This document shows, piece after piece, positions 1-64,000 of a DNA stretch of 64,000 bases. A program made the translations under genes and the position numbers. Source of the DNA: Malacoraja senta (Eukaryota). The stretch is taken from assembly GCA_038087875.1 (NCBI GenBank), contig CM075989.1, forward strand, positions 6,884,001 to 6,948,000. The letters are read 5' to 3'. Every line of letters starts with the position of its first letter. Within the stretch, counting starts at the first letter, position 1. The notes beneath the pieces are model-generated. The model did not search any database. It was not told the origin of the DNA and saw only the letters and a program-made list of their open reading frames with translations.

Positions 1-710
1 CAAGACTGATACCCAAAGCAGAATGGATTATCTTCGGAATAACGGAAGATGATCCAGAACTAAATGTGTTTCAAAAGAAATTAATGGACTATGGGTTAAT
101 AACTGGAAAAAAGCTAATTCTAAAATTTTGGAAGAAGGCTCCAATACCAACTATAAATATGTGGATTTCAAATATGTTTGAAACATTACACCTTGAAGAG
201 ATAAGACTCCTCCTAGCAGGTAAACCAGATCACTTCCACCTGACGTGGTCTGCATTTATAGAATTATTACAAACATAGGGTGCAAAAGTACTTTAAAAAA
301 AATAAAAATTTGAGGTCAGGTAAGGGGGGGGTGATAGTTGAAGAGTTGGTATGTCCTATTTACGTGATGCTCAAAAAAAAAACATTTGTTTCTCTTTTTT
401 TCTCTTTCTCTTTTCTTTTCTTAGGGCCTATTTCTTAACTCTTTTTCTTTTTGTTTTTAATTTCGCTCTTATAGGGTCTTCGTCCTTTTTTGTTGTTACA
501 TTTTCTACACTTTTCTACACTTGCACTTTTTCCTTCACTTTCTTCTCTCTTTCAATCTTTTCTTTTTCTAGTGTAAAAAAATAAATAAAGGGAGTACATT
601 AATTGTAAGAAGATATAAATGACGAGTATTAATGTATGTGGTTGTAATGTAATGTACTTCTAATAAATAAAAATAAAAAATAAAAAAATAAAAAAAAATA
701 AAAAAAAAAA
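1..710 (+). mobile_element. L1-clade LINE 3' end (ORF2 C-terminus, 3' UTR, A-rich tail); runs off the window start
   Basis: ORF 66-278 resembles an L1 ORF2 C-terminus and is followed by a T-rich UTR and an A-rich tail at ~661-710. The peptide matches the copy at 50521-51141. Confidence 0.85.
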
Positions 711-1000
711 GAATAAGGGGTAGGCCATTTAGTACTGAGATGAGGATAAACTTTCTTCACCCAGAGAGTTGTGAATCTGTGGAATTATCTGCCACAGAAG
801 GCAGTGAAGGCCAATTCACTGGATGTTTTCAAGAGAGAGTTACATTTAGCTCTTGGGGCTAGCAAAATGAAGGGATATGGGGAAAAAACAGGAAAGAGGT
901 ACTGATTTTAGATGAACACCCATGATCATATTGAATGGCAGTGCTGTCCAGAAGGGCCGAATGGCCTATTCCTGCACCTATTTTCTATGTTTCTATGCTT
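711..1000 (+). mobile_element. CR1-type LINE 3' fragment
   Basis: FFTQRVVNLWN-type coding remnant followed by the CR1 3' UTR ending CTATGTTTCTATG. Confidence 0.8.
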
Positions 1001-2559
1001 GAGTATATGGCAATAAAACTCGACCACTTGATGTTGAAGCATTCATGCATGGTGGAGGTATAATGTAGTCATAGATTGATAAAGTGTGTAAACAGGCCCT
1101 TCGGCCCAACTTGGCCACACCCACCAACATGTCCCAGCTACACTACCTGGGAGGGTCCATATCCCTCCAAACCTGTCCTATCCATGTATCAGTCTAACTG
1201 TTTCTTAAATGTTGGGATAGTCCCTGCCTCAACTACCTCCTCTGGCAGCTTGTTCCATACACCCACCACCCTTTGTGTGGATAACATTACCCCTTAAAAA
1301 GTTACCTTAAAAATATTTCAAACAAAAAACATTGAAATCATACTTCCACAATGCACTGAAACATGATTTTATTACATCAAATTTCAAAAAGTCCCTACCC
1401 TCCTCCCACACCGTCCTCCCACACCCTCCTCCCACACCCTCCTCCCACACCCTCCCCCACTCAGTCGCTCCACTCCCTCGCCAGGTACCCCAAGGCCAGT
1501 GATCAGTGATCGCTCAGCCCCCCCACTTTAAAAAAACGCTCCGCGGCCCCTGGTTCAGACGGAGATGTGAATTTCGAATTCAGATGTATGCGGGGGACTG
1601 AAGCCCGTTGTCCGTAATGTCTGGATCCCAATGCTCAGCGCTTCGTGTTTCGGAGTTGGCTAATGTTATTGATTTGTAATTAGCCTGATTTGTAATTAGT
1701 TGACAAAACCTTAATTTATTAATCTGGAATATCCAGGGGGATGGGATAAGTGTAATATTAAAATGACATGCAAGGTGTCAGGCTGTCTGTCACAACATAC
1801 AGCCCCGATAACCCATTATTTCCTTCAGTTAAATATTGGGAAGGTAGCACTATTGTCATTTGCCACTCAACTATTATGTTTGTTTACCTCACTGACTATT
1901 TCTAAACCCCCTCCCCCCAAATTCCTTTGACAGGTTGAATAAAAATGTCCCCGATCTAATTGTTTTATTAAATGAACACGTAGATGAACATCCTCAAGTA
2001 GTGTAAACAGATGGAAAGTGATTCAGATGCGATGTTTAAGAGCTTGTTCAAAGAAGGGGCATATTTTAAAGGAGTGACAGAGATACTTGCAGGGGAATGT
2101 GTGAGGAGGTTATTATTTGTCTTTAGTTTTAGCTTGAACCAGGACATCTGAAGATTCAAAGTTTAATATAGTAATTGTGCTGATACTGACTCCAACCATC
2201 CACGTAATGAATATCATCCATTCCGGAGGTTTTATTTTTCTGATGCCATTTAAACTTCACTTGGATTTCAATCACTTCAATGTAAATGAAATTGGGAATG
2301 GGGAGCATTGGAACAAAAATTTTCCCTCGATACATATTAACTGTAATATAATAATATATGCATGTTGGTAGGTGCAATCAAAACAAAGTAATTTTTATCA
2401 TTGTTCTGTTATGAATACCACAGAAAATATTATGAACTCTCAAGATCACATTAAATAGAATATTATTGCTTAAATATATAGTTATTGGACTTTGCATTTC
2501 GGAAAAGTCCCAGCTGAGAGGAAGACAGCAAAATACTGAAAATATTGGGGGTGAAAATG

Positions 2560-2830
2560 ACTTCAGGACAGTTTGTTAGGAAAATGAAGGAAATGGTAAC
2601 AGAATATTTATACAGCTGAGTGAGTATAATTTTATGGATGAGAAATTGTGTTCAACCAATTGATGACTTCTTTGACAAAGTAACTAGCATGTTAGATAAC
2701 AAGGAAACCAATGGATGTAGCAAATTTTGTTATACAAAATTTGGTCCATGAAGTGCCCCATAAAAGATTACCGCATTAGATAAGCACCTGTGGACTTCAA
2801 CGTAATAGGTTAAGTCCAGGGGGTCAGATA
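2560..2830 (+). mobile_element. Highly decayed CR1 RT fragment
   Basis: Frameshifted translation resembling the CR1 RT segment TNLxxFFxxVT...DVVYLDFxKAFDKVPH. Confidence 0.5.
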
Positions 2831-2927
2831 TGGGGCTTTATGTATGGGTCAGATATATTGTCAGTGCAGAGGGGCTAGGAGCAATGCCAAGTGTGCATCC
2901 AGAGTCAAGGTCTGGAATAGTACTGGG

Positions 2928-3130
2928 TGTAGATCAGTGCATGTTCCTTTAACTTAGTGACCTCACCACTACTAACCACTCCCCATTGTCTCTCCTATAA
3001 TTGTAAGGTCCCCACCTCCAGCCCGCTCTCTAGCTCCAGTGATGACCACGGACAGCTATTGCATAGTGTGTGTTAGTGATATAATAAACCATCAGTAAAA
3101 GACTCTGTGTAGGAACCAAGTCATTTTACA
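2928..3130 (+). repeat. 5' LTR (203 bp)
   Basis: Direct repeat of 4263-4464; the only difference I can see is a 1-bp indel. Contains AATAAA. Confidence 0.95.
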
Positions 3131-3227
3131 TGGTGTCACAGTGGTAGACTCGCGTCTCCTGTTTATCGGTTTTTCTTTTTATTCTTTGCTTTCTCCCAGT
3201 TGTTCACGTCCCCCCCCCGTTTTCATT

Positions 3228-4058
3228 ATGTCCAATTCCTGTCGTCGACCCGACATATTGGTCTTTGACACGGACATTGTCCACCGCTGGACTGTGTTCC
3301 AGCGCGACTTTGAACATTACACAGCCATTGCTCATCCTAATGCCACCCCTGCTGTGCAGGCTCACCTGCTGCTCAACCTCGCTGGCCCGGAGGCCATGGA
3401 TCACTATGCTTCATTCGACTTCGCCCCCGGAGAAGACCGTCGGGACCCGGTATGTCTCATCGATAAATTCACTGCCGTCTGTGATATCCCTACTAATAAC
3501 ATTATTGAACGCTTTAAATTCTTCCAGAGGCGGCAGAATCCCGGCGAGCATATTGACGCTTTTATTGCCTCTTTGCGTCATATGGCTCGGCGCTGTCGCC
3601 TTGAAACAATCTCCACGGACGAATTGATCAGGGATGTCCTGGTCAATGGTCTCCTGAACGCTAAGCTGCGTGACGAGCTCCTTATGAAATCTGATTTGAC
3701 ACTAAGGGAGGCTATGCATTCCGCTCGTATGGCCTCTGCTGTTAGCTCCGTGTCTCAACCGGTGTCCCAGGACATTAACTTTACCGGTGCAGCTGGCCGC
3801 CGGCGGAACGCTGGTCTGCCACGACGAAACCCCGCCGCAATGCCCGCTAAGGTCACCCCACGCCGTTGCCCCAATTGCAATTTTTCTTTCCACCAATTCA
3901 ACGTTTGCCCCGCGCAGGGTAAGACTTGTAATTCCTGTGGCAAACTGAACCACTTTTCGGCGGCTTGTCGGTCCCGTGATAAGCCGGTCCCTGCTCCAAG
4001 GATGTTCTCCTCCGTCTCCGGTTCATTCCCCGCCCGGCTCTCCCACCTCTTTCCCTGA
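3228..4058 (+). CDS. gag: Retrotransposon Gag (276 aa from the first ATG) with two CCHC zinc knuckles
   Basis: Open frame with ERFKFFQRRQ..GE..DAFIASLR..A..C and LIRDVLVNG motifs, then CPNCNFSFHQFNVC and CNSCGKLNHFSAAC (both CX2CX4HX4C). Confidence 0.9.
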   Translation: MSNSCRRPDILVFDTDIVHRWTVFQRDFEHYTAIAHPNATPAVQAHLLLNLAGPEAMDHYASFDFAPGEDRRDPVCLIDKFTAVCDIPTNNIIERFKFFQRRQNPGEHIDAFIASLRHMARRCRLETISTDELIRDVLVNGLLNAKLRDELLMKSDLTLREAMHSARMASAVSSVSQPVSQDINFTGAAGRRRNAGLPRRNPAAMPAKVTPRRCPNCNFSFHQFNVCPAQGKTCNSCGKLNHFSAACRSRDKPVPAPRMFSSVSGSFPARLSHLFP

Positions 4059-4158
4059 CTCTGTCCCTTCTGCTCCTGCGGTTGAGGGGGAATGCGGGTT
4101 GCGCACCCGCTCTGGCCGGTTGGTCAAGCTGCCTGTCCGTTACGGGGAGCTCGCTTAG
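4005..4158 (+). pseudogene. Residual pol (integrase) C-terminal tail
   Basis: Pro/Ser-rich linker ending RTRSGRLVKLPVRY, typical of gypsy pol C-termini. PR, RT, RH and the IN core are absent. Confidence 0.6.
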
Positions 4159-4262
4159 CTGTGTTATGACACGATTAACTGTTCCCAGCGCGGTTTGTAA
4201 TCCTAGCGTATGAGCCATGGTCGCTCTGTGTATTGCCATGTTTTTGTTTCCAAGAGGAGGGA

Positions 4263-4464
4263 TGTAGATCAGTGCATGTTCCTTTACTTAGTGACCTCAC
4301 CACTACTAACCACTCCCCATTGTCTCTCCTATAATTGTAAGGTCCCCACCTCCAGCCCGCTCTCTAGCTCCAGTGATGACCACGGACAGCTATTGCATAG
4401 TGTGTGTTAGTGATATAATAAACCATCAGTAAAAGACTCTGTGTAGGAACCAAGTCATTTTACA
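4263..4464 (+). repeat. 3' LTR (202 bp)
   Basis: Direct repeat of 2928-3130, preceded by the PPT and followed by the TSD. Confidence 0.95.
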
Positions 4465-4809
4465 CTGGGTGTGCAGTCAAAGCTGGGACAATGGGAGTGT
4501 TCAACACTGGGAACTTAAGCAGGTAAGCAGCTATGATCAGGTTAGAATAGGGGGCCAGGTGTAAGGCTGGACTCAGGCTCAGAATGAGAGAAGGTATGCA
4601 ACTGGAGTCAGGGTCAGGAGTTGTACCAGGTGTGCAGTGAGACCTAGGTTGGTCAACATGGGCCACGTTTGATTATAATCTGATTTCCCATACATGAATA
4701 TACTAAGATCATTCATGTGCTGCACCTGTTGATCAGAGCCTGGCTCTAATGTGGAATGTAATTAGGAATGTAATTTAGCCTAACCTTATTCATAGCTAAT
4801 CCAATTTAA

Positions 4810-5058
4810 AGCATAAATATTGCATTCAAGTGTAATTTAAAAGACTCGCTACAGTGTGCACCAGATTGCACAATTTCAAGCTGAAAAATGCAAAAGCTCC
4901 GTACCAATGGGAGAGGGGACACCCCCCTCTCACACCCTCCCCCCCTCCCCCCCTCCCACACCCTACCCCCACCCACCCCCCTCGGTCACTATGCTCCCTC
5001 GGGCTTGGTCTCTCACAATTTTTCACTCCCAACTCTCACCCAATGTTGGCAGCCCTGT
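4810..5058. mobile_element. Possible non-autonomous DNA transposon end (related piece at ~1310-1552)
   Basis: C-rich tract ending GTTGGCAGCCCTG, the reverse of a CAGGG-type TIR. The other end was not found. Confidence 0.35.
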
Positions 5059-5924
5059 ATCACTATAAACTAAACTAATACACAAAGTCAACAATTAAAT
5101 CCCACTCCCCGAGGTTTTTAATCGTGGTTTATAACTCAGCATGCTCCCACTGGGTCTTGCATTATTTCTAGTACTAGGCAGTTTTCTGTTACTCAGTGCC
5201 GTGTTGGAGGTGTTGCTGAACTTGTGGGACAGCAAGGCACATAATAACACTTGAATGATTCACGGTACACTTGTTAATTCACAGAGCGCAATCCAAATCT
5301 CTAATCCTTTCCGTATCTCCCTTACACCATTAATTTAGCACATTGCCTTTCTTTTGAACCACTTTTGCAATGAATTAAAAAAAAAACAAATTACAAAATA
5401 ATGAATGCAAAGATTCTTCTCAGGAGATGTACACTCTCTGAAGTGAATGAAGATTGGCTAACACAACTTAATCTCTATTTAACTCTAACCTATTCTGTTT
5501 TGCTTAATCCCATCGGCAAGCACACATTTTAACACTTATAATACTCCTGTGGGAATGTTTTCAAGGTGCTTCATAAAGGACCAAGCTACTGAAAATATTT
5601 GTCTGCCGTGGTTTATCATGTAATTTTGGAGAGAGCTTTTACGTTTGGGGTGGCGGAGGCGGGATGCAAAGATTCGGGCCTGTCTGACAGAAGGTTCTCC
5701 TACTGAACAAGAAGAGTAGGCACAGTGATGTCCGGCTGATCAAAGGATTGGTTGCACGAGAATTTAATTCACAATTAATTATTGACTGTATAAATGCCAC
5801 TTGGTATTTGCACAAGCAATCTTGTTAATTTATTGAAATTTTGTTTATTACAGTATTATTATATTGTATATTATATATAACATATATTTATTATTATATT
5901 ATAATATAATATTATTATAATACC

Positions 5925-6212
5925 ATACAGCATTAGAGATGCTGCCTCACAGTGCCAGAAACCCAAGATTGATCCTGGCTATGGGTGATGTCTGTATGGA
6001 GTTTGTACGTTCTCCTATGACCTGCATGGGTTTTCTCCGGGTGCTCCGGTTTCCTTCAACACTCCAAAACCATGCAAGATTGTAGGTTAATTGGCTTAGT
6101 TCCAAGCATGTAGGATAGATAGTGTTAGTGTATGGGGTGATCACTGGTCAGCATGGACTTGGTGGGCCGAAAGGCCTGTTTCCGTGCTGTATCTCTGAAC
6201 TAAACTAAACTT
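5925..6212 (+). mobile_element. HE1-like V-SINE
   Basis: tRNA-like head, V-domain (GTTTGTACGTTCTCC...GGGTGCTCCGGTTTCC), CR1-like tail and (CTAAA)n. Confidence 0.8.
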
Positions 6213-7661
6213 AAAACAAATATAACATATAACAAGGATATTATTATATATTGTATCACAGGCCTTGCACACTGCTGCAAGTAAGAATGTCATTGTTCCG
6301 TTATCGGTACATATGATAATTAAACACCCTTGTCTCTGACTCGAGATATTTCAGATGATGCGGCTGGGAAGAGAATTCCTTGGCCTCTATCTCCTTGGTG
6401 TCCATGCTGAGGATGGCAACTATGGATCAAAAGAACAAAATAAATAACAACAGGCCACCATGTGCACCATTTGCCATTGCGAACCAGGTTTCTCTTGATT
6501 TCATTAAAATTCAAGTCGATGGATCCTTGCCTCTCTGTGACTAACACCTGCTGCGCTCTTGTGCAGAGAATTCCGATGATTCACTGTTCTCTGGAGGATG
6601 ATGGTGAATCGCGTTACCTCAGTCCAAAATAGCCGACCACATATTTGAGACTGTGGCCCGTAGTTTGAAATACTCCAGCCAGGGAAAAGCATCATATTTG
6701 CATTTACCTTGTCCTGCTTAGTAAGAATTATGTAACTATCAGCAAGTTCGTAGAGTCAGGGATCAATGTTTAAGAAGCAATTAGACAGGGACATGGATAG
6801 GACAGGTTTAGAGGGATATGGGGCAAACGCAGGCAGATGGGATATTGTGGCCAGTGTGGGCAAGTTGGGCCGAAGGGCTTGTTTCCACACTGTAAAACTC
6901 TGACTCTAATTCCCAATACAGGCCCTACATACCATTGCCCAAAACAAGGTGTACACGAGCTTGCAGGATGAATGAAAAACAATGGGCAGAATGCTAGAAT
7001 GGCAAAGATTACAGATGGCTTCTGCTCAGAGTGCCGAATAAAAAGGGGAAGCAAAACAAATGCATCAAACTCGAATGTACCAAATGTACTCGAATGCACT
7101 CGACAGTCATTGCGACATTAATCTTGTGACTCCACTTCATGGCTTTCTGATTAGCAGGAAGTGGGCTTGTAAGATTGATGGCTGCGTGACTTATAAATAC
7201 AGTCCCATGGGAGAAGCATCGACACCAGGCAGATAGGCTAAAATAATTTGAAAGAGAAAATGCACAACAAATGTGTTTTTGATTAATAGCTCATCTCAAC
7301 CCTGACTTTCAAACAGATGATGGTTGTTTACGGGGCAGGGCAGCAATTGGGTTAACGCGGATTGGAAGGGAATGGAATAATCTTTGGACTCCAAAGTTTG
7401 CATTAGTGTGTCGGTGGTGGTAAGTGCGTGTTGCAGGGGATGTGAATGATGCCATGTATAATCATATGGACGCGTCACCTCAGGAGATGGAGTTTCACTG
7501 AGCACAAGCTCTAAGTCTCTGGACCCCTGAGATGCGGCTAATTTTCCTGAAAAGAGTTGGCCGCGTGACGTTGCTGCCAGACTAACGGGGTTGGATTTAT
7601 CCGTGTGAAGGAGGAGGACCATGTCATGGATATTGGTCTCCATGTCAGTAAATGGCCAAGG

Positions 7662-7955
7662 TTTAGTTTAGTTTACAGATACAGCGCAGAAACAGGCCCT
7701 TCTGCCCACCGAGTCCGCGCCACCCAGCGATCCCCGCACACTAACACAATCCTACACACACTAGGGACAATTTACAATTATACCAAGCCATTTAACCTAC
7801 AAACCAAGACATCTTTGGAGTGGGGGAGGAAACTGAATATCTCCCACACAGGTCACAGAGAGAACGCACAAACTCCGTACAGACAAGCACCTGGGTCCTT
7901 GGCGCTGTAAGTGCTGTGAGGCAGCAACTCTACCGCTGTACCACCTTGCTGCCCA
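7662..7955 (-). mobile_element. HE1-like V-SINE
   Basis: Reverse complement of the same family, with (TTTAG)n at 7662. Confidence 0.8.
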
Positions 7956-7997
7956 TCAGTTTCTAGTTTTGCATCTATCAAGTAGTTACCCACACTT

Positions 7998-8784
7998 TAT
8001 AATCATCATAATCATACTTTATTAGCCAAGTGTGTTTTGCAACATACGAGGAATTTGATTTGCTGCACAGTCATCCCAATAAAAAGCAACAGTACACACA
8101 AAATACATTTTAACATAAACATCCACCACAGTGACTCCTCCACTTTCCTCACTATGATAGAAAGCGAAAAAAAGTTAAATCTCTTCTCTTCTTTGTTCTC
8201 CCATGGTCGGGGGCCTCGAGCCTTCCGTTGACGGGGCAATCTTGGCTCCCGTAGCCGGCGGCGTTCGGGCCCTCCGCATCGGGAGCGTTCAAGCTCCTGC
8301 ACCGGGGGTGGGGGGGGGAGGGATCTCAGCTCCCCCGCGCCGGGCGATCTGACCCCGGGTCGAGGCTGGTCGAAACCTTCTGTGTCATTTGGAGCTTCCC
8401 GACCTCAGCCTCTACCCGAGACGGCGAGCGACTCGATGGTGAAATCCGCAGGCCGTGGTTGGAGCGTCGATCCCAGGCAAGGGATCGGCTCCGATGGTAA
8501 GTCCACGGCCCCGTGGTGGGGCTCAAAGTCAGTCACGTACAAGGCCGCCAGCTCCATGATGTTAGGCCGCCGAGCGACCGGAGATATACGACCCGGAAAA
8601 CAATCGCATCTCCGGCAAGGTAAAGATTGAAAAAAAGTTTCCTCCTCCCCCCACCCCCCCCCCCCCACATAAAACAAACCAGAGAACATTAACGCAATCT
8701 TTTAAAACACACTGAAAATAATAAAGAAAAGACGAAAAGCCAGACTGACTGTTGGCGAGGCTGCCATCATCGGTGCCCCCTGGT
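7998..8784 (-). mobile_element. Unclassified GC-rich non-coding retroposon, apparently full length
   Basis: GGGGGCACCG head, conserved hairpins, AATAAA plus (TATGAT)n tail, flanked by a 39-bp direct repeat. Confidence 0.75.
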
Positions 8785-9704
8785 GTTTCTAGCTTTGCAT
8801 CTATCAATTAGTTACCTACACTTGCCACCTATTTATCAGCACTTGGTCCATAGGTTTCTATTTCTTGGTGATTCAAGTACTCATCTAGATATTTCTGACA
8901 TGTTGAGTGTATACCTGGCTCACCACACTTTCAGGCAGTGTGTCCCAGATTCCAGCCACCTTATGGGTGACAGATGTCCTCAGATCCCCTCTACACCACT
9001 TACTTTCTATTCCCTCCAGTTTAAGATACCTTGGCTGAGGGGGAAAAGTTTGCGGATATCTCCTCAACCTATGCCCTTCATAATTTTGTATCCCTCTTTC
9101 AGGTCCCTCCTCAACGCCCTTCGCTCCAAGGCAAACACTCTCGGTCTCTCTTGTCCCTCCTCATGTGAAAGGTTGCATCCCAAAGTTCATTCTGGTGAAA
9201 ATTCTCTGCACCTTCTCCAGTACAATAATTTCCTGTCTATGGTGTTGCAACCAGTACTGTGCACAGAACTACAACTATGGCATAACAAAGTGATGGTAAG
9301 TAGATTTGTGCAGGTACGTATTTGATGGCCGGCATTGACCTGGTGGGCTGAAGGGCCTGTCTTGCTGCCCAATGGTGCAATGGTGCTTTCATTGTTACAT
9401 GTGCGAAGTGCAAATTCTTTCCTTACAAACAGTCCAGTAGAGTATTGCCGTACCCAAGCACATCCGCGATTAGCAAGTGTACAGAAATAGTCCACTAATC
9501 CCACATGCAAGAAGCACCATGTTTTGGCGCCACTTTCAAAGTCCAGTCTGGTGATTATGAGCGTTACCCATTCCAGGCAAGCCCCCGTCTGCTGCGGCCA
9601 TTGCCTTCCTTGGATGGATCGACCAGTGAACCAAAATCCCTCTCCTCGCCCATCAACCTTTGTCCATCATGCAGCTGACCTCGAGGGCGCGGTAGGCCAG
9701 ACTT

Positions 9705-10125
9705 GGGTGCGGCATGGTGGTGCAGTGGTTGCACCTGCACCTGCGGTTCCCGGAGGTTTTTGTCAGTCTCCCTAATGGTCGAAAGTGGTTTCCGCTTCTT
9801 CTATGTTCCGGCGAAATAATCTCCGGGAACCGCACGGAAACCTTAGGTGGGGCGCAAAGTCTCCAGCGGTTTCCGTTCAGGTTTCCTAAGTGGGACAGGG
9901 GGGTGCTGTCTGTACCGAGTTTGTACGATCTCCCCGTGACCACGTGGGTTTTCTCCGAGATCTTCGGTTTCCTTCCACGTACAGGTTTGCAGGTTAATTG
10001 GCTTGGTTTAAGTGTAAATTATCCCTAGTGTGTGTAGGGTAGAGTTAATGTGCGGGGATCGCTGGTCGGCGCGGACTCGGTGGGCCGAAGGGCCTGTTTC
10101 TGCACGGTATCTCTAAACTAACCTA
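9705..10125 (+). mobile_element. V-SINE interrupted by a MITE right end (~9744-9901)
   Basis: SINE head at 9705 and body from ~9902. The intervening piece ends AAGTGGGACAGGG, like the Harbinger-type TIRs. Confidence 0.65.
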
Positions 10126-11059
10126 ACGATCGGTTCCCTTTTCCTCTCCTACCGGCCTCACTCTTCGCCCGTCACGTCCCTCGTCATCACCGGCTCCATC
10201 CTCCCGGCTTCTGGTCGTCGGGGGGCGAGCAGGGGCCTGTATGATGTCTCAATACTTTATGACGTACTTTATCAGCTTGTTTCTAATGAACTGAGTTTGT
10301 TGCTCCGGCATCTGGTGCGGGAAAGTGTGGATGGGGCAAAGTCACGTTATTATCTAAGGCAACACTCTGAGCAGGTTTATGCACGTACTCAAAAATAAAG
10401 TGGCAACGTGCAGTCTACAACAAGAATGGCATGTTCTGTCATAAATTATCAAAGGCAATGAATAACTGAGGGTGAGAAACTAAAACACAACAAGAGTAAA
10501 ATTAGATTCCGATCTGTTTGGAATTCAGGATTGTTGATGCGCATGAAAATGCCCATTTAAAACCTGCTTTCTCTGGGATACACGATTAACATTTTAAGTT
10601 GCAGAGCGAGGTTGTTCCATGTACAGAGATTAAGCTCGGTTGTTGCTGGGATTCCACTGCCCCACCCCCCCCCCCGCCCTGTGCTTGCTTGGACGACTTT
10701 ATCGTAAACATAAATGGGAATGTGGTGGATTTGAGGCCGAGGTTTGGTTGACCTTATCTCACCCCAATAACCCATCCTGGAAGGTTAACATAATAAATAA
10801 ATCGCATCAATAAATGGGTTATGTTGTACACCTAAGATAGATGCAAAATTCTATCTGAGGAAGGATCTTGACCCGAAACGTCACCCATTCCTTCTCTCCA
10901 GAGACGTCGCCTGTCCCGCTGAGTTAATCCAGCATTTTGTGTCTATCTTCGGATTAAACCAGCATCTGCAGTTCCTTCCTACACATTATATTATACAGCT
11001 ACTGTACACCTGTACCAAGTTCCTTGTTGAAGTAGGAGGTGTGTGTTTACACACATCTA

Positions 11060-11380
11060 TACCTTTTGTCTTCTCCCCTCTCCCATCAGGCAAAAGATAA
11101 GGAAGCATGAAAACGTACACCTCCAGATTCAGGGACAGTTTCTTCCCAGCTGTTCTCAGGCAACTGAATCATCCTACCACAACCAGAGAGCGGTACCGAA
11201 CTGCTATCCCTCATTGGTGACCCTCGGACTTGGTTGGACTTTGCTGGCTTTACCTTGCACTAAACGTCATTCCTCGATTGTAATCATTTATTGTCTTTCC
11301 GCTGACTGGATAGCACGTAACAAAAGCTTTTCACTGTACCTCGGTACATGTGACAATAACCCAAACGGAACTGAACTGCA
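11060..11380 (+). mobile_element. Rex1/Babar LINE 3' end
   Basis: SPLPSG..RFRDSFFP remnant, terminal hairpin TTTCACTGTACC..GGTACATGTGAC and short-repeat tail. Confidence 0.75.
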
Positions 11381-11710
11381 CTGTATATGCACCATAACCA
11401 ACCTCTCAAAGCACTTCATCACCACAGACATTATTGCCACCAGTCGATAGTCATTGAGACATGTCCCCTTGCTCTTTTTGGGCACCTATATTATTGATGC
11501 TATCTGAAAACAGGTGGGAACCTCAGACTTCAATAATGAGAGGCTGAAGATGTCCGCAAAAACTCCAGCCAGTTGGTCTGCACAAGTATTAAGAATACGA
11601 CCAGGTCCGGGCGTCATGTTGAAGTCCCCTGCTATGGAGGTAAAAGGTTTTGGGGTACGGTGACTGGTGTTAGTTGACCACGAGTGCAGCTCCTCTAGTG
11701 ATAGTTGGAT
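11380..11710 (-). mobile_element. Rex1/Babar internal fragment (APE GDFN motif joined to RT N-terminus)
   Basis: Minus strand reads IAGDFN, then [14 protein letters not shown]...[29 protein letters not shown]. Confidence 0.75.
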
Positions 11711-12059
11711 CTCCCTGGATCTTTCTTGGACCCGGCACCTTGACTCTCTTGATTATTGGCCAGAGATAAGTTGTTGTCATTACCGTTGGAGAAAATAAGG
11801 TTCCATGGGAAATGCAGGGATTAGCATGGCCTGTGCAGTGGACAACGTTACAAGTAGCCAGGGTGCAAGGAGACGTAACACTAACCAGGGGGTCTTGTTC
11901 TCTGTGTGAGACAGAATTCCAAAACTACTGTGGCCTCCACAATGACTGCACTGGCTCTTGCAGTGGGGTGAACTCGCATGATATGGATTATTTATAGTCA
12001 AGGACCTCAGTGCGAGAAGGTCGAATTCCAGGTGGGGGCACAGTCCCTCATCACGTGTC

Positions 12060-12363
12060 TAAATGAGGAGGTGCTGGCAATCTCGGACTTGTCCCGGCAG
12101 CGCAGTCTGGACCTTAAAGAGAAGGTGCTGGTGCTCTCTGGCTTGAACGGGCAGCTCAGCCTTGGCCTTGGAGTGGGGGCATTGACGGTCTCAGGCTTGT
12201 CCTGGCAATCTTTGCCTCAAAGGGGATGCTGGTGGTCTCGGCTTGGCCCGGTGGCTCAGTCTTGGCCTCGAAGAGGAGATGCTGGCATCCTCAAGGTTTA
12301 TTCTGGCAGCTCAGTCCTGACCTTGAAGAGGAGGTACTGACGGTCTTGGGCCTGTCCCGGCAG
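12060..12363. repeat. Degenerate 54-bp tandem repeat (~5.5 copies; another unit at ~12975-13030)
   Basis: GGCAG anchors at 12096, 12150, 12204, 12305 and 12359. Confidence 0.7.
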
Positions 12364-13782
12364 ATTTTCATATCTTTCAGGTAATTAGCACCCTAGCTGT
12401 TATTTGGACGAGCATGGTTGAAGGGGGGTGTCTTCTAAACGCATGCAAGCTCACTCACAGAGACCTTCAGAGCTTCTTCTCAGATATGGCTTCAAAACAC
12501 AGTCTTTTGATGAATAAATGATTTATTGTTGATAGAAAACAGTAAGATACATCCAAATTTCTTCTGACTCGTTACTCCAATCTTCTTCAAACTCCAGCTT
12601 ATTACTTTAAACATTAGAAAACTCCTCGTGTATCCGTAACACTGGCAAGATCTGGCATGTGGCCCGCAAGATCCCGCATGGTAGAAGGGTTAACCTTCCC
12701 CATCGTCTCTCCAAACTAATCTAAAAACTAAACTTCTGCGCCACCATCTTAGCTCCAAACACGCCCAGAATCACGTCATAAATCCCACCCACAATATAAC
12801 GGGCAGTCTAAAATTTAAAGGCACATGCCATCATCAATGACATGCAAAACAGGCCAAATGGCCACTACACCTCAGTCTTTGCACTCTGTGTGTGAGTGCA
12901 GTCCCTTGTTGTCTGTAGGTGGGTGGGGATGCACTGGTGGCCTCAGGATTTCTCCTACCACTCGTTCTTGGCCTCAAAAGAGATGTTGGTGGTCTTGGAC
13001 TTTACCGGCAGCTCAGTCTTCCTCCAAGTCCACAAAAGGGGATCTCACCTGCTAGGGAGGCACCCCCCCCCCCCTCCGCCCCCACCCCACCTTCTCTCCC
13101 TTCCTTTTTCTCACTTCTTTCTTCCTTTCTTTCTCTCCTGCTTCCACTCCCTCTCCTGTTCTTCTCTTCCTGTTTCCCTCTGGCTGGAGTTGCCGTGGTT
13201 TTTAAGGAATGACGGTGATGAGGTGCAGGTCGGCCATTCCAATAACCGCTACTTGGACACAGCTGTTGCTCCTCTGGCTGTGGCCGCGGCCCAGTCCGGA
13301 GCGGTGTCCAGGATTCCGGTGTTTTCCGGCAGCCAGGGGCAGTTTGCGGTGCGGAGGTCTGGCTTGTCCGGGCCTGTCTGCCGACGATGGGGATCAAAGC
13401 AGCATTCGAGGGAGAAGGTGCGATCACACTACCTGGAGGCTCCATTCATTCAAGAGAAGGCCAGGTGACCGGGGCAGGGCTTGTATTCCACCATAGACTA
13501 GGAGCCAAACACAGATAGGGGCCCTTTGTCCCATCTTCCCCATGCTGACCAAGAGGCCCCATCTATACTAGTCCCACTTCCCTGCGTTTGGCCCATATCC
13601 ATAGCTTTCCTACCCATCATATCCCTCTAAACTCTTCCTATCCAATCTGTAAGTTTAGGTTAGTTCAGTTTAGTTTATTGTCAAGTGAACCGAGGTACAG
13701 TGAAAAGCTTTGGTTGTGTGCTAACCTGCCAGCAGGATATTTGAAGAAGGGTCTTGACCTGGAACATCACCTATCCAAGGCT

Positions 13783-14107
13783 TAAACGGCTGCGGGACTT
13801 ATCATCGCCCGCCGGGGGCTTTAACATCGGAAGCCCCAGTCACCTTGACGCTGCAGTTGGACTGCTGGACCGCAGGAGAAGAACAAAGGGAAGAGATAAG
13901 ACTTTTACCTTCCATCACAGTGAGGAGGTGTTGGAGATTCACTGTGATGGATGTTTGTGTAAACTGTGTTAAGTGTGGGTCTTGGTTTTTTTTGTAATGT
14001 AAGACAGTAGAAAATGCAATTTCGTTCAAACCAAGCTGTTTGAATGACAATAAAAGGCATTCTATTCTATTCTATTCTATTCTATTCTATTCTATTCTAT
14101 TCTATTC
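13783..14107 (+). mobile_element. 5'-truncated GC-rich retroposon with (CTATT)n tail, inserted into a Penelope end
   Basis: Hairpin TCCATCACAGTG/CACTGTGATGGA, terminal hairpin, AATAAA, microsatellite tail. Penelope sequence flanks both sides. Confidence 0.7.
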
Positions 14108-14194
14108 CATGTTCTCCAGAGATGCTGATTGACTTTGTGTCCTTTCTTCATATCTGTCAGTTTTTATCCCACTCTCCCGACTCTTGTTCAACAT

Positions 14195-14331
14195 GAAGAT
14201 AGACACAAAATGCTGGAGTAACTCAGCGGGACAGGCAGCATCTCTGGAGAGAAGGAATGGGTGACGTTTCGGCTTGAGACCCTTCTTCAGACTCGAATGG
14301 GTGACGTTTTGGGTCGAGACCCTTCTTCAGT
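14195..14331 (-). mobile_element. Penelope-end fragment with two tandem hammerhead-type motifs
   Basis: Duplicated GTGACGTTTYGG..GAGACCCTTCTTCAG unit, flanked by TCTTGTTCRACAT (14182-14194, 14332-14344). Confidence 0.75.
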
Positions 14332-14699
14332 TCTTGTTCGACATTGTTCTCCTAATAATATCCCTCCAGTGTTTCACTCGACCGATGTAAAATCAGCTGA
14401 AGTCTCCAACATTCCCACCAGAAGCCTCGCTGTTTGAACCAACTCTCTGATGTCCAAACTGAGCATGTCTGAAATATCCCCCATGGTCAAAGAAGCTGAA
14501 ACATTATAATTTATTTTCCGTTATTATCACTTGATACACATTTTGATGTATTACGTTGTCATCTTTATACTCAATTGCAAATTTTTTTATCATTTTGATT
14601 GTTGTTTCACAATATAATTTCTGACAAATTTGCTAGTCCTCTTCCTTCTGATTCATGTTTAAATCCCAGTGAACAGTATTGAGGAGGCAACCATTTCAA

Positions 14700-15140
14700 T
14701 GCAAAATTTACGTCTCGTGCCGCCTTGGCAAGACCACCAGCATAGTCAAGGATGTGTCGCACCCCGGCCACTCCCTCTTCTCCCCTCTCCCATCAGGCAA
14801 AAGGTATAGAAGTGTGAAAACACACACCTCCAGATTCAGGTACAGTTTATTCCCAGCTGTTATCAGGCATTTGAACCATCCTACCACAACCAGAGAGCCG
14901 TCCTGAACTACTATCTACCACATCGGGGACCTTCGGACTATCTTTGATCGGACTTTACTTGCTTTATCTTGCACTAAATGTTATTCTCTGATCATGTATC
15001 TAGTTTAGTTTAGAGATACAGCTGTATCTGTACACTGTGAATGACTCGATTGCAATCATGAATTGTCTTTCCGCTGATGGGTCAGAGTGCAACAAAAGCA
15101 TTTCACTGTACCTCGGCACACGTGACAATAAACTAAACTA
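14700..15140 (+). mobile_element. Rex1/Babar LINE 3' fragment
   Basis: SIVKDVSHPGHSLFSPLPSGKRYRSVKTHTSRFRYSLFPAVIRHLN plus 3' UTR. Confidence 0.85.
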
Positions 15141-15344
15141 GAAACTCAATACATTCTTTTATGTGAGACATTGAATAGATGGCACAGCGCCCACTTTGCT
15201 GGGCATAGTTTATTCCACAACACCATCTCTTGGAGGACCATGGGTATTGTGTCCAGTGCCCTGGCCAAGCTATGCCCCTAAAAATGCATCGCAAAAATAG
15301 ATGATCACGGCATTGCCTCATTGCACCCTTGTTGGAATTTGCCA

Positions 15345-15642
15345 CCCTCCAGCAGAGTTGCTGCCTTACAGCACCAGAGTGCCGGGTTCAATCCTGACTA
15401 TAGGTGCTGCCTGTACGGAGTTTGTACGTTCTCCCTGTGACCTGCGTGGGTTTTCTCCGGGTGCTCCGCTTTTCTCCCACACTCCAAAGACGTACAGGTT
15501 TGTAGGTTAATTGGCTTGGTAGAATTGTAAATTGTCCCTAGTGTGCGTAGGTTAGTGCTAGCGTGCGGTGTGATCGGCGCGGACTCGGTGGGCTGAAGGG
15601 CCCTGTTTCCGCGCTGTATCTCTAAACAAAACTAAACTAAAT
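15345..15642 (+). mobile_element. HE1-like V-SINE
   Basis: B-box GGTTCAATCC, V-domain and (CTAAA)n tail. Confidence 0.85.
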
Positions 15643-17059
15643 GAAAAAACTCTCCTGCGTTATACCAAAACAAACTCAATGGTTGCCGAGGACATGGGGA
15701 GGTTGTGAAGGGCGAAGTTAAGACCATTTCCATTTCCCCCACCTGCTAAATTTAGAAAATTGAATACAATCTGGGAAAGATTCCGAATTTTTTTGAAAAT
15801 AAAAGTAATTAATTTTGCTTAGGAAAATTCTCCAAGCTGTTTGAACATTCCCATGATAATCCACAGTGAAACTCCTCTGGAGCAAGAGATACAAGGAGAA
15901 CGCTTGTTTCAAGAAATAATACATATGCTGGAATCCATGCGGATAATGAGTGTTGCACACAACATGACCCTATCCAATGTTATGGATTATCACTGACAAT
16001 CCCCGTGAAACTGCATGATACCCTCTCCATTCCTTTTAAACACAAGTGAGCAGAGAAGCAAGGCAGGCTCGTTTTCATCTATAAATTATAATACTGTCAT
16101 CTGATGCAAACCACAAGGAGTCAGATTTATGGTTTAATGCATGGATTGCCATGCTCTGTTGTGAAGCAATCAATTTAAACCCCTTCCTCCTCCAGGTCTT
16201 CTGTTTATCCTGCAGTTATGGACTCCAAGCAACTGTAGCAGTGAAACTGGTTCAACTTTTATTCAGTTCCATTCTGAAAGCCCTTCACCAATTCCCCCCT
16301 TTGTCGCCCCCCCCCTCTCTCTTGTTCTCCCCCCTCTCTTGTTTGCCTCCCCTTCTCTTGTGCCCCCCCTCTCTGTGCTATTGGTTCAGGGAAGTGGTTA
16401 TGCTGTCTATTCCCCTTTACATGTGCCATTTACATGCTCTCACAACCAGAGAGCAGGGCTGAACTACCGTCTATCTCTTTGGTGACCCTCGGACAATCCT
16501 TGATCGGACTTTGCTGGCTTTACCTTGCACTAAACGTGATGTGCTTGACGTGTATCTGTACACTGTAAATGGTTCGATTGTAATCATGTACTGTCTTTCC
16601 GCTGGCTGGATGGCACGCAACGAAAAGTTTTTCACTGTACACGTGACAATAAACTAAACTGAACTGAACTGTAGATAGACACAAAAAGCTGGAGTAACTC
16701 AGCGGGACAGGCAGCATCTCTGGAGAGAAGGAAAGGGTGACGTTTCGGGTCGAGACCCTTCTTCAAACTGAACTGTGTATGGTTGTGATCACGTGTGGAA
16801 GAAGCGGAAATGATTGTGTCTAATCAAATAACCCAAATCCCACACTCCCGACCACTCCCACCCTCCCCCCCCCAAATCTTTACCAAAAGCAGCAAAGGAA
16901 TTTTTACAATATTTGCAAGGGAAGATATATTCTAGATTTCATGTCTCATTGGGCAGCGGTAGAGCTGCTGCCTTACAGTGTCTTTGGAAAGAATTCTGTC
17001 CTTAATTTGTGTATTGGTCTTTATAATTTATTTTATTCCGATTATATGTTTCCTATTTG

Positions 17060-17259
17060 NNNNNNNNNNNNNNNNNNNNNNNNNNNNNNNNNNNNNNNNN
17101 NNNNNNNNNNNNNNNNNNNNNNNNNNNNNNNNNNNNNNNNNNNNNNNNNNNNNNNNNNNNNNNNNNNNNNNNNNNNNNNNNNNNNNNNNNNNNNNNNNNN
17201 NNNNNNNNNNNNNNNNNNNNNNNNNNNNNNNNNNNNNNNNNNNNNNNNNNNNNNNNNNN
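17060..17259. other. Assembly gap (200 N)
   Basis: Run of N. Confidence 1.
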
Positions 17260-17360
17260 TTCCCGAATACTTTTGTTTTGCCTGCTGAGTGTGCCCATTT
17301 GACTCAACTCCTAATTGGTTTCAATTTTTCTGATCCGCCAAACATTCTGCTATCACATTA

Positions 17361-17690
17361 GGGGTGGCACGGTGGCGCAGCGGTAGAGATGCTGCCTTAC
17401 AGCAAATGCAGCACCGCAGACCCGGGTTCGATCCCGATTACGAGTGCTGTCTGTACGGAGTTTGCACGTTCTACACGTGACCTGCATGAGTTTTCTCCGA
17501 GATCTTCGGTTTCCTCCCACACGCCAAAGACGTACATGTTTGTAGGTTAATTGGCTTGGTAAATGTAAATATTGTCCCTAGTGGGTGTAGGATAGTGTTG
17601 ATGTGCTGAGAAGCGCGGACCCAGTGGGCCGAAAGGGTACTGTTTCCACGCTGTATCTCTAAAACTAAAACTAAAAACTTAAACTAAAAC
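17361..17690 (+). mobile_element. HE1-like V-SINE, full length
   Basis: A-box TGGCGCAGCGG, B-box GGTTCGATCCC, V-domain and tail. Confidence 0.85.
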
Positions 17691-17691
17691 A

Positions 17692-18015
17692 TCCGTGGTA
17701 GTGGGAGTATTTTCTCAATCTGACTCGCTGGTGTCCCGAGCCGCTGAGAGGGAGCACCATCACCCGGCGAGAACGGCCTGGAACATCGGGCCTCCGTGAA
17801 GGCGACTGTGGAGGCCTCAAATAGGCCCGACTATGGGTGGACATGGGATGGGGACTGGACTTTGTGCCTTCCCCCACAGTGGGGGCCATTGTGGGGGGAT
17901 GGTTTTATGTTTTATGTTAAATTTCTTTAATGTTGTGTCTAATTTGTGCTGCATGGCAAGACAAATGTCACTACACCATTTGGTGTACGTGACAATAAAT
18001 GTCCTTTGTCCTTGT
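17692..18015 (+). mobile_element. 5'-truncated GC-rich retroposon
   Basis: Hairpin TCCCCCACAGTG/CATTGTGGGGGGA, terminal hairpin, AATAAA and (TGTCCT)n tail. Confidence 0.65.
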
Positions 18016-18867
18016 TGTCCACTTACCTGGTTATAGCCATTGTAGAAAGCTCTAAACTTGCATGTGAACTGCCATACTTGCTTTCCCTCTCTCTCTGTCC
18101 CTCCCCCACCCTCGTTCTCCGATTTGTTTCACACTCCTCCTGATAAATTTTACTGTTTGGTTGCCTCGTTGTCACCTTCCCCTCAGCCAACAATGAACCA
18201 TTCTACATTTCCTTCAACATTGTCTGCTTTGATCTGTTGTTTTCACACCTTACGTTGTCTTTCTACCTATCCATATTTCCAGTTTCCCTCTCCATTGATT
18301 CTCAGTCTGAAGAAGGGTCTCGACCCAAAATGTTACCCATCCCTTCTCTCCAGAGATTCTGCCTGTCCCACTGAGCTACTCCCTGTCCCACTGAATTACT
18401 CCAGCATTTTGTGTCTATTTATGATGTATTAGTGTCTAAGTTATAGACAGAGCTAAGCCATGACAATTGGGCCTGTGATAGAGAAGAGAAAATCTATATT
18501 ACTAAAAGTAAGATCTTGACCGCTTTTGACTCACTGCGATGTGATTTCCGAGAGAACGCTGCCACTTACGGCCGTCATCTTTGGCCACCTCGCTCAGAGC
18601 CCCCCTCCGCCGGACTGGACTGGAGGATTTTTCCAATGGATCAAAAATCTGAGATATATTAATGTTTTTTTTAATTTCGCCATTCTCTCTGCTGCCCCTG
18701 CTGGTGGGATGGGGGGGGGACTATAAAACCCAGAAGTGGTGTGCCTCACTCAGTCTCTGCAAGATGGAGGAAGCGAGAGGGTCACGTCTCTCTGAGCTCT
18801 GAATAACACTGAACACATGTCTACTCAACTGTGAGTGCCCTTAATGTGGTTTGAAAATGAAAATATG

Positions 18868-19070
18868 GTTGCTTTGAAAGGCTGCACTGCAAAATAAATG
18901 GCTGTTGTTGGTGGTGGTAACTGCTTTGAAAGGCTGCACTGCAAAACAATGGCTGTTGTTGGTGGTGGTAACTGCTTTGAAAGGCTGCACTGCAAAAAAA
19001 AAATGTCTGTTCTTGGTGGTGGTAACTGCTTTGAAAGGCTGCACAGCAAAAAAAATCTGTTGTTGGTGGA
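18868..19070. repeat. ~52-bp tandem repeat, ~4 copies
   Basis: Repeated GCTTTGAAAGGCTGCACTGCAAAA...TGTTGGTGGTGGTAA. Confidence 0.9.
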
Positions 19071-19452
19071 AACTTGACAACTTCCTGTTTGAACTGAATA
19101 TTGATTTTAGATAAAACGCAACCACTTATGGCTGTGATTTTTGGCCATCTTACTCAGTTCCTCGCCACTCATCAGGTGCAGAGGATTCTTCCCATCAATG
19201 AAAAATAAAAGTGTTTAAAAAAATGTTGAGAATCTCTCTCCTGTCAATCACGCCATGAAGGCCCCTTCCAGTTGGAGGAGGATTATAAAACCCGTAAGTG
19301 TGGGTGTGGCTCAGTCTCTGCAAGATGGGGGAGAGAGAGGTCACGACTCTGTCTGAGCTGTGAATCAACTAAACACACTGAATGTCCACTGAACTGTGAG
19401 TGTGGTGTTTATGTGGTTTTTGTGTGGTTTTATAGTGGTTTTATGGTTGTTT

Positions 19453-20400
19453 CACCCTGCTTGAAATGGTATGAAACTGCATTTGAATTTGGTGGCCTTG
19501 CACCCTGCTTGAAATGGCATGAAACAGCATTAGCATTTGGTGGCCTTGCACCCTGCTTGAATTAACATGAAACTGCACTTGAATTTGGTGGCCTTGCACC
19601 CTGCTTGAAGTGGCATGAAACTGCACGTGAATTTGGTGGCCTTGCACTCTGCTTGAAATGGCATGAAACTGCACTTGAACTTGGTGGCCTTGCACCCTGC
19701 TTGAAGTGGCATGAAACTGCAGTTGAATTTGGTGGGCCTTGCACCCTGCTTGAAATGGCATGAAAGTGCATTTGAATTTGGTGGCCTTGCACCCTGCTTG
19801 AAATGGTATGAAACTGCATTTGAATTTGGTGGCCTTGCACCCTGCTTGAAATGGCATGAAACAGCATTAGCATTTGGTGGCCTTGCACCCTGCTTGAATT
19901 AACATGAAACTGCACTTGAATTTGGTGGCCTTGCACCCTGCTTGAAGTGGCATGAAACTGCACGTGAATTTGGTGGCCTTGCACTCTGCTTGAAATGGCA
20001 TGAAACTGCACTTGAACTTGGTGGCCTTGCACCCTGCTTGAAGTGGCATGAAACTGCAGTTGAATTTGGTGGGCCTTGCACCCTGCTTGAAATGGCATGA
20101 AAGTGCATTTGAATTTGGTGGCCTTGCACCCTGCTTGAAATGGCAGGAAACTGCACTTGAGTTTGGTGGCCCTGCACCCTGCTTGAAGTGGTATGAAACT
20201 GCACTTGAATTCGGTGGCCTTGCAGCCTGCTTGAAGTGGTCGGAAACTGCACGAATTCAGTGGCCTTGCACCCTGCTTGAAGTGGTCGGAAACTGCACTT
20301 GAATTCGGTGGCCTTGCACCCTGCTTGAAGTGGTAGGAAACTGCACTTGAATTTGGTGGCCATGCACCCTGCTTGAAATGGTCGGAAACTGCATTTGAAT
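19453..20400. repeat. 48-bp minisatellite, ~20 copies, with a 337-bp higher-order duplication
   Basis: Unit CACCCTGCTTGAAATGGCATGAAACTGCACTTGAATTTGGTGGCCTTG. Identical ORFs at 19530 and 19867 are 337 bp apart. Confidence 0.95.
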
Positions 20401-20845
20401 TTCAAGCTCCTCCTTTATGTATACAAAGCCCTTAACGGGCTTGCCCCCACCTACATCCAAAATCTGCGAACCCACCATTCTACCTCCAGGTCCCTCAGGA
20501 CGGCCGACTTGGGGCTACTGACTATCCCGCGGCCCAGGCATAAGCTCAGGGGCGATCGCGCTTTTGCGGTTGCAGCACCTAGACTGTGGAACAGCATCCC
20601 TCTTCTCATCAGAACTGCCCCCTCCATCGACTCTTTTAAGTCTAGACTTTAAACTTATTTCTACTCACAAGCGTTTCTTGAGGCCCTCTGAGGGAGCGCT
20701 GTATGTATGTATTTATGTATGTATTGTTAGATCTATGTACCACTGTATGTAGCATGTTAGTACCTGCACTGATGTAAAGCACTTTGGTCATCGAGAGTTG
20801 TTTTTAAATGTGCTATAGAAATAAAATTGACTTGACTTGACTTGA
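20398..20845 (+). mobile_element. L2 LINE 3' fragment
   Basis: FKLLLYVYKALNGLAPTY...GDRAFAVAAPRLWNS; 3' TGTAAAGCACTTTG stem and (CTTGA)n tail. Confidence 0.9.
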
Positions 20846-21294
20846 CTAGTTAGAAAGTGGCAGAAAGATCCTATCAGTCAGTGTATTTATACCCAGTAGT
20901 TGGTACCATCTGACCACTTGTTTGACTTTAACTAACCTTCTCTGTCCTTACCAAGAAATGTTATGGCTTTTGCTGACTGATATGATTCATTAATATCAAT
21001 GAGGTATTCCGTAAGCGCAGAGACACGGCTAATGTACCATTCATAGCTCCATGAACCAGTCAAACGTTCTCAGAGTATTTCAATTATATTCCTCCCATCC
21101 TTGCAAGATGGGCAGAAATGTTCACTGTATATTAGGCTGACTTTGAATTCTCAGCAAGATGAAGGTTGTTTGTGCACTGCAATCAAGCACTTCTTCTCCA
21201 GGGGTGCCCACAAGCTCATGCAGCAGCAGAAGTAAAGGTAGAGCATTGTTTTCTTCGATTTAAACCAGCTTCTGCAGTTCCTTCTGACACATTG

Positions 21295-21590
21295 TTTTAG
21301 TTTAGTTTAGTTTAGAGATACAGCGCGGAAACAGGCCCATCGGCCCGCCGAGTCCGCAACGACCGGCGATGCCCGCACACTAACACAAACCTACACAATA
21401 CTAGGGACAATATACACTTATACCAAGTAAACAAACCCAAGCCAATTAACCGACATACCTGTAAGTCTTTGGAGTGTGGGAGGAAACCGAAGATCTCGGA
21501 GAAAACCCATGCGATCACGGGGAGAACGTACGAACTCCGTGCAGACAGCACCCGTAGTCAGGATCGAACCTTGTTCTCTGGTGCTGTAAG
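21295..21590 (-). mobile_element. HE1-like V-SINE
   Basis: Same family, reverse strand. Confidence 0.8.
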
Positions 21591-22027
21591 GAGTGGTTGG
21601 GTGAACTTGGATTGTTTTCCCTGGAGGCTGAGGGGAAACCTGAGAGAAGTATAGAAAATTATGAAAGGCATGTGGGCAGCACGGCGGCTCAGCAGTAGAG
21701 TTGCTGCCTTACAGCGCCAGAGACCCTGGTTTGATCTTGATTACGGCCGCTGTCTGTACAGAATTTACAAGTTCTCCCTGTGACCGCGTGGGCTTTCTCC
21801 GGGTACTCCGGTTTCCTCCCACATCCCACATCTCTAAAGTCTATCTCACATCTCTAAAATCTGGATTGCACTGGCAGGGGTGGTGGTGGGAGCAGATGTG
21901 ATGGCACATGAAGATGGGGGGATATGGATCACATACAGGCAGAGGAGATGAGTTTAACCTGGCATCATGTTCGGCACAGACATTGTAAGCCGAAAGGCCC
22001 GTTCCTGGGCTGCGTTGTTCTACGTTC

Positions 22028-22865
22028 TAAGATAAGATACATTTATTGTCACATGTACCAATTGGTACAGTGAAATGTGTGGTCACCATACAGCCATACG
22101 AATAATAAAGAGCACAGAACACGATCGTTTTTAACACAGACATCCCCCCACACAGCGGGATCAAAGTTTCCCACTGTGAGGGAAGGCTCCAAAAATTCGG
22201 TCATCCTCCTCTGTTGTCCTCCCGTGGTCGGGGGGCTCCCGAACCCCCCGCAGTCACCGCAACGGGCGGCCCGATGTTCAGGCCCGCTCGCCGGGGTGAT
22301 GGAAGTCCGACGTCGGGACTGGAGGACCTCCTCAGCGGCTTGGCCACCTCCTACGAGAGTCCGCGGCTTCCGAAGTCCACAGACCGCGCTGGGCGGAGAT
22401 TCAACGCTGGTGGCCCTCGGCAAAGGGCCCCAGTACTCCGCGATGTTGAAGTCAGCGCCGGCCGCGCTGGAAGCTCTGCAGATCACAGCTCCGATGTTAA
22501 AGCAGCAGGCGCAACTCTCCGGAGCTTCCACGGCGATCCCAGGTAAGGCATTGCCCGCTCCGCGGTGGATCCAGTGATGCGCCGCCGCTGCTGAAGCTCT
22601 GGCCCGGTCCCCGGCAGGAAAGGCCGCTCCAATCCAGGTGGTAGGCCGCGAGGAGGGGGGGGCGAGGACACGACTCGGAGAATAGTCGCATCCCCGCCAA
22701 GAAGTGACTGTGAAACGGTCTCCCCCTTACCCTACCCCCCTCCCCCACATAGAAAAGTTAAAGAAACTAAAGAAACATACTTTTAAAACTAACTAAAAAT
22801 AAAAAAAGATAGCAAAACAAACAGACTGTAGGCAGAGGCTGCCTTCAGTGCGGCGCCCCTAGTGG
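22028..22865 (-). mobile_element. GC-rich retroposon, apparently full length
   Basis: Head CCACTAGGGGCGCCGCA, internal hairpins, Rex1-like terminal hairpin, AATAAA and (TATCT)n tail. Confidence 0.75.
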
Positions 22866-23742
22866 CAAAAGTTGTATGTTGTAATCTTAGGACATCCGAG
22901 GTAGCTTTGCAGTCAGTGAAATATCTTTGTTTAATATATTCCTTGAAATATATTTATCCTTTAAAGTTCTATTTCTGGTTCAGCACTGGGATGCTTCAAA
23001 GCATTACGTCCTTTGAGATAGATGCTGAGTCTTCCACAGCTTGACGAGTGATTGAGTGCTTTCTTTGGAGCAAACTGAATGATTCTTCACTGCGCATATT
23101 ATCAAATGGAAATGAGCAAAGACTGATCGCAGAGCATTGCAGTCCTGTCCCCATAAATACTGATGACTACACAGAGTAAGCAACCCTGGGCCCGTGATTA
23201 ATACCACCAGCCTTGACTCTGATGACTGTTCTTGACATAAGGCATGATTCTAAGTTATAATGACAGCTCTAATTACATTGATAAGATTAATAGGAACGTC
23301 CTCCAGTTATGCAAGTTAATAAAGCACTCATTACTGAAGCAACAAGGAGCAATTAACCCTTTGGAGAATTAGATTTGTAATGTACATTGCAAACAAAGAC
23401 ATATTAACTCTTTCGTCATTGGGACAAAGTGATCCATCTTCAAGCATCCGCGGAGGATGATTAAAGAACAGAATTACACTGTGGTCTGCCTTGAAATGAT
23501 TGGAATATTTTGCCAGGCAAGAATCTGCTGCAGCAAAGTGTATAATGGCATGAGTCGTTAACTTAGGCTTCTGCCCCTGCACTCCTTTGCCTGAGAGCTT
23601 GTTACATATCACATTGCTGAAAATGCAAGCGGGTGATGGTACAATGGAAAATATTGAGTGACCAGGACAGCTGGATGGTTCAGTGCATTCAGTACCTGAA
23701 TGCAGTGAAAGTCTTTCTTGCATTCAATTCATAACAGTCTTA

Positions 23743-23988
23743 AGGGCCTGTCCCACTTGGGCGTCATTTGCGCGTCAATTACGCGACATCATTTACGCGT
23801 CACGACGCACGAAACACGCGTCGTGACGCACACGTGATGCGCGCATGGTGCGCATTAGGCGCGCATGGTGTGTGATGACGTAGGCAGTGACGCGCGGTCG
23901 CGCGCGGCGCCCCAGGATTTTGGGATGTACAAAATCTTCGCACGCCATCTGCGTGACGCGCAAATGAGGCCCAAGTGGGACAGGCCCT
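23743..23988. mobile_element. PIF/Harbinger-type MITE
   Basis: TIR AGGGCCTGTCCCACTTGGG, TTA on both sides, palindromic CpG-rich interior. Confidence 0.85.
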
Positions 23989-24084
23989 TTACTACCCATA
24001 GGCACAACCATACATAAGTACAAGAGTGCAACAAATGTAGTGTAAGAATAATAGATTGCACTGAGGCAATATACATAAAGGTCA

Positions 24085-24365
24085 TACATTCTAGGAGGAG
24101 AATTAGGCCATTCGGCCCATCGAGTCTACTCCGCCATTCAGTCATGGCTGATCTATCTTTCCCTCTCAACCCCATTCTCCTACCTTCTCCCAATAACCCC
24201 TGACACCCGCATTAATCAAGAATCTATCTATCTCTGCCTTAAAAATATCCATTAACACGCTTACTAATCAAGTCACTCTTACTGTCAATCTCCGCCTTAA
24301 AAATATCAATTTTCTTGGCCTCCACAGCCGTCCGTGGCAATGAATTTCTGCTGATTCACTACCCT
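24085..24365 (-). mobile_element. CR1 3' fragment
   Basis: Reverse CR1 3' UTR (GGCCATTCGGCCCATCGAGTC). Confidence 0.75.
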
Positions 24366-24994
24366 CTGAAACTTGAAAGGTAAAAGTTGGCACTGGAAAC
24401 ATGATGACCAGGAATTTATTCTTCAGAGGTTTTAAAAACATAGTTTTATCTTGGTCTGAAAAAGCCCATTGCTTTGGCACGGGCACAGGGTCAGTGTTGC
24501 AGGGGTCGGCCTGGCCTGGCTATGCTGTGGATGTCCTCCACCACTGCTCCACCACACCGTGTCTGACCTCTGTGGGGCATTGTATCCATGAGATTACCCG
24601 GCCACAGCAGGGCCTCCACCAATGCCCCGACCCGCCAACGCGTGGTCCTCTCACCAACCTTAGCCGGCAATCCCTTTCAGTGCTCCACCACACCTCGGCA
24701 GCCCATCTCAAGACCCCCAGAGCCTCTCCGAGAGCGTGGGTGGTGAGCCCTCATCTGCTCACGGGCACCGATCCCCTCCTCCATCTGCTGCTGCCGCCGC
24801 CATCGTATCTCTTCAATCAGGTTTGATGAGAAAACACAAAGGTCTTGAAAGGAAAATAGAATTAGACAAAAGACAATAGGTGCAGGAGTAGGCCATTCGG
24901 CCCTTCGAGCCAGCACCGCAACAATTGAAGAACATAGAACATGAACCAGGGAAAAGTACAACCAATGAAACCAATCCAATTTAGGATATTAACA

Positions 24995-25161
24995 GTGTTA
25001 AAGAAGGAACTGCAGATGCTGGAAAATCGAAGGTACACAAAAATGCTGGAGAAACTCAGCAGGAAACTCTGAAGAAGGGTTTCGGCCCGAAACGTTGCCT
25101 ATTTCCTTCGCTCCATAGATGCTGCTGCACCCGCTGAGTTTCTCCAGCATTTTTGTGTACC
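24995..25161. mobile_element. Fold-back Penelope-end insert with an intact hammerhead-type core (25069-25096)
   Basis: CTGAAGA-A-GGGTTTCGGCCC-GAAACGTT, flanked by TTAGGATRTTAACA (24981-24994, 25162-25175). Confidence 0.8.
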
Positions 25162-25406
25162 TTAGGATGTTAACACGTGGACCAGTCTTATTCTTTTCAT
25201 TGAACATAGAACAGTAGAGCACAGGAACAAGCCCTTTGGCCCACAATATCTGAGCTGAACATAATGCCTCCTGTAGATAATGACACCAGCCTGCTCCCAA
25301 ATCAGCCTGCTCCTTGCATATCCATGTGCCTATCTAAAGAGGGAAAATTCATTCTTAATAGGTAATAATCAGAACAATACAAGGAGGAAATAACAGGTTA
25401 GATTTA

Positions 25407-25723
25407 AGGGCCTGTCCCACTGTATGAGGTAATTCATGGACTCTCCCGAGTAAAAAAAAAAATCAAACTTGTGGTAAGTACATAGAATGTACGTAGCAGG
25501 TATGTCGGAGCTCGGGACGTCTCTTAGCGGCTCGTAACGCTAATGGCTGGTACTCGGGAAACGCGGTAAGCTCGTGAAGACTCGTGAAGATTTTTCAACA
25601 TGTTGAAAAATGTCCACGAGAGTCCCGAGTACCTACGAGCGGCGATTACCGTAATTCTCTCAGTTCGAATCAGGGGAAACTCGGGAGAACTCTTGAATTA
25701 CCTCGTACAGTGGGACAGGCCCT
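25407..25723. mobile_element. Harbinger-type MITE
   Basis: TIR AGGGCCTGTCCCACTGTA; flanks are TTA and TAA. Confidence 0.8.
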
Positions 25724-26316
25724 TAAGGAAGAGAGAAAGAAAGGAAAAATTAGCAAGAGTTAGAAAAATACATTCAAATATAAACCAAATCAAATTGCAC
25801 TAGAAAGTTAATTACCTGTAACAATGAGAGTGTGGACCTAACATCAGGGGTCCTTCCACACATCTTCTGGAGAAACCTAGACCCTGTTGTCCCAGCAATG
25901 GTCTTCAAGGGGCACTCCTTAGGCAGAAGATAGACACAAAAAGCTGGAGTAACTCAGCGGGTCAGGCAGCACCTCTGGAGAGAAGGAATGGGTGACGTTT
26001 TGTGTTGAGACCCTCCTTCAGCCTGAGAGTCAGGGGAGAGGAAAACTAAAGATATGAAGAGGTACAAAGAACAAATGAATGGAAAGATATGCAGAAGGAC
26101 AAGACAAAGCCAGCAACCATGATCAAGGAAAGGAGCAGGAGCTGGAGAGCAGGAGGAATCACAGAGGGGGTGGAGCGAAAGTGGGGGTGTTGCAGAGCTC
26201 TCATCCGAGAGAGGAGAACTTCTTCAAAGTAGGCATACCTGGAGGAGATGGTGGAGTGGAGCAAACTGCAGCCTGGTCCTTCAGTGCAGCGAAACAACTA
26301 CAAGTTTGTACACTTA

Positions 26317-26615
26317 AGGGCCTGTCCCACTTGGGCCGTCATTTACGCGACAGGCCGGTAGTGACTGACGCGCGACGGTCGCGCGCCTCATCATGCGTCC
26401 GCACAGCCGTCTGGAGCGTGTGACGTCATTTGAAGATGGACACAAAATGCAGGAGTAACTCAGCGGGACCGGCAGCGAAGAGAAGGAATGGATGAAGTTT
26501 CGGGACGAGATTCATCTTCAGTCTGAAGAAGGGTCTCGACCCCAAACGTCACCCATTGCTTCTCTCCAGAGATGCTGCCGGTCCCGCTGAGTTACTCCAG
26601 CATTTTGTGTCTACC
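26317..26615. mobile_element. Truncated Harbinger-type MITE (~26317-26432) abutting a fold-back Penelope end
   Basis: Left TIR only, followed by an inverted pair of Penelope ends centred at ~26521. Confidence 0.7.
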
Positions 26616-27741
26616 TCCAATCGTCTTTGCCCCGCTCTGGGAGTAGGAGTGGGGGCGGATCCGGATCTGTGAGCCCCAGGCCGAGCTCGGCGATCGCTTG
26701 CTTGCTTCTGCTGCTGTTGGACGTGAGACGTTGTGCCGTGCCGGGGTCTATTAGTTCTCTCCACTCTTTAGGGTCCTCTCCTCTTTGCATTATTTGTACA
26801 TCTCTCCCCCCAGCATCCAAAGGCCACAATGTCCAGCGCACGTGGAATTAATGTGCAAGAGTACACCAGGGGAATGACACTGACTTGGATTGCTCAAGAA
26901 ACAGCATTAACCCCTTCTGTGCCACAGTAACCTTATGGCTCTATAACAGGTACCAACCTTTGAGTAAATTACACCGTGCCACAGCAGATAGAGCTGCTGC
27001 CTCATATCATCAGAGACCCAGTTTCAATCCTGACCTCGGGTGCTTTCTGTGTGGAGTTTGCACGTTCTCCCCATGACCGCGTGGGTTTTCCCTGGGTGCT
27101 CCGGTTTCCCCCTCACATCCCAAAGCCGTGCGGGTTTGTAGGTTACATTGGCCATCTGTAAAAGTGCTTCTAGTGTGTGGGAGTGGGTGAGAAAGTTGTG
27201 TCCCATAGAATTAGCGTAAACGGGCAATCGATGGTTGGCGTGGACTCAGCGGGTTCAAAGGGCCTGTTTCCATGCTGTATCTAGAACCTGAACAGCAGAT
27301 GCTGGTTTATACTGAAGATAGACACAAAATGCTGGAGTAACTCAGCGGGACAGGCAGCATCTCTGGAAAAAGAAAAAGGTGATGTTTTGGGTCGAGACCC
27401 TTCATCAGACTGAGGTTATTTCAATGGGGGCAGGAGCAGGCAGAAAGAATGGCTCAGTCTGAGGAACGGTCTCGACCCAAAATGCCACATATTCCTTTTC
27501 TCCAGAGATGCTCTAGAGATGCTGCCTGGCCCGCTGAGTTACTCCAGCATTTTGCGTCAATCTGGATTAAATTGAACGTGGGCCAGTGGATGTCTGGAAT
27601 GGATATCAGAAAATCATCAAATCAGAATGACTTTGATCTAACTGATTCATTCGCCAGCTCCTCAGCGAATAAAATATATACTTCATTCTAATAAAACTCA
27701 GTGTTTGGATGAGGACGAGTGGTGTTATCCATGATGTACCA

Positions 27742-27921
27742 TGTGTAGCAAGGAACTGCAGATGCTGGTTTAAACTGAAGATAGACATAAAATGGTGGAG
27801 TAACTCAGCAGGACAGGCAGCATCTCTGGAGTCTGAAGAAGGGTCTCGACCTGAAATGTCACCCATTCATTCTCTCCAGAGGTGCTGCCCATCCCGCTGA
27901 GTTACTCCAGCATTTTGTGTC
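27742..27921. mobile_element. Fold-back Penelope-end insert
   Basis: Inverted arms, decayed hammerhead core at ~27833, 16-bp TSD with 1 mismatch. Confidence 0.8.
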
Positions 27922-28452
27922 TATCCGTGATGTACCAGTCAGGCTCATACATAATACATGAGTGATTAAAACCCAGGCCTGATTTGCATCCATAGATTTT
28001 TATTATTCAAATTGTGTCTTGATGAGTATTAATCTTTAAGGGCTGTGCACCAGCATATCAATTATAATCTTCAATTAAATTTGGAGGGAAATGAACAGAC
28101 TTGCCTTTGTCTGGCTTTTCAAGATAGGGATTTTATTCTGAGGCTTTAGTGGGGGGAAGTAGTTTCTTCAAGTTAAATCTTTGAAGGATTTTCAGTTCAG
28201 TAATCTTTTGGAGGAAGAAGCAAATTTAACTCAGTCCATGCTATTTCAGTGTGTTTCATTCTCATGCATTAAAATCTTTGATGCCTATATATTTAGCCTT
28301 GGTGGTGACGTTAGAGCTACAGTAGAATAACCAAGATCCAGAGAAGAGGGGCTTATATACTGAGAACTCCATCCACAGACCCAACACAGTTAGTGATGTT
28401 CATTAGTGAGGGGTACCAGACCTAATATCACAGTTACTGTGAGAGTATTGGC

Positions 28453-29054
28453 TAAGACAAGATACAAGACAAGATACATTTATTTGTCACATGTACCACG
28501 TCGGGACTGGAGGACGTCCTCAGCGAGTCGGCCACCTCCTACCGGAGTCCGCGGCTCCCGAAGTCCACGGGCCGCGCTGGGCGGAGATTCAGCGCTGGCG
28601 GCCCTCAGCAAAGGGCCCCAGATCTCCACCATGTTGGTCAGCGCCGGCCGCGCTGGAAGCTCTCCAAACCACAGCTCCGCGATGTTGGAGCAGCGGCCCA
28701 GCATTCCGGAGCTCCAAACGGCGACCCAGGTTGGCATCGCCCGCTCCGCGGTGAATCCAGTGCTGCGCCGCCGCTGCTGCTGAAGCTCTGGTCCGGGTCC
28801 CCAGCAGGAAAGGCCGCTCCAATCCAGGTGGTAGGCCGCGAGGAGGGGGGCGAGGACGCGACTCGGAGAATAGTCGCGTCCCCGCCAGGAAGTGACTGGG
28901 AAACGGTTTCCCCCTTACCCTACCACCCTCCCCCACATAGAAAAACTAAAGAAACCTCCAACACAAACTTTAAAACTGACTAAAAATTTAAAAAAAGATT
29001 GAAAAACAGACAGGCTGTAGGCAGAGGCAGCCTTCAATGCGGCGCCCCTAGTGG
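28453..29054 (-). mobile_element. GC-rich retroposon, internally deleted relative of 22028-22865
   Basis: Same 5' head and body; lacks ~240 bp next to the 3' end. Confidence 0.8.
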
Positions 29055-31009
29055 TTTAGATATTCGTAGCTAAGCTAACATATTCTTAGTAGAGCTAAGA
29101 TAGTATAAGATTTTGTTTTATTAAGTTGGAAGATCACACTTTGTTTTACAGAGAAACAAGAAACTGCAGATGCTGGAATCTTGAGTAGAAAGGAATAGGA
29201 ATAGGATTAGGAAGACTTTATTGTGACTAAACACAGTGAGATTCTTTGCATGCATGCACAATGTATACAAATGGCAGCCACCTACAGCGCTGACAAAGTT
29301 ACAAAGCATCCGGCTCCCCCTTTTTGTCCCCCCTACCCCCACTAAAACATAAAGAGTTGGATGAACTCAGCGGGTCAGGCAGTATCCATGGAGGAAATGG
29401 ACAGACAATGTTTCAGGTCAGGCCTACTGAGTCCACACAGAACTAGTGTGAAGGGGTGATCGATAGTCAATGTTATCCCACTTAGGCATCCACTCCTTAT
29501 ACACTAGGGGCAATTTACAGAGGCCTATAAACCTGCGAGTCTTTGGGATGTGGGTGGAGACTGGAGCACCTGGAAGGAACCTATGCAGTCACAGGAAGAA
29601 TGGGAAAACCACACGCAGCTAGCACCTGAGGTCAGGATTGAACCTGGGACTCTGGAACTGTGAATCAGCAGCTCTACAAGCTGCACCTCCATGCCAGTAC
29701 ATTCTTTACTCAATCACTGGCCAGATTATCAAATCTCGTGCTCAGTGCATGAAGATTGTCTGATTTTGAGAGGTCCTGCCGGAGAGACAAGGGCAAGATC
29801 TAGGTTGATGTGGTACCTTGGGAGTGCCGCAGTGCCAGAGTCTGAATGAGATATTAACCGTCAGCTTTGTCTGCTGTCTGAAGGGAGTTTAGTTTAGAGA
29901 TACAGCGCGGAAACACGCCCTTCAGCCCACCGAGTCTGCACCGACCAGCGATCCCCGCACACTAACACTATCCTACACATTAGAGTCATAGAGTGATACA
30001 GTGTGTGGAAACAGGCCCTTCGACCCTACTATCCCACACCAGCCAACATGTCCCAGCTACACTAGCCCCACCTGCTAGGATTTGGTCCAAACCCTTCCAA
30101 ACTTGTCCTATCCATGTACCTGTCTAACCTTTACAATTTTACCAAGCCAATTAACCTATGAACCTGTAAATCTTTGGAGTGTGAGAGTAAACCGGAACAC
30201 CAGGGGAAAACCCACGCAGGTCACGGAGAGAACGTGCAAACTCCGCAGAGGCAGCACCCGTAGTCAGGATGGAACCCGGGTCTCTGGCGCTGCAAGGCAG
30301 CAGCTCTACCACTACAAAGTGTACGGTACAAATGCACAGTAGTATATGGAAGAGCAAGAGGGTTCTCCACGGTACGCTGACCAACATTTATCTCTCAACC
30401 AACCACGTAAAACATGTCACCTGTGGTGCATCTCTCGTGGTTTTCGGGAGCTCGCTGAGTAAGTTTCACTGGCTTTACTTCCACACTCAGCACTGGCTCT
30501 AAACAGCTAGTGACAAGCTGACATTGTGAAATCTTGGCCCGGATACAAATCCTTGCTATTCTTTAGCTTCGAAAGGCAGCACCTCCTGACTGGGAAAGGG
30601 AAAATACCATCTTCCACAAAGAAGCAGTGCAAGGTGATTCTCAAAGTATTTTTTGAAAGAAAGGGCTTTAAAGATTGATTGAAGCATTGACCAAGACTGG
30701 TGGATGTATCTAATAAAAGTAGGCTTCGTATTTTGGGCCACTCTCTATGATTTTTCATATTTAATAAAGGTGCACCAGTAAAATCGTAAGGATACATTAT
30801 TAATGGGATAAATAATGTTTCAAAAATTGATTTGTTTTTACTAAGCCTATTAATGTTGAAAGCTAAATGTACCTTAAATCCAAGAAAGACATCACTGAAA
30901 TCCCCAAACACAGTGAACAACTTGTAAAGCAATGCAATGCCAATATGATTTAGAGCAAAAATCGAACTGCTGGTGGAACTAATTGGGTCAAGCAGCATCG
31001 GTGGAGGTT

Positions 31010-31585
31010 TTATAGTATTTTAGTTTTGGAGCTGCAGCGCGGAAACAGGCCCTTCGGCCCACCAAGTCCACACCGACCAGCGATCCCCACACATAAACAC
31101 TATACCTACACACACTAGGGACAGTTTCACATTCAAACCAAGCCAATTAACCTACAAACCTGTACGTCTTTGGAGTGTGCGAGGAAACCGAAGATCTCGG
31201 AGAAAACCCACGCGGTCACGGGGAGAACGTGCAAACTCCGTACAGACAGCACCCGTAGTTTGGATTGAACCCGGGTCTCTAGCGCTGTAAGGCAGTAACT
31301 ACTGCTGCACCACCTTTAGTTTTAGAGTTATTACATGGAACCAGTCCCTGCGGTCCACCAAGCCCACGCCAACCATTGATCACGAGATCATTCAACACCA
31401 GTCCTATGTTATCCCACTTTCTCATCCACTCCCTACACACTAGGGGCAATCTAAAGGGTCCAATCAACCAACAAACCTACACATCTTTGCAAGGTGGGGG
31501 GGAGACCAGAGCACATAGAGGAAATACATGCGGTCTCAGGGAGAACATGCAAACTCCACGCAGACAGAACCTGAGGTCTGACCCG
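31010..31585 (-). mobile_element. Two adjacent V-SINEs
   Basis: Copies at ~31010-31315 and ~31318-31585 (the second is older). Confidence 0.75.
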
Positions 31586-31589
31586 ACGT

Positions 31590-32700
31590 AAAGGGGAGAT
31601 ACTGACAGAGAACCCAGAGGTGGACTAGGTGACCAGTTCCTACATCACCCACACTTGGTCTGCAATGGCCATCCTGACCTCCTGGTTGAATGCCACCTCA
31701 ACGGCCCTTTCCACTCCTAGACTCAGTTCTCAGTTCTCGGCCTTCTCCGCTTCTCGGCTAAACACAAACTAGAAGAAGACCACCTCATATTTTACAACTC
31801 AATGGTAGAAACAGTGACTTTTCCAGTTTCAGGTAACATTCTTTCTCTCTCCTGGTTCCCCTCCTCTTTGTCACCAAGTTTCTTTCCCACTCCTATTCAG
31901 TTCCACCTGCATAGCACCCAAGCACTGCACCTTCTGGTTTTCCTAACCCTACCCCCACCTGTCTCCCTCTGTCCGCCTGCCAGCCCTCCCGCTCTCACCC
32001 CTTCCCCTCTCACCCCTCCCCCCTCCCCCTCTCACCCCTCACCCTCACTCCTCCCACTCTCACCCCTCCCCCTCTCACCCCTCCCCCTCTCACCCCTCCC
32101 TCACTCACCCCTCCCCCTCTGACCCCTCCCTCACTCACCCCTCCCCCTCTCACCCCTCCCTCTCTCACCCCTCCCCCTCTCCCACCCTTCCATCTCACCC
32201 CTCCCTCTCTCACCCCTCCCCCTCTCACCCCTCCCCCTCTCACTCACCCCCTCTCTCACCCCCCCCCTCTCCCACCCTTCCATCTCACCCCTCTCCCTCT
32301 CACCCCTCCCGCTCTCACCCCTCCCCCTCACCCCTCACCCTCACTCCTCTCCCTCTCACCCCTCCCTCTCTCACCCCTCTCCCTCTCACCCCTCTCCCTC
32401 TCACCCCTCCCCCTCTCACCCCTCCCCCTCTCACCCCTCTCCCTCTCACCCCTCCCCCTCTCACCCCTCTCCCGCTCACCCCTCTCCCTCTCACCCCTCT
32501 CCCTCTCACCGCTCCCCCTCTCACCCTTCCATCTCACCCCTCTCCCTCTCACCCCTTCCCCTCTCACCCCTCCCTCTCTCACCCCTTCCCCTCTCACCTT
32601 TACACCCTCAGCTCTGAGGCTGGGTCACGACCCAATCGTTGATCATCTCTTTGCTTCCACAGTCGTTGCCTCATCCATTGAGTTCCTCTCCTAGTTGTTT
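31590..32700 (+). mobile_element. Old Penelope 3' part (decayed GIY-YIG region and pLTR) split by a microsatellite
   Basis: LGDQF..H / KLEEDHLIF-like remnant and a decayed hammerhead-type motif at ~32634. Confidence 0.6.
31990..32600. repeat. Pyrimidine-rich minisatellite (~15-bp CTCTCACCCCTCCCC unit)
   Basis: Directly visible. Confidence 0.95.
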
Positions 32701-32802
32701 TCAAACCCACTACGTTGTTCCCGTGGTTCGGTTTTGTGCTCCTGATTCCAGCATCGGTGGTCACCCATGTAGCCATTAAGACATGATTTAACTGGTGTAT
32801 CA

Positions 32803-33095
32803 AGGGCAGCACAGTGGCGCTACTGTAGAGTTGCTGCCTTGCAGCGCCAGAGACCCGGGTTCAATCCTGAGTACAGGTGCTGTCTGTGCGGAGTTTGTAC
32901 GTTCTCCTTGAGATCGCATCGGATTTCTCCGGGTGCTCCACCTTCCTCCCACACTCCAAAAACGTACAGTTTTGTAGGTTAATTGGCTTTGGTGAAAAAT
33001 TGTAAATTGTCCCCAGTGTGTAGAATAGTGTTAGTGTATGGTCTCAGTGGGCCGAAGGGCATGTTTACACGCTGTATCTTTAAAATCTAAAATGT
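32803..33095 (+). mobile_element. HE1-like V-SINE
   Basis: Head, V-domain and tail. Confidence 0.8.
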
Positions 33096-33319
33096 AAAAA
33101 TCAAGAATGATTTTTATTTCAGTTCATAAAGCCAGTAACAGAGTTAATCATACCAGATGCATCAATGTATTTTTCATCTTGAGATAAAAGGAAATACTTA
33201 TAGAATAACACTCCTGCTTAGCACCAGTGACCCAAGACTATATTCATCCTTTCAAGTAATCCAGCTCTTCAGAACAGACAGCGTTGCTCACTCCTTGGCA
33301 GTCTTTCATTGTGGGGAGA

Positions 33320-33830
33320 AGAAGCATGTATATTTAGCATTTATTTCAGGAGGGCTTGTATACAAAAAACAGGGATGTAGTGCTGAGGGCCTGGTAAGTT
33401 GCATTTGGAATATTATGGGTAATTTTGGGCAAGGATGTGCTGGCTCTGGAGAGTGTCCAGAGGAGGTTTACAAGAATTATCCCAAGAATGAGTGAGGTTA
33501 ACCTAGGATGAGCGTTTGTCAGCACTGGGCCCGTACTCGCTGGAGTTTAGAAGATTGAGAGGGGAGCTCATTGAAACGTACAGAATAGTGAAAGGCTTGG
33601 GTGGAGTGGATGTGGAGAGGATGTTTCCACTAGTGGGAGAGTCTAGGACTAGATGTCACAGCCATCAGTGAATATTTTTAAGGCAGAGATTGATAGATTT
33701 TTGATTAGTATGGGTGTCAGAGGTTATGGGGAGAAGGCAGGAGAATGAAGTTAGGAGGGAGAGATAGATCAGCCGTGATTGAATGGCGGAGTAGACTCAA
33801 TGGCCTAATTCTACTCCAATCACTTATGAC
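33320..33830 (+). mobile_element. CR1 3' fragment, decayed
   Basis: LGPYSLEFRRLRGELIETY-type remnant plus UTR. Confidence 0.8.
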
Positions 33831-34662
33831 CTTCAGACCTCCTGAGCTTGGTAGATGTTTGATCAGAGTTGCCCATTATTTGTTTGCCTCAGAGTTGAAC
33901 GGACCCTTCTGCAAGATAAGAAAATGATTGAGGACACATTTAAACTGTGATCTGGCAGTAAAGCCCCAGAGTTTACTAAGTTAATAATCTTCACCCTTCC
34001 CATCCTGGGAGTTATTGAAGTGAGTTGCCAAAACAGCCATCACTCAAGTGGGATTTTACGTGCAATTGAATTTTAACAGAAAACTGACCATTAAACTCAA
34101 TTGTGTATTTAATGCATTTAGCAGGAAGTCTGCAATATTGCTGCCAAGCCCTTAGCAAGGGTGATGTACTGGGGCAAGGAGATACCAGACATGCACAGTT
34201 ACATCTAGTTGTTCACAAAGTGGGAATAGGCTCGATGGGCCGAATAGCCTAATTCTGCTCCTTAGGGTCTTATGAGCACCTTTCATTTCATTGTATGCAA
34301 GATCATTGTGCACATGGCTCATTGTCATGTTATGTTTCATATTTCATAATAGGGCTCTCAGCCATTAATCCCTATGGCCACGGATTTCAAGTAACCTATT
34401 CTCTCTCACATAATCATCAATTCCACCCTGAAGTTTCTACTACCCATCCACACCCGGGCAATTTATAGGAGTCTATTGACTGATATAGGAGACAGGAATG
34501 CCTGGAGTAAACCCACGCAGTTAGAGTGAGAATGTGCCAACTCCACAGAGATAGCAGCAGATGTCAGTATTGAACCCGTGTCACTGGAGCTGTCAGGGAC
34601 TAGCTCATCGCGCAAGTCACCATACTGCCCACTCTATTGTAAGCCCGGCTTGTTCCTTTGTG

Positions 34663-34894
34663 CCAAAGACAGACATAAAAAGCTGGAGTAACTCAGCGGG
34701 ACAGGCAGCATCTCTGGAGAGATGGAATGGGTGATGTTTTGGGTCGAGACCCATTCAAAGAGTCTGAAGAAGGGTCTCGTCCCGAAACGTCACCTATTCC
34801 TTCTCTCCGGAGATGCTGCCTGTCCCGCTGAGTTACACCAGATTTTTGTGTCTATTTTCGGTTTAAACCAGCATCTGCAGTTCCTTCCTACATA
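34663..34894. mobile_element. Fold-back Penelope-end insert
   Basis: Inverted arms, hammerhead-type core at ~34764-34791, perfect 13-bp TSD TTGTTCCTTTGTG. Confidence 0.85.
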
Positions 34895-35719
34895 TTGTTC
34901 CTTTGTGTGCTTGGCCCATTCAATTTGGAACAAGGACTCTGCTATTGTGCCCGGGATCAGGTCTATTGTATTTGGACTCTACATGCAGTCGAATCTTCCG
35001 TGCTTGCCCCCGAATTGTACATGAGTTAATTTCATACAAAAATGTAGAACTATTTTGTACACTTAACTAGTTTAGAAAGGTATCAGAAGATCCCCAGCAT
35101 TGTCAGAGAAGGGCAAGGCACTCACTCTTTCGGCTTTCACACAAATGTTATTCACACAAGTTAAAGAACATTGAACGGATTCACAAGGAACTGCAGATGC
35201 TGGTTTACAAAAAAAGACACAAACTGCTGGAGTAACTCAGCAGGCAGGCTGCATCTCTGGAGAGCATGGATAAGTGATATTTCTGTTCCCTTCTTCAGCC
35301 ACTGATGCTATCCGGCACTTTATGTCTTTCTTTTAAAGAACGTTGAATGCTTTATTCATCTCAATATTCCTCGTGCGATTTTGTTGTCGGGCAAAACAAG
35401 CTTCATGTTTGCACGCAACACTAAGTGCTAGAGGTTGATCAGTGGGTCAGGCAGCATCTGTGCAGTACATGTATAGCTGCCGTTTCGGGTCAGTTTAGTT
35501 CAGTTTACCGAGGTACAGTGAAAAGCTTTTCTCGCGTGCTAACCAGTTAGCGGAAAGGCAATCCTTGATTCCAATCGAGCCATTTACATTGTATAGAGAT
35601 TTAAAAGTGTGGGCCGATTGTAATACGTGATTGTAGGGTCCCGACCCTTGTCCAGTCTAATGATGTTTTGGTAAAGATAGAGTGAGGATGGGGGACAGGT
35701 GGGATGATAGAGAAGCTTT

Positions 35720-37490
35720 TAGATACATAGATACATAGAAAATAGGTGCAGGAGTAGGCCATTCGGCCCTTCGAGCCTGCACCGCCATTCAATATGATCA
35801 TGGCTGATCATCCAACTCAGTATCCCGTACCTGCCTTCTCTCCATACCCCCTGATCCCCTTAGCCACAAGGGCCACATTTAACTTCCTCTTAAATATAGC
35901 CAATGAACTGGCCTCAACTACCCTCTGTGGCAGAGAGTTCCAGAGATTCACCACTCTCTGTGTGAAAACGTTTTTCCTCATCTCGGTCTTAAAGGATTTC
36001 CCCCTTATCCTTAAGCTGTGACCCCTTGTCCTGGACTTCCAAACATCGGGAACAATCTTCCTGCATCTAGCCTGTCCAACCCCATAAGAATTTTGTAGTT
36101 TTTTCTATAAGATCCCCTCTCAATCTCCTAAATTCTAGCGAGTCACACTCCACCACGACACACCTTTGTCCATCTCACACTATGAATTAGTAAATTCATT
36201 TACTTTTGCTTAGGACGTATTGTTCTCCAAAATGTCGACGGATGACTGATCTGTGTCACAGCCCATTACTGAGAGAGAAACCTTTATTGCTTTACCTCCT
36301 GAAATATACTGCCTCTACTAATTGTGTCCACCCATGTATAAAACCTGCAAAAACAGATTACATTTAAACTGTGTACTTTGGATAATTTACCTTCACTAAG
36401 CTGAAGCTATCACACATACAACACAGATAGGTACAGCACAAGAACAGGCCCTTCGGCCCACAATGCCTCTGCCGAACATGACAATAGACAATAGACAATA
36501 GGTGCAGGAGTAGGCCATTCGGCCCTTCAAGCCAGCACCGCTATTCACTGTGATCATGGCTGATCATCCACACTCAGTACCCCGTTCCTGCCTTTTCCCC
36601 ATATCCCCTGACTCCTTTATCTTCAAGAGCTCTATCCAACTCTCTCATGAAAGTATCCAGAGAACCGGCCTCCACCGCCTTCTGAGGCAGTGAATTCCAC
36701 AGACTCACAACTCTCTGTGTGAAAAAGATTTTCCTCGTCTCCGTTCTAAATGGTTTACCCCTTATTCTTAAACTGTGGCCCCTGGTTCTGGAATCCCCCA
36801 ACATCGGGAACATAATGATGCCAAGACCATCTCTTACTTCCTGGACATAATCCATATTGCTTCATTCCCTGCACATCCATGTGCCTATCCAATACTCCAA
36901 AATGCACTATCATAACCATGGTTTAACCATCATCTCCGACTGCACTCAGCGCCCGCTGAGTAAAGGAAGATGCCGTGCACATCTGTTTTAAACTTTGGCC
37001 CTCTTGCCTTCAAGCTATCCCATCCAGTATTTGATTTTTCCACCCTCGAAAAAAGGTTTTGACTGCCTGCACAGTCTATGCCTCTCGTAACGTTATACAC
37101 ATCTAGCAGGTCTCCCGGCAGGTCCAACGTCGTTCCAGAGAAAACAATCAGTCTGTCCAACCACTCCCTGTAGCTAATACTCCCTAATCCAGGCAACATT
37201 CTGGTAAACCACCTGCACCCTTTCCAAAGCCTTCACATCCTTCCATTGGGACACCCAGAAGTGCATGTAACACTCCAAATGTGGTCAAACCAAGCTCCTA
37301 TAAAACTGCATCCAGACGTCCTGACTCTTATACCGAATGCACCGACCTCCGGAAACAAGCACATGCTTCTTCACCACTCTATCTATGTGGATTGCCGCTT
37401 CCAGGGAGTTATGGACTTGGACCCCAGGATCACTCTGTACATCAATGCTGTTAAGGGTCATGCCATTAATTGTAGCTTTTCCCCTTACTT
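35720..37490 (-). mobile_element. Cluster of CR1 3' fragments (~35720-36140, 36480-36810, 36870-37490)
   Basis: RTRGHSLRIRG..FFTQRVVSLWNSLP motifs and CR1 tails. Confidence 0.8.
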
Positions 37491-38494
37491 TAAATTTTTT
37501 TTTAGTTCAGAGATACAGCGCAGATTTCGGCCCACCGTGTCCGCACTGACCAGCGGTCCCAGCACAATAACACTATCCTACACACACGAGGGACAATTTA
37601 CACTTATACCAAGCCAATTATACCTGCCTCAGAGGGCGGTGGAGGCAGGTTCTCTGGATGCTTTCAAGAGAGAGCTAGATAGGGCTCTTAAAGATAGCAG
37701 AGTCAGGGGATATGGGGAGAAGGCAGGAACGGGGTATTGATTGGGGATGATCAGCCATGATCACATTGAATGGCGGTGCTGGCTTGAGGGGCCGAATGGC
37801 CTACTCCCGCACCTATTGTCTATTGTCTATTGTCTAATTAACCTACAAATCTGTACGTCTTTGGAGTGTGGGAGAAAACCGAAGATCTCGGAGAAAACCC
37901 ACGCAGGTCAAGGGGAGAACGTACAAACTCTGTACAGACAGCGCCCATAGTCAGGATTGAACCCGGGTCTCTGGCACTGTAAGGCAGCAACTCTACCGCT
38001 GCGCCACTGTGCCACCCTATTCATACAGTTGGGTTGTCAGCTGCCCAAGTGAAATGAGGTACTAAATTACTGGTCAGATTTCCCTTGACCTCCCAAAGTG
38101 CCACACCTCACACTGGCTCGGATTAAACTCAATAGCCATTTCACCGACCATTTGTATAGCTGGCCCATATCCCACTGTATAGCCTGGTAGCCTTCCTCGC
38201 AGGCTGTGATCCCAACTTCTATCTAAGCCAGTTCTGAATCCACACTACCAAATCATTTTTAATCCTGTGCATTGTATTTGGTTCAGTCAACCCATTTCTG
38301 AACTGGCATTGAAGGCACATTGCAGATGTTGATGTAATAACATACTGTCCGAACCATTGCACATTTTCTTGAGAGGTTATCTTAGTTTCCTGGTCTGAGC
38401 TGGTTGACCACATAGTGGCAACTCCTATCCAGACATGGTTCAAGAGCACCCACTGGTGTTGCAACAAGTTAAAGCAGTTCGTAAACACAGCTAA

Positions 38495-38849
38495 AGCCCC
38501 TGTCCCACTGTACGAGGAATTCACGAGTTCTCCCGAGTTTTCCCCTGATTTGAACTCGGAGAATGCCCTTTGCGGGTCCGTAGGAGTTCGTGGATGTCTC
38601 GTAGCGGCTCGTACGAGTAAAAAGTAACCATTTTTTTCATCTCGAGTATTTTTTCACTCGTGGACATTTTTTGCACGGATGAAAAAACGTCACGAGTTAC
38701 CAGATTTCCCGAGTACCTACCGTTAGCATTACGAACCGCTACGAGACATCCACGAACTCCTACGGACCCGCGACGTACATTCTCCGAGTTCGAATCAGGG
38801 GAAAACTCGGGAGAGCTCGTGAATTACCTCGTACAGTGGGACAGGGGCT
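38495..38849. mobile_element. Harbinger-type MITE
   Basis: TIR AGCCCCTGTCCCACTGTACGAGG, TAA TSD, palindromic target CAGC-TAA-GCTG. Confidence 0.9.
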
Positions 38850-39179
38850 TAAGCTGACTAAACAGACACAAAATGCTGGAGTAACTCAGCAGGTCAGGCA
38901 GCATCTCTGGAGAAAAGGAATAGGTGACGTTTCGGTTCACCACTCTTCTTCAGACTGAGAGTCAGGGGGAGGGGAAAACTATGGGTATGAAAAGGTTCAG
39001 AACAAATTAGAGCTGGCACCGATGATCAAGGAAAGGTGGAGCCCACAATGGTCCGTTGTTGGCTGCAGAAGAGGTGATAATGGAGGGATATATGGATGCA
39101 GGCAGTGAAACTAGCAGGACAACTCGGGTGGGGGACGGACGGAGAGAGAGGTAATGCAAGGATTACTCGAAATTACACA

Positions 39180-39500
39180 GTAGTGGAGAGGATGTTTCCA
39201 CTAGTGGGAGAGTCTAGGACAAGAGTCCATAGCCTCAGAATTAAAGTACGTACCTTTAGAAAGGAGATGAGGAGGAATTTCTTTAGTCAGAGGGTGGTGA
39301 ATCTGTGGAATTCATTGCCGCAGAAGGCCGTGGAGGACAATATTTTTAAGGTGGAGATTGATATATTCTTGATTAGTACGGTTTCAGGGATTATGGGGAA
39401 AAGGCAGGAGAATGGGATTGCGTGGGAAAGATAGATCAGTCATGATTGAATGGCAGAGTAGACTTGATGGGACGAATGGCCTAATTCTGCTCTTATCACT
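39180..39500 (+). mobile_element. CR1 3' fragment
   Basis: MFPLVGESRTRVHSLRIK..FFSQRVVNLWNSLP. Confidence 0.85.
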
Positions 39501-39889
39501 GATGAATTTATGAATATTTATCTCCCCCAGATTGGTTTCACTTAGACATTGGGGACAATTTACAGCTGTCACTTAACCCAGCAACTCACACAGGTTTGGG
39601 ATAGCAGAGGAAATCAGAGCACTCGGGGAATCAGAGCACTCGGGGAAAACCCAGGTGGCCACAGGGCGAACATAAACACTCTGGTCGGACAGGACCGGGA
39701 TTGAACTGGTGTCCCTGGAGCTGTGAGGCTGCAGCTCCACCAACTGAGCCACTCTGCATCTTGTATTTGCCCAATACCCTGGACTGCAAGTGAAACAAGG
39801 AGCATTATTGCTGCAGCACTGGTGAATGCGTATCCCTACCTGTCACATGGAAGACTGGGGGTTCAATACCCCAATGGAGAGGCATGTTT

Positions 39890-40186
39890 GGGGCGGCACG
39901 GTGGCGCACCGGCAAAGCTGTTGCCTTACAGCGCCAGAGACCCGGGTTCAACCCTAACTATGGGTGCTGTCTGTACGGAGTTTGTACGTTCTCCCCGTGA
40001 TCATGTGGCTTTTCCCCAGATGCTCCGGTTTCCTCTCACTCTCCAAAGACGTACAGCTTTGTAGGTTAATTGTAAATTGTAAATTGTCCCTAGTGTGTGT
40101 AGGATAGTGCTAGTGTACGGGGTGATCGCGGGTTGGCGCGGACTCGCTGGGCCGAAGGACCTGTTGCCGCGCTGTACCTCTAAAGT
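39890..40186 (+). mobile_element. HE1-like V-SINE
   Basis: Head, V-domain and tail. Confidence 0.85.
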
Positions 40187-40210
40187 GTGCAGATCTTTAG
40201 AGGTACAGCG

Positions 40211-40556
40211 GACGACAGATGGCGCAATGGGCTAAGTGTTCGGCTGGCAACCGGAAGGTAGCCGGTTCGAATCCCGCTTGGAGTGCATACTGTCGTTGTG
40301 TCCTTGGGCAAGACACTTCACCCACCTTTGCCTGCGTGTGAATGTGTGTGAATGTGTGTGAGTGATTGGTGGTGGTCGGAGGGGCCGTAGGCGCAGATTA
40401 GCAGCCACGCTTCCGTCAGTCTGCCCCAGGGCAGCTGTGGCTACAGAAGTAGCTCACCACCACCGAGTGTGACTGAGGAGTGAATGAATAATGCGATGTA
40501 AAGCGCCTTGAGTATTAGAAAGGCGCTATATAAATCCCATCCATTATTATTATTAT
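40211..40556 (+). mobile_element. tRNA-derived CORE-type SINE with an L2-like 3' end
   Basis: A-box ~40220, B-box GGTTCGAATCC 40264-40274, CORE-like GTGTCCTTGGGCAAGACACT, TGTAAAGCGCCTTG..AAAGGCGCTATATAAAT and (ATT)n. Confidence 0.8.
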
Positions 40557-42749
40557 TTAGATCTAATCTGCAGTTTACAGCTGTCGGTGACAATAGACCC
40601 TTCCTCGGCAGCCGCTGAAGTGACTGCTCTTCATTCGGGGTTGCGACAGGGGTATCAATGTTGCTCTTGGAATAAAGCGCCGTTGCTCTAATTTTCAGCA
40701 AACGATCCAAGATGAAAGTGCAATTTGCTCAGGCACGGGAGTATCAAAATTAAAACTCACGCAAATTAAAAGGGCAGCTGCGGCTGAGTGTTTGGTGCTG
40801 TCGTTTAGTGTCAATGTGTTCCAAAGCTGCCGAGAGCACAACTTTAAAAAAATGGGGAGTAAATCAAAGGTGTTCCGGCCGACTGCCTGGCAAGGCCATT
40901 GATTACCTGATAATAAAGTCTCCGTGCCTGAGATCACTGGAGCCTGAGGAACACTCTGGAGAGCATCAGCATGAAAATGCACAGCTCCCATTTAATACCT
41001 TGCTGCCCAGCCAGGTTGTAGAATTTGATTTTAATAGCCAAATTCCATTGGGTGGTGTCCCTGCGCTGTCAAACTACGGAGCCACTTAGATCCATCAGAA
41101 CTGGAATTATTCCTAGTGCTTGTTCTGATCGCTCAGAAATTAGTCAGAGCCATAGAGCGTGGAAACAGGCCCTTCGGCCCAACTTGGCTACACGACCAAC
41201 ATATCCCATCCACACTAGCCCCACCAGCCCTAAACCTAACCTATCCATGTACCAGTCTAATTGCTTCTTAAATGTTGCGATAGTCCCATCCTCAATGACC
41301 TCCTCCATCCTTTGCGTGAAAAAGTTACACCTCAGGTTCCTATTAAATCTTTCCCCTTCACTTTAAACCAATGTCCTCTGGTTCTCGAATCCCCTACTTT
41401 GGGCAAGAGACTCTGTGCATCTGCACAATCTATTCCTTTCATGATTTTATACACTATAAGATCACCCCCTCATCCTCCAGCGCTCATAAACAACCCCCCA
41501 TCTCCTACGCTTGACTTAGTTTTTATGTACTAGTCTGATTGTTTAAACCAGTATAGTCTAAAAGCTATGCAGAGGGAAAAAATACATTTGGCCCAGCTTG
41601 TTCATGCTAACCAAGTTGGCATATTGAGCTAGTCTCATTTGACCTCTAAACCCTTCCTATCCAATATTTTTTAAAGTCATATTTGCGTCCACTTTTATAG
41701 CTTCTAGTGGCAGCTCATTCCAGATACTGAACACTCTTTGAACAAAAATATTGCTGCTCTTCATCTCTCCCTTCACACCTTAAGCCAATTGTCCTCTAGT
41801 TTTAGAATGCTTTATTTTGGGGGGAAAGATTTTGAGCATTCATAATATCCATGCCCCTCATAATCATGTGCAGCTTAATAGGGTTGGCCCATATCCCTCC
41901 ATAGCTTTGCTTCCTATCCATAGGGTTGGTCCAAGCATCTTCTAAATGTCACTTGATGCCTCCCACCATTGCCGCCGTTTGCCTGAGAAATATTGGCATC
42001 CAAAACGTCTGTGCGTGTAACATGGAAATGTCACTGAGAATGCACGGTGGGTGTCTGAGACTGCCGTCAGGAGTTGAGGCTTATTAGAGCTCAGGGGAGC
42101 GTAGAGTGAAGGCAGCCACAGAGCAAAGCAATTTCACAGCATGGCAGCATCGTGCTTGAAGTGAGAGATTAGGAAAGTTGTCAGGGTGGGAAATGAACGG
42201 CACTTGTTCGAACCAAGGCCGTGAATGACGACATTAACAAACTGCTCACGAGGCTCGGATAATCCAGATGGACTTCCCGATCGAACGGCCCTTAATTGAT
42301 TGACTAATTGATACTTCATTGTCACATGTACTCGGTGCAGTGAAACTCTGTGCTTTGCGTACTTTATACGTACGCAAAGAGTCGCCACGTACAGGGGGCG
42401 ACAAAGTTACAAGGGTATCAATATAGTTCCAATGGTCCCTCTACCTTCTTCCTCCCCACCCCCCCCCAAACCCCCCTCACCCACAGCCGAGTCTTCTTTG
42501 TTCTCGGTAGACACCCACTGACTGACCACCAGAATTCACGTGGGAGAACGGCTCTCCGACGGCCCTCCACTCTTACCGACCTACCCTAAATATTACTAAC
42601 AACAAAAGTGCGGGATGAGTCAAGATATTTCTACCTCGTCTCCAACAAAATAAGCTATTCTCTGCAGTCTATTTAATAGCTGGAACCATGGCAAAGTTCA
42701 GCCTCCATTGTGTCCACAGCAAGATCCCAACAGAGTTGAAGGAATGCAA

Positions 42750-43318
42750 GACCATCAGGCACTCTCCTGGTCTGTCAGGCATCCCTGTCCTCCTGTATGC
42801 CTTGGAGGTAGGGCCTGCTGACAGCGGACAGCTCGACGTGCTTGAGGAACTACCAGCAGTGCTGACCCTGCAAAATTCCTGGACATATACAGAAGAGATG
42901 TATCAGCAGAGCCATCTCCATCATCAAAGACCCTACCACTCATGGCATCACATATTCTCCATCCTGCCATCTGGGAAGAGGTACCGGAGCATTAGGTGCA
43001 AACCAGCAGGATGCTCCTCAGCTTCTTCCCGCAGGTTATAAGACTGATAAACGGACTTTGTCCCCTGCCAAAGTATCGTGCACCAACCACCAACCTGGAC
43101 ACACTGCAGCAGAGCCACTGTCGTGCCGCTGCCGATCGGAACGCCTGTTGATGTTTAGTAGAGTAGAGTGTTAATTTGTTCATGATATATGTATTTTACT
43201 TCTATTTATTTTTTACTGCACACTGAAATGGACACTGGTGAGGAACGTTTTTTTGTTTCCTCTGGGTATGCGAATACTCAGGAATGACAATAAAGATATA
43301 CAATACAATACAATAACT
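42750..43318 (+). mobile_element. RTE remnant (~42750-42895) followed by a Rex1/Babar 3' end (~42900-43318)
   Basis: IPVLLYA.E-type RTE motif, then IFSILPSGKRYRSI and a (ATACA)n tail. Confidence 0.65.
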
Positions 43319-43334
43319 CCCCAATTCTGATCTG

Positions 43335-43637
43335 TGGTACGGTGGTGCAGCGGTAGAGTTGCTGCCTGACAGCGCCAGAGACCCGGGTTCGATCCTGGCT
43401 ACCGGTGGTGTTTGTACGGAGTTTGTACGTCCTCCCTGTGACCATGTGAGTTTTCTCCAGGAGTTCCAGTTTCCTCCCACACTCCCAAGACGTTCAGGAT
43501 TGTAGGTTAATTAGCTTGGTGTAATTGTAAATTGCCCCATGTGTGTGTAGGGTAGTGTTATTGTGCGGGGACCGCTGGTCAGTGTGGACCCGGTGGGCCG
43601 AAGGGCCTGTTTCCGCGCTGTATCTCTAAACTAAACT
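43335..43637 (+). mobile_element. HE1-like V-SINE
   Basis: Head, V-domain and tail. Confidence 0.85.
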
Positions 43638-44856
43638 TGTCACAAGAGACTATCCGAGGCACTTTGCCTCAGGTTATAGCATAAGATTACCAGGAGGATA
43701 AAAAAAACAGTTTAAAGGCTGTCTTAAAGCTGTCTTGAGGCATCTGCGTTGACCTGTGACCATGAGTGCTTAAAGTGGAGAAACCACACCCAGGAAAGCT
43801 CTGAGAAGCCTCTGATCGGAGCACACAATTGGCAACCGGGAATAGCATCACCAGAACTATCCCCTAGCTGTCCTAGCTAGTACCTCCTGACTGAGGAGCA
43901 GGCCACAGTCCTCAAGTTAACCTCACCATTCAGTAGGATCACGGCTGATCCATCCCAGACATCTTTTCCTCTTCCGTGCCTGTTCCTTTTATCTTTCCTT
44001 GTTTGTCCCCGCAGCTCTTGATTCTCTGACTTTTCAATAAGGTGGGACCAATGATCACCCCATAAACTAGCACTGTCCCACACACGCTAGGACAATTTCC
44101 GATTTTTACCGAAGCCAATTAACCTACAATTAATCTACAAACCTGTACATCTTTGGAGTGTGGGAGGAGCCGAAGCACCCGGAGAAAACCCACACGGTCG
44201 CAGGGAGAAAGTGCGGACAGCACCTGCAGTCAGGATGGAACGCGGTCTCTGCCGCTGTAAGGCTGCAATGCTACCGTTGCACCACTGACCCCCCCCCACA
44301 CGGAGTAGGGTAGGGTTCCAGCATCAGATATGCCCACAAAGTCAGCTTGCAATCCCTCAGAAGGCTGTCGCTGACTGCATGAGCGATGAAAGGGATATGC
44401 CAGAACGAGACCAAGACCAACAAAAACCAGACTGGCCAAACTTGATGACAAGTAATGACATTAGTGTTTGAATGAAATCGTTTGAATGTAAATCAGAATT
44501 GATAAATCCAATTTGAAACTCCCTAATAGTTCTCAGTACAGTCTCAACACGAATCAGAACTAAATTGCCCACTTATTTATCATTATTCTGTAATTTTGAG
44601 TTTATGAACGTGACTGAAGCCATTTGGGAGGAACAGTCGATTTTACTTTTCTTCAGACTGACAAAAAGGGACTCGACCCTGAAACATCATCTATCCCTTC
44701 TCTCCAGAGATGCTACCCGTCCCGCTGAGTTACTCCAGCATTTGGTCTATCTCCGGTTTAAACCAGCATCTGCAGTTCCTTCCAGCACAGGAGATGTTAC
44801 TCAGGCATCCACTGTAAATCTCAACGTCCTCCCAGGTCAGTAGAGAGAAAGAGTAA

Positions 44857-45265
44857 AGGGCCTGTCCCACTTTCCCGAGTTATTCACGAATTCTCCCGAG
44901 TTATTCACGATTCTCCCGAGTTATTCACGAATTCTCCGAGTTATTCACGATTCTCCCGAGTTTCAAACACGCAGAATGTTCGTAACGAGGCCGTAGGAGT
45001 CCGTGGATATATCGTAGCGGCTCGTTATGCCAGCCGTAGGTACTCGGGCATCGGGTAAGTCGGGACGTTTTTTCCAGCCTGATCAAAAATGTCCAAGGGT
45101 AAAACAATAGTCCCGAGTACCTATGGCTGGAGTAACGAGCCACTATGATATATCCTACGGCCTCCTACGGACTCGTTACCAACATTCTGTGATTTTGAAA
45201 ACTCGGAGAATTCGTGAATAACTCGGGAGAATTCGTGAATAACTCGGGAAAGTGGGACAGGCCCT
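44857..45265. mobile_element. Harbinger-type MITE with subterminal tandem repeats
   Basis: TIR AGGGCCTGTCCCACTTTCCCGAG, ~20-bp TTCTCCCGAGTTATTCACGA arrays at both ends, flanks TAA and TAG. Confidence 0.85.
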
Positions 45266-45818
45266 TAGATTTGCCTTTTGGTATTCACTGAGTCGCGGTG
45301 CTAAATCATGCTTTTTATGTTCATACAGTGGATCATTTCAGTCTTGGCAACAAAGATGACCATCAATCTAGACCAATTGCTAACATTTTCTTCAGAAAAA
45401 GTAGGGTTTCAACTTTCAAGGGACTTTGTGTAAAAGAGGGTAGCAAGGCACTTTCAAGGTAGCAGTGTGCACATGGCAGGGCAAAGCAAAACACATCGTA
45501 GTAAGTTGCTCATCGATGTACTTGAAATTCACACAAAGAGTAGGAGGAGCAAATCAAGGTCATTTTACCCTCAATCCTCTCTTACCAGTCTTCTCCACCA
45601 TCCTGTGTCTTATAACACCTTTCCCACCCCGGTCTTCTTATCCACGCTCCCAATTGGGCAGAAGGTACAGAAGCTTGAACCAGACTCTTCTTCCCCTCTC
45701 TTATTAAGCTTCTGAACAGTCCTTCCATAAGACTGATTCTAAAAACCTATCTATTACGGGCATTGGAGCCAGTCTTTGGATGTGTTGTGCTACAATATAG
45801 AGAGATCTATAATCTGCA

Positions 45819-46014
45819 CAAAAAGCTGGAGTAACTCGACGGGACAGGCACCATCTCTGGAGAGAAGGAATGGGTGACTTCAGACTGAAGAAGGATCTCG
45901 ACCTGAAACGTCACCCATTCCTTCTCTCCAGAGATGCTACGTGTCCCTGCTGAGATACTCCGGCTTTTTGTGTCTATCTTCGGTTTAAACCAGCATCTGC
46001 AGTTCCTTCCTACA
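45819..46014. mobile_element. Fold-back Penelope-end insert
   Basis: Inverted arms and a perfect 12-bp TSD CTATAATCTGCA. Confidence 0.85.
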
Positions 46015-46257
46015 CTATAATCTGCATTCTCTACCCTCCCATTTGATCAACATTCTTGACCTTGAGTTTGACTTGATTTGCTTTATGTATAGTATTACCT
46101 GACTTGATTGGATAGCATGCAAAACAAAGCTTTTCACTCACTGCACCTCGTTACACTTGACAATATAATAAACATAAACCTAGATTATAGAAAATGTGGG
46201 CAGGAGTAAGCCAGTCAGGGTTTACCACTGAAAATGACCATGGCTGATCATTCCCAT

Positions 46258-47678
46258 TTATCATCGGCGGTCATTCGAAATGAGTATGACTGTCCTCTTT
46301 TGGGAGGACGCCTGTGCGTGACTTGTTTAACGTGGGGAGACTGGTGCACAGACAGCCACCACACGGTTCTTGACAGATCTTGACAGGTGGGGGCGCTGCA
46401 AGCCGGCGCCCTGTCAGCAGCTTGTCTGTTTTTTTCTACTTTTTTGTATTTTTTTTGTATGTTTTAAAGTATGTTTTTAATGTTTCTTTGTGTGTCTTGT
46501 GTGGGGGGTGGTGTGGGGGGGTAAGGGGGAAACCGTTTTGGTCGCCTCCTCCATGGAGAGGCGACTTTTTCCAGGTCGCCTCCCCCGTGGCCTAACAGCA
46601 AGGATCGGTGCGGCCTTTCCCGGAGACGCGCCTGGGGCTTCAGCGGCGGGCGCAGCGTGGACTCTCGGCGTGGAGCAGGCGAGACCTCACTGGGGGTCGC
46701 CGGAGGGGAGCGCTCCGTTTTGCTGGCCCGTGGCAGCCTGAAGCCGTGGTCTGCAGAGATCCAGCTGGCGCGGCGTCCACAGCCTGGGATCCCTCGTGGG
46801 GGACCCGGGCGAAGAAGAGCTCCAACTGCCGGCCCGCGGCCAACTTCTACCGCGGGCGCGGCGGAGACTTACCATCAGGTGCGGGGTCCCTCGCCGGGGA
46901 CCCCTGGATGGGAGCTTCGACTTCGACCGCCGGCCCTGCGGTCTGCGGTGCTTCTGGCTGCGGCGCGGCGGGAACTTTAAATCTTCGACCGCCGGCCTGC
47001 GGCCTACACCAAATTGAAGCCGCGGTCTACGGTGGGGAAGAGCCTACTCTGGACTTACCTGGACTTTTACCTGTCTGCACATCTGGACGCCCGCAGCGAC
47101 GACTGCGGAGGATTGAGGTCCCGACCACGGGGGAAAATGGAGGAGGATTGGCCAAATTGTGTGCCTTCCACCACAGTGATGAATGCTGTGGTGGATGTTT
47201 GTGTTAAATTGTTATTGTGTATTGTGTGTTCTTTCTCATTGTACCGCTGCTGGCAAATTCATTTCACTTGCACTTTATGTGCAATGTGACGAATAAAACC
47301 GTATTGTATCGTATTGTATTGTATCTGGGTCAGGATCCAGTGGCATGGAGTCCAAGACGACCGGAGACCCTTTTCTGCTACAGCCTTCATCCGCCTTCCC
47401 AGCCGTTGTGATGCTCCACTAAGGTCAGCCATTGTCCTCCGCCTGTTCCACCGTTGAGATTGGAACAGGCGGGGGATGATGGCTGACTTTAGTGGAGCAT
47501 CTTTTCTCTCTACTGACCTGGGAGACCTTGAGATTGGTTGGATAGCTCTTTGACAGGGACCTCCCCCTGGACCTTACCGCCATGGGTGACCCTACCAGGA
47601 GCATGGCTCCAGACGGCATCGCTCTCAGGATCTCAGGACCACACAAGCTTCTCCACCACGACAAGGTGACAATCCACA
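46258..47678 (-). mobile_element. Short RTE-derived non-autonomous element interrupted by a GC-rich retroposon
   Basis: Minus strand starts CACCTTGTCGTGGTGGAG...CCTGGTAGGGTCACCCA (RTE 5' UTR-like). It is ~480 bp once the insert is removed. Confidence 0.6.
46383..47323 (+). mobile_element. GC-rich retroposon, apparently full length (divergent subfamily)
   Basis: GGGGGCGCTG head, conserved hairpins, AATAAA and (GTATT)n tail. Confidence 0.75.
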
Positions 47679-47744
47679 CAGAAGATTCCAATGTAGAGAT
47701 ACAAGAGCCAGCAGATGATGGAATCTGGAGCATAGCCGCATCTG

Positions 47745-48070
47745 TGGGAGGAAAGTGGGAGGGTCTAGGACTAGCGGTCATAGCCTCAGAATTAAAGGAC
47801 GTTCTTTTAGGAAGATGAGAAATTTCTTTAGTCAGAGGGTGGTGAATCTGTGGAATTCTTTGCCTGTAGAAGCCAAGTCAGTGGATATTTTTAAGGCAGA
47901 GATAGATAGATTTTTGATTAGTGCAGGCATCAGAGGTTATGGGAAAAAGGCAGGAGAATGGGGTTAGGAGGGAGAGATAGATCAGCCATGATTGAATGGC
48001 GGAGTAGACTTGATGGACCGAATGGCCTAATTCTCAACTCCTATCACTTATGACCTTATGACCCTATGAA
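47745..48070 (+). mobile_element. CR1 3' fragment
   Basis: SRTSGHSLRIKG..FFSQRVVNLWNSLP. Confidence 0.85.
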
Positions 48071-48564
48071 AATCAGCTGTAATCCAATCCAGAAATAAAG
48101 AATGCAAATGCCCACCAATGAATCTATTGTTTCAAGGTCGCTTTTCGGTCCTGCAGATTAATTGGTATTTTATTCTAAACCCCATTCCCCAACTTCTACT
48201 ACAACTGACCTCATTTAGTTCCTCCCTTTCATTTGACCCTGTGTTCCCCAACATTTCTGGGAGGGTATTAATATTCTCCTAAGTGAAGACATACACAAAG
48301 TGTGAATTTAATTGGGTTGACAGTGCTTTGCTCCCCATTATAAATGCTGCCACTTCTTCCTGCCGATGATCTATGTTTGTCTTCAATAATCTTGTGCGCT
48401 TTCTATATCTATAGATACTTTCGGAGTTTGTTTTATGTTCCCTGCAAGCTTATTCTCATGATGCACATTTCATTGCTCTCTATATAAAAATCTTTGGTGA
48501 TGGGAATGTAACCATCTTCAACTAACACCTTGTGATCCTAATGTAAACCAATCATGAAATTAAA

Positions 48565-48870
48565 TCTTTACTTTTAGACTTTAGAGATGCAGAGTGGAAA
48601 CAGGCCCTTCGGCCCACCGAGTCCGCGCCGACCAGCGATCACCTCGCACACTAGCACTAACCTACACACTAGTGACAATTTACAATTTTACCAATTTTAA
48701 AGTCAATTAATCTACAAACCTGTTCATCTTTGGAGTGTGGGAGGAAACCGAAGCATCCAGGGAAAACCCGTGCGGTCACAGGAAGAACATACAAACTATA
48801 TATGGACTACACCCATAGTCAGGATGGAACCTGAGTCTCTGGCGCCGTAAGGCAGCAAATCTACCATTTT
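48565..48870 (-). mobile_element. HE1-like V-SINE
   Basis: Same family, reverse strand. Confidence 0.8.
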
Positions 48871-49559
48871 CTGCTCTTCTAACTCAGACATGCTTAAAAT
48901 TGTCTTTAATTGATTTCCTATGATTTTTGACTCATTAGAAGACGATTTGAGGCAATACTTCCATGGGCACTAACAATTATTATCATCACAAACATGCCCG
49001 TACCTCATTACAGAATGTTTGTAGACTAGATACCAGCCAACTGTTATCCATTGTCGACAAAAAGAACTGCAGATGCTAGTTTACAAAAGAAGACTAAGAG
49101 TGCTGTCATAGCTCAGGGTCAGTCTGAAGAAGGGTCCCAAACCAAAATGTTGCCTATATATGTTCTCCTGAGATGGTGCCCGACACACTGAGCGACTTCA
49201 GCACTTTGTGTCTTCAGCTGTTATCCCATCATTGGTAACGTTCAAGCAATATTCGATGAATATTGAATCTGGGACCATCCTTGCCTAATAGATCCTGAGA
49301 ACTGTCCCCATCATTGCATTGAATGAGTTTGGTGACAACGGCACAGACTAGGGATTAAACAGAGGCTCTCAGAATCTGTTGACTTCACCATTATATCATG
49401 ATTGTGTGCTTACCTGTTGGGAAATCTGGTTTCATTAGCTGATAATCAATCTCCCACGACATGTTTTCTGGTTCGTTAGGAATAAATCTAGTTGTGCTTT
49501 GTAGCAGCCAGCCGAGCGTTATGAAGCAACGTTCATTCTTGGAAAGGCTTGTCAGGAAC

Positions 49560-50080
49560 AGGGCAGCACAGTGGCACAGCCTTACAGTGCCCGAGACCCA
49601 GGTTCGATCCTGACTACGGGTGTTGTTTGTACGTTCTCCCTGTGACTGCATGGGTTTTTTCCAGTTGCTCTGGTTTCTTCCTGGGCCCCAAAGATGTACA
49701 GGCATGTCGGTTGTGTAGGAAGGAACTGCAGATGCTGGTTTACCTCGAAGATAGACACAAAATGTTGGAGTAACTCAGCGGGACAGGCAGCATCTCTGAA
49801 TAGCAGGAATGGGTGACGTTTCGGGTTGAGACCATTCTTCAGACTTGTCTTGACCCGAAACGTCACCCATTCCTTCTATCCAGAGATGCTGCCTGTCCCG
49901 CTGAGTTACTCCAGCATTTTGTGTCTATTTTCAGGTTTGTGGGTTAATTGGCTTCGGTAGAAATTGTAGATTGTCCCTATTGGCTAGGATATTGCTCGTG
50001 TTCTGGGTGATTGCTAGTTGCCGTGGTCTCGGTGGGTCAAATAGCCTGTTGCTGTGCTATATCCATCGCTAAAGTCTAAA
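49560..50080 (+). mobile_element. V-SINE interrupted by a fold-back Penelope end (~49712-49930)
   Basis: SINE halves on either side of a ~215-bp palindrome. Confidence 0.75.
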
Positions 50081-50102
50081 GACTGAAGAATGATTATGAT
50101 TT

Positions 50103-51850
50103 TTTTTTTTTTTTTTTTTTTTTTATGATTTTTTTTAAATTTGTATTTTATTAGAAGTACATTACATTACAACCACATACATTAGTACTTGTCATTTATA
50201 TCTTCTTACAATTAATGTACTCCATTTATTTTTTACACTAGAAAAGGAAAAGATTGAAAGAAAGAAGAAAGTGAAGGAAAAAGTGGAAGTGTAGGAAATG
50301 TGACAACAAAAAAGGACAAAGACCCTATAAGAGCAAAATTAAAAACAAAAGAAAAAGAGTTAAGAAATAGACCCTAGGAAAAAAAGAAAGAGAGAAAGAG
50401 GAAAAAGAGAGAAACAAATATTTTTATGAGCATTACGCAAAATGGGACATACCAACTCTTCAACTATCGTCCCCCCCTTACCTGACCTCAATTTTTTTTT
50501 TTTTTAAGTACTTTTGCACCTTATGTTTGTAATAATTCTATAAATGCAGACCACGTCAGGTGGAAATGATCTGGTTTACCTGCTAGGAGGAGTCTTATCT
50601 CTTCTAGGTGTAATGTTTCAAACATATTTGAAATCCACATATTTATAGTTGGTATTGGAGCCTTCTTCCAAAATTTTAGAATTAGCTTTTTTCCAGTTAT
50701 TAACCCATAGTCCATTAGTTTCTTTTGAAACACATTTAATTCTGGACCATCTTCCGTTATACCGAAGATAATCCATTCTGCTTTGGGTATCAGTCTTGTT
50801 TTAAATAACTTTGTAAAGATTTCAAAAATTTCATTCCAAAATTTTTGAATTTTTGTACAAGAAACGAATGAGTGCGCTATAGTTGCTTCTTGGGATTGAC
50901 ATTTATCACAAATAGATGATACATTTGGGAAAATTTTATGAATTTTAGTTTTCGAATAATATAATCTATGTAAAATTTTAAATAGTATTAAAGTGTGTCT
51001 TACATTAATCGAGCATTTATGCACATTTAATAAGTATTCATTCCAACTTTCCTTTGAAATTTTAATAGCTAACTCTTGTTCCCAGTCTCTTCTGATACCC
51101 TCCGTAGATGGTATTTGTGCATTTAAGATAATATTGTACAAATATGATATTAAGTTTGCTGATTACGCTTTTATCTGCATTGCCTCGTCCAGTACATCTG
51201 CTGGGTTATTATGATGATTTTTTGTATATTTTTTCAAATAGTCGCATATTTGAAAATATTTAAAATATTGATTATTTCCGAGTTTATATTAAACGAAGGG
51301 TTATTAACTATAGGTAATAAAAGTGATAAATTTCTTAATTTTAAATTTTGTTTTATTTGTTTCCAAATTCGGATTGTACTATGAATAATTGGGTTCTTAT
51401 TATAATTTATATTATTCAATTTCATTGGAGAGAGGAGGATCGCTCCAATGTTTCCAGAGGAGCAATCCTCTTTCTCCATTACAATCCAGTCCACTTGCTG
51501 GGCGGAGTTATCCATCAGTTGAATCATATTTTTAATATTTACTGACCAATAATAATACATAAAATTAGGTAGTGCTAAACCCCCTAATACTTTAGGTTTA
51601 TTCAGATGGGTTTTTTGTATTCTATGTGATTTATAGTCCCATATAAAATTAGTGATATCTGAGTCGAGTTTTATAAAAAACGTCTTTGGTAAGTATATAG
51701 GAATTGATTGAAATAGGTATAAAATTTGTGGTAAAAAGATCATTTTTATTGTGTTTATTCGGCCTATTAAAGACATCGGGAGCGTTTTCCAAAATTTAAT
51801 TAGTGTGTTTAATTTATTAAGTAAGGGGTCAAAATTTGCCCAAAACATAC
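50103..51850 (-). mobile_element. 5'-truncated L1 (ORF2 3' part, disrupted)
   Basis: LPMSLIGRINTIKMIFLPQILY, GGLALPN, zinc knuckle CDKC-X8-H-X4-C, poly(A), candidate TSD TTATGATTT (50094-50102, 51851-51859). Apparent deletion/frameshift near 51290. Confidence 0.9.
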
Positions 51851-52144
51851 TTATGATTTCCACAGGAAGAAATGAGAGGGCCACAATACCGTTATTTGAT
51901 CCCAATTGGGTTGGGGTAAAAGAGCTACAGAATTGTACGTGGCAAACTAAAAAAAAGTTGTACTTTGTTGCTCGTCTATTCGCTGATAGAGTTGTGTAGT
52001 CATAGAGTGATACAGTGTGGAAACAGGCCCTTCAACCCTACTTGCCCACACCGTCCAATATATCCCAGCTACACTTGGCCCACCTACCCACGTTTGGTCC
52101 ATATCCTTCCAAGCTTGTCCTATCAATGTACCTATCTAACTGAT

Positions 52145-52637
52145 AGGTACATCATGGCTTGGTTTGGCAACTTGAGGGCCCAGGAGCAGAAAAGACTGCA
52201 AAAAGTTGTAAACACTGCCCAGTCCATCATCGGCTCTGACATCCCTACCATCGAGGGGATCTATTGCAGTCGCTGCCTCAAAAAGGCTGCCAGCATCATT
52301 AAGGATCCACACCATCCTGGCCACTCACTCATCTCCCCGCTGCCTTCAGGTAGAAGGTACATGAGCCTGAAATCTGCAACATGCAGGTTCAGGAATAGCT
52401 CCTTCCCCACAGCCATCATGCTATTAAACTCAACTCAATCAAAACTCTGAACATTAATAGCCCATTGCACTTTATCTGTTTATTTATGTGTGTGTATATA
52501 TATATATATTCAATGGTATATGGTCACACTGATCTGTTCTGTATTTATTTATGTCTACTATATTCTGTTGTGCTGAAGCAAAGCAAGAATTTCATTGTCC
52601 TATCTGGGACACATGACAATAAACTCTCTTGAATCTC
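52145..52637 (+). mobile_element. Rex1/Babar 3' fragment inserted in a minus-strand CR1 (~51995-52870)
   Basis: AWFGNL..KRLQKVVNTAQSIIG..IIKDPHHPGH..LPSGRRY; CR1 sequence resumes at ~52637. Confidence 0.85.
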
Positions 52638-53197
52638 TGACTGTTTCTTAAATGTTGTGATAGTCCCTGCTTCAACTACCTCCTCTGGCAGCTTGTTCCA
52701 TACACCCACAATCCTTTGTGTGAAAAAGTTACCCCGCAGATTCCTGTCAAATCTTTCCCCTTCACCTTAAACCTATGGCCTCTGGTCCTCGATTCACCTA
52801 CTCTGGGCGAGAGACTGTGCAACAGCCCTATCTATTCCTCTCATGATTTTATACACCTCTGTAAGATCATGTTGCACACCAGGATTAAGAGGTGCAAGGT
52901 TAGGCCATTCAATTCCTCAAATTCCTTCTGCCAGTCAATAGCAACTAATATTGCTGATTGACTCCGTTCCAGACTGCAGAAGGACGTGCCGAGGGACTCA
53001 CTGTGTTAGGTGCAGCCAACACCAAGATTGTGTGGCGGAAGCTCAGAGCCTAGGGTCCTTCCACGGCTGGACATTGAGGGGCAGAGTCCAGTGGGGACCC
53101 GTCAAACAAGGGCAGGGATATCACCCCAGGGGGCCACATGAGTGTCAAGGGTTTTTGTTTTGCTTAACAGTAGGTCCGAACACAACCCACTATGACA

Positions 53198-53321
53198 CCT
53201 TCTTCTTGCGTATGGCGTGCAGGACAACTTGTTCTATTTGATCTTATTTGATTGTGCACGCCAGGTTGATTGCATTCATTGAAACAGGGCGGACCACGTG
53301 AAGGTTGCTATCTCCCACCCC
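53198..53321 (-). mobile_element. 124-bp SINE-like retroposon headed by an HDV-like ribozyme fold
   Basis: TSD CCACTATGACA (53187-53197, 53324-53334; 13 bp with 1 mismatch), GGCGTGCA/TGCACGCC stem, (AGA)n tail. Confidence 0.85.
53268..53321 (-). ncRNA. Minimal HDV/CPEB3-like ribozyme fold, probably inactive in this copy
   Basis: P1 GGGGUGG/CCGCCCU, P2 GAUAGCA/UGCAAUC, P3 ACC/GGU, L3 UUCACGU, J4/2 UGAA in place of CGAA. Confidence 0.8.
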
Positions 53322-53784
53322 ATCCACTATGACAATAATGATTGTATGGATGCTGTGAATGTCACATGTTCTGTTTTGTATATACCTTTTATTCTGAATA
53401 AAGTTTATCTTTGGAAATAAAACAAAAAAGTCATCACTAGGAAGAAGGCAGATATTTAGATGTTTGCAGCTGCAATTTGGTTCCATTTTTTAAACTCTGT
53501 CTATACCTTGAAACATTTACCATCAAAGAGTTGAGTTTGCATTGATTTTACAAGCCATTTGTCATGCTGCAGTGACATCCTCCCAACAGTGGTGGCACTA
53601 ATGGCAAGGATGTCGCGTTCTAATGGATGAGTTTGAGTAAATTCAGGAATTTAAATTTGAAAATTATGGGGGTGGAGGAGAAGAAGAAGCTAAATTAAAA
53701 TTTTAAGAGAAGTAAATAAACTATGTGGGAAGTTAGTAATGCTCCTTCAGGTGCACTTTAAAACCCGGATCATTTCAATTTACA

Positions 53785-53995
53785 TAGTTTAGTTTAGTTC
53801 AGTTTAGAGATACAGCGCGGAAACAGGCCCTTCGGCCCACCGAGTCCGTGCCGACCAGTGATCCCCGCACATTAACACTATCCTACACGCACAAGGGACA
53901 ATTGTACACTTGTACCAAGCCTACAAACCCGTATGTCTTTGGAGTGTTGGAGGACACTGAAAATCTCGGAGAAAACCCACGCATGTCACAGGAAA
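53785..53995 (-). mobile_element. V-SINE, partial
   Basis: 3' two-thirds of the family consensus. Confidence 0.75.
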
Positions 53996-54019
53996 TGCTC
54001 CTTGAGGTGCTCTTCTTAA

Positions 54020-54790
54020 TCAATAGACCATAGACAATAGACAATAGGTGCAGGAGTAGGCCATTTGGCCCTTCGAGCCAGCACCACCATTCAATTTGAT
54101 CATGGCTGATCATCCCCAATCAGTACCCCGTTCCTGCCTTCTCCCCATTTCCCCTGACTCCGCTCTTTTTAAGAGCCCTATCTAGCTCTCTCTTGAAAGT
54201 ATCCAGAGAACCGGCCTCCACCGCCCTCTGAGGCAGAGAATGCCACAGACTCACAACCCTCTGTGAGAAAAAGTGTTTCCTCGTCTCTGTTCTAAATGGC
54301 TTACCCCTTATTCATAAACTGTGGCCCCTGGTTCTGGACTCCCCCAACATCGGGAACATGTTTCCTGCCTCTAGCATGTCCAAACCCTTACCAATCTTAT
54401 ATGTTTCAATAAGATGCCCTCTCATCCTTCTAAACTCCAGAGTGTACAAGCCCAGCTGCTCCATTCTCTCAGCATATGACAGTCCCGCCATCCCGGGAAT
54501 TAACCTTGTAAACCTACGCTGCACTCCCTCAATAGCAAGAATGTCCTTCCTCAAATTAAGGGACCAAAACTGCACACAATACTCCAGGTGTGGTCTCACT
54601 AGGGCCCTGTACAACTGCAGAAGGACCTCTTTGCTCCTATACTCAACTCCTCTTGTTATGAAGGCCAACATGCCATTCGCTTTCTTCACTGCCTGCTGCA
54701 CCTGCATGCTTACTTTCATAGACTGATGAACAAGGACCCATTGTACTTCCCCTTTTTCCAACTTGACGCCATTTAGATAGTAATCTTTTC
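54020..54790 (-). mobile_element. CR1 3' fragment
   Basis: QQAVKKANGML..LYRALVRPHLEYCVQFWS..RTRGHSL and (CTATTGT)n tail. Confidence 0.9.
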
Positions 54791-56024
54791 AATTTATTTA
54801 GGTGGACTTGAGTTTTGTATTTCCCAATGTCAAGTGTCACTTAATTCAACTTGAACATTTTGAAATATGTTCCAAGATTGTTGGGGAGTTTTTTTGCGCA
54901 GGCCTGCAACTGCAGTTGAGAGAGCTGAGGAGCGTATCGTGAAATTCCTTGGGAATGTATAACAAATATCAAAAACAGCTGTCGGAGAAAGCGGAATAAA
55001 ATATGAGTTTACAACTCCCATTTGGAATAGGGGAAATTACGTGTCGAAAGTTCAGATGAGGGAGGTCATTATTTCCGGCTGGTTTATCCCCACACAGAAA
55101 CGCAATGATGTATTTTACTGCGTATCCAAACTTTCTTGAGGGATTCGTGCCTGCCTTTGCATTTTTAGCCCGCCAATGTTAATCGTGTGTTGCATAAAAT
55201 GCCGTGCCTGACTTTAGTCCTGTAGTGTACTTGCTTCCTGCCAACGAGGAGCTCTGACTCTTGCCATGAAGTCCCACCAGTGTGGCTGAAACGCCCCGAA
55301 CAATTAACCTTTGCTGCTCCACTCAAAGGCATGAAAGCGGATATGATGAAGTGTATTATTCAGCAGAGTACCCTTTAGTGATTTACCAGCAGGGCGCCTG
55401 CACTTATTCTGCAACTAGCACTTTCAAATGCATTTCTTGTCAATGGGTCAGAGCACACTGACCCACCTTTAGTACCTTCAATAAGACATACCTCACGGTG
55501 AGTGCAGAGAGTTAGCAGCCGATACTCCCTGTGCGCCCCATACTGCACAAGGCCCTCTGTTTTGGCACCATAAATTATTTTCTTTTGAAGAAGTCCAACT
55601 AGAAATTCATCCTCTATGGAAAAACAACACCCTTGCATTGAACTTTGCTTCTAAAGTTTAGTTCTCTTAAACCTGTTAAACAAACTGTTTTCAGTTATAA
55701 AAGAAAAGGCAAGTTGCTGGAGAAGCTCAGTGGGTCAGGCAGCATCTGAGGAGGCAGGCAGGGGATGGTTGCAGTTTTGGGTCAGTATGTTGTATGATTG
55801 ATTTGAAAGATCAGGGAGAGAGAAAGCCTGTGCGTTTCTCATGGCCTTTTCGACTGCAATTACTACGTGCATGCAACAGAGGGTGGAATCTTAATGAACT
55901 TTTAATAATAACCATAATGTTGAACCATATTTAGTTTTCGTAGAGTTAGACTGCTTGAAATCAGGCCATCTGGCTCCACTCATGCATAATTAGCAGGATG
56001 TCTACCTGAGCTAGTTCCATTTAC

Positions 56025-56340
56025 TTTAGTTTAGTTTAGAGATACAGTGCAGAAACAGGCCCTTCAGCCCACTGAGTCCGCGCCGACCAGTGACCCCCCC
56101 ACACTTACACTATCCTACACACACTAGGGACAATTTACAATTGTTTTACCAAGCCTATTAACCTACAAATATGTACATCTTTAGAGTGTGGGGGGAAATC
56201 TGAGCCCCCGGGGAAAACCCATGCGGGTCACAGGGAAAACGTACAAACTCCGTACAGACAGCACCCGTGGTCAGGATTGAACCCGGGTCTCTAACGCCGT
56301 GAGGCAGCAACACTACCACTGCACCATAGTGCCGCCCAGC
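56025..56340 (-). mobile_element. HE1-like V-SINE
   Basis: Same family, reverse strand. Confidence 0.85.
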
Positions 56341-56544
56341 CTATCCCTATGTCTGGCCTATATCCCTCTAAATTTTCCTATCCATGTACATGTCTGAATG
56401 CCTTTTAATCATTGTAATTGTTTGTGTCCCTACCCTCGGATAATTCCGTGTCCATCACCCTCTGTGTGAAAAAGTCCCTCGGATCCTTTTTAAATCTTTC
56501 CCTTCTCGCCGATGCCCTCTAGTTTTGGACTCTCCTACCTTGGG

Positions 56545-58572
56545 AGGAAGCAGAGGGTGATGGTGGAAGGTTGCTTCTCGGGCTGGAGGCCTGTGACTAG
56601 TGGTGTGCTTCAGGGTTCGGTGCTGGGCCCGTTACTGTTTGTCACCTACATCAATGATTTGAATGAGAACATACAGGGCAAGATTAGCAAGTTTGCAAAT
56701 TATACAAAAGTGGGTGGTTTTGCAGATAGTGAAGATGGTTGTGAAAAATTGCAGCAGGACCTTGATCGATTGGCCAGGTGGGCTGAGGAATGGTTGATGG
56801 AATTTAATACTGAGAAATGTGAGGTGTTTTGCATTTTGGGAAGTCTAACACGGGCAGGACCTACACAGTGAATGGTAGGGCTATGCGAAGTGTTGTAGAG
56901 CAGGTGGGTCTCGGAGTGTAAGTGCAGTGTAAGGAAGTGTAAGGAAGAGGGAATTAGGAGCAACACTAGCAAGTTTGCAGATGACACAAAGCTGGGTGGA
57001 AGTGTGAACTGTGAAGAGGATGTTTGGAGGTTGCAGGGTGACCTGGACAGGTTGAGCGATTGGGCAGATGCGTGGCAGATGCAGTATAATATAGATAAAT
57101 GTGAGGTTATCCACTTTGGCGGCCAAAACAAGGGGGCAGATTATTATCTCAATGGGGTTAGGTTAAGTAAGGGGGGGGGTGCAGCGAGACCTGGGCATCC
57201 TTGTACACCGGTCACTGAAAGTTGGCTTACAAGTACATCAGGCAGTGAAGAAAGCAAATGGAATGTTGGCCTTCATAACAAGAGGATTTCAGTATAGGAG
57301 TAAAGAGGTTCTTCTGCAGTTGTATAGGGCTCTGGTGAGACCACATCTGGAGTATTGTGTACAGTTTTGGTCTCCTAATTTGAGGAAGGACATCCTTGTG
57401 ATTGAGGCAGTGCAGCGTAGGTTCACGAGATTGATCCCTGGGATGGCAGGGCTGTCATATGAGGAAAGATTGAAAAGACTAGGCTTGTATTCACTGGAGT
57501 TTAGAAGGATGAGGGGGATCTTATAGAAACATATAAAATTATAAAAGGACTGGACAAGCTAGATGCAGGAAAAATGTTCCCAATGTTGGGCGAGTCCAGA
57601 ACCAGGGGCTGCAGTCTTAGAATAAAGGGGAGGTCATTTAAGACTGAGGTGAGAAAAAAACTTTTCACCCAGAGAGTTGTGAATGTATGGAATTCCCTGC
57701 CACAGAGGGCAGTGGGGGCCAAATCACTGGATGGATTTAAGAGAGAGTTAGATAGAGCTCTAGGGGCTAGTGGGGTCAAGGGATATGGGGAGAAGGCAGG
57801 CACGGGTTATTGATAGGGGACGATCAGCCATGATCATAATGAATGGCGGTGCTGGCTCGAAGGGCCGAATGGCCTCCTCCTGCACCTATTTTCTATGTTT
57901 CTATGTTTCTAAGCATGGTTCCTTGAAGGTCGAGTCGCAGGTTGATAGGGTGGTCAAAAAGGCGTTTGGAACATTGGCCTTCATCAGTCAGTATAGACGT
58001 TGGGAGGTCATATTGCAGTTGTATAAGACGTTGGTGACGCCACATTTAGAGTATTGTGTTCAGTTCTGGGCATCATGTTATAGAAAAGATGTTATCAAGC
58101 TGGAAAGGGTGCAGAGAAGATTTACAAGGATGTTGCCAGGGATAGCGGGTCTGATCTACAGGGAGAGGTTGAGTAGGCTGGGACTCAGCGCAGGAGGCTA
58201 AGGGGTGATCTTATAGAGGTGTAGAAAATCATGAGAGGAATAGGTCAGGTAGATGCACAGAGTCTCTTGCCCAGAGTAAGTGAATTGAGGACCAGAGGAC
58301 ATAGGTTTAAGGTGAAGGGGAAAAGCTTTAATAGGAATCTGAGGGGTAACTTTTTCACACAAACGGTGGTGGGTGTATGGAACAAGCTGCCAGAGGAGGT
58401 AGTTGAGACTATCCCAACATTTAAGAAACAGTTAGACAGGTACATGGATAGGACAGGTTTGGAGGGATATGGACCAAACGCGGGCAGGTGGGACTAGTGT
58501 AGCTGGGACATGTTGGCCGGTGTGGGCAAGTTGGGCCGAAGGGCCTGTTCCCACACTGTATCACTCTATGAC
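56545..58572 (+). mobile_element. CR1 fragment with a second CR1 (~56945-57910) nested inside
   Basis: GV.QGSVLGPLLF RT motif, then a second SKFADDTK...3' UTR, after which the first element resumes at ~57910. Confidence 0.85.
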
Positions 58573-58978
58573 TGTGATCATTTACCTTATCTATGCCTCT
58601 CATGATTTTGAAAGGTCAGGTCACATCTTAATGCTTCCTGTGGCAATGGTTGCTTTTCCAGATCACAGAGAGAGAAAGCCTTGCGTCTATAATGGCCTTT
58701 TCTTACTACCCTGGGAGGTCTCAAAGCACTTTGCTGGTATAACGATGGTGAGCGAACACTGACCCATTAGCACAACATGCAGTTGCAAGCAGTAACATTT
58801 CCAAATGAATGTTCTCACGTTGCTGAACAATCATTAAAGGGCTTTCTGCCGACTGACATTCTTCACGGCTTCAGCTAGAATTGCTGTAATGAAAAAATTT
58901 CAGCAGCCAATCTATACACAGCAAGCTTCCACAGACAGCACCGGGCAGATAACAAGATGATCTGATTTTAAGTGATGT

Positions 58979-59195
58979 GCAGGAAGGAACTGGAGATGCT
59001 GGTTTAAACCAAAGATAGACACAAAAAGCTGGAGAAACTCAGCGGGTCAGACAGTATCTTGGGGGAAAAGGAATAGGTGACGTTTCAGGTTGAGGGCCGG
59101 CTGAAGGAGGGTCTCGACCCGAACCGTCACCTATTCCTTCTCTCCAGAGATGCTGTCTGACCCGCTGAGTTACTCCAGCTTTTTGTGTCTATCTT
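58979..59195. mobile_element. Fold-back Penelope-end insert
   Basis: Inverted arms and a perfect 16-bp TSD TGATTTTAAGTGATGT. Confidence 0.85.
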
Positions 59196-59225
59196 TGATT
59201 TTAAGTGATGTAGGTTGAGGCATAA

Positions 59226-59534
59226 AGGGCCTGTCCCACTTTCCCGAGTTACTCACGAATTCTCCCGAGTTTTCCCCTTGATTCAAACTCGGGGAATGTC
59301 CGTAGCGCGTCCGTAGGAGGCCGTGGGAGTCCGTGGATATATCGTAGCGGCCCGTTATGCCAGCCGTAGGTACTCGGGGCATCAGGTAAGTCGGGACGAT
59401 TTTTCCAGCCTGATCAAAAATGTCCACGAGTAAAAAGATAGTCGGGAGGAGGAGTTCGTAGATCACAAAAATCTTAATTTTTTTTCAAGGTCCTTTCAAC
59501 TCGGCAGAGGACTCGGGAAAGTGGGACAGCCCCT
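59226..59534. mobile_element. Harbinger-type MITE
   Basis: Same TIR as 44857, TAA TSD. Confidence 0.85.
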
Positions 59535-60814
59535 TAAATATTGACCACAAAATTAGGCAGTGGGCCTTGTTTTTCGTTTTGAATGACGTATCGGATCTTT
59601 TCCATGCATTTGGGAGAGGAGGTAGGGTTTGTTTTAATACGTTATTATAAAAGCAGAATAGCAATTGACTGTATTTTCATATAAAACAGTAGCTATGGAC
59701 CACTCCATGGTACTTGTTGAAAATGATCATATGATGAATCTAATTTATACCTGCTGTGGAATGGAGATACAAGTAACTGCAGATGCTGGTTTACAAGAAA
59801 AACCCCCACAAAGTGCTGGAGTAACTCAGCGGGTCAGTCAGTATCTCTGGGAGACAAGGATAGGCGACCATTGGGATTGGGACTGTTCTTCAGACTGATT
59901 GTAGTAGTGGGGAGAAAGCTGGAAAACAGGTGGGTGGGACAAAGTCTGGCAAGTGATAGGTGGATAGCCATAGTGCTGGAGTAACACAGGTAGTCAGGCA
60001 TCATCTCTGGAGAAAAAGGATGGGTGACCTTTCAGGTTGTGACCCTTCTTCAGACTGAGAGTAGGGGGTGGGAGGGGGGCTAGCTGAAGAGCTGGAGGCG
60101 AGGAAAGACTAAGATCAATCTGGGTCAACCATAAAATGACCTCAGGCAGGGTATGGCCTGGTAGGTCCATTGGTAAACATCTTGTCTATTTTAACCAGCA
60201 TCTGCAGTTCATTGAACAGGAACAGGAAAAGGGGGTCGGGTATGTGGGAGAAATGGGTATGCACCAGGATGGGGCACGGGAAAGGGAGGAGGGGAAAAGC
60301 GGAGGTATATTGCGCCAAAATTGAAAAATTCACTGTTCATACTATTGGGTTGTAAGTGTCAGTTGTATGCCTGCAATATCTGCAGCCAGGGGCAATGGAG
60401 GAAAATCCCAAACTAATAAATCAAGTTCAATTGCAGTGTGATTTCTTGCAATGTGATTGTGCCAATTGATGCCAGTGGTATGTGAAATAAACACAATTGC
60501 TTCATTTTACGAGGGTAGCCTTCACCAATCTCCAACGTCAGCAAACGGCCAAGATCCTTATCAGTCAGTGGTCACACAGGCTGATTCAGTATGGAATGAC
60601 TCATGAAAAAGAGGCCCAGAAATGGGAGAACTTCACCAAACTACAAGTGTCATTTTTTTAACCAGTGTGAAGTAAGCAGACATTGAAGATCAATAAGACA
60701 TCGTGAAATACAGGGGACATAGAACAGTATAACATAAGAACAGGCCCTTCGGCCCACAATGCTGTGCTGATCATGATGCTAAGATAATATGTGCAGGAAG
60801 GAACTGCAGATGCT

Positions 60815-61135
60815 AGTTTAGTTTAGTTTAGAGATACAGCACGAAACAGGCCCTTCGGCCCACCGAGTCCGCACCGATCAGCGATCCCCGCACATTAACA
60901 CTATCCGACGCACACTAGGGACAATTTACACATTCACCAAGCCAATTTACCGACATACCTGTACGTCTTCGGAGTGTGGGAGGAAACCGAAGATCTCGGA
61001 GAAAACCCACGTGGTCACGGGAAGAACGTGCACACTCCGCACAGACAGCATCCGTAGTCGGGATCGATCCCGGGTCTCCGGCGCTGCGAGCGTTGTAAGG
61101 CAGCAACTCTACCCCTGCACCACCGTGCCGCCGCA
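60815..61135 (-). mobile_element. HE1-like V-SINE inserted in a Penelope end
   Basis: Penelope-end sequence lies on both sides. Confidence 0.8.
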
Positions 61136-61203
61136 TTTAAAACCGAAGATAGATACAAAAGACTTGAGTAACTCAGCGGGTCAGGCAGCCTCTCTGGATA
61201 GGT

Positions 61204-61231
61204 GACGTTTCGGGTTGAGACCCTTCTTCAG
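61204..61231 (-). ncRNA. Hammerhead-type core motif in a Penelope end
   Basis: Minus strand reads CTGAAGA-A-GGGT-CTCA-ACCC-GAAAC-GTC. Confidence 0.55.
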
Positions 61232-61509
61232 ACTGTGTTCCAGGCTCAGCTCCAGGCACACAACCTCCACGCTGCAGACTGCAAACAAGATAATCTAATC
61301 TTCTCAGCTTGCTCATGATCCATATCCTTCCTTTCCCTGCATACCCATGTGCTTAAGACTTTTAAGCAGCGCTATCATATCTGCCTCTTCCAACAAAGGG
61401 AATATTTTAGTACATCTTTCACCCTTCTGAATTGGAAAATACATTTTCTCAGGAAGAATCAAACCACGAAAGTATTAGATAGATTGATTAGACATATAGG
61501 AAAGAACAA

Positions 61510-63980
61510 CCGAAGGTAGACACAAAATGCTGGAGTAACTCAGCAGGACAGGCAGCATCTCTGGAGAGAAGGAATGGGTGACGTTTTGGGTCGAGACCCT
61601 TCTTCAGACTGATGTCAGGGGAGTGGGTGGGACAGAGATAAAATGTAGTAGGAGACAGTAAGACTGGTGGGAGAACTGGGAAGGGGGAGTGGATGGAGAG
61701 AGAGGAAAAGCAAGGGCTATTTGAAGTTAGAGAAGTCAGTGTTCATACCGCTGGGGTGTAAACTACCCAAGTGAAATATGAGGTGCTGATCCTCCAATTT
61801 GTGCTGGGCCTCACTATGACAATGGAGGAGGCCCAGAACAGAAAGGTCAGATTGGGAATGGGAGGGGGAGTTAGTGCTGAGCAACCGGGAGATCAGGTAG
61901 GTTTAGGCGGACTGAGTGGAGGTGTTCAGCGAAACGATCGCCGAGCCTGCGCTTGGTCTCTCCGATATACAAGAGTCGACACCTGGAACATCGGATATAG
62001 TAGATGAGGTTGGAGGAGGTGCAAGTGAACCTCTGCCTCACCTGAAAACACTGTTGGGGTCCTTGGCCAGAGTCGAGGGGGGAGTTAAAGGGACAGGTGT
62101 TGCATCTCCTGCGGTTGCAGTGGAAGGTACCTGGGGAGGGGGTGGTATGGGTGGGAAGGGATGAGTTGACCAGGGAGTTGCGGAGGGAACTGTCTCTGCG
62201 GAAAGCAGAAAGGGGTGGAGATGGGAAGATGTGGCTAGTAGTGGGGTCCCATTGGAGATGGCGAAAATGTCGGAGGATAATGTGCTGTATGCGACGGCTG
62301 ATGGGGTGGAAGGTGAGGACAAGGGGGACTCTGTCGTTACGAATGGGGGAGGGGGAGCAAGAATGGAGCTGAGGGATATCGAGGAGACTCTAGTGAGAGC
62401 CTCATCTATAATGAGGGGAACCCACGTTCCCTACAGAATGAGGACATCTTCGATGATCTAGTATGGAAAACCTCATCCTGGGCGCAGATGCGGCGTAGAC
62501 GGAGGAATTGGGAGTAGGGGATAGTCTTTGCAGGAAGCAGGGTGGGAAGAAGTGTAGTCTAGATAGCTATGGAAGTTAGTGCGTTTGTAATATATGTCAT
62601 TCGATAGTCTGTGTCCTGTGATGGAGACGGTGAGATCTAGAATTGGTAGGGAGAAGTCGGTGATGGTCCAAGTGAATTTGAGTGCAGGATGGAAATGAGT
62701 CGTGAAGTTCAAGATTCAAGAGATTCAAGAGAGTTTATTGTCATGTGTCCCAGATAGGACAATGAAATTCTTGCTTTGCTTCAGCACAACAGAATATAGT
62801 AGGCATTGACTACAGAACAGATCAGTGTGTCCATATACCATTGTATAAATATATACACACATGAATAAATAAACAGATAAAGTGCAAATAAACAGATAAT
62901 GGTCTATTAATGTTCAGAGTTTTGTTTCAGTTGAGTTTAATAGCCTGATGGCTGTGGGGAAGTAGCTATTCCTGAACCTGGACTTTGCAGTCCTCAGGCT
63001 CATGTACCTTCTATCTGAAGGTAGCGGGGAGATGAGTGTGTGGCCAGGATGGTGTGGGTCCTTGATGATGCTGGCAGCCTTTTTGAGGCAGTGACTGCAA
63101 TAGATCCCCTCGATGGTAGGGAGGTCAGAGCCAATGATGGACTGGGCAGTCTTTACTACTTTTTGTAGTCTTTTCCGCTCCTGGGTGCTCAAGTTGCCGA
63201 ACCAAGCCACGATGCAACTCTACTGTGCACCTGTAGAAGTTAGAAAGAGTCCTCCTTGACAAACCAACTCTCCGTAATCTTCTCAGGAAGTAGAGGCGCT
63301 GATGTGCTTTCTTTATAATTGCATCAGTGTTCTCGGACCAGGAGAGATCTTCAGAGATGTGCACGCCCAGGAATTTGAAGCTCTTGACCCTTTCCACCAT
63401 CGACCCGTTGATATAAATGGGACTGTGGGTCCCCATCCTACCTCTTCCAAAGTCCACAATCAGTTCCTTGGTTTTGTTGGTGTTGAGGGCCAGGTTATTG
63501 TGCTGATGAAGTGAGTGAGTTCTGCATGGGTGCAGGAGGTAGCAGCGATGCAGTCGTCAATGTAGCGGAGGTAGAGTTCGGGGATAGGGCCAGTGTACGC
63601 GTGGAACAGGGATTGTTTGATGTACCCTACAAAGAGGCCGGCATAGCTGAGGCCCATGTGAGTGCCCATAGCTAAGCCTTGGATTTGGATGAAGTGGGAG
63701 GAGTCGAAGGTGAAGTTGTTAAGGGAAAGGACCAGCTCTGCTAGGCGGAGAAGTGTGTTAGTAGACAGAAATTGGTTGGTTCTGCAGTCGAGGAAGAAAC
63801 GGAGGGCTTTAAGACCTTCCTGGTGGGGGATGGAGGTGTAGAGTGACTGGACATCCATAGTGAAGATGAGGGAGTGGGGGGGCTGGAAAACGGAAGTAAT
63901 TGAAGAGACAAAGCAAGTTGATAGGAATCAGAACAAAATCAAAATATTGACCTTTCGGGTCGAGAACCTTCTTCAGACTG
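61510..63980 (-). mobile_element. Penelope-like element (RT + GIY-YIG), 5'-truncated and disrupted
   Basis: MDVQSLYTSIPH..GLAMGT..YLRYIDD; YYIRCSRCRLLYIGETKRRLGDRFAEH; hammerhead-type motifs at ~61580 and ~63950. Confidence 0.9.
62710..63503 (-). mobile_element. Rex1/Babar 3' fragment nested in the Penelope RT
   Basis: VERVKSFKFLGVHI..KKAHQRLYFLRRL..HPGH..; the Penelope frame LTHFI|NFTTHF is split at this point. Confidence 0.9.
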
Positions 63981-64000
63981 ATTCAATCTGGAAGCTGATT

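Follow-up and report, generated by a model that had tools for sequence, protein, structure and literature searches.

The locus examined here raises the question of where a family of GC-rich retroposons comes from and what mobilizes it. The window, a 64,000-nucleotide stretch of the Malacoraja senta genome, was described in a preliminary account as holding six copies (c1 to c6) of a non-tRNA retroposon family that would be a structured non-coding RNA moved by the Rex1/Babar reverse transcriptase. The sources of ORF-less bipartite elements have been given as RTE, Ingi, Vingi and R2 only (Kojima 2018, PMC5786205). The arrangement is known from other retrotransposon lineages, and no Rex1 case was found in the literature searched. 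Rex1 load is greatest in rays, and the element has no ORF1 (PMC13343379).

Here, we describe the copies, ends and core of the family and weigh its possible origins. We consider it fairly probable that these are old, diversified, high-copy ORF-less Rex1/Babar-derived retroposons, composed of a Rex1 5' terminus, a structured core and a Rex1 3' terminus, and mobilized in trans.

Copies and marks of retroposition

The six copies are all mutually homologous (blastn E 6e-5 to 9e-166), and an nhmmer search across the window recovered the same six, the remainder being weak 3'-end matches only. The full module order ascribed to every copy did not hold, since the 5' modules occur in only four of the six: three copies are full-length (787–941 nt), one is internally deleted and two are 5'-truncated (Table 1). 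The subfamilies are mutually only about 55% alike, and together the copies make up 6% of the window. Copy-level analysis is based on these six and on public contig summaries. Pattern scans yielded no further copies in metagenomes, viral contigs or prokaryote genomes, and four viral matches to a short motif proved unrelated to the family.

Table 1. Positions of family copies, their modules and Rex1-type elements in the window
Feature	Position	Strand	Remarks
c1	7998..8784	-	full-length, 787 nt, subfamily 1
c1 head and T-rich tract	8705..8784	-	resembles Rex1 5' terminus; reads GAPMMAAS...F-stop
c1 stem A	8578..8615	-	GCGAY core at nt 178
c1 GGCCTAMCA..GGA..GCGGCCTT motif	8541..8568	-
c1 stem B	8113..8169	-
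c1 target-site duplication, left	7959..7997	.	39 nt, 92% identical to right copy
c1 target-site duplication, right	8785..8823	.	first base possibly belonging to element
c2	13778..14109	+	start about 13778; 5'-truncated; stem B, terminal hairpin, (ATTCT)n tail
c2 stem B	13911-13951	+	13/13 pairs
c3	17692..18022	+	5'-truncated, behind SINE tail; homology shown only from 17757
c4	22028..22866	-	full-length, 839 nt, high-copy subfamily; sharp 5' end ~22866
c4 stem A	22661..22698	-	15 bp, 8-nt loop
c4 GGCC motif	22620..22647	-
c4 terminal hairpin, AATAAA, (ATCTT)n tail	22028..22076	-	Rex1-type
c4 stem B	22134..22191	-
c5	28453..29055	-	c4's subfamily (87%); about 240 nt deleted
c6	46383..47324	+	full-length, about 941 nt, subfamily 3; (GTATT)n tail
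c6 stem A	~46551-46590	+
c6 motif	46589-46617	+
c6 stem B	47159-47204	+
c6 terminal hairpin	47263-47297	+
Rex1-type LINE 3' end	11068..11379	+	candidate partner lineage of c4/c5
Further Rex1-type LINE 3' ends	14706-15145, 16433-16672, 13662-13733		also candidate partner lineage of c4/c5
Rex1-type LINE 3' part with PF09004 domain	62719..63556	-	sister copy 52142-52640
Rex1-type LINE	42875-43320		another lineage

The family is an interspersed, high-copy, non-autonomous non-LTR retroposon with discrete ends and signs of target-primed reverse transcription. Tails close the 3' end of all six copies, and 5' truncation affects two (c2 and c3). Target-site duplication is clear in one of the six (c1) and imperfect in c2, whose insertion site is a palindromic repeat with a 7–8 nt duplication. 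Summed contig depth is ~8e3–1e6 over 22028-22877 as against 18–58 outside (runs X1, X2 and X6), the 5' end of c4 marking a step of 3–4 orders of magnitude, and no joint is deeper than 228. Run X16 is probably DNA rather than RNA. An HMMER search with the c4 frame gave two matches, a family copy exonized in a little-skate gene model and a repetitive protein, the latter taken as chance.

Coding capacity and rejected identities

As the preliminary description had it, there is no conserved ORF: the longest ATG-initiated frames reach 21–99 aa and are not common to the copies. Pfam returned no match in five of five element frames, a search with the c5 frame found no longer related protein, and tblastn with 131 proteins gave no Rex-type match in the six copies. 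A HAL1-like ORF1-only element was rejected, as the Pfam, protein-relative and HMMER searches and the ORF comparison revealed no conserved ORF1.

The absence of Pol III signals was likewise confirmed, with no A box in any of the six copies and stray B-box-like matches in only two. ARAGORN detected no tRNA in the copies, and T-runs of up to 7–8 nt lie at nt 47–115 in four of four heads. Rfam gave nothing at the gathering threshold and nothing plausible at E up to 10, only generic hairpins far below threshold. A tRNA, 5S or 7SL SINE was rejected on these grounds. Three further candidates were set aside: a twister ribozyme (a UAA internal loop occurs, but P4/L4 would not fit), a CTCF site at the head (c1 fits with one mismatch, while c4, c5 and c6 do not) and an intron starting from GGTAAG at nt 136–138 (missing in c1; of 134 joints, the 15 listed include none of this kind).

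Both ends resemble Rex1 termini

The 3' end is homologous to the Rex1 3' end. Family and window Rex1-type LINEs have in common a bulged hairpin, AATAAA and a microsatellite tail, and the likeness reported earlier to the Rex-type ends at 11327-11359 and 52589-52622 was reproduced. The terminal 40 nt of c4 agree with the Rex end at 11359 at 34 positions, the other family copies compared (c1 and c5 left out) reaching at most 30/40, and the homology is confined to the last 35–40 nt. Across three family and four Rex ends, double changes occur in four of ten pairs of the terminal hairpin, a score reached by 1 in 500 shuffles. A literature search on DUF1891 together with Rex found no paper.

The 5' end also looks homologous to that of Rex1, on a short match counted for c1 only. 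Positions 8756-8777 of c1 agree with the 5' end of the lamprey consensus PetMar_Rex1-1 at 21 of 22 nt, in register, and a T-tract follows in both. This match is unique within the window and absent from 100 shuffles, although it spans just 22 nt, came after about a dozen motifs had been tried, and involves an element of lamprey, not of skate. The c4 head fits a looser pattern. By eye, the head and T-tract of HypSab_Rex1-4, LeuEri_Rex1-16 and ThaAma_Rex1-9 look similar; the HypSab_Rex1-4 motif has no window match at three mismatches. At the peptide level, GAPMMAAS of c1 corresponds to MAPxMAA, which three of 36 Rex N-termini read; a profile built from such N-termini scored the heads no higher than background, and the hydrophobic peptide in the heads adds no separate support, since T-rich frames in general give similar scores. 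The first ATG of Rex1 is missing from the family head, and the Rex1 AAGATGGCG start motif is changed in four of four heads, so that we regard the head as a putative promoter only. The comparison of both ends thus upholds the Rex1-type 3' end and counts against the view that Rex1 contributes that end alone. The match of the head and T-rich spacer to Rex1 5' termini goes part of the way toward an outcome that the preliminary description had itself named as fatal to its reading, that the sequence is the UTR of an autonomous LINE.

A structured core at fixed spacing

Between the ends, the G-run/stem A/GGCC module and stem B keep a fixed spacing, and their divergence is slower than that of the remainder. 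Landmarks stand at nt 116–119 and 178–179 in four of four heads. Module identity between c4 and c5 is 95% as against 85% elsewhere (p=0.001), and between subfamilies 68–70% as against 53–57%. The GGCC motif occurs four times and never in 100 shuffles; the heads, stem-A loops and three stem-B pairs quoted earlier are as they were given. Loop A carries an invariant TCC and the next loop GGA. The body has a GC content of 0.63–0.68 and a CpG observed/expected ratio of 0.9–1.0 (window, 0.52), and the core folds better than its shuffles (z -5.7, -3.5 and -4.4).

The covariation claimed for the hairpins holds for the terminal one; in stems A and B, with four to five copies, it is suggestive and not significant, shuffles reaching the score in 107 and 32 of 500 cases respectively. 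Swapping the arms of stem B revealed no consistent preference, cognate arms being best in two of five. On the sense strand of both stems, G-U outnumber A-C cells 16 to 1 by our own count, in which cells are not independent. DNA-level template switching can perfect inverted repeats. In c5, stem B is missing, as is the left arm of the terminal hairpin, and the deletion junction (~28498) falls within the hairpin loop.

Origin of the core

No parent for the middle 600–750 nt was found among the Rex1 5' ends viewed (first 400 nt) or the Rex 3' UTRs of the window, and no Rex1 with both ends emerged from the window or from the first 400 nt of published consensus sequences. This bears on whether the family arose simply by internal deletion from an autonomous Rex1 lineage not yet seen, its core a long structured LINE UTR constrained for the needs of the LINE. 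We judge this unlikely, though it accounts for Rex1-like sequence at both ends. In the window, a further Rex-type end without an ORF has a T-rich stretch and a G-run close to its 3' end; the GC-rich 5' regions of ScyCan_Rex1-3 and LeuEri_Rex1-15 are repetitive and contain short words resembling those of the body; and a rare parent could escape contigs as short as these. Against it, inspection by eye of 41 Rex1 consensus 5' ends from sharks and rays (19 LeuEri, 14 HypSab, 5 PriPec and 3 ScyCan; first 400 nt) did not reveal the module, G-run pattern terms gave no match in published Rex1 consensus 5' ends, stem B was not found in the Rex 3' UTRs of the window, and no Rex-type protein among the 131 matches the copies. 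Moreover, just 1–3% of records continue into unlike sequence (three DNA-like runs), and most skate Rex1 consensus sequences measure 3.1–3.5 kb, leaving scant space for an 800-nt UTR.

A core unlike any LINE seen, and one that folds beyond its shuffles, would also suit a host non-coding RNA or CpG-island transcript of independent origin that had acquired a Rex1 tail, making a SINE with a GC-rich head whose likeness to Rex1 is convergence on a common promoter motif. Birds offer a parallel in GC-rich-headed SINEs of unknown origin (PMC7245038). We find this quite improbable: the two 5' ends agree in register with the T-tract next in both, and Rfam supplied no plausible family. Of the earlier interpretation, the non-tRNA ORF-less retroposon, the real hairpins and the Rex1/Babar-type 3' end stand, and Rex1 reverse transcriptase would probably mobilize the element; an independent non-coding RNA with Rex1 sequence at its 3' end only is not supported as stated. 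A self-cleaving role for the 5' module, as an HDV-like or twister-like ribozyme freeing the element from read-through transcripts, is highly improbable, despite the fixed spacing and strongest conservation of the module, a conceivable loop-loop contact between TCC and GGA, and the 5' ribozymes of several LINE clades (PMC5786205), for an HDV-like descriptor finds 0–1 cores per copy at differing places (chance level, shuffles giving 0.45–0.8), Rfam scans include no ribozyme family, and the module lies 120–240 nt inside the element whereas copies start at the head.

Discussion

In the Rex1-derived bipartite reading that we favor, an element would comprise ~80 nt of Rex1 5' terminus that has lost the first ATG, a structured core peculiar to the family and ~40 nt of Rex1 3' terminus. 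The 5' end inherited from Rex1, together with the CpG-rich body, would drive transcription by Pol II, since the T-tracts would terminate Pol III. The Rex1 ORF protein may then bind the bulged 3' hairpin in trans, with the microsatellite tail priming reverse transcription at the target, and incomplete or jumping reverse transcription would yield copies such as c2, c3 and c5. The constrained module and stem B probably act mainly as RNA elements, which might stabilize the untranslated transcript or aid its competition for Rex1 protein. Subfamilies may track Rex1 lineages by tail exchange or adaptation, a suggestion drawn from one subfamily. A bolder version, which we hold only tentatively and think rather unlikely, makes the family a long-lived batoid superfamily of Pol II non-coding retroposons. 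Their conserved module (stem A and the GGCC internal-loop hairpin, perhaps joined by a TCC/GGA loop-loop contact) would serve specifically to capture Rex1 protein or to protect the RNA and would have been retained through switches of Rex1 partner, making it a functional counterpart of the Alu domain without a small-RNA gene.

The closest counterparts are Bov-A (BovB/RTE), RIME (Ingi), NARTc (L1Tc) and the Vingi and R2 derivatives (PMC5786205), which likewise join LINE 5' and 3' ends, have no ORF or small-RNA head and are mobilized in trans; the skate family differs in its apparent Rex1 derivation, its 600–750 nt core without known parent and its subfamilies ~55% alike. With the Rex1/Babar LINEs of rays and skates (PMC13343379, PMC6274825) it shares a GC head followed by a T-rich tract, the bulged 3' hairpin, AATAAA, an oligonucleotide-repeat tail and frequent 5' truncation; it lacks their APE/RT ORF and first ATG, and adds the G-run, stem A, GGCC motif and stem B. 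The two bird families with GC-rich heads share a non-tRNA 5' part and a uniform chimeric structure (PMC7245038), but depend on RTE, whereas the skate head is apparently LINE-derived and the partner Rex1; GymnSINE and ManaSINE are bipartite RTE SINEs (PMC5786205). SINE2-5_NV of Nematostella, the sole Rex1-partnered SINE in the table of PMC3747384, has a Rex1-type 3' tail in common, but its head is a tRNA, in contrast to a family without an A box and with T-tracts that would stop Pol III. HE1/HER1, SacSINE1 and SINEX-1_CM (PMC3747384) are also non-autonomous retroposons of sharks and rays, set apart by anatomy only, with tRNA heads and CR1-group tails (HER1, CR1).

If our reading is true, Rex1 joins the short list of LINE clades that give rise to ORF-less bipartite parasites, and such an element can diversify into subfamilies ~55% alike yet hold an RNA architecture at fixed spacing. 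Its many natural variants would offer a ready system for studying what the Rex1 protein recognizes and how an untranslated Pol II RNA competes for a LINE protein. Since it occupies 6% of this one window, the family may account for a sizeable, mislabelled share of skate genomes, and one of its copies already serves as an exon in a gene model of the little skate.

Copies of the family in the window

The window is animal DNA rich in repeats, and its LINE proteins have close relatives (78–87%) in Leucoraja erinacea and Rhinoraja longicauda, which marks it as skate-like. The preliminary description proposed six related copies of an ORF-less retroposon, here named c1–c6 (we assign c1, c4 and c6 to three subfamilies), and both blastn (mutual E values 6e-5 to 9e-166) and a family profile run against the window recovered all six, with further matches that were weak and confined to Rex-type 3' ends. 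Direct repeats of 39 nt, 92% identical, flank c1 and stop exactly at the limits first assigned to it; c3 and c4 sit at SINE microsatellite tails, and c2 interrupts a palindromic repeat. Copy c5, of the c4 subfamily, is 87% identical to c4 across 570 nt, after which it skips to the final 35 nt; the junction falls inside the terminal hairpin loop and has one base common to both sides.

Coordinates of the family copies and of other elements in the window
Feature	Position	Strand	Description
c1	7998-8784	-	full-length
c2	13778-14109	+	3' third only
c3	17692-18022	+	3' third only
c4	22028-22866	-	full-length
c5	28453-29055	-	c4-like, then jump to last 35 nt
c6	46383-47324	+	full-length
Possibly a second Rex1-dependent family	29200-29345	-	ORF-less; Rex-type 3' end, T-rich stretch, G-run; 16 nt resemble the family head in reverse complement
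SINE	40212-40350	+	intact tRNA-Ala-like head with a CORE-like CCTTGGGCAAG word after it; the insertion site is where another SINE ends
Short, young LTR-type element	2925-4464		206-nt direct repeats (99% identical) enclose a 319-aa gag-like frame with zinc-knuckle pattern, without pol; no Pfam match for the frame
Rex-type RT fragment	11381-11834	-	tail-to-end with Rex 3' end 11068-11379
L1/Tx1-like ORF2 pieces	50521-52031	-	zf-RVT under cut-off; 3' copy at 1-713, 91% identical
Penelope-like RT and GIY-YIG pieces	61871-63927	-	split by Rex-type LINE 62719-63556
Minisatellite-like array	31947-32610		long, pyrimidine-rich
Minisatellite-like array	19441-20414		long, unit roughly 31 nt

Both ends of the family resemble Rex1

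Five Rex-type ORF ends, plus shorter copies of their UTR, lie in the window, one of them carrying PF09004. The probable Rex1 identity of these LINE pieces rests on a chain of comparisons: the PF09004-bearing piece is 97% identical over 96 residues to database protein P0003. From P0003 the chain runs to proteins of about 950–1000 aa with APE, RT and PF09004 in a single ORF, and their LANVQSL motif is also encoded by Rex1 consensus rows in PMC13343379. As the preliminary description had suggested, the terminal hairpin of the family is like those of Rex1: c3, c4, c6 and the Rex ends 11359, 15131, 52622 and 62735 (named by end position) share one fold, with a 4-nt loop, 5–6 bp, one bulged base, 4 bp and AATAA next. 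Over the terminal 40 bases c4 matches Rex end 11359 at 34/40 positions, and matches c2, c3 or c6 at no more than 30/40. This similarity is confined to the last 35–40 nt, and among 131 proteins compared with c1–c6 by tblastn, none of Rex type gave a match.

Likeness to Rex1 had been placed at the 3' end alone; that restriction is not supported, as the head looks Rex1-like too. The 5' comparison covered the opening 400 nt of every consensus in the available part of the PMC13343379 supplement. There, an AGATGG or AAATGG head opens 12 of the 19 Rex1 rows from little skate, and in most of them a T-rich tract comes next. Nucleotides 8–29 of c1 are identical to the PetMar_Rex1-1 5' end at 21/22 positions, the single match of this type in the window (0 in 100 shuffles). 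The heads of HypSab_Rex1-4, LeuEri_Rex1-16 and ThaAma_Rex1-9 are similar by eye, but the HypSab_Rex1-4 motif at 3 mismatches was absent from the window. Translated in the frame of the PetMar match, c1 gives GAPMMAAS and then a hydrophobic run that ends in a stop; a MAPxMAA start occurs in 3/36 Rex N-termini, and 37 of 65 full-length Rex-type ORFs have an early signal-peptide-like hydrophobic segment ahead of the endonuclease. Head and T-rich spacer thus resemble the opening 80 nt of a Rex1 with its first ATG changed to GGG. Since a protein-level profile of Rex N-termini was not significant against the family heads, this reading depends on the DNA match and on where it lies.

A structured core between the ends

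Landmarks within the copies keep fixed positions, in agreement with the constant module order first described: the G-run starts at nt 116–119 and stem A has its GCGAY at nt 178–179 in 4/4 heads, and a CCCGAC word lies 52–55 nt upstream of stem B in 3/3 full-length copies. The GGCC motif (GGCCTAMCA..GGA..), also part of that description, occurs 4 times in the window versus 0 in 100 shuffles. In percentages that depend on the alignment, the G-run/stem A/GGCC module is 68–70% identical between subfamilies versus 53–57% outside it, and 95% versus 85% elsewhere between c4 and c5 (p=0.001).

Stem A arms pair best with the arm of their own subfamily, and two majority variants in sequencing runs turn c4 G-U pairs into standard pairs. 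Whole copies fold at z scores of -5.7, -3.5 and -4.4 relative to shuffles (20 each). Of the stems scored for covariation, the terminal hairpin (three family and four Rex ends) has double changes in 4/10 pairs and a score reached by 1/500 shuffles, a figure inflated by the relatedness of the sequences; stems A (2/15 pairs; 107/500 shuffles) and B (2/13 pairs; 32/500 shuffles) were not significant. The family is real and its core is structured.

Within the available part of the supplement, inspection by eye of the Rex1 5' rows of 41 consensuses from sharks and rays did not show the core module, and term searches returned 0 G-run words and only short scattered matches to other core words. A stem-B model search found nothing beyond its five training copies. 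Separately, the body contains CTTACC words (c1 nt 284, c4 nt 320, c6 nt 486 and 672) that read as strong splice donors in antisense; PriPec_Rex1-1 and LeuEri_Rex1-15 have similar words in their 5' repeats.

Abundance and an exonised copy

A fraction of 0.33–0.51 of the words of the c4 region was present in fifteen public runs (eight organism labels), and contigs of four runs were placed on 21960–22960 at 80% likeness. Summed contig depth in runs X1, X2 and X6, which is not copy number, was about 8e3 to 1e6 over 22028–22877 and 18–58 outside, which shows that the c4 unit is highly repeated and that its 5' end, near 22866, is sharp. Among the 15 of 134 joints listed for the region, the one with most support had depth 228; therefore no spliced or deleted form dominates. 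A joint from 22865 to 22046 in X6 links tail to head, a tandem pair of family copies.

Separate from contig depth is XP_055520024.1 (P0125), a little-skate THAP domain-containing protein 3-like isoform X2, whose C-terminal part is an exonised family copy: residues 100–178 derive from a c4/c5-type copy in sense (tblastn E 1e-13), apparently entered just past the pyrimidine tract of the GGCC motif.

A proposed mechanism

The family probably works like Bov-A, RIME and NARTc. In the part of Kojima 2018 covered (PMC5786205), the LINE sources given for ORF-less bipartite elements are RTE, Ingi, Vingi and R2 and no others, and the PMC3747384 table, as far as available, holds one Rex1-partnered SINE, tRNA-headed, from a sea anemone. 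Rex1 makes up 6.6% of the little-skate genome, and neither "non-autonomous" nor "nonautonomous" occurs in the available text and supplement of that source (PMC13343379). The literature covered here gave no description of the family; one could exist in Repbase or Dfam, in subscription journals, in supplementary files of preprints or in the 3' portions of the published consensus sequences.

T-runs of 7–8 nt end Pol III transcription. The heads carry T-runs up to this length at nt 47–115 and, as first reported, the copies have no A box; the family RNA is therefore taken to be a Pol II product, for which the simplest source would be the 5' end derived from Rex1 together with the CpG-rich body. From stringent LINE/SINE pairs (PMC3747384, part available) we infer that Rex1 protein, acting in trans, would bind the family's terminal hairpin and use the repeat tail to prime at the target. 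Early stops would yield c2 and c3, and c5 would come either from a template jump where the hairpin loop lies or from a deletion that happened later. On the sense strand, G-U outnumber A-C cells 16 to 1 in stems A and B (our own count), as expected if pairing matters in the sense RNA. The most likely place of action of the core modules is the RNA, where they would stabilise it or capture Rex1 protein; alternatively they could be a promoter at the DNA level.

Follow-up and report, generated by a model that had tools for sequence, protein, structure and literature searches.

Predicted HDV-type ribozyme heads on a mini-retroposon and its Vingi-like parent LINE in Malacoraja senta, and a probable donor of the mammalian CPEB3 ribozyme

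The window analysed in this work is a stretch of 64,000 nucleotides of the Malacoraja senta genome (contig CM075989.1, positions 6,884,001 to 6,948,000). On its minus strand lies an insert of 124 nucleotides (53321-53198), flanked by a target site duplication (TSD) of 13 nucleotides with one mismatch. The upstream TSD copy (53334-53322, 12/13 identical to the downstream copy at 53197-53185) directly adjoins the first nucleotide of the insert, G1. The first 54 nucleotides (53321-53268) form a putative HDV/CPEB3-type ribozyme head with no real P4 and a predicted cleavage site at G1 = 53321. P1 pairs 53321-53315 with 53292-53286 (7 bp, with the wobbles G1-U36 and U5-G32), J1/2 has 2 nucleotides, and P2 pairs 53312-53306 with 53274-53268 (7 bp, including an A-A mismatch at 53309 that reflects a copy-specific T-to-A change). 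P3 (3 bp) and the loop L3, UUCACGU (53302-53296), occupy 53305-53293. A P1.1 pair is possible between C22 (53300) and G37 (53285), and 5 nucleotides separate U38 from position 44 (53278), the catalytic position, which belongs to J4/2 (53278-53275). Viewed by origin, the insert begins with a segment common with the 5' end of its parent LINE (53321-53245, LINE positions 1-77, 92% identical to the LINE copy L117), continues with a joining segment of 22 nucleotides (53244-53223), and then shares with the LINE 3' end the last codons, the stop codon and the short 3' UTR (53222-53202); 15 nucleotides of this 3'-derived segment, the stop codon among them, are missing from the window copy. An (AAG)n tail covers 53207-53198, and 53221-53214 pairs with 53262-53255 in a stem of 8 bp. 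The minus-strand layout given in the original prediction, from P1, P2, P3 and L3 to the stem, the tail and the TSD next to G1, was verified in every one of its sequence statements.

The window contains only this one copy of the element, which we call family A. Its other features include a gag-like frame of 319 amino acids with a CCHC motif and no Pfam match (3099-4058, plus strand), flanked by direct repeats of 206 nucleotides (2925-3130 and 4260-4464, 99% identical), an arrangement resembling a short LTR element. ARAGORN found a tRNA-Ala(GGC) at 40212-40286 (plus strand), probably the head of a SINE, and tandem arrays lie at 19453-20402 (48 nucleotides, about 20 times) and 18870-19069 (51 nucleotides, about 4 times). 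Around the insert, 46 of the 149 unmasked frames were scanned and gave 0 Pfam matches; a CR1-like frame nearby has its best named protein matches in Callorhinchus and Chiloscyllium. At the element itself, ARAGORN found no tRNA and Rfam no small-RNA match.

As a ribozyme, the window copy is probably dead. Compared with the majority of 76 copies described below, which has T at position 13, G at 42 and C at 44, it carries substitutions at these three positions and the 15-nucleotide deletion in its 3' part. The majority thus has the catalytic C and the repaired P2 that had been predicted for the consensus, and the comparison agrees with the proposal that two CpG-type transitions altered this copy. 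A C-to-U change at the catalytic position kills HDV-like ribozymes (PMC10879173; PMC13635239), and by analogy with such C75U mutants the T at 53278 would make the window copy inactive; judged by the G1 pair and the catalytic C, it lacks the latter. A strict descriptor of the HDV nested double pseudoknot gave no match in this copy, and an Rfam scan of the window region returned no ribozyme among 10 matches, all at chance level. Its folding energy was unremarkable against shuffled sequences (z = -0.18); the minimum-energy structure includes P1 and most of P3.

A DNA search of the genome with the window element gave 2,177 candidates. An exact 22-mer from the ribozyme core occurred 2,769 times and an exact 21-mer from the tail 3,182 times, with 0 occurrences of either reversed control, so that the window element is not a product of chance but, as foreseen, one copy of a multicopy retroposon. 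The first 80 places with the tail pattern, all on contig 1, were then taken as a sample in whose selection the 5' end played no part. Since 24/80 of these tail-picked copies contain the exact core, the family has roughly 9,000 copies, a rough figure; the element is 135 nucleotides long. The expectation that copies begin at G1 held in this sample: 76/80 start within 5 nucleotides of G1, with position 1 as the start of 60 and position 2 as that of 11. Of the four remaining copies, one is interrupted by an insertion yet starts with the head, and three align from positions 36, 95 and 95 only.

The flanks upstream of the 76 copies have no sequence in common except a T at -1 (46/76), and a weak T/purine step 11-14 nucleotides upstream marks the nick site. 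After removal of 3 duplicated loci, 62/73 copies had a TSD of 8-16 nucleotides (median 12), which touches G1 in 46 of the 62 and is separated from it by 1-4 extra bases in 16. Many TSDs overlap the tail, their first bases being A, AG or G. The AAG tails, the variable TSDs and the dispersal of the copies are hallmarks of TPRT. Two subfamilies can be told apart: the older, nearer the LINE, comprises 20 copies with a non-CpG divergence of 5.1%, the younger 44 copies with 2.9%.

At two loci the last 39 nucleotides of the short element are fused to the end of a LINE ORF, with the stop codon inside the common tail. Among 39 such loci, L082 (1466-4266) is a full-length copy of 2.8 kb with its own TSD and the same head and tail, so that both ends of the short element are present on one LINE copy. 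The short element consists of LINE positions 1-77, thus keeping 23 LINE nucleotides past the 54-nucleotide ribozyme, 22 joining nucleotides, and the last 36-39 nucleotides with the tail; its positions 100-135 and the 3' end of L086 show 100% identity. The joining segment has no match in L082 or L110, the best match in the two long parent copies searched being 9 nucleotides. A further product of such a deletion, independent and longer, is L122. With both ends from one LINE, no ORF and the hallmarks of TPRT, family A is a bipartite non-autonomous LINE of the SIDE/NARTc type; having no tRNA-, 5S- or 7SL-derived head, it is not a strict SINE. Dependence on a LINE enzyme had been proposed at the outset, and both element ends indeed match one LINE of the same genome, the comparison of the 3' end with autonomous LINEs leading to a Vingi-like element of about 3 kb. 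Two parts of the original prediction have to be replaced: the partner, for which RTE had been suggested as possible, is a Vingi-like LINE with a single ORF, a C-terminal CCHC and no RNase H, and the supposed SINE with an independent head is an internally deleted LINE derivative (5' 77 nucleotides plus 3' 36-39 nucleotides).

The parent LINE is about 3 kb long, and its single ORF combines APE, RT and a C-terminal CCHC knuckle, of which Pfam finds only APE and RT. The copies examined are all broken and about 3% from their majority. No RNase H-like motif was seen in L082, L110, L204, L261 or L265; the motif is present in 3 outgroup loci. Vingi elements are described as having a single ORF with APE and RT, about 3 kb in length and without RNase H (PMC13708176), and by its sequence the parent LINE matches this definition. 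The best 120 relatives listed are mostly proteins of about 1,000 amino acids on contigs of about 3.2 kb, and the closest among those listed is intact, with 1,019 amino acids and 72% identity. A quick, midpoint-rooted RT tree, made without named Vingi, Ingi or RTE proteins, united the family A LINE (L110), a further LINE of this genome (family B, see below), the metagenomic element L261 and a multicopy Anolis protein not labelled Vingi in one RNase H-less clade (SH-aLRT 100), with family B beside L261 (support 95). Such indirect evidence favours Vingi rather than RTE as the parent clade. Solved structures cover only the RTs of L1, R2 and group II introns, with none from Vingi.

The long copies bear on the 5' end of the template as well. 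Among 23 long-element 5' pieces, inversion with respect to the 3' piece was seen in 16 and collinearity in 5, with no orientation call for 2; 20/23 begin within 19 nucleotides of G1. The 16 inverted pieces are fused to internal LINE sequence and lack a donor flank. If they are twin-priming products, they constitute independent evidence for a template RNA with its end near G1. The combination of an inverted 5' piece and a distant 3' piece was observed in 16/23 LINE copies chosen by their 5' end and in 9/39 chosen by their 3' end (including L076, L105, L107, L113, L116-L118, L120 and L123-L128); such copies resemble L1 twin priming and differ from it by their large deletions. The stem formed by 53262-53255 and 53221-53214 joins the 5'-derived to the 3'-derived segment and has 10 bp in the younger short subfamily. 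As its strands come from both LINE ends, pairing between the two ends of the parent RNA would be possible over 2.7 kb.

The ribozyme fold is well kept in family A. Position 44 is C in 70 of the 76 copies, T in 5 and a gap in 1; G1 is present in 64/76; each pair is retained in 65-76 of the 76 copies, and all 18 pairs together with the core residues are intact in 25/76, so that about a third of the sampled copies look competent from their sequence. Intact short and long copies match the strict descriptor, with 0/443 matches in control windows. From G37 to the catalytic C there are 7 nucleotides with room for at most one pair, and P4 is therefore absent, as in HDV-like ribozymes known to exist and to cleave without P4 (PMC10879173). 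In the LINE head J4/2 reads C-U-A-A and position 5 pairs as U5-A32; in the younger short form these are C-G-A-A and U5-G32, and the fold is kept in both. Inside family A, the change from U5-A32 to U5-G32 or the reverse is one-sided, and it is the only one of its kind. Between families, P1, P2 and P3 vary in sequence yet remain paired by compensatory changes: across 8 heads of 7 families, P1 has 2 unpaired cells, whereas P2 and P3 are paired throughout. The ribozyme part diverged less than the body (2.4% against 3.8%) before duplicated loci were removed; without these and one rearranged locus the values were 2.5% and 3.2% (P = 0.13), and we have set this difference aside as evidence because it is not significant without the duplicates.

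A search with the CPEB3/HDV models of Rfam had been proposed as a check. An intact family A copy (L053) scored 17.1 bits on RF00622, below the cut-off of 35, and 14.4 on RF02682, and neither the LINE copy L082 nor the window copy gave a match to RF00622; by score, family A is not a member of RF00622. The same model, searched against the genome with only 59 of about 102,000 candidates scored, detected at least 39 places above the cut-off among the 60 matches listed, with up to 64 bits, while 0/14 control genomes gave a match above it. These places fall into five further families, B to F, with scores of 64.2, 51.1, 51.4, 45.8 and 36.3 bits, respectively.

Family B is a young Vingi-like LINE of 3.14 kb with a CPEB3-type head and a GAA tail, whose copies (L200-L204, L209 and L130-L139, for example L204:733-3774, minus strand) are 96-98% alike; one copy has an open frame of 1,014 amino acids, and 22 head matches are common to families B and C. 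In L204, partial head copies lie in tandem upstream of the element. A protein cluster 88% identical to family B includes a member from the teleost Aldrovandia affinis, which hints at horizontal transfer of an element of this type. A search of about 6% of one raw RNA run with the family B 5' end found 0 reads, a sample too small to weigh. Families C (L248-L253), D (L220-L224) and E (L240-L247) have older heads, a dozen or fewer each, and those of family D come nearest to the CPEB3 ribozyme, P4 included. Two family E copies are elements of about 95 nucleotides with terminal GAAG repeats. Family F is a second P4-less mini-retroposon of about 140-170 nucleotides, with TSDs, a GAAG tail and 832 exact matches (L225-L239, for example L226:1500-1670); most of its aligned copies have a P1 of 6 bp and the J4/2 C-C-A-A.

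Similar heads were found in a metagenome set of 80 loci related to these LINE proteins. The strict descriptor matched 1 of the 22 metagenome loci that had an N-terminal match: L261 (3362-6530), an intact Vingi-like LINE with a TSD, a TCA tail and G1 as its first base, which scored 55.6 bits on RF00622. A relaxed descriptor, which missed 5/11 copies from the present genome given to it and matched 1/1,650 control windows, found 3/7 hand-picked metagenome loci, adding L271 (about 3290-3370) and L328 (3314-3385), two HDV heads with different helix sequences. In one archaeal and one bacterial genome bin, Vingi-like LINE fragments were observed on 4 short contigs without 5' ends (L340-L343), probably as eukaryotic contamination of the bins.

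Our main reading, to which we assign a probability of roughly 0.8, is that family A is a 135-nucleotide non-autonomous retroposon that arose by deletion from a Vingi-like LINE and is headed by a ribozyme that cuts out its own template, which the LINE then mobilises. The head is inherited from the parent LINE and would be the P4-less form of a 5' module that Vingi LINEs have in common. Source copies would be transcribed as passengers in host RNA, possibly assisted by a Pr77-like internal promoter. The head would then fold and cut just 5' of G1, releasing an uncapped RNA of unit length. The LINE endonuclease and RT would bind the 3' stem and tail, nick the DNA, prime on the AAG repeats and copy up to G1, and new copies inserted in transcribed DNA would in turn become sources. 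That the short form is commoner than its parent would follow if any copy in transcribed DNA can be a source.

Starts at G1 would be accounted for equally well if the first 77 nucleotides were chiefly an internal RNA polymerase II promoter initiating there, with the ribozyme as a back-up for read-through. Such a dual element exists in the sister clade, where the first 77 nucleotides of L1Tc/ingi (Pr77) are promoter and ribozyme at once (PMC4035085; PMC8256844), and the 23 LINE nucleotides that the short element retains past its ribozyme fit this view. We consider it unlikely as the chief function on two grounds. Templates with a cap often leave a single additional G at the 5' junction, and this was seen in 0/62 family A copies with a clear TSD. 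Moreover, the heads differ widely between families with their pairing retained, which argues for selection on RNA structure and not on a DNA motif. By analogy with L1Tc, promoter and ribozyme roles could coexist.

Another possibility, which we judge improbable, is that the family A head, lacking P4, has little or no cleavage activity and persists as a folded 5' module that protects against exonuclease or binds the LINE protein. The 5 nucleotides between U38 and the catalytic C, the reduction of P1.1 to a single C-G pair and the mostly 6-bp P1 of the equally P4-less family F could all weaken cleavage, and R2 template RNAs are protected by an HDV fold (PMC13708176). On the other side, CPEB3 ribozymes with an identical P1.1 are active (PMC8233481), P4-less ribozymes do cleave (PMC10879173), and conservation of the catalytic C, of the G1-U wobble and of the adenine in J4/2 extends over the parent LINE, the two short subfamilies and family F. 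Finally, a classical SINE with an independent head and a borrowed RTE enzyme, suggested by RTE elements that carry HDV-like ribozymes and yield bipartite derivatives (PMC5786205), is largely refuted and of negligible probability, as both ends come from one LINE of this genome, the head is LINE-derived with no tRNA found by ARAGORN, and the LINE, with its C-terminal CCHC, falls among RNase H-less elements that have heads of the named-Vingi type.

Self-cleavage of an inherited Vingi head thus remains our preferred reading, and the same head leads to the CPEB3 ribozyme. The supplement of Kojima 2018 (PMC5786205) gives the 5' ends of Vingi-2_Gav, Vingi-4_Crp, Vingi-2_SPur and Vingi-1_BF and the body of SINE2-1_AMi. 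The four named Vingi elements carry the same type of head, and families B, D and E as well as L261 have heads that match these 5' ends. We compared these sequences by eye with the opossum CPEB3 ribozyme, whose activity is given as 0.94 in the supplement of Bendixsen 2021 (PMC8233481). Vingi-2_Gav is identical to it at 53/54 positions outside the top of P4 (39/40 over positions 2-41 and 14/14 at the 3' end), the two otherwise differing only at the P4 top; L261 is identical at 36/37 over positions 1-37, and the majority of five family D copies at 59/63 outside L4. SINE2-1_AMi agrees at 59/66 positions and matches the whole P4 stem. This alligator tRNA-SINE has the CPEB3-like head within its body (61-127), with changes in P1, L3 and L4, as expected if cleavage behind the tRNA head had to be lost. 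The likeness to CPEB3 noted at the outset for the L3 loop thus holds and extends past it.

Only about six nucleotides are invariant in the HDV-like class (PMC8256844), and near identity in spite of this freedom argues that the Vingi heads and the CPEB3 ribozyme are homologous. Convergence was ruled out as the cause of the likeness, given so few invariant nucleotides and the differing helices of the more distant family A, L271 and L328. As to direction, mobile elements of crocodilians, cartilaginous fish and metagenomes carry the head at their position 1, and it occurs in sea urchin and lancelet Vingi elements too, and the CPEB3 copy sits at one mammalian intronic site; a head so widespread on mobile elements points from Vingi to CPEB3. 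Vingi LINEs, in our reading of these sequences, very probably have an HDV-type ribozyme at the 5' end, and the mammalian CPEB3 ribozyme would be such a 5' end, domesticated after a Vingi, or an element derived from one, had inserted in a therian ancestor; this confidence applies to homology and direction together. An old insertion would have placed the full-length module in intron 2 of CPEB3, where it became the present ribozyme. In line with this direction, the human genome contains a Vingi relic, X12_LINE (PMC5753468).

In our literature search, outside which lay the Repbase reports, patents, Ruminski 2011 and Kojima 2011, we found no publication joining Vingi and CPEB3, no ribozyme in Vingi and no P4-less ribozyme retroposon in a vertebrate. 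The link between Vingi and CPEB3 seems rather likely to be absent from print. The available portions of PMC8233481 and PMC10919898 do not address the origin of the CPEB3 ribozyme, and De la Pena 2020 proposed the domestication of ribozymes from mobile elements in general terms, with the donor unnamed in the text available (PMC7761336). The accessible part of PMC5786205 names R1, R2, R4, RTE and Ingi along with LOA as ribozyme-bearing clades; Vingi is missing there and its 5' end is not called a ribozyme, whereas the same work counts Vingi among four clades with bipartite ORF-less derivatives, such as those of Vingi-1_EE, and describes Vingi-containing SINEs.

Ribozyme-headed non-autonomous retroposons are already known in general (PMC6765202). 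The closest to family A are NARTc, RIME and SIDER of the trypanosomatid L1Tc/ingi group (PMC4035085), which are likewise dispersed and combine the first 77 nucleotides of an Ingi-related LINE, ribozyme included, with its 3' end. Family A differs in its vertebrate host, its Vingi-like parent without RNase H, its length of 135 nucleotides, its 54-nucleotide P4-less head and its (AAG)n tail. The R2 SIDEs of Drosophila (PMC3414825) also join a 5' ribozyme to a 3' end by internal deletion and move by TPRT in trans, but they are rare and specific to the rDNA site, whereas family A is dispersed in thousands of copies and derives from an APE-type LINE. With the CPEB3 ribozyme (RF00622; PMC8233481) family A has in common the G1-U38 geometry (here G1-U36, L3 and C22-G37) and J4/2; families B-F, L261 and Vingi-2_Gav are nearly identical to it in sequence. 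That ribozyme is a single conserved intronic locus with a P4 of 7 bp, and family A has other helix sequences and no P4. Minimal HDV-like or theta ribozymes also have about 54 nucleotides and no P4 (PMC10879173), but about 99% of them are reported from phages, beside tRNAs, and the head of family A lies on a vertebrate retroposon and would descend from a Vingi head.

If correct, these results point to a specific donor of the CPEB3 ribozyme, which is a catalytic RNA conserved in mammals and linked to memory, and add Vingi to the ribozyme-bearing LINE clades. They may also matter for Vingi-1_Acar, which is under development for RNA-only gene insertion, as a self-cleaving 5' UTR would affect the design of template and driver; in the available part of one review on this subject, ribozymes are mentioned for R2 only. 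P4-less ribozymes, so far reported almost exclusively from phages, would be placed in thousands of copies in a vertebrate genome, and in cartilaginous fish a P4-less module of 54 nucleotides would head two mini-retroposon families, A and F. One prediction is that selection acts against intact, sense-oriented copies in introns, for which the family provides a natural mutational series. For family A itself, the findings suggest a route by which an element of 135 nucleotides, with no head derived from a small RNA, may have been amplified.
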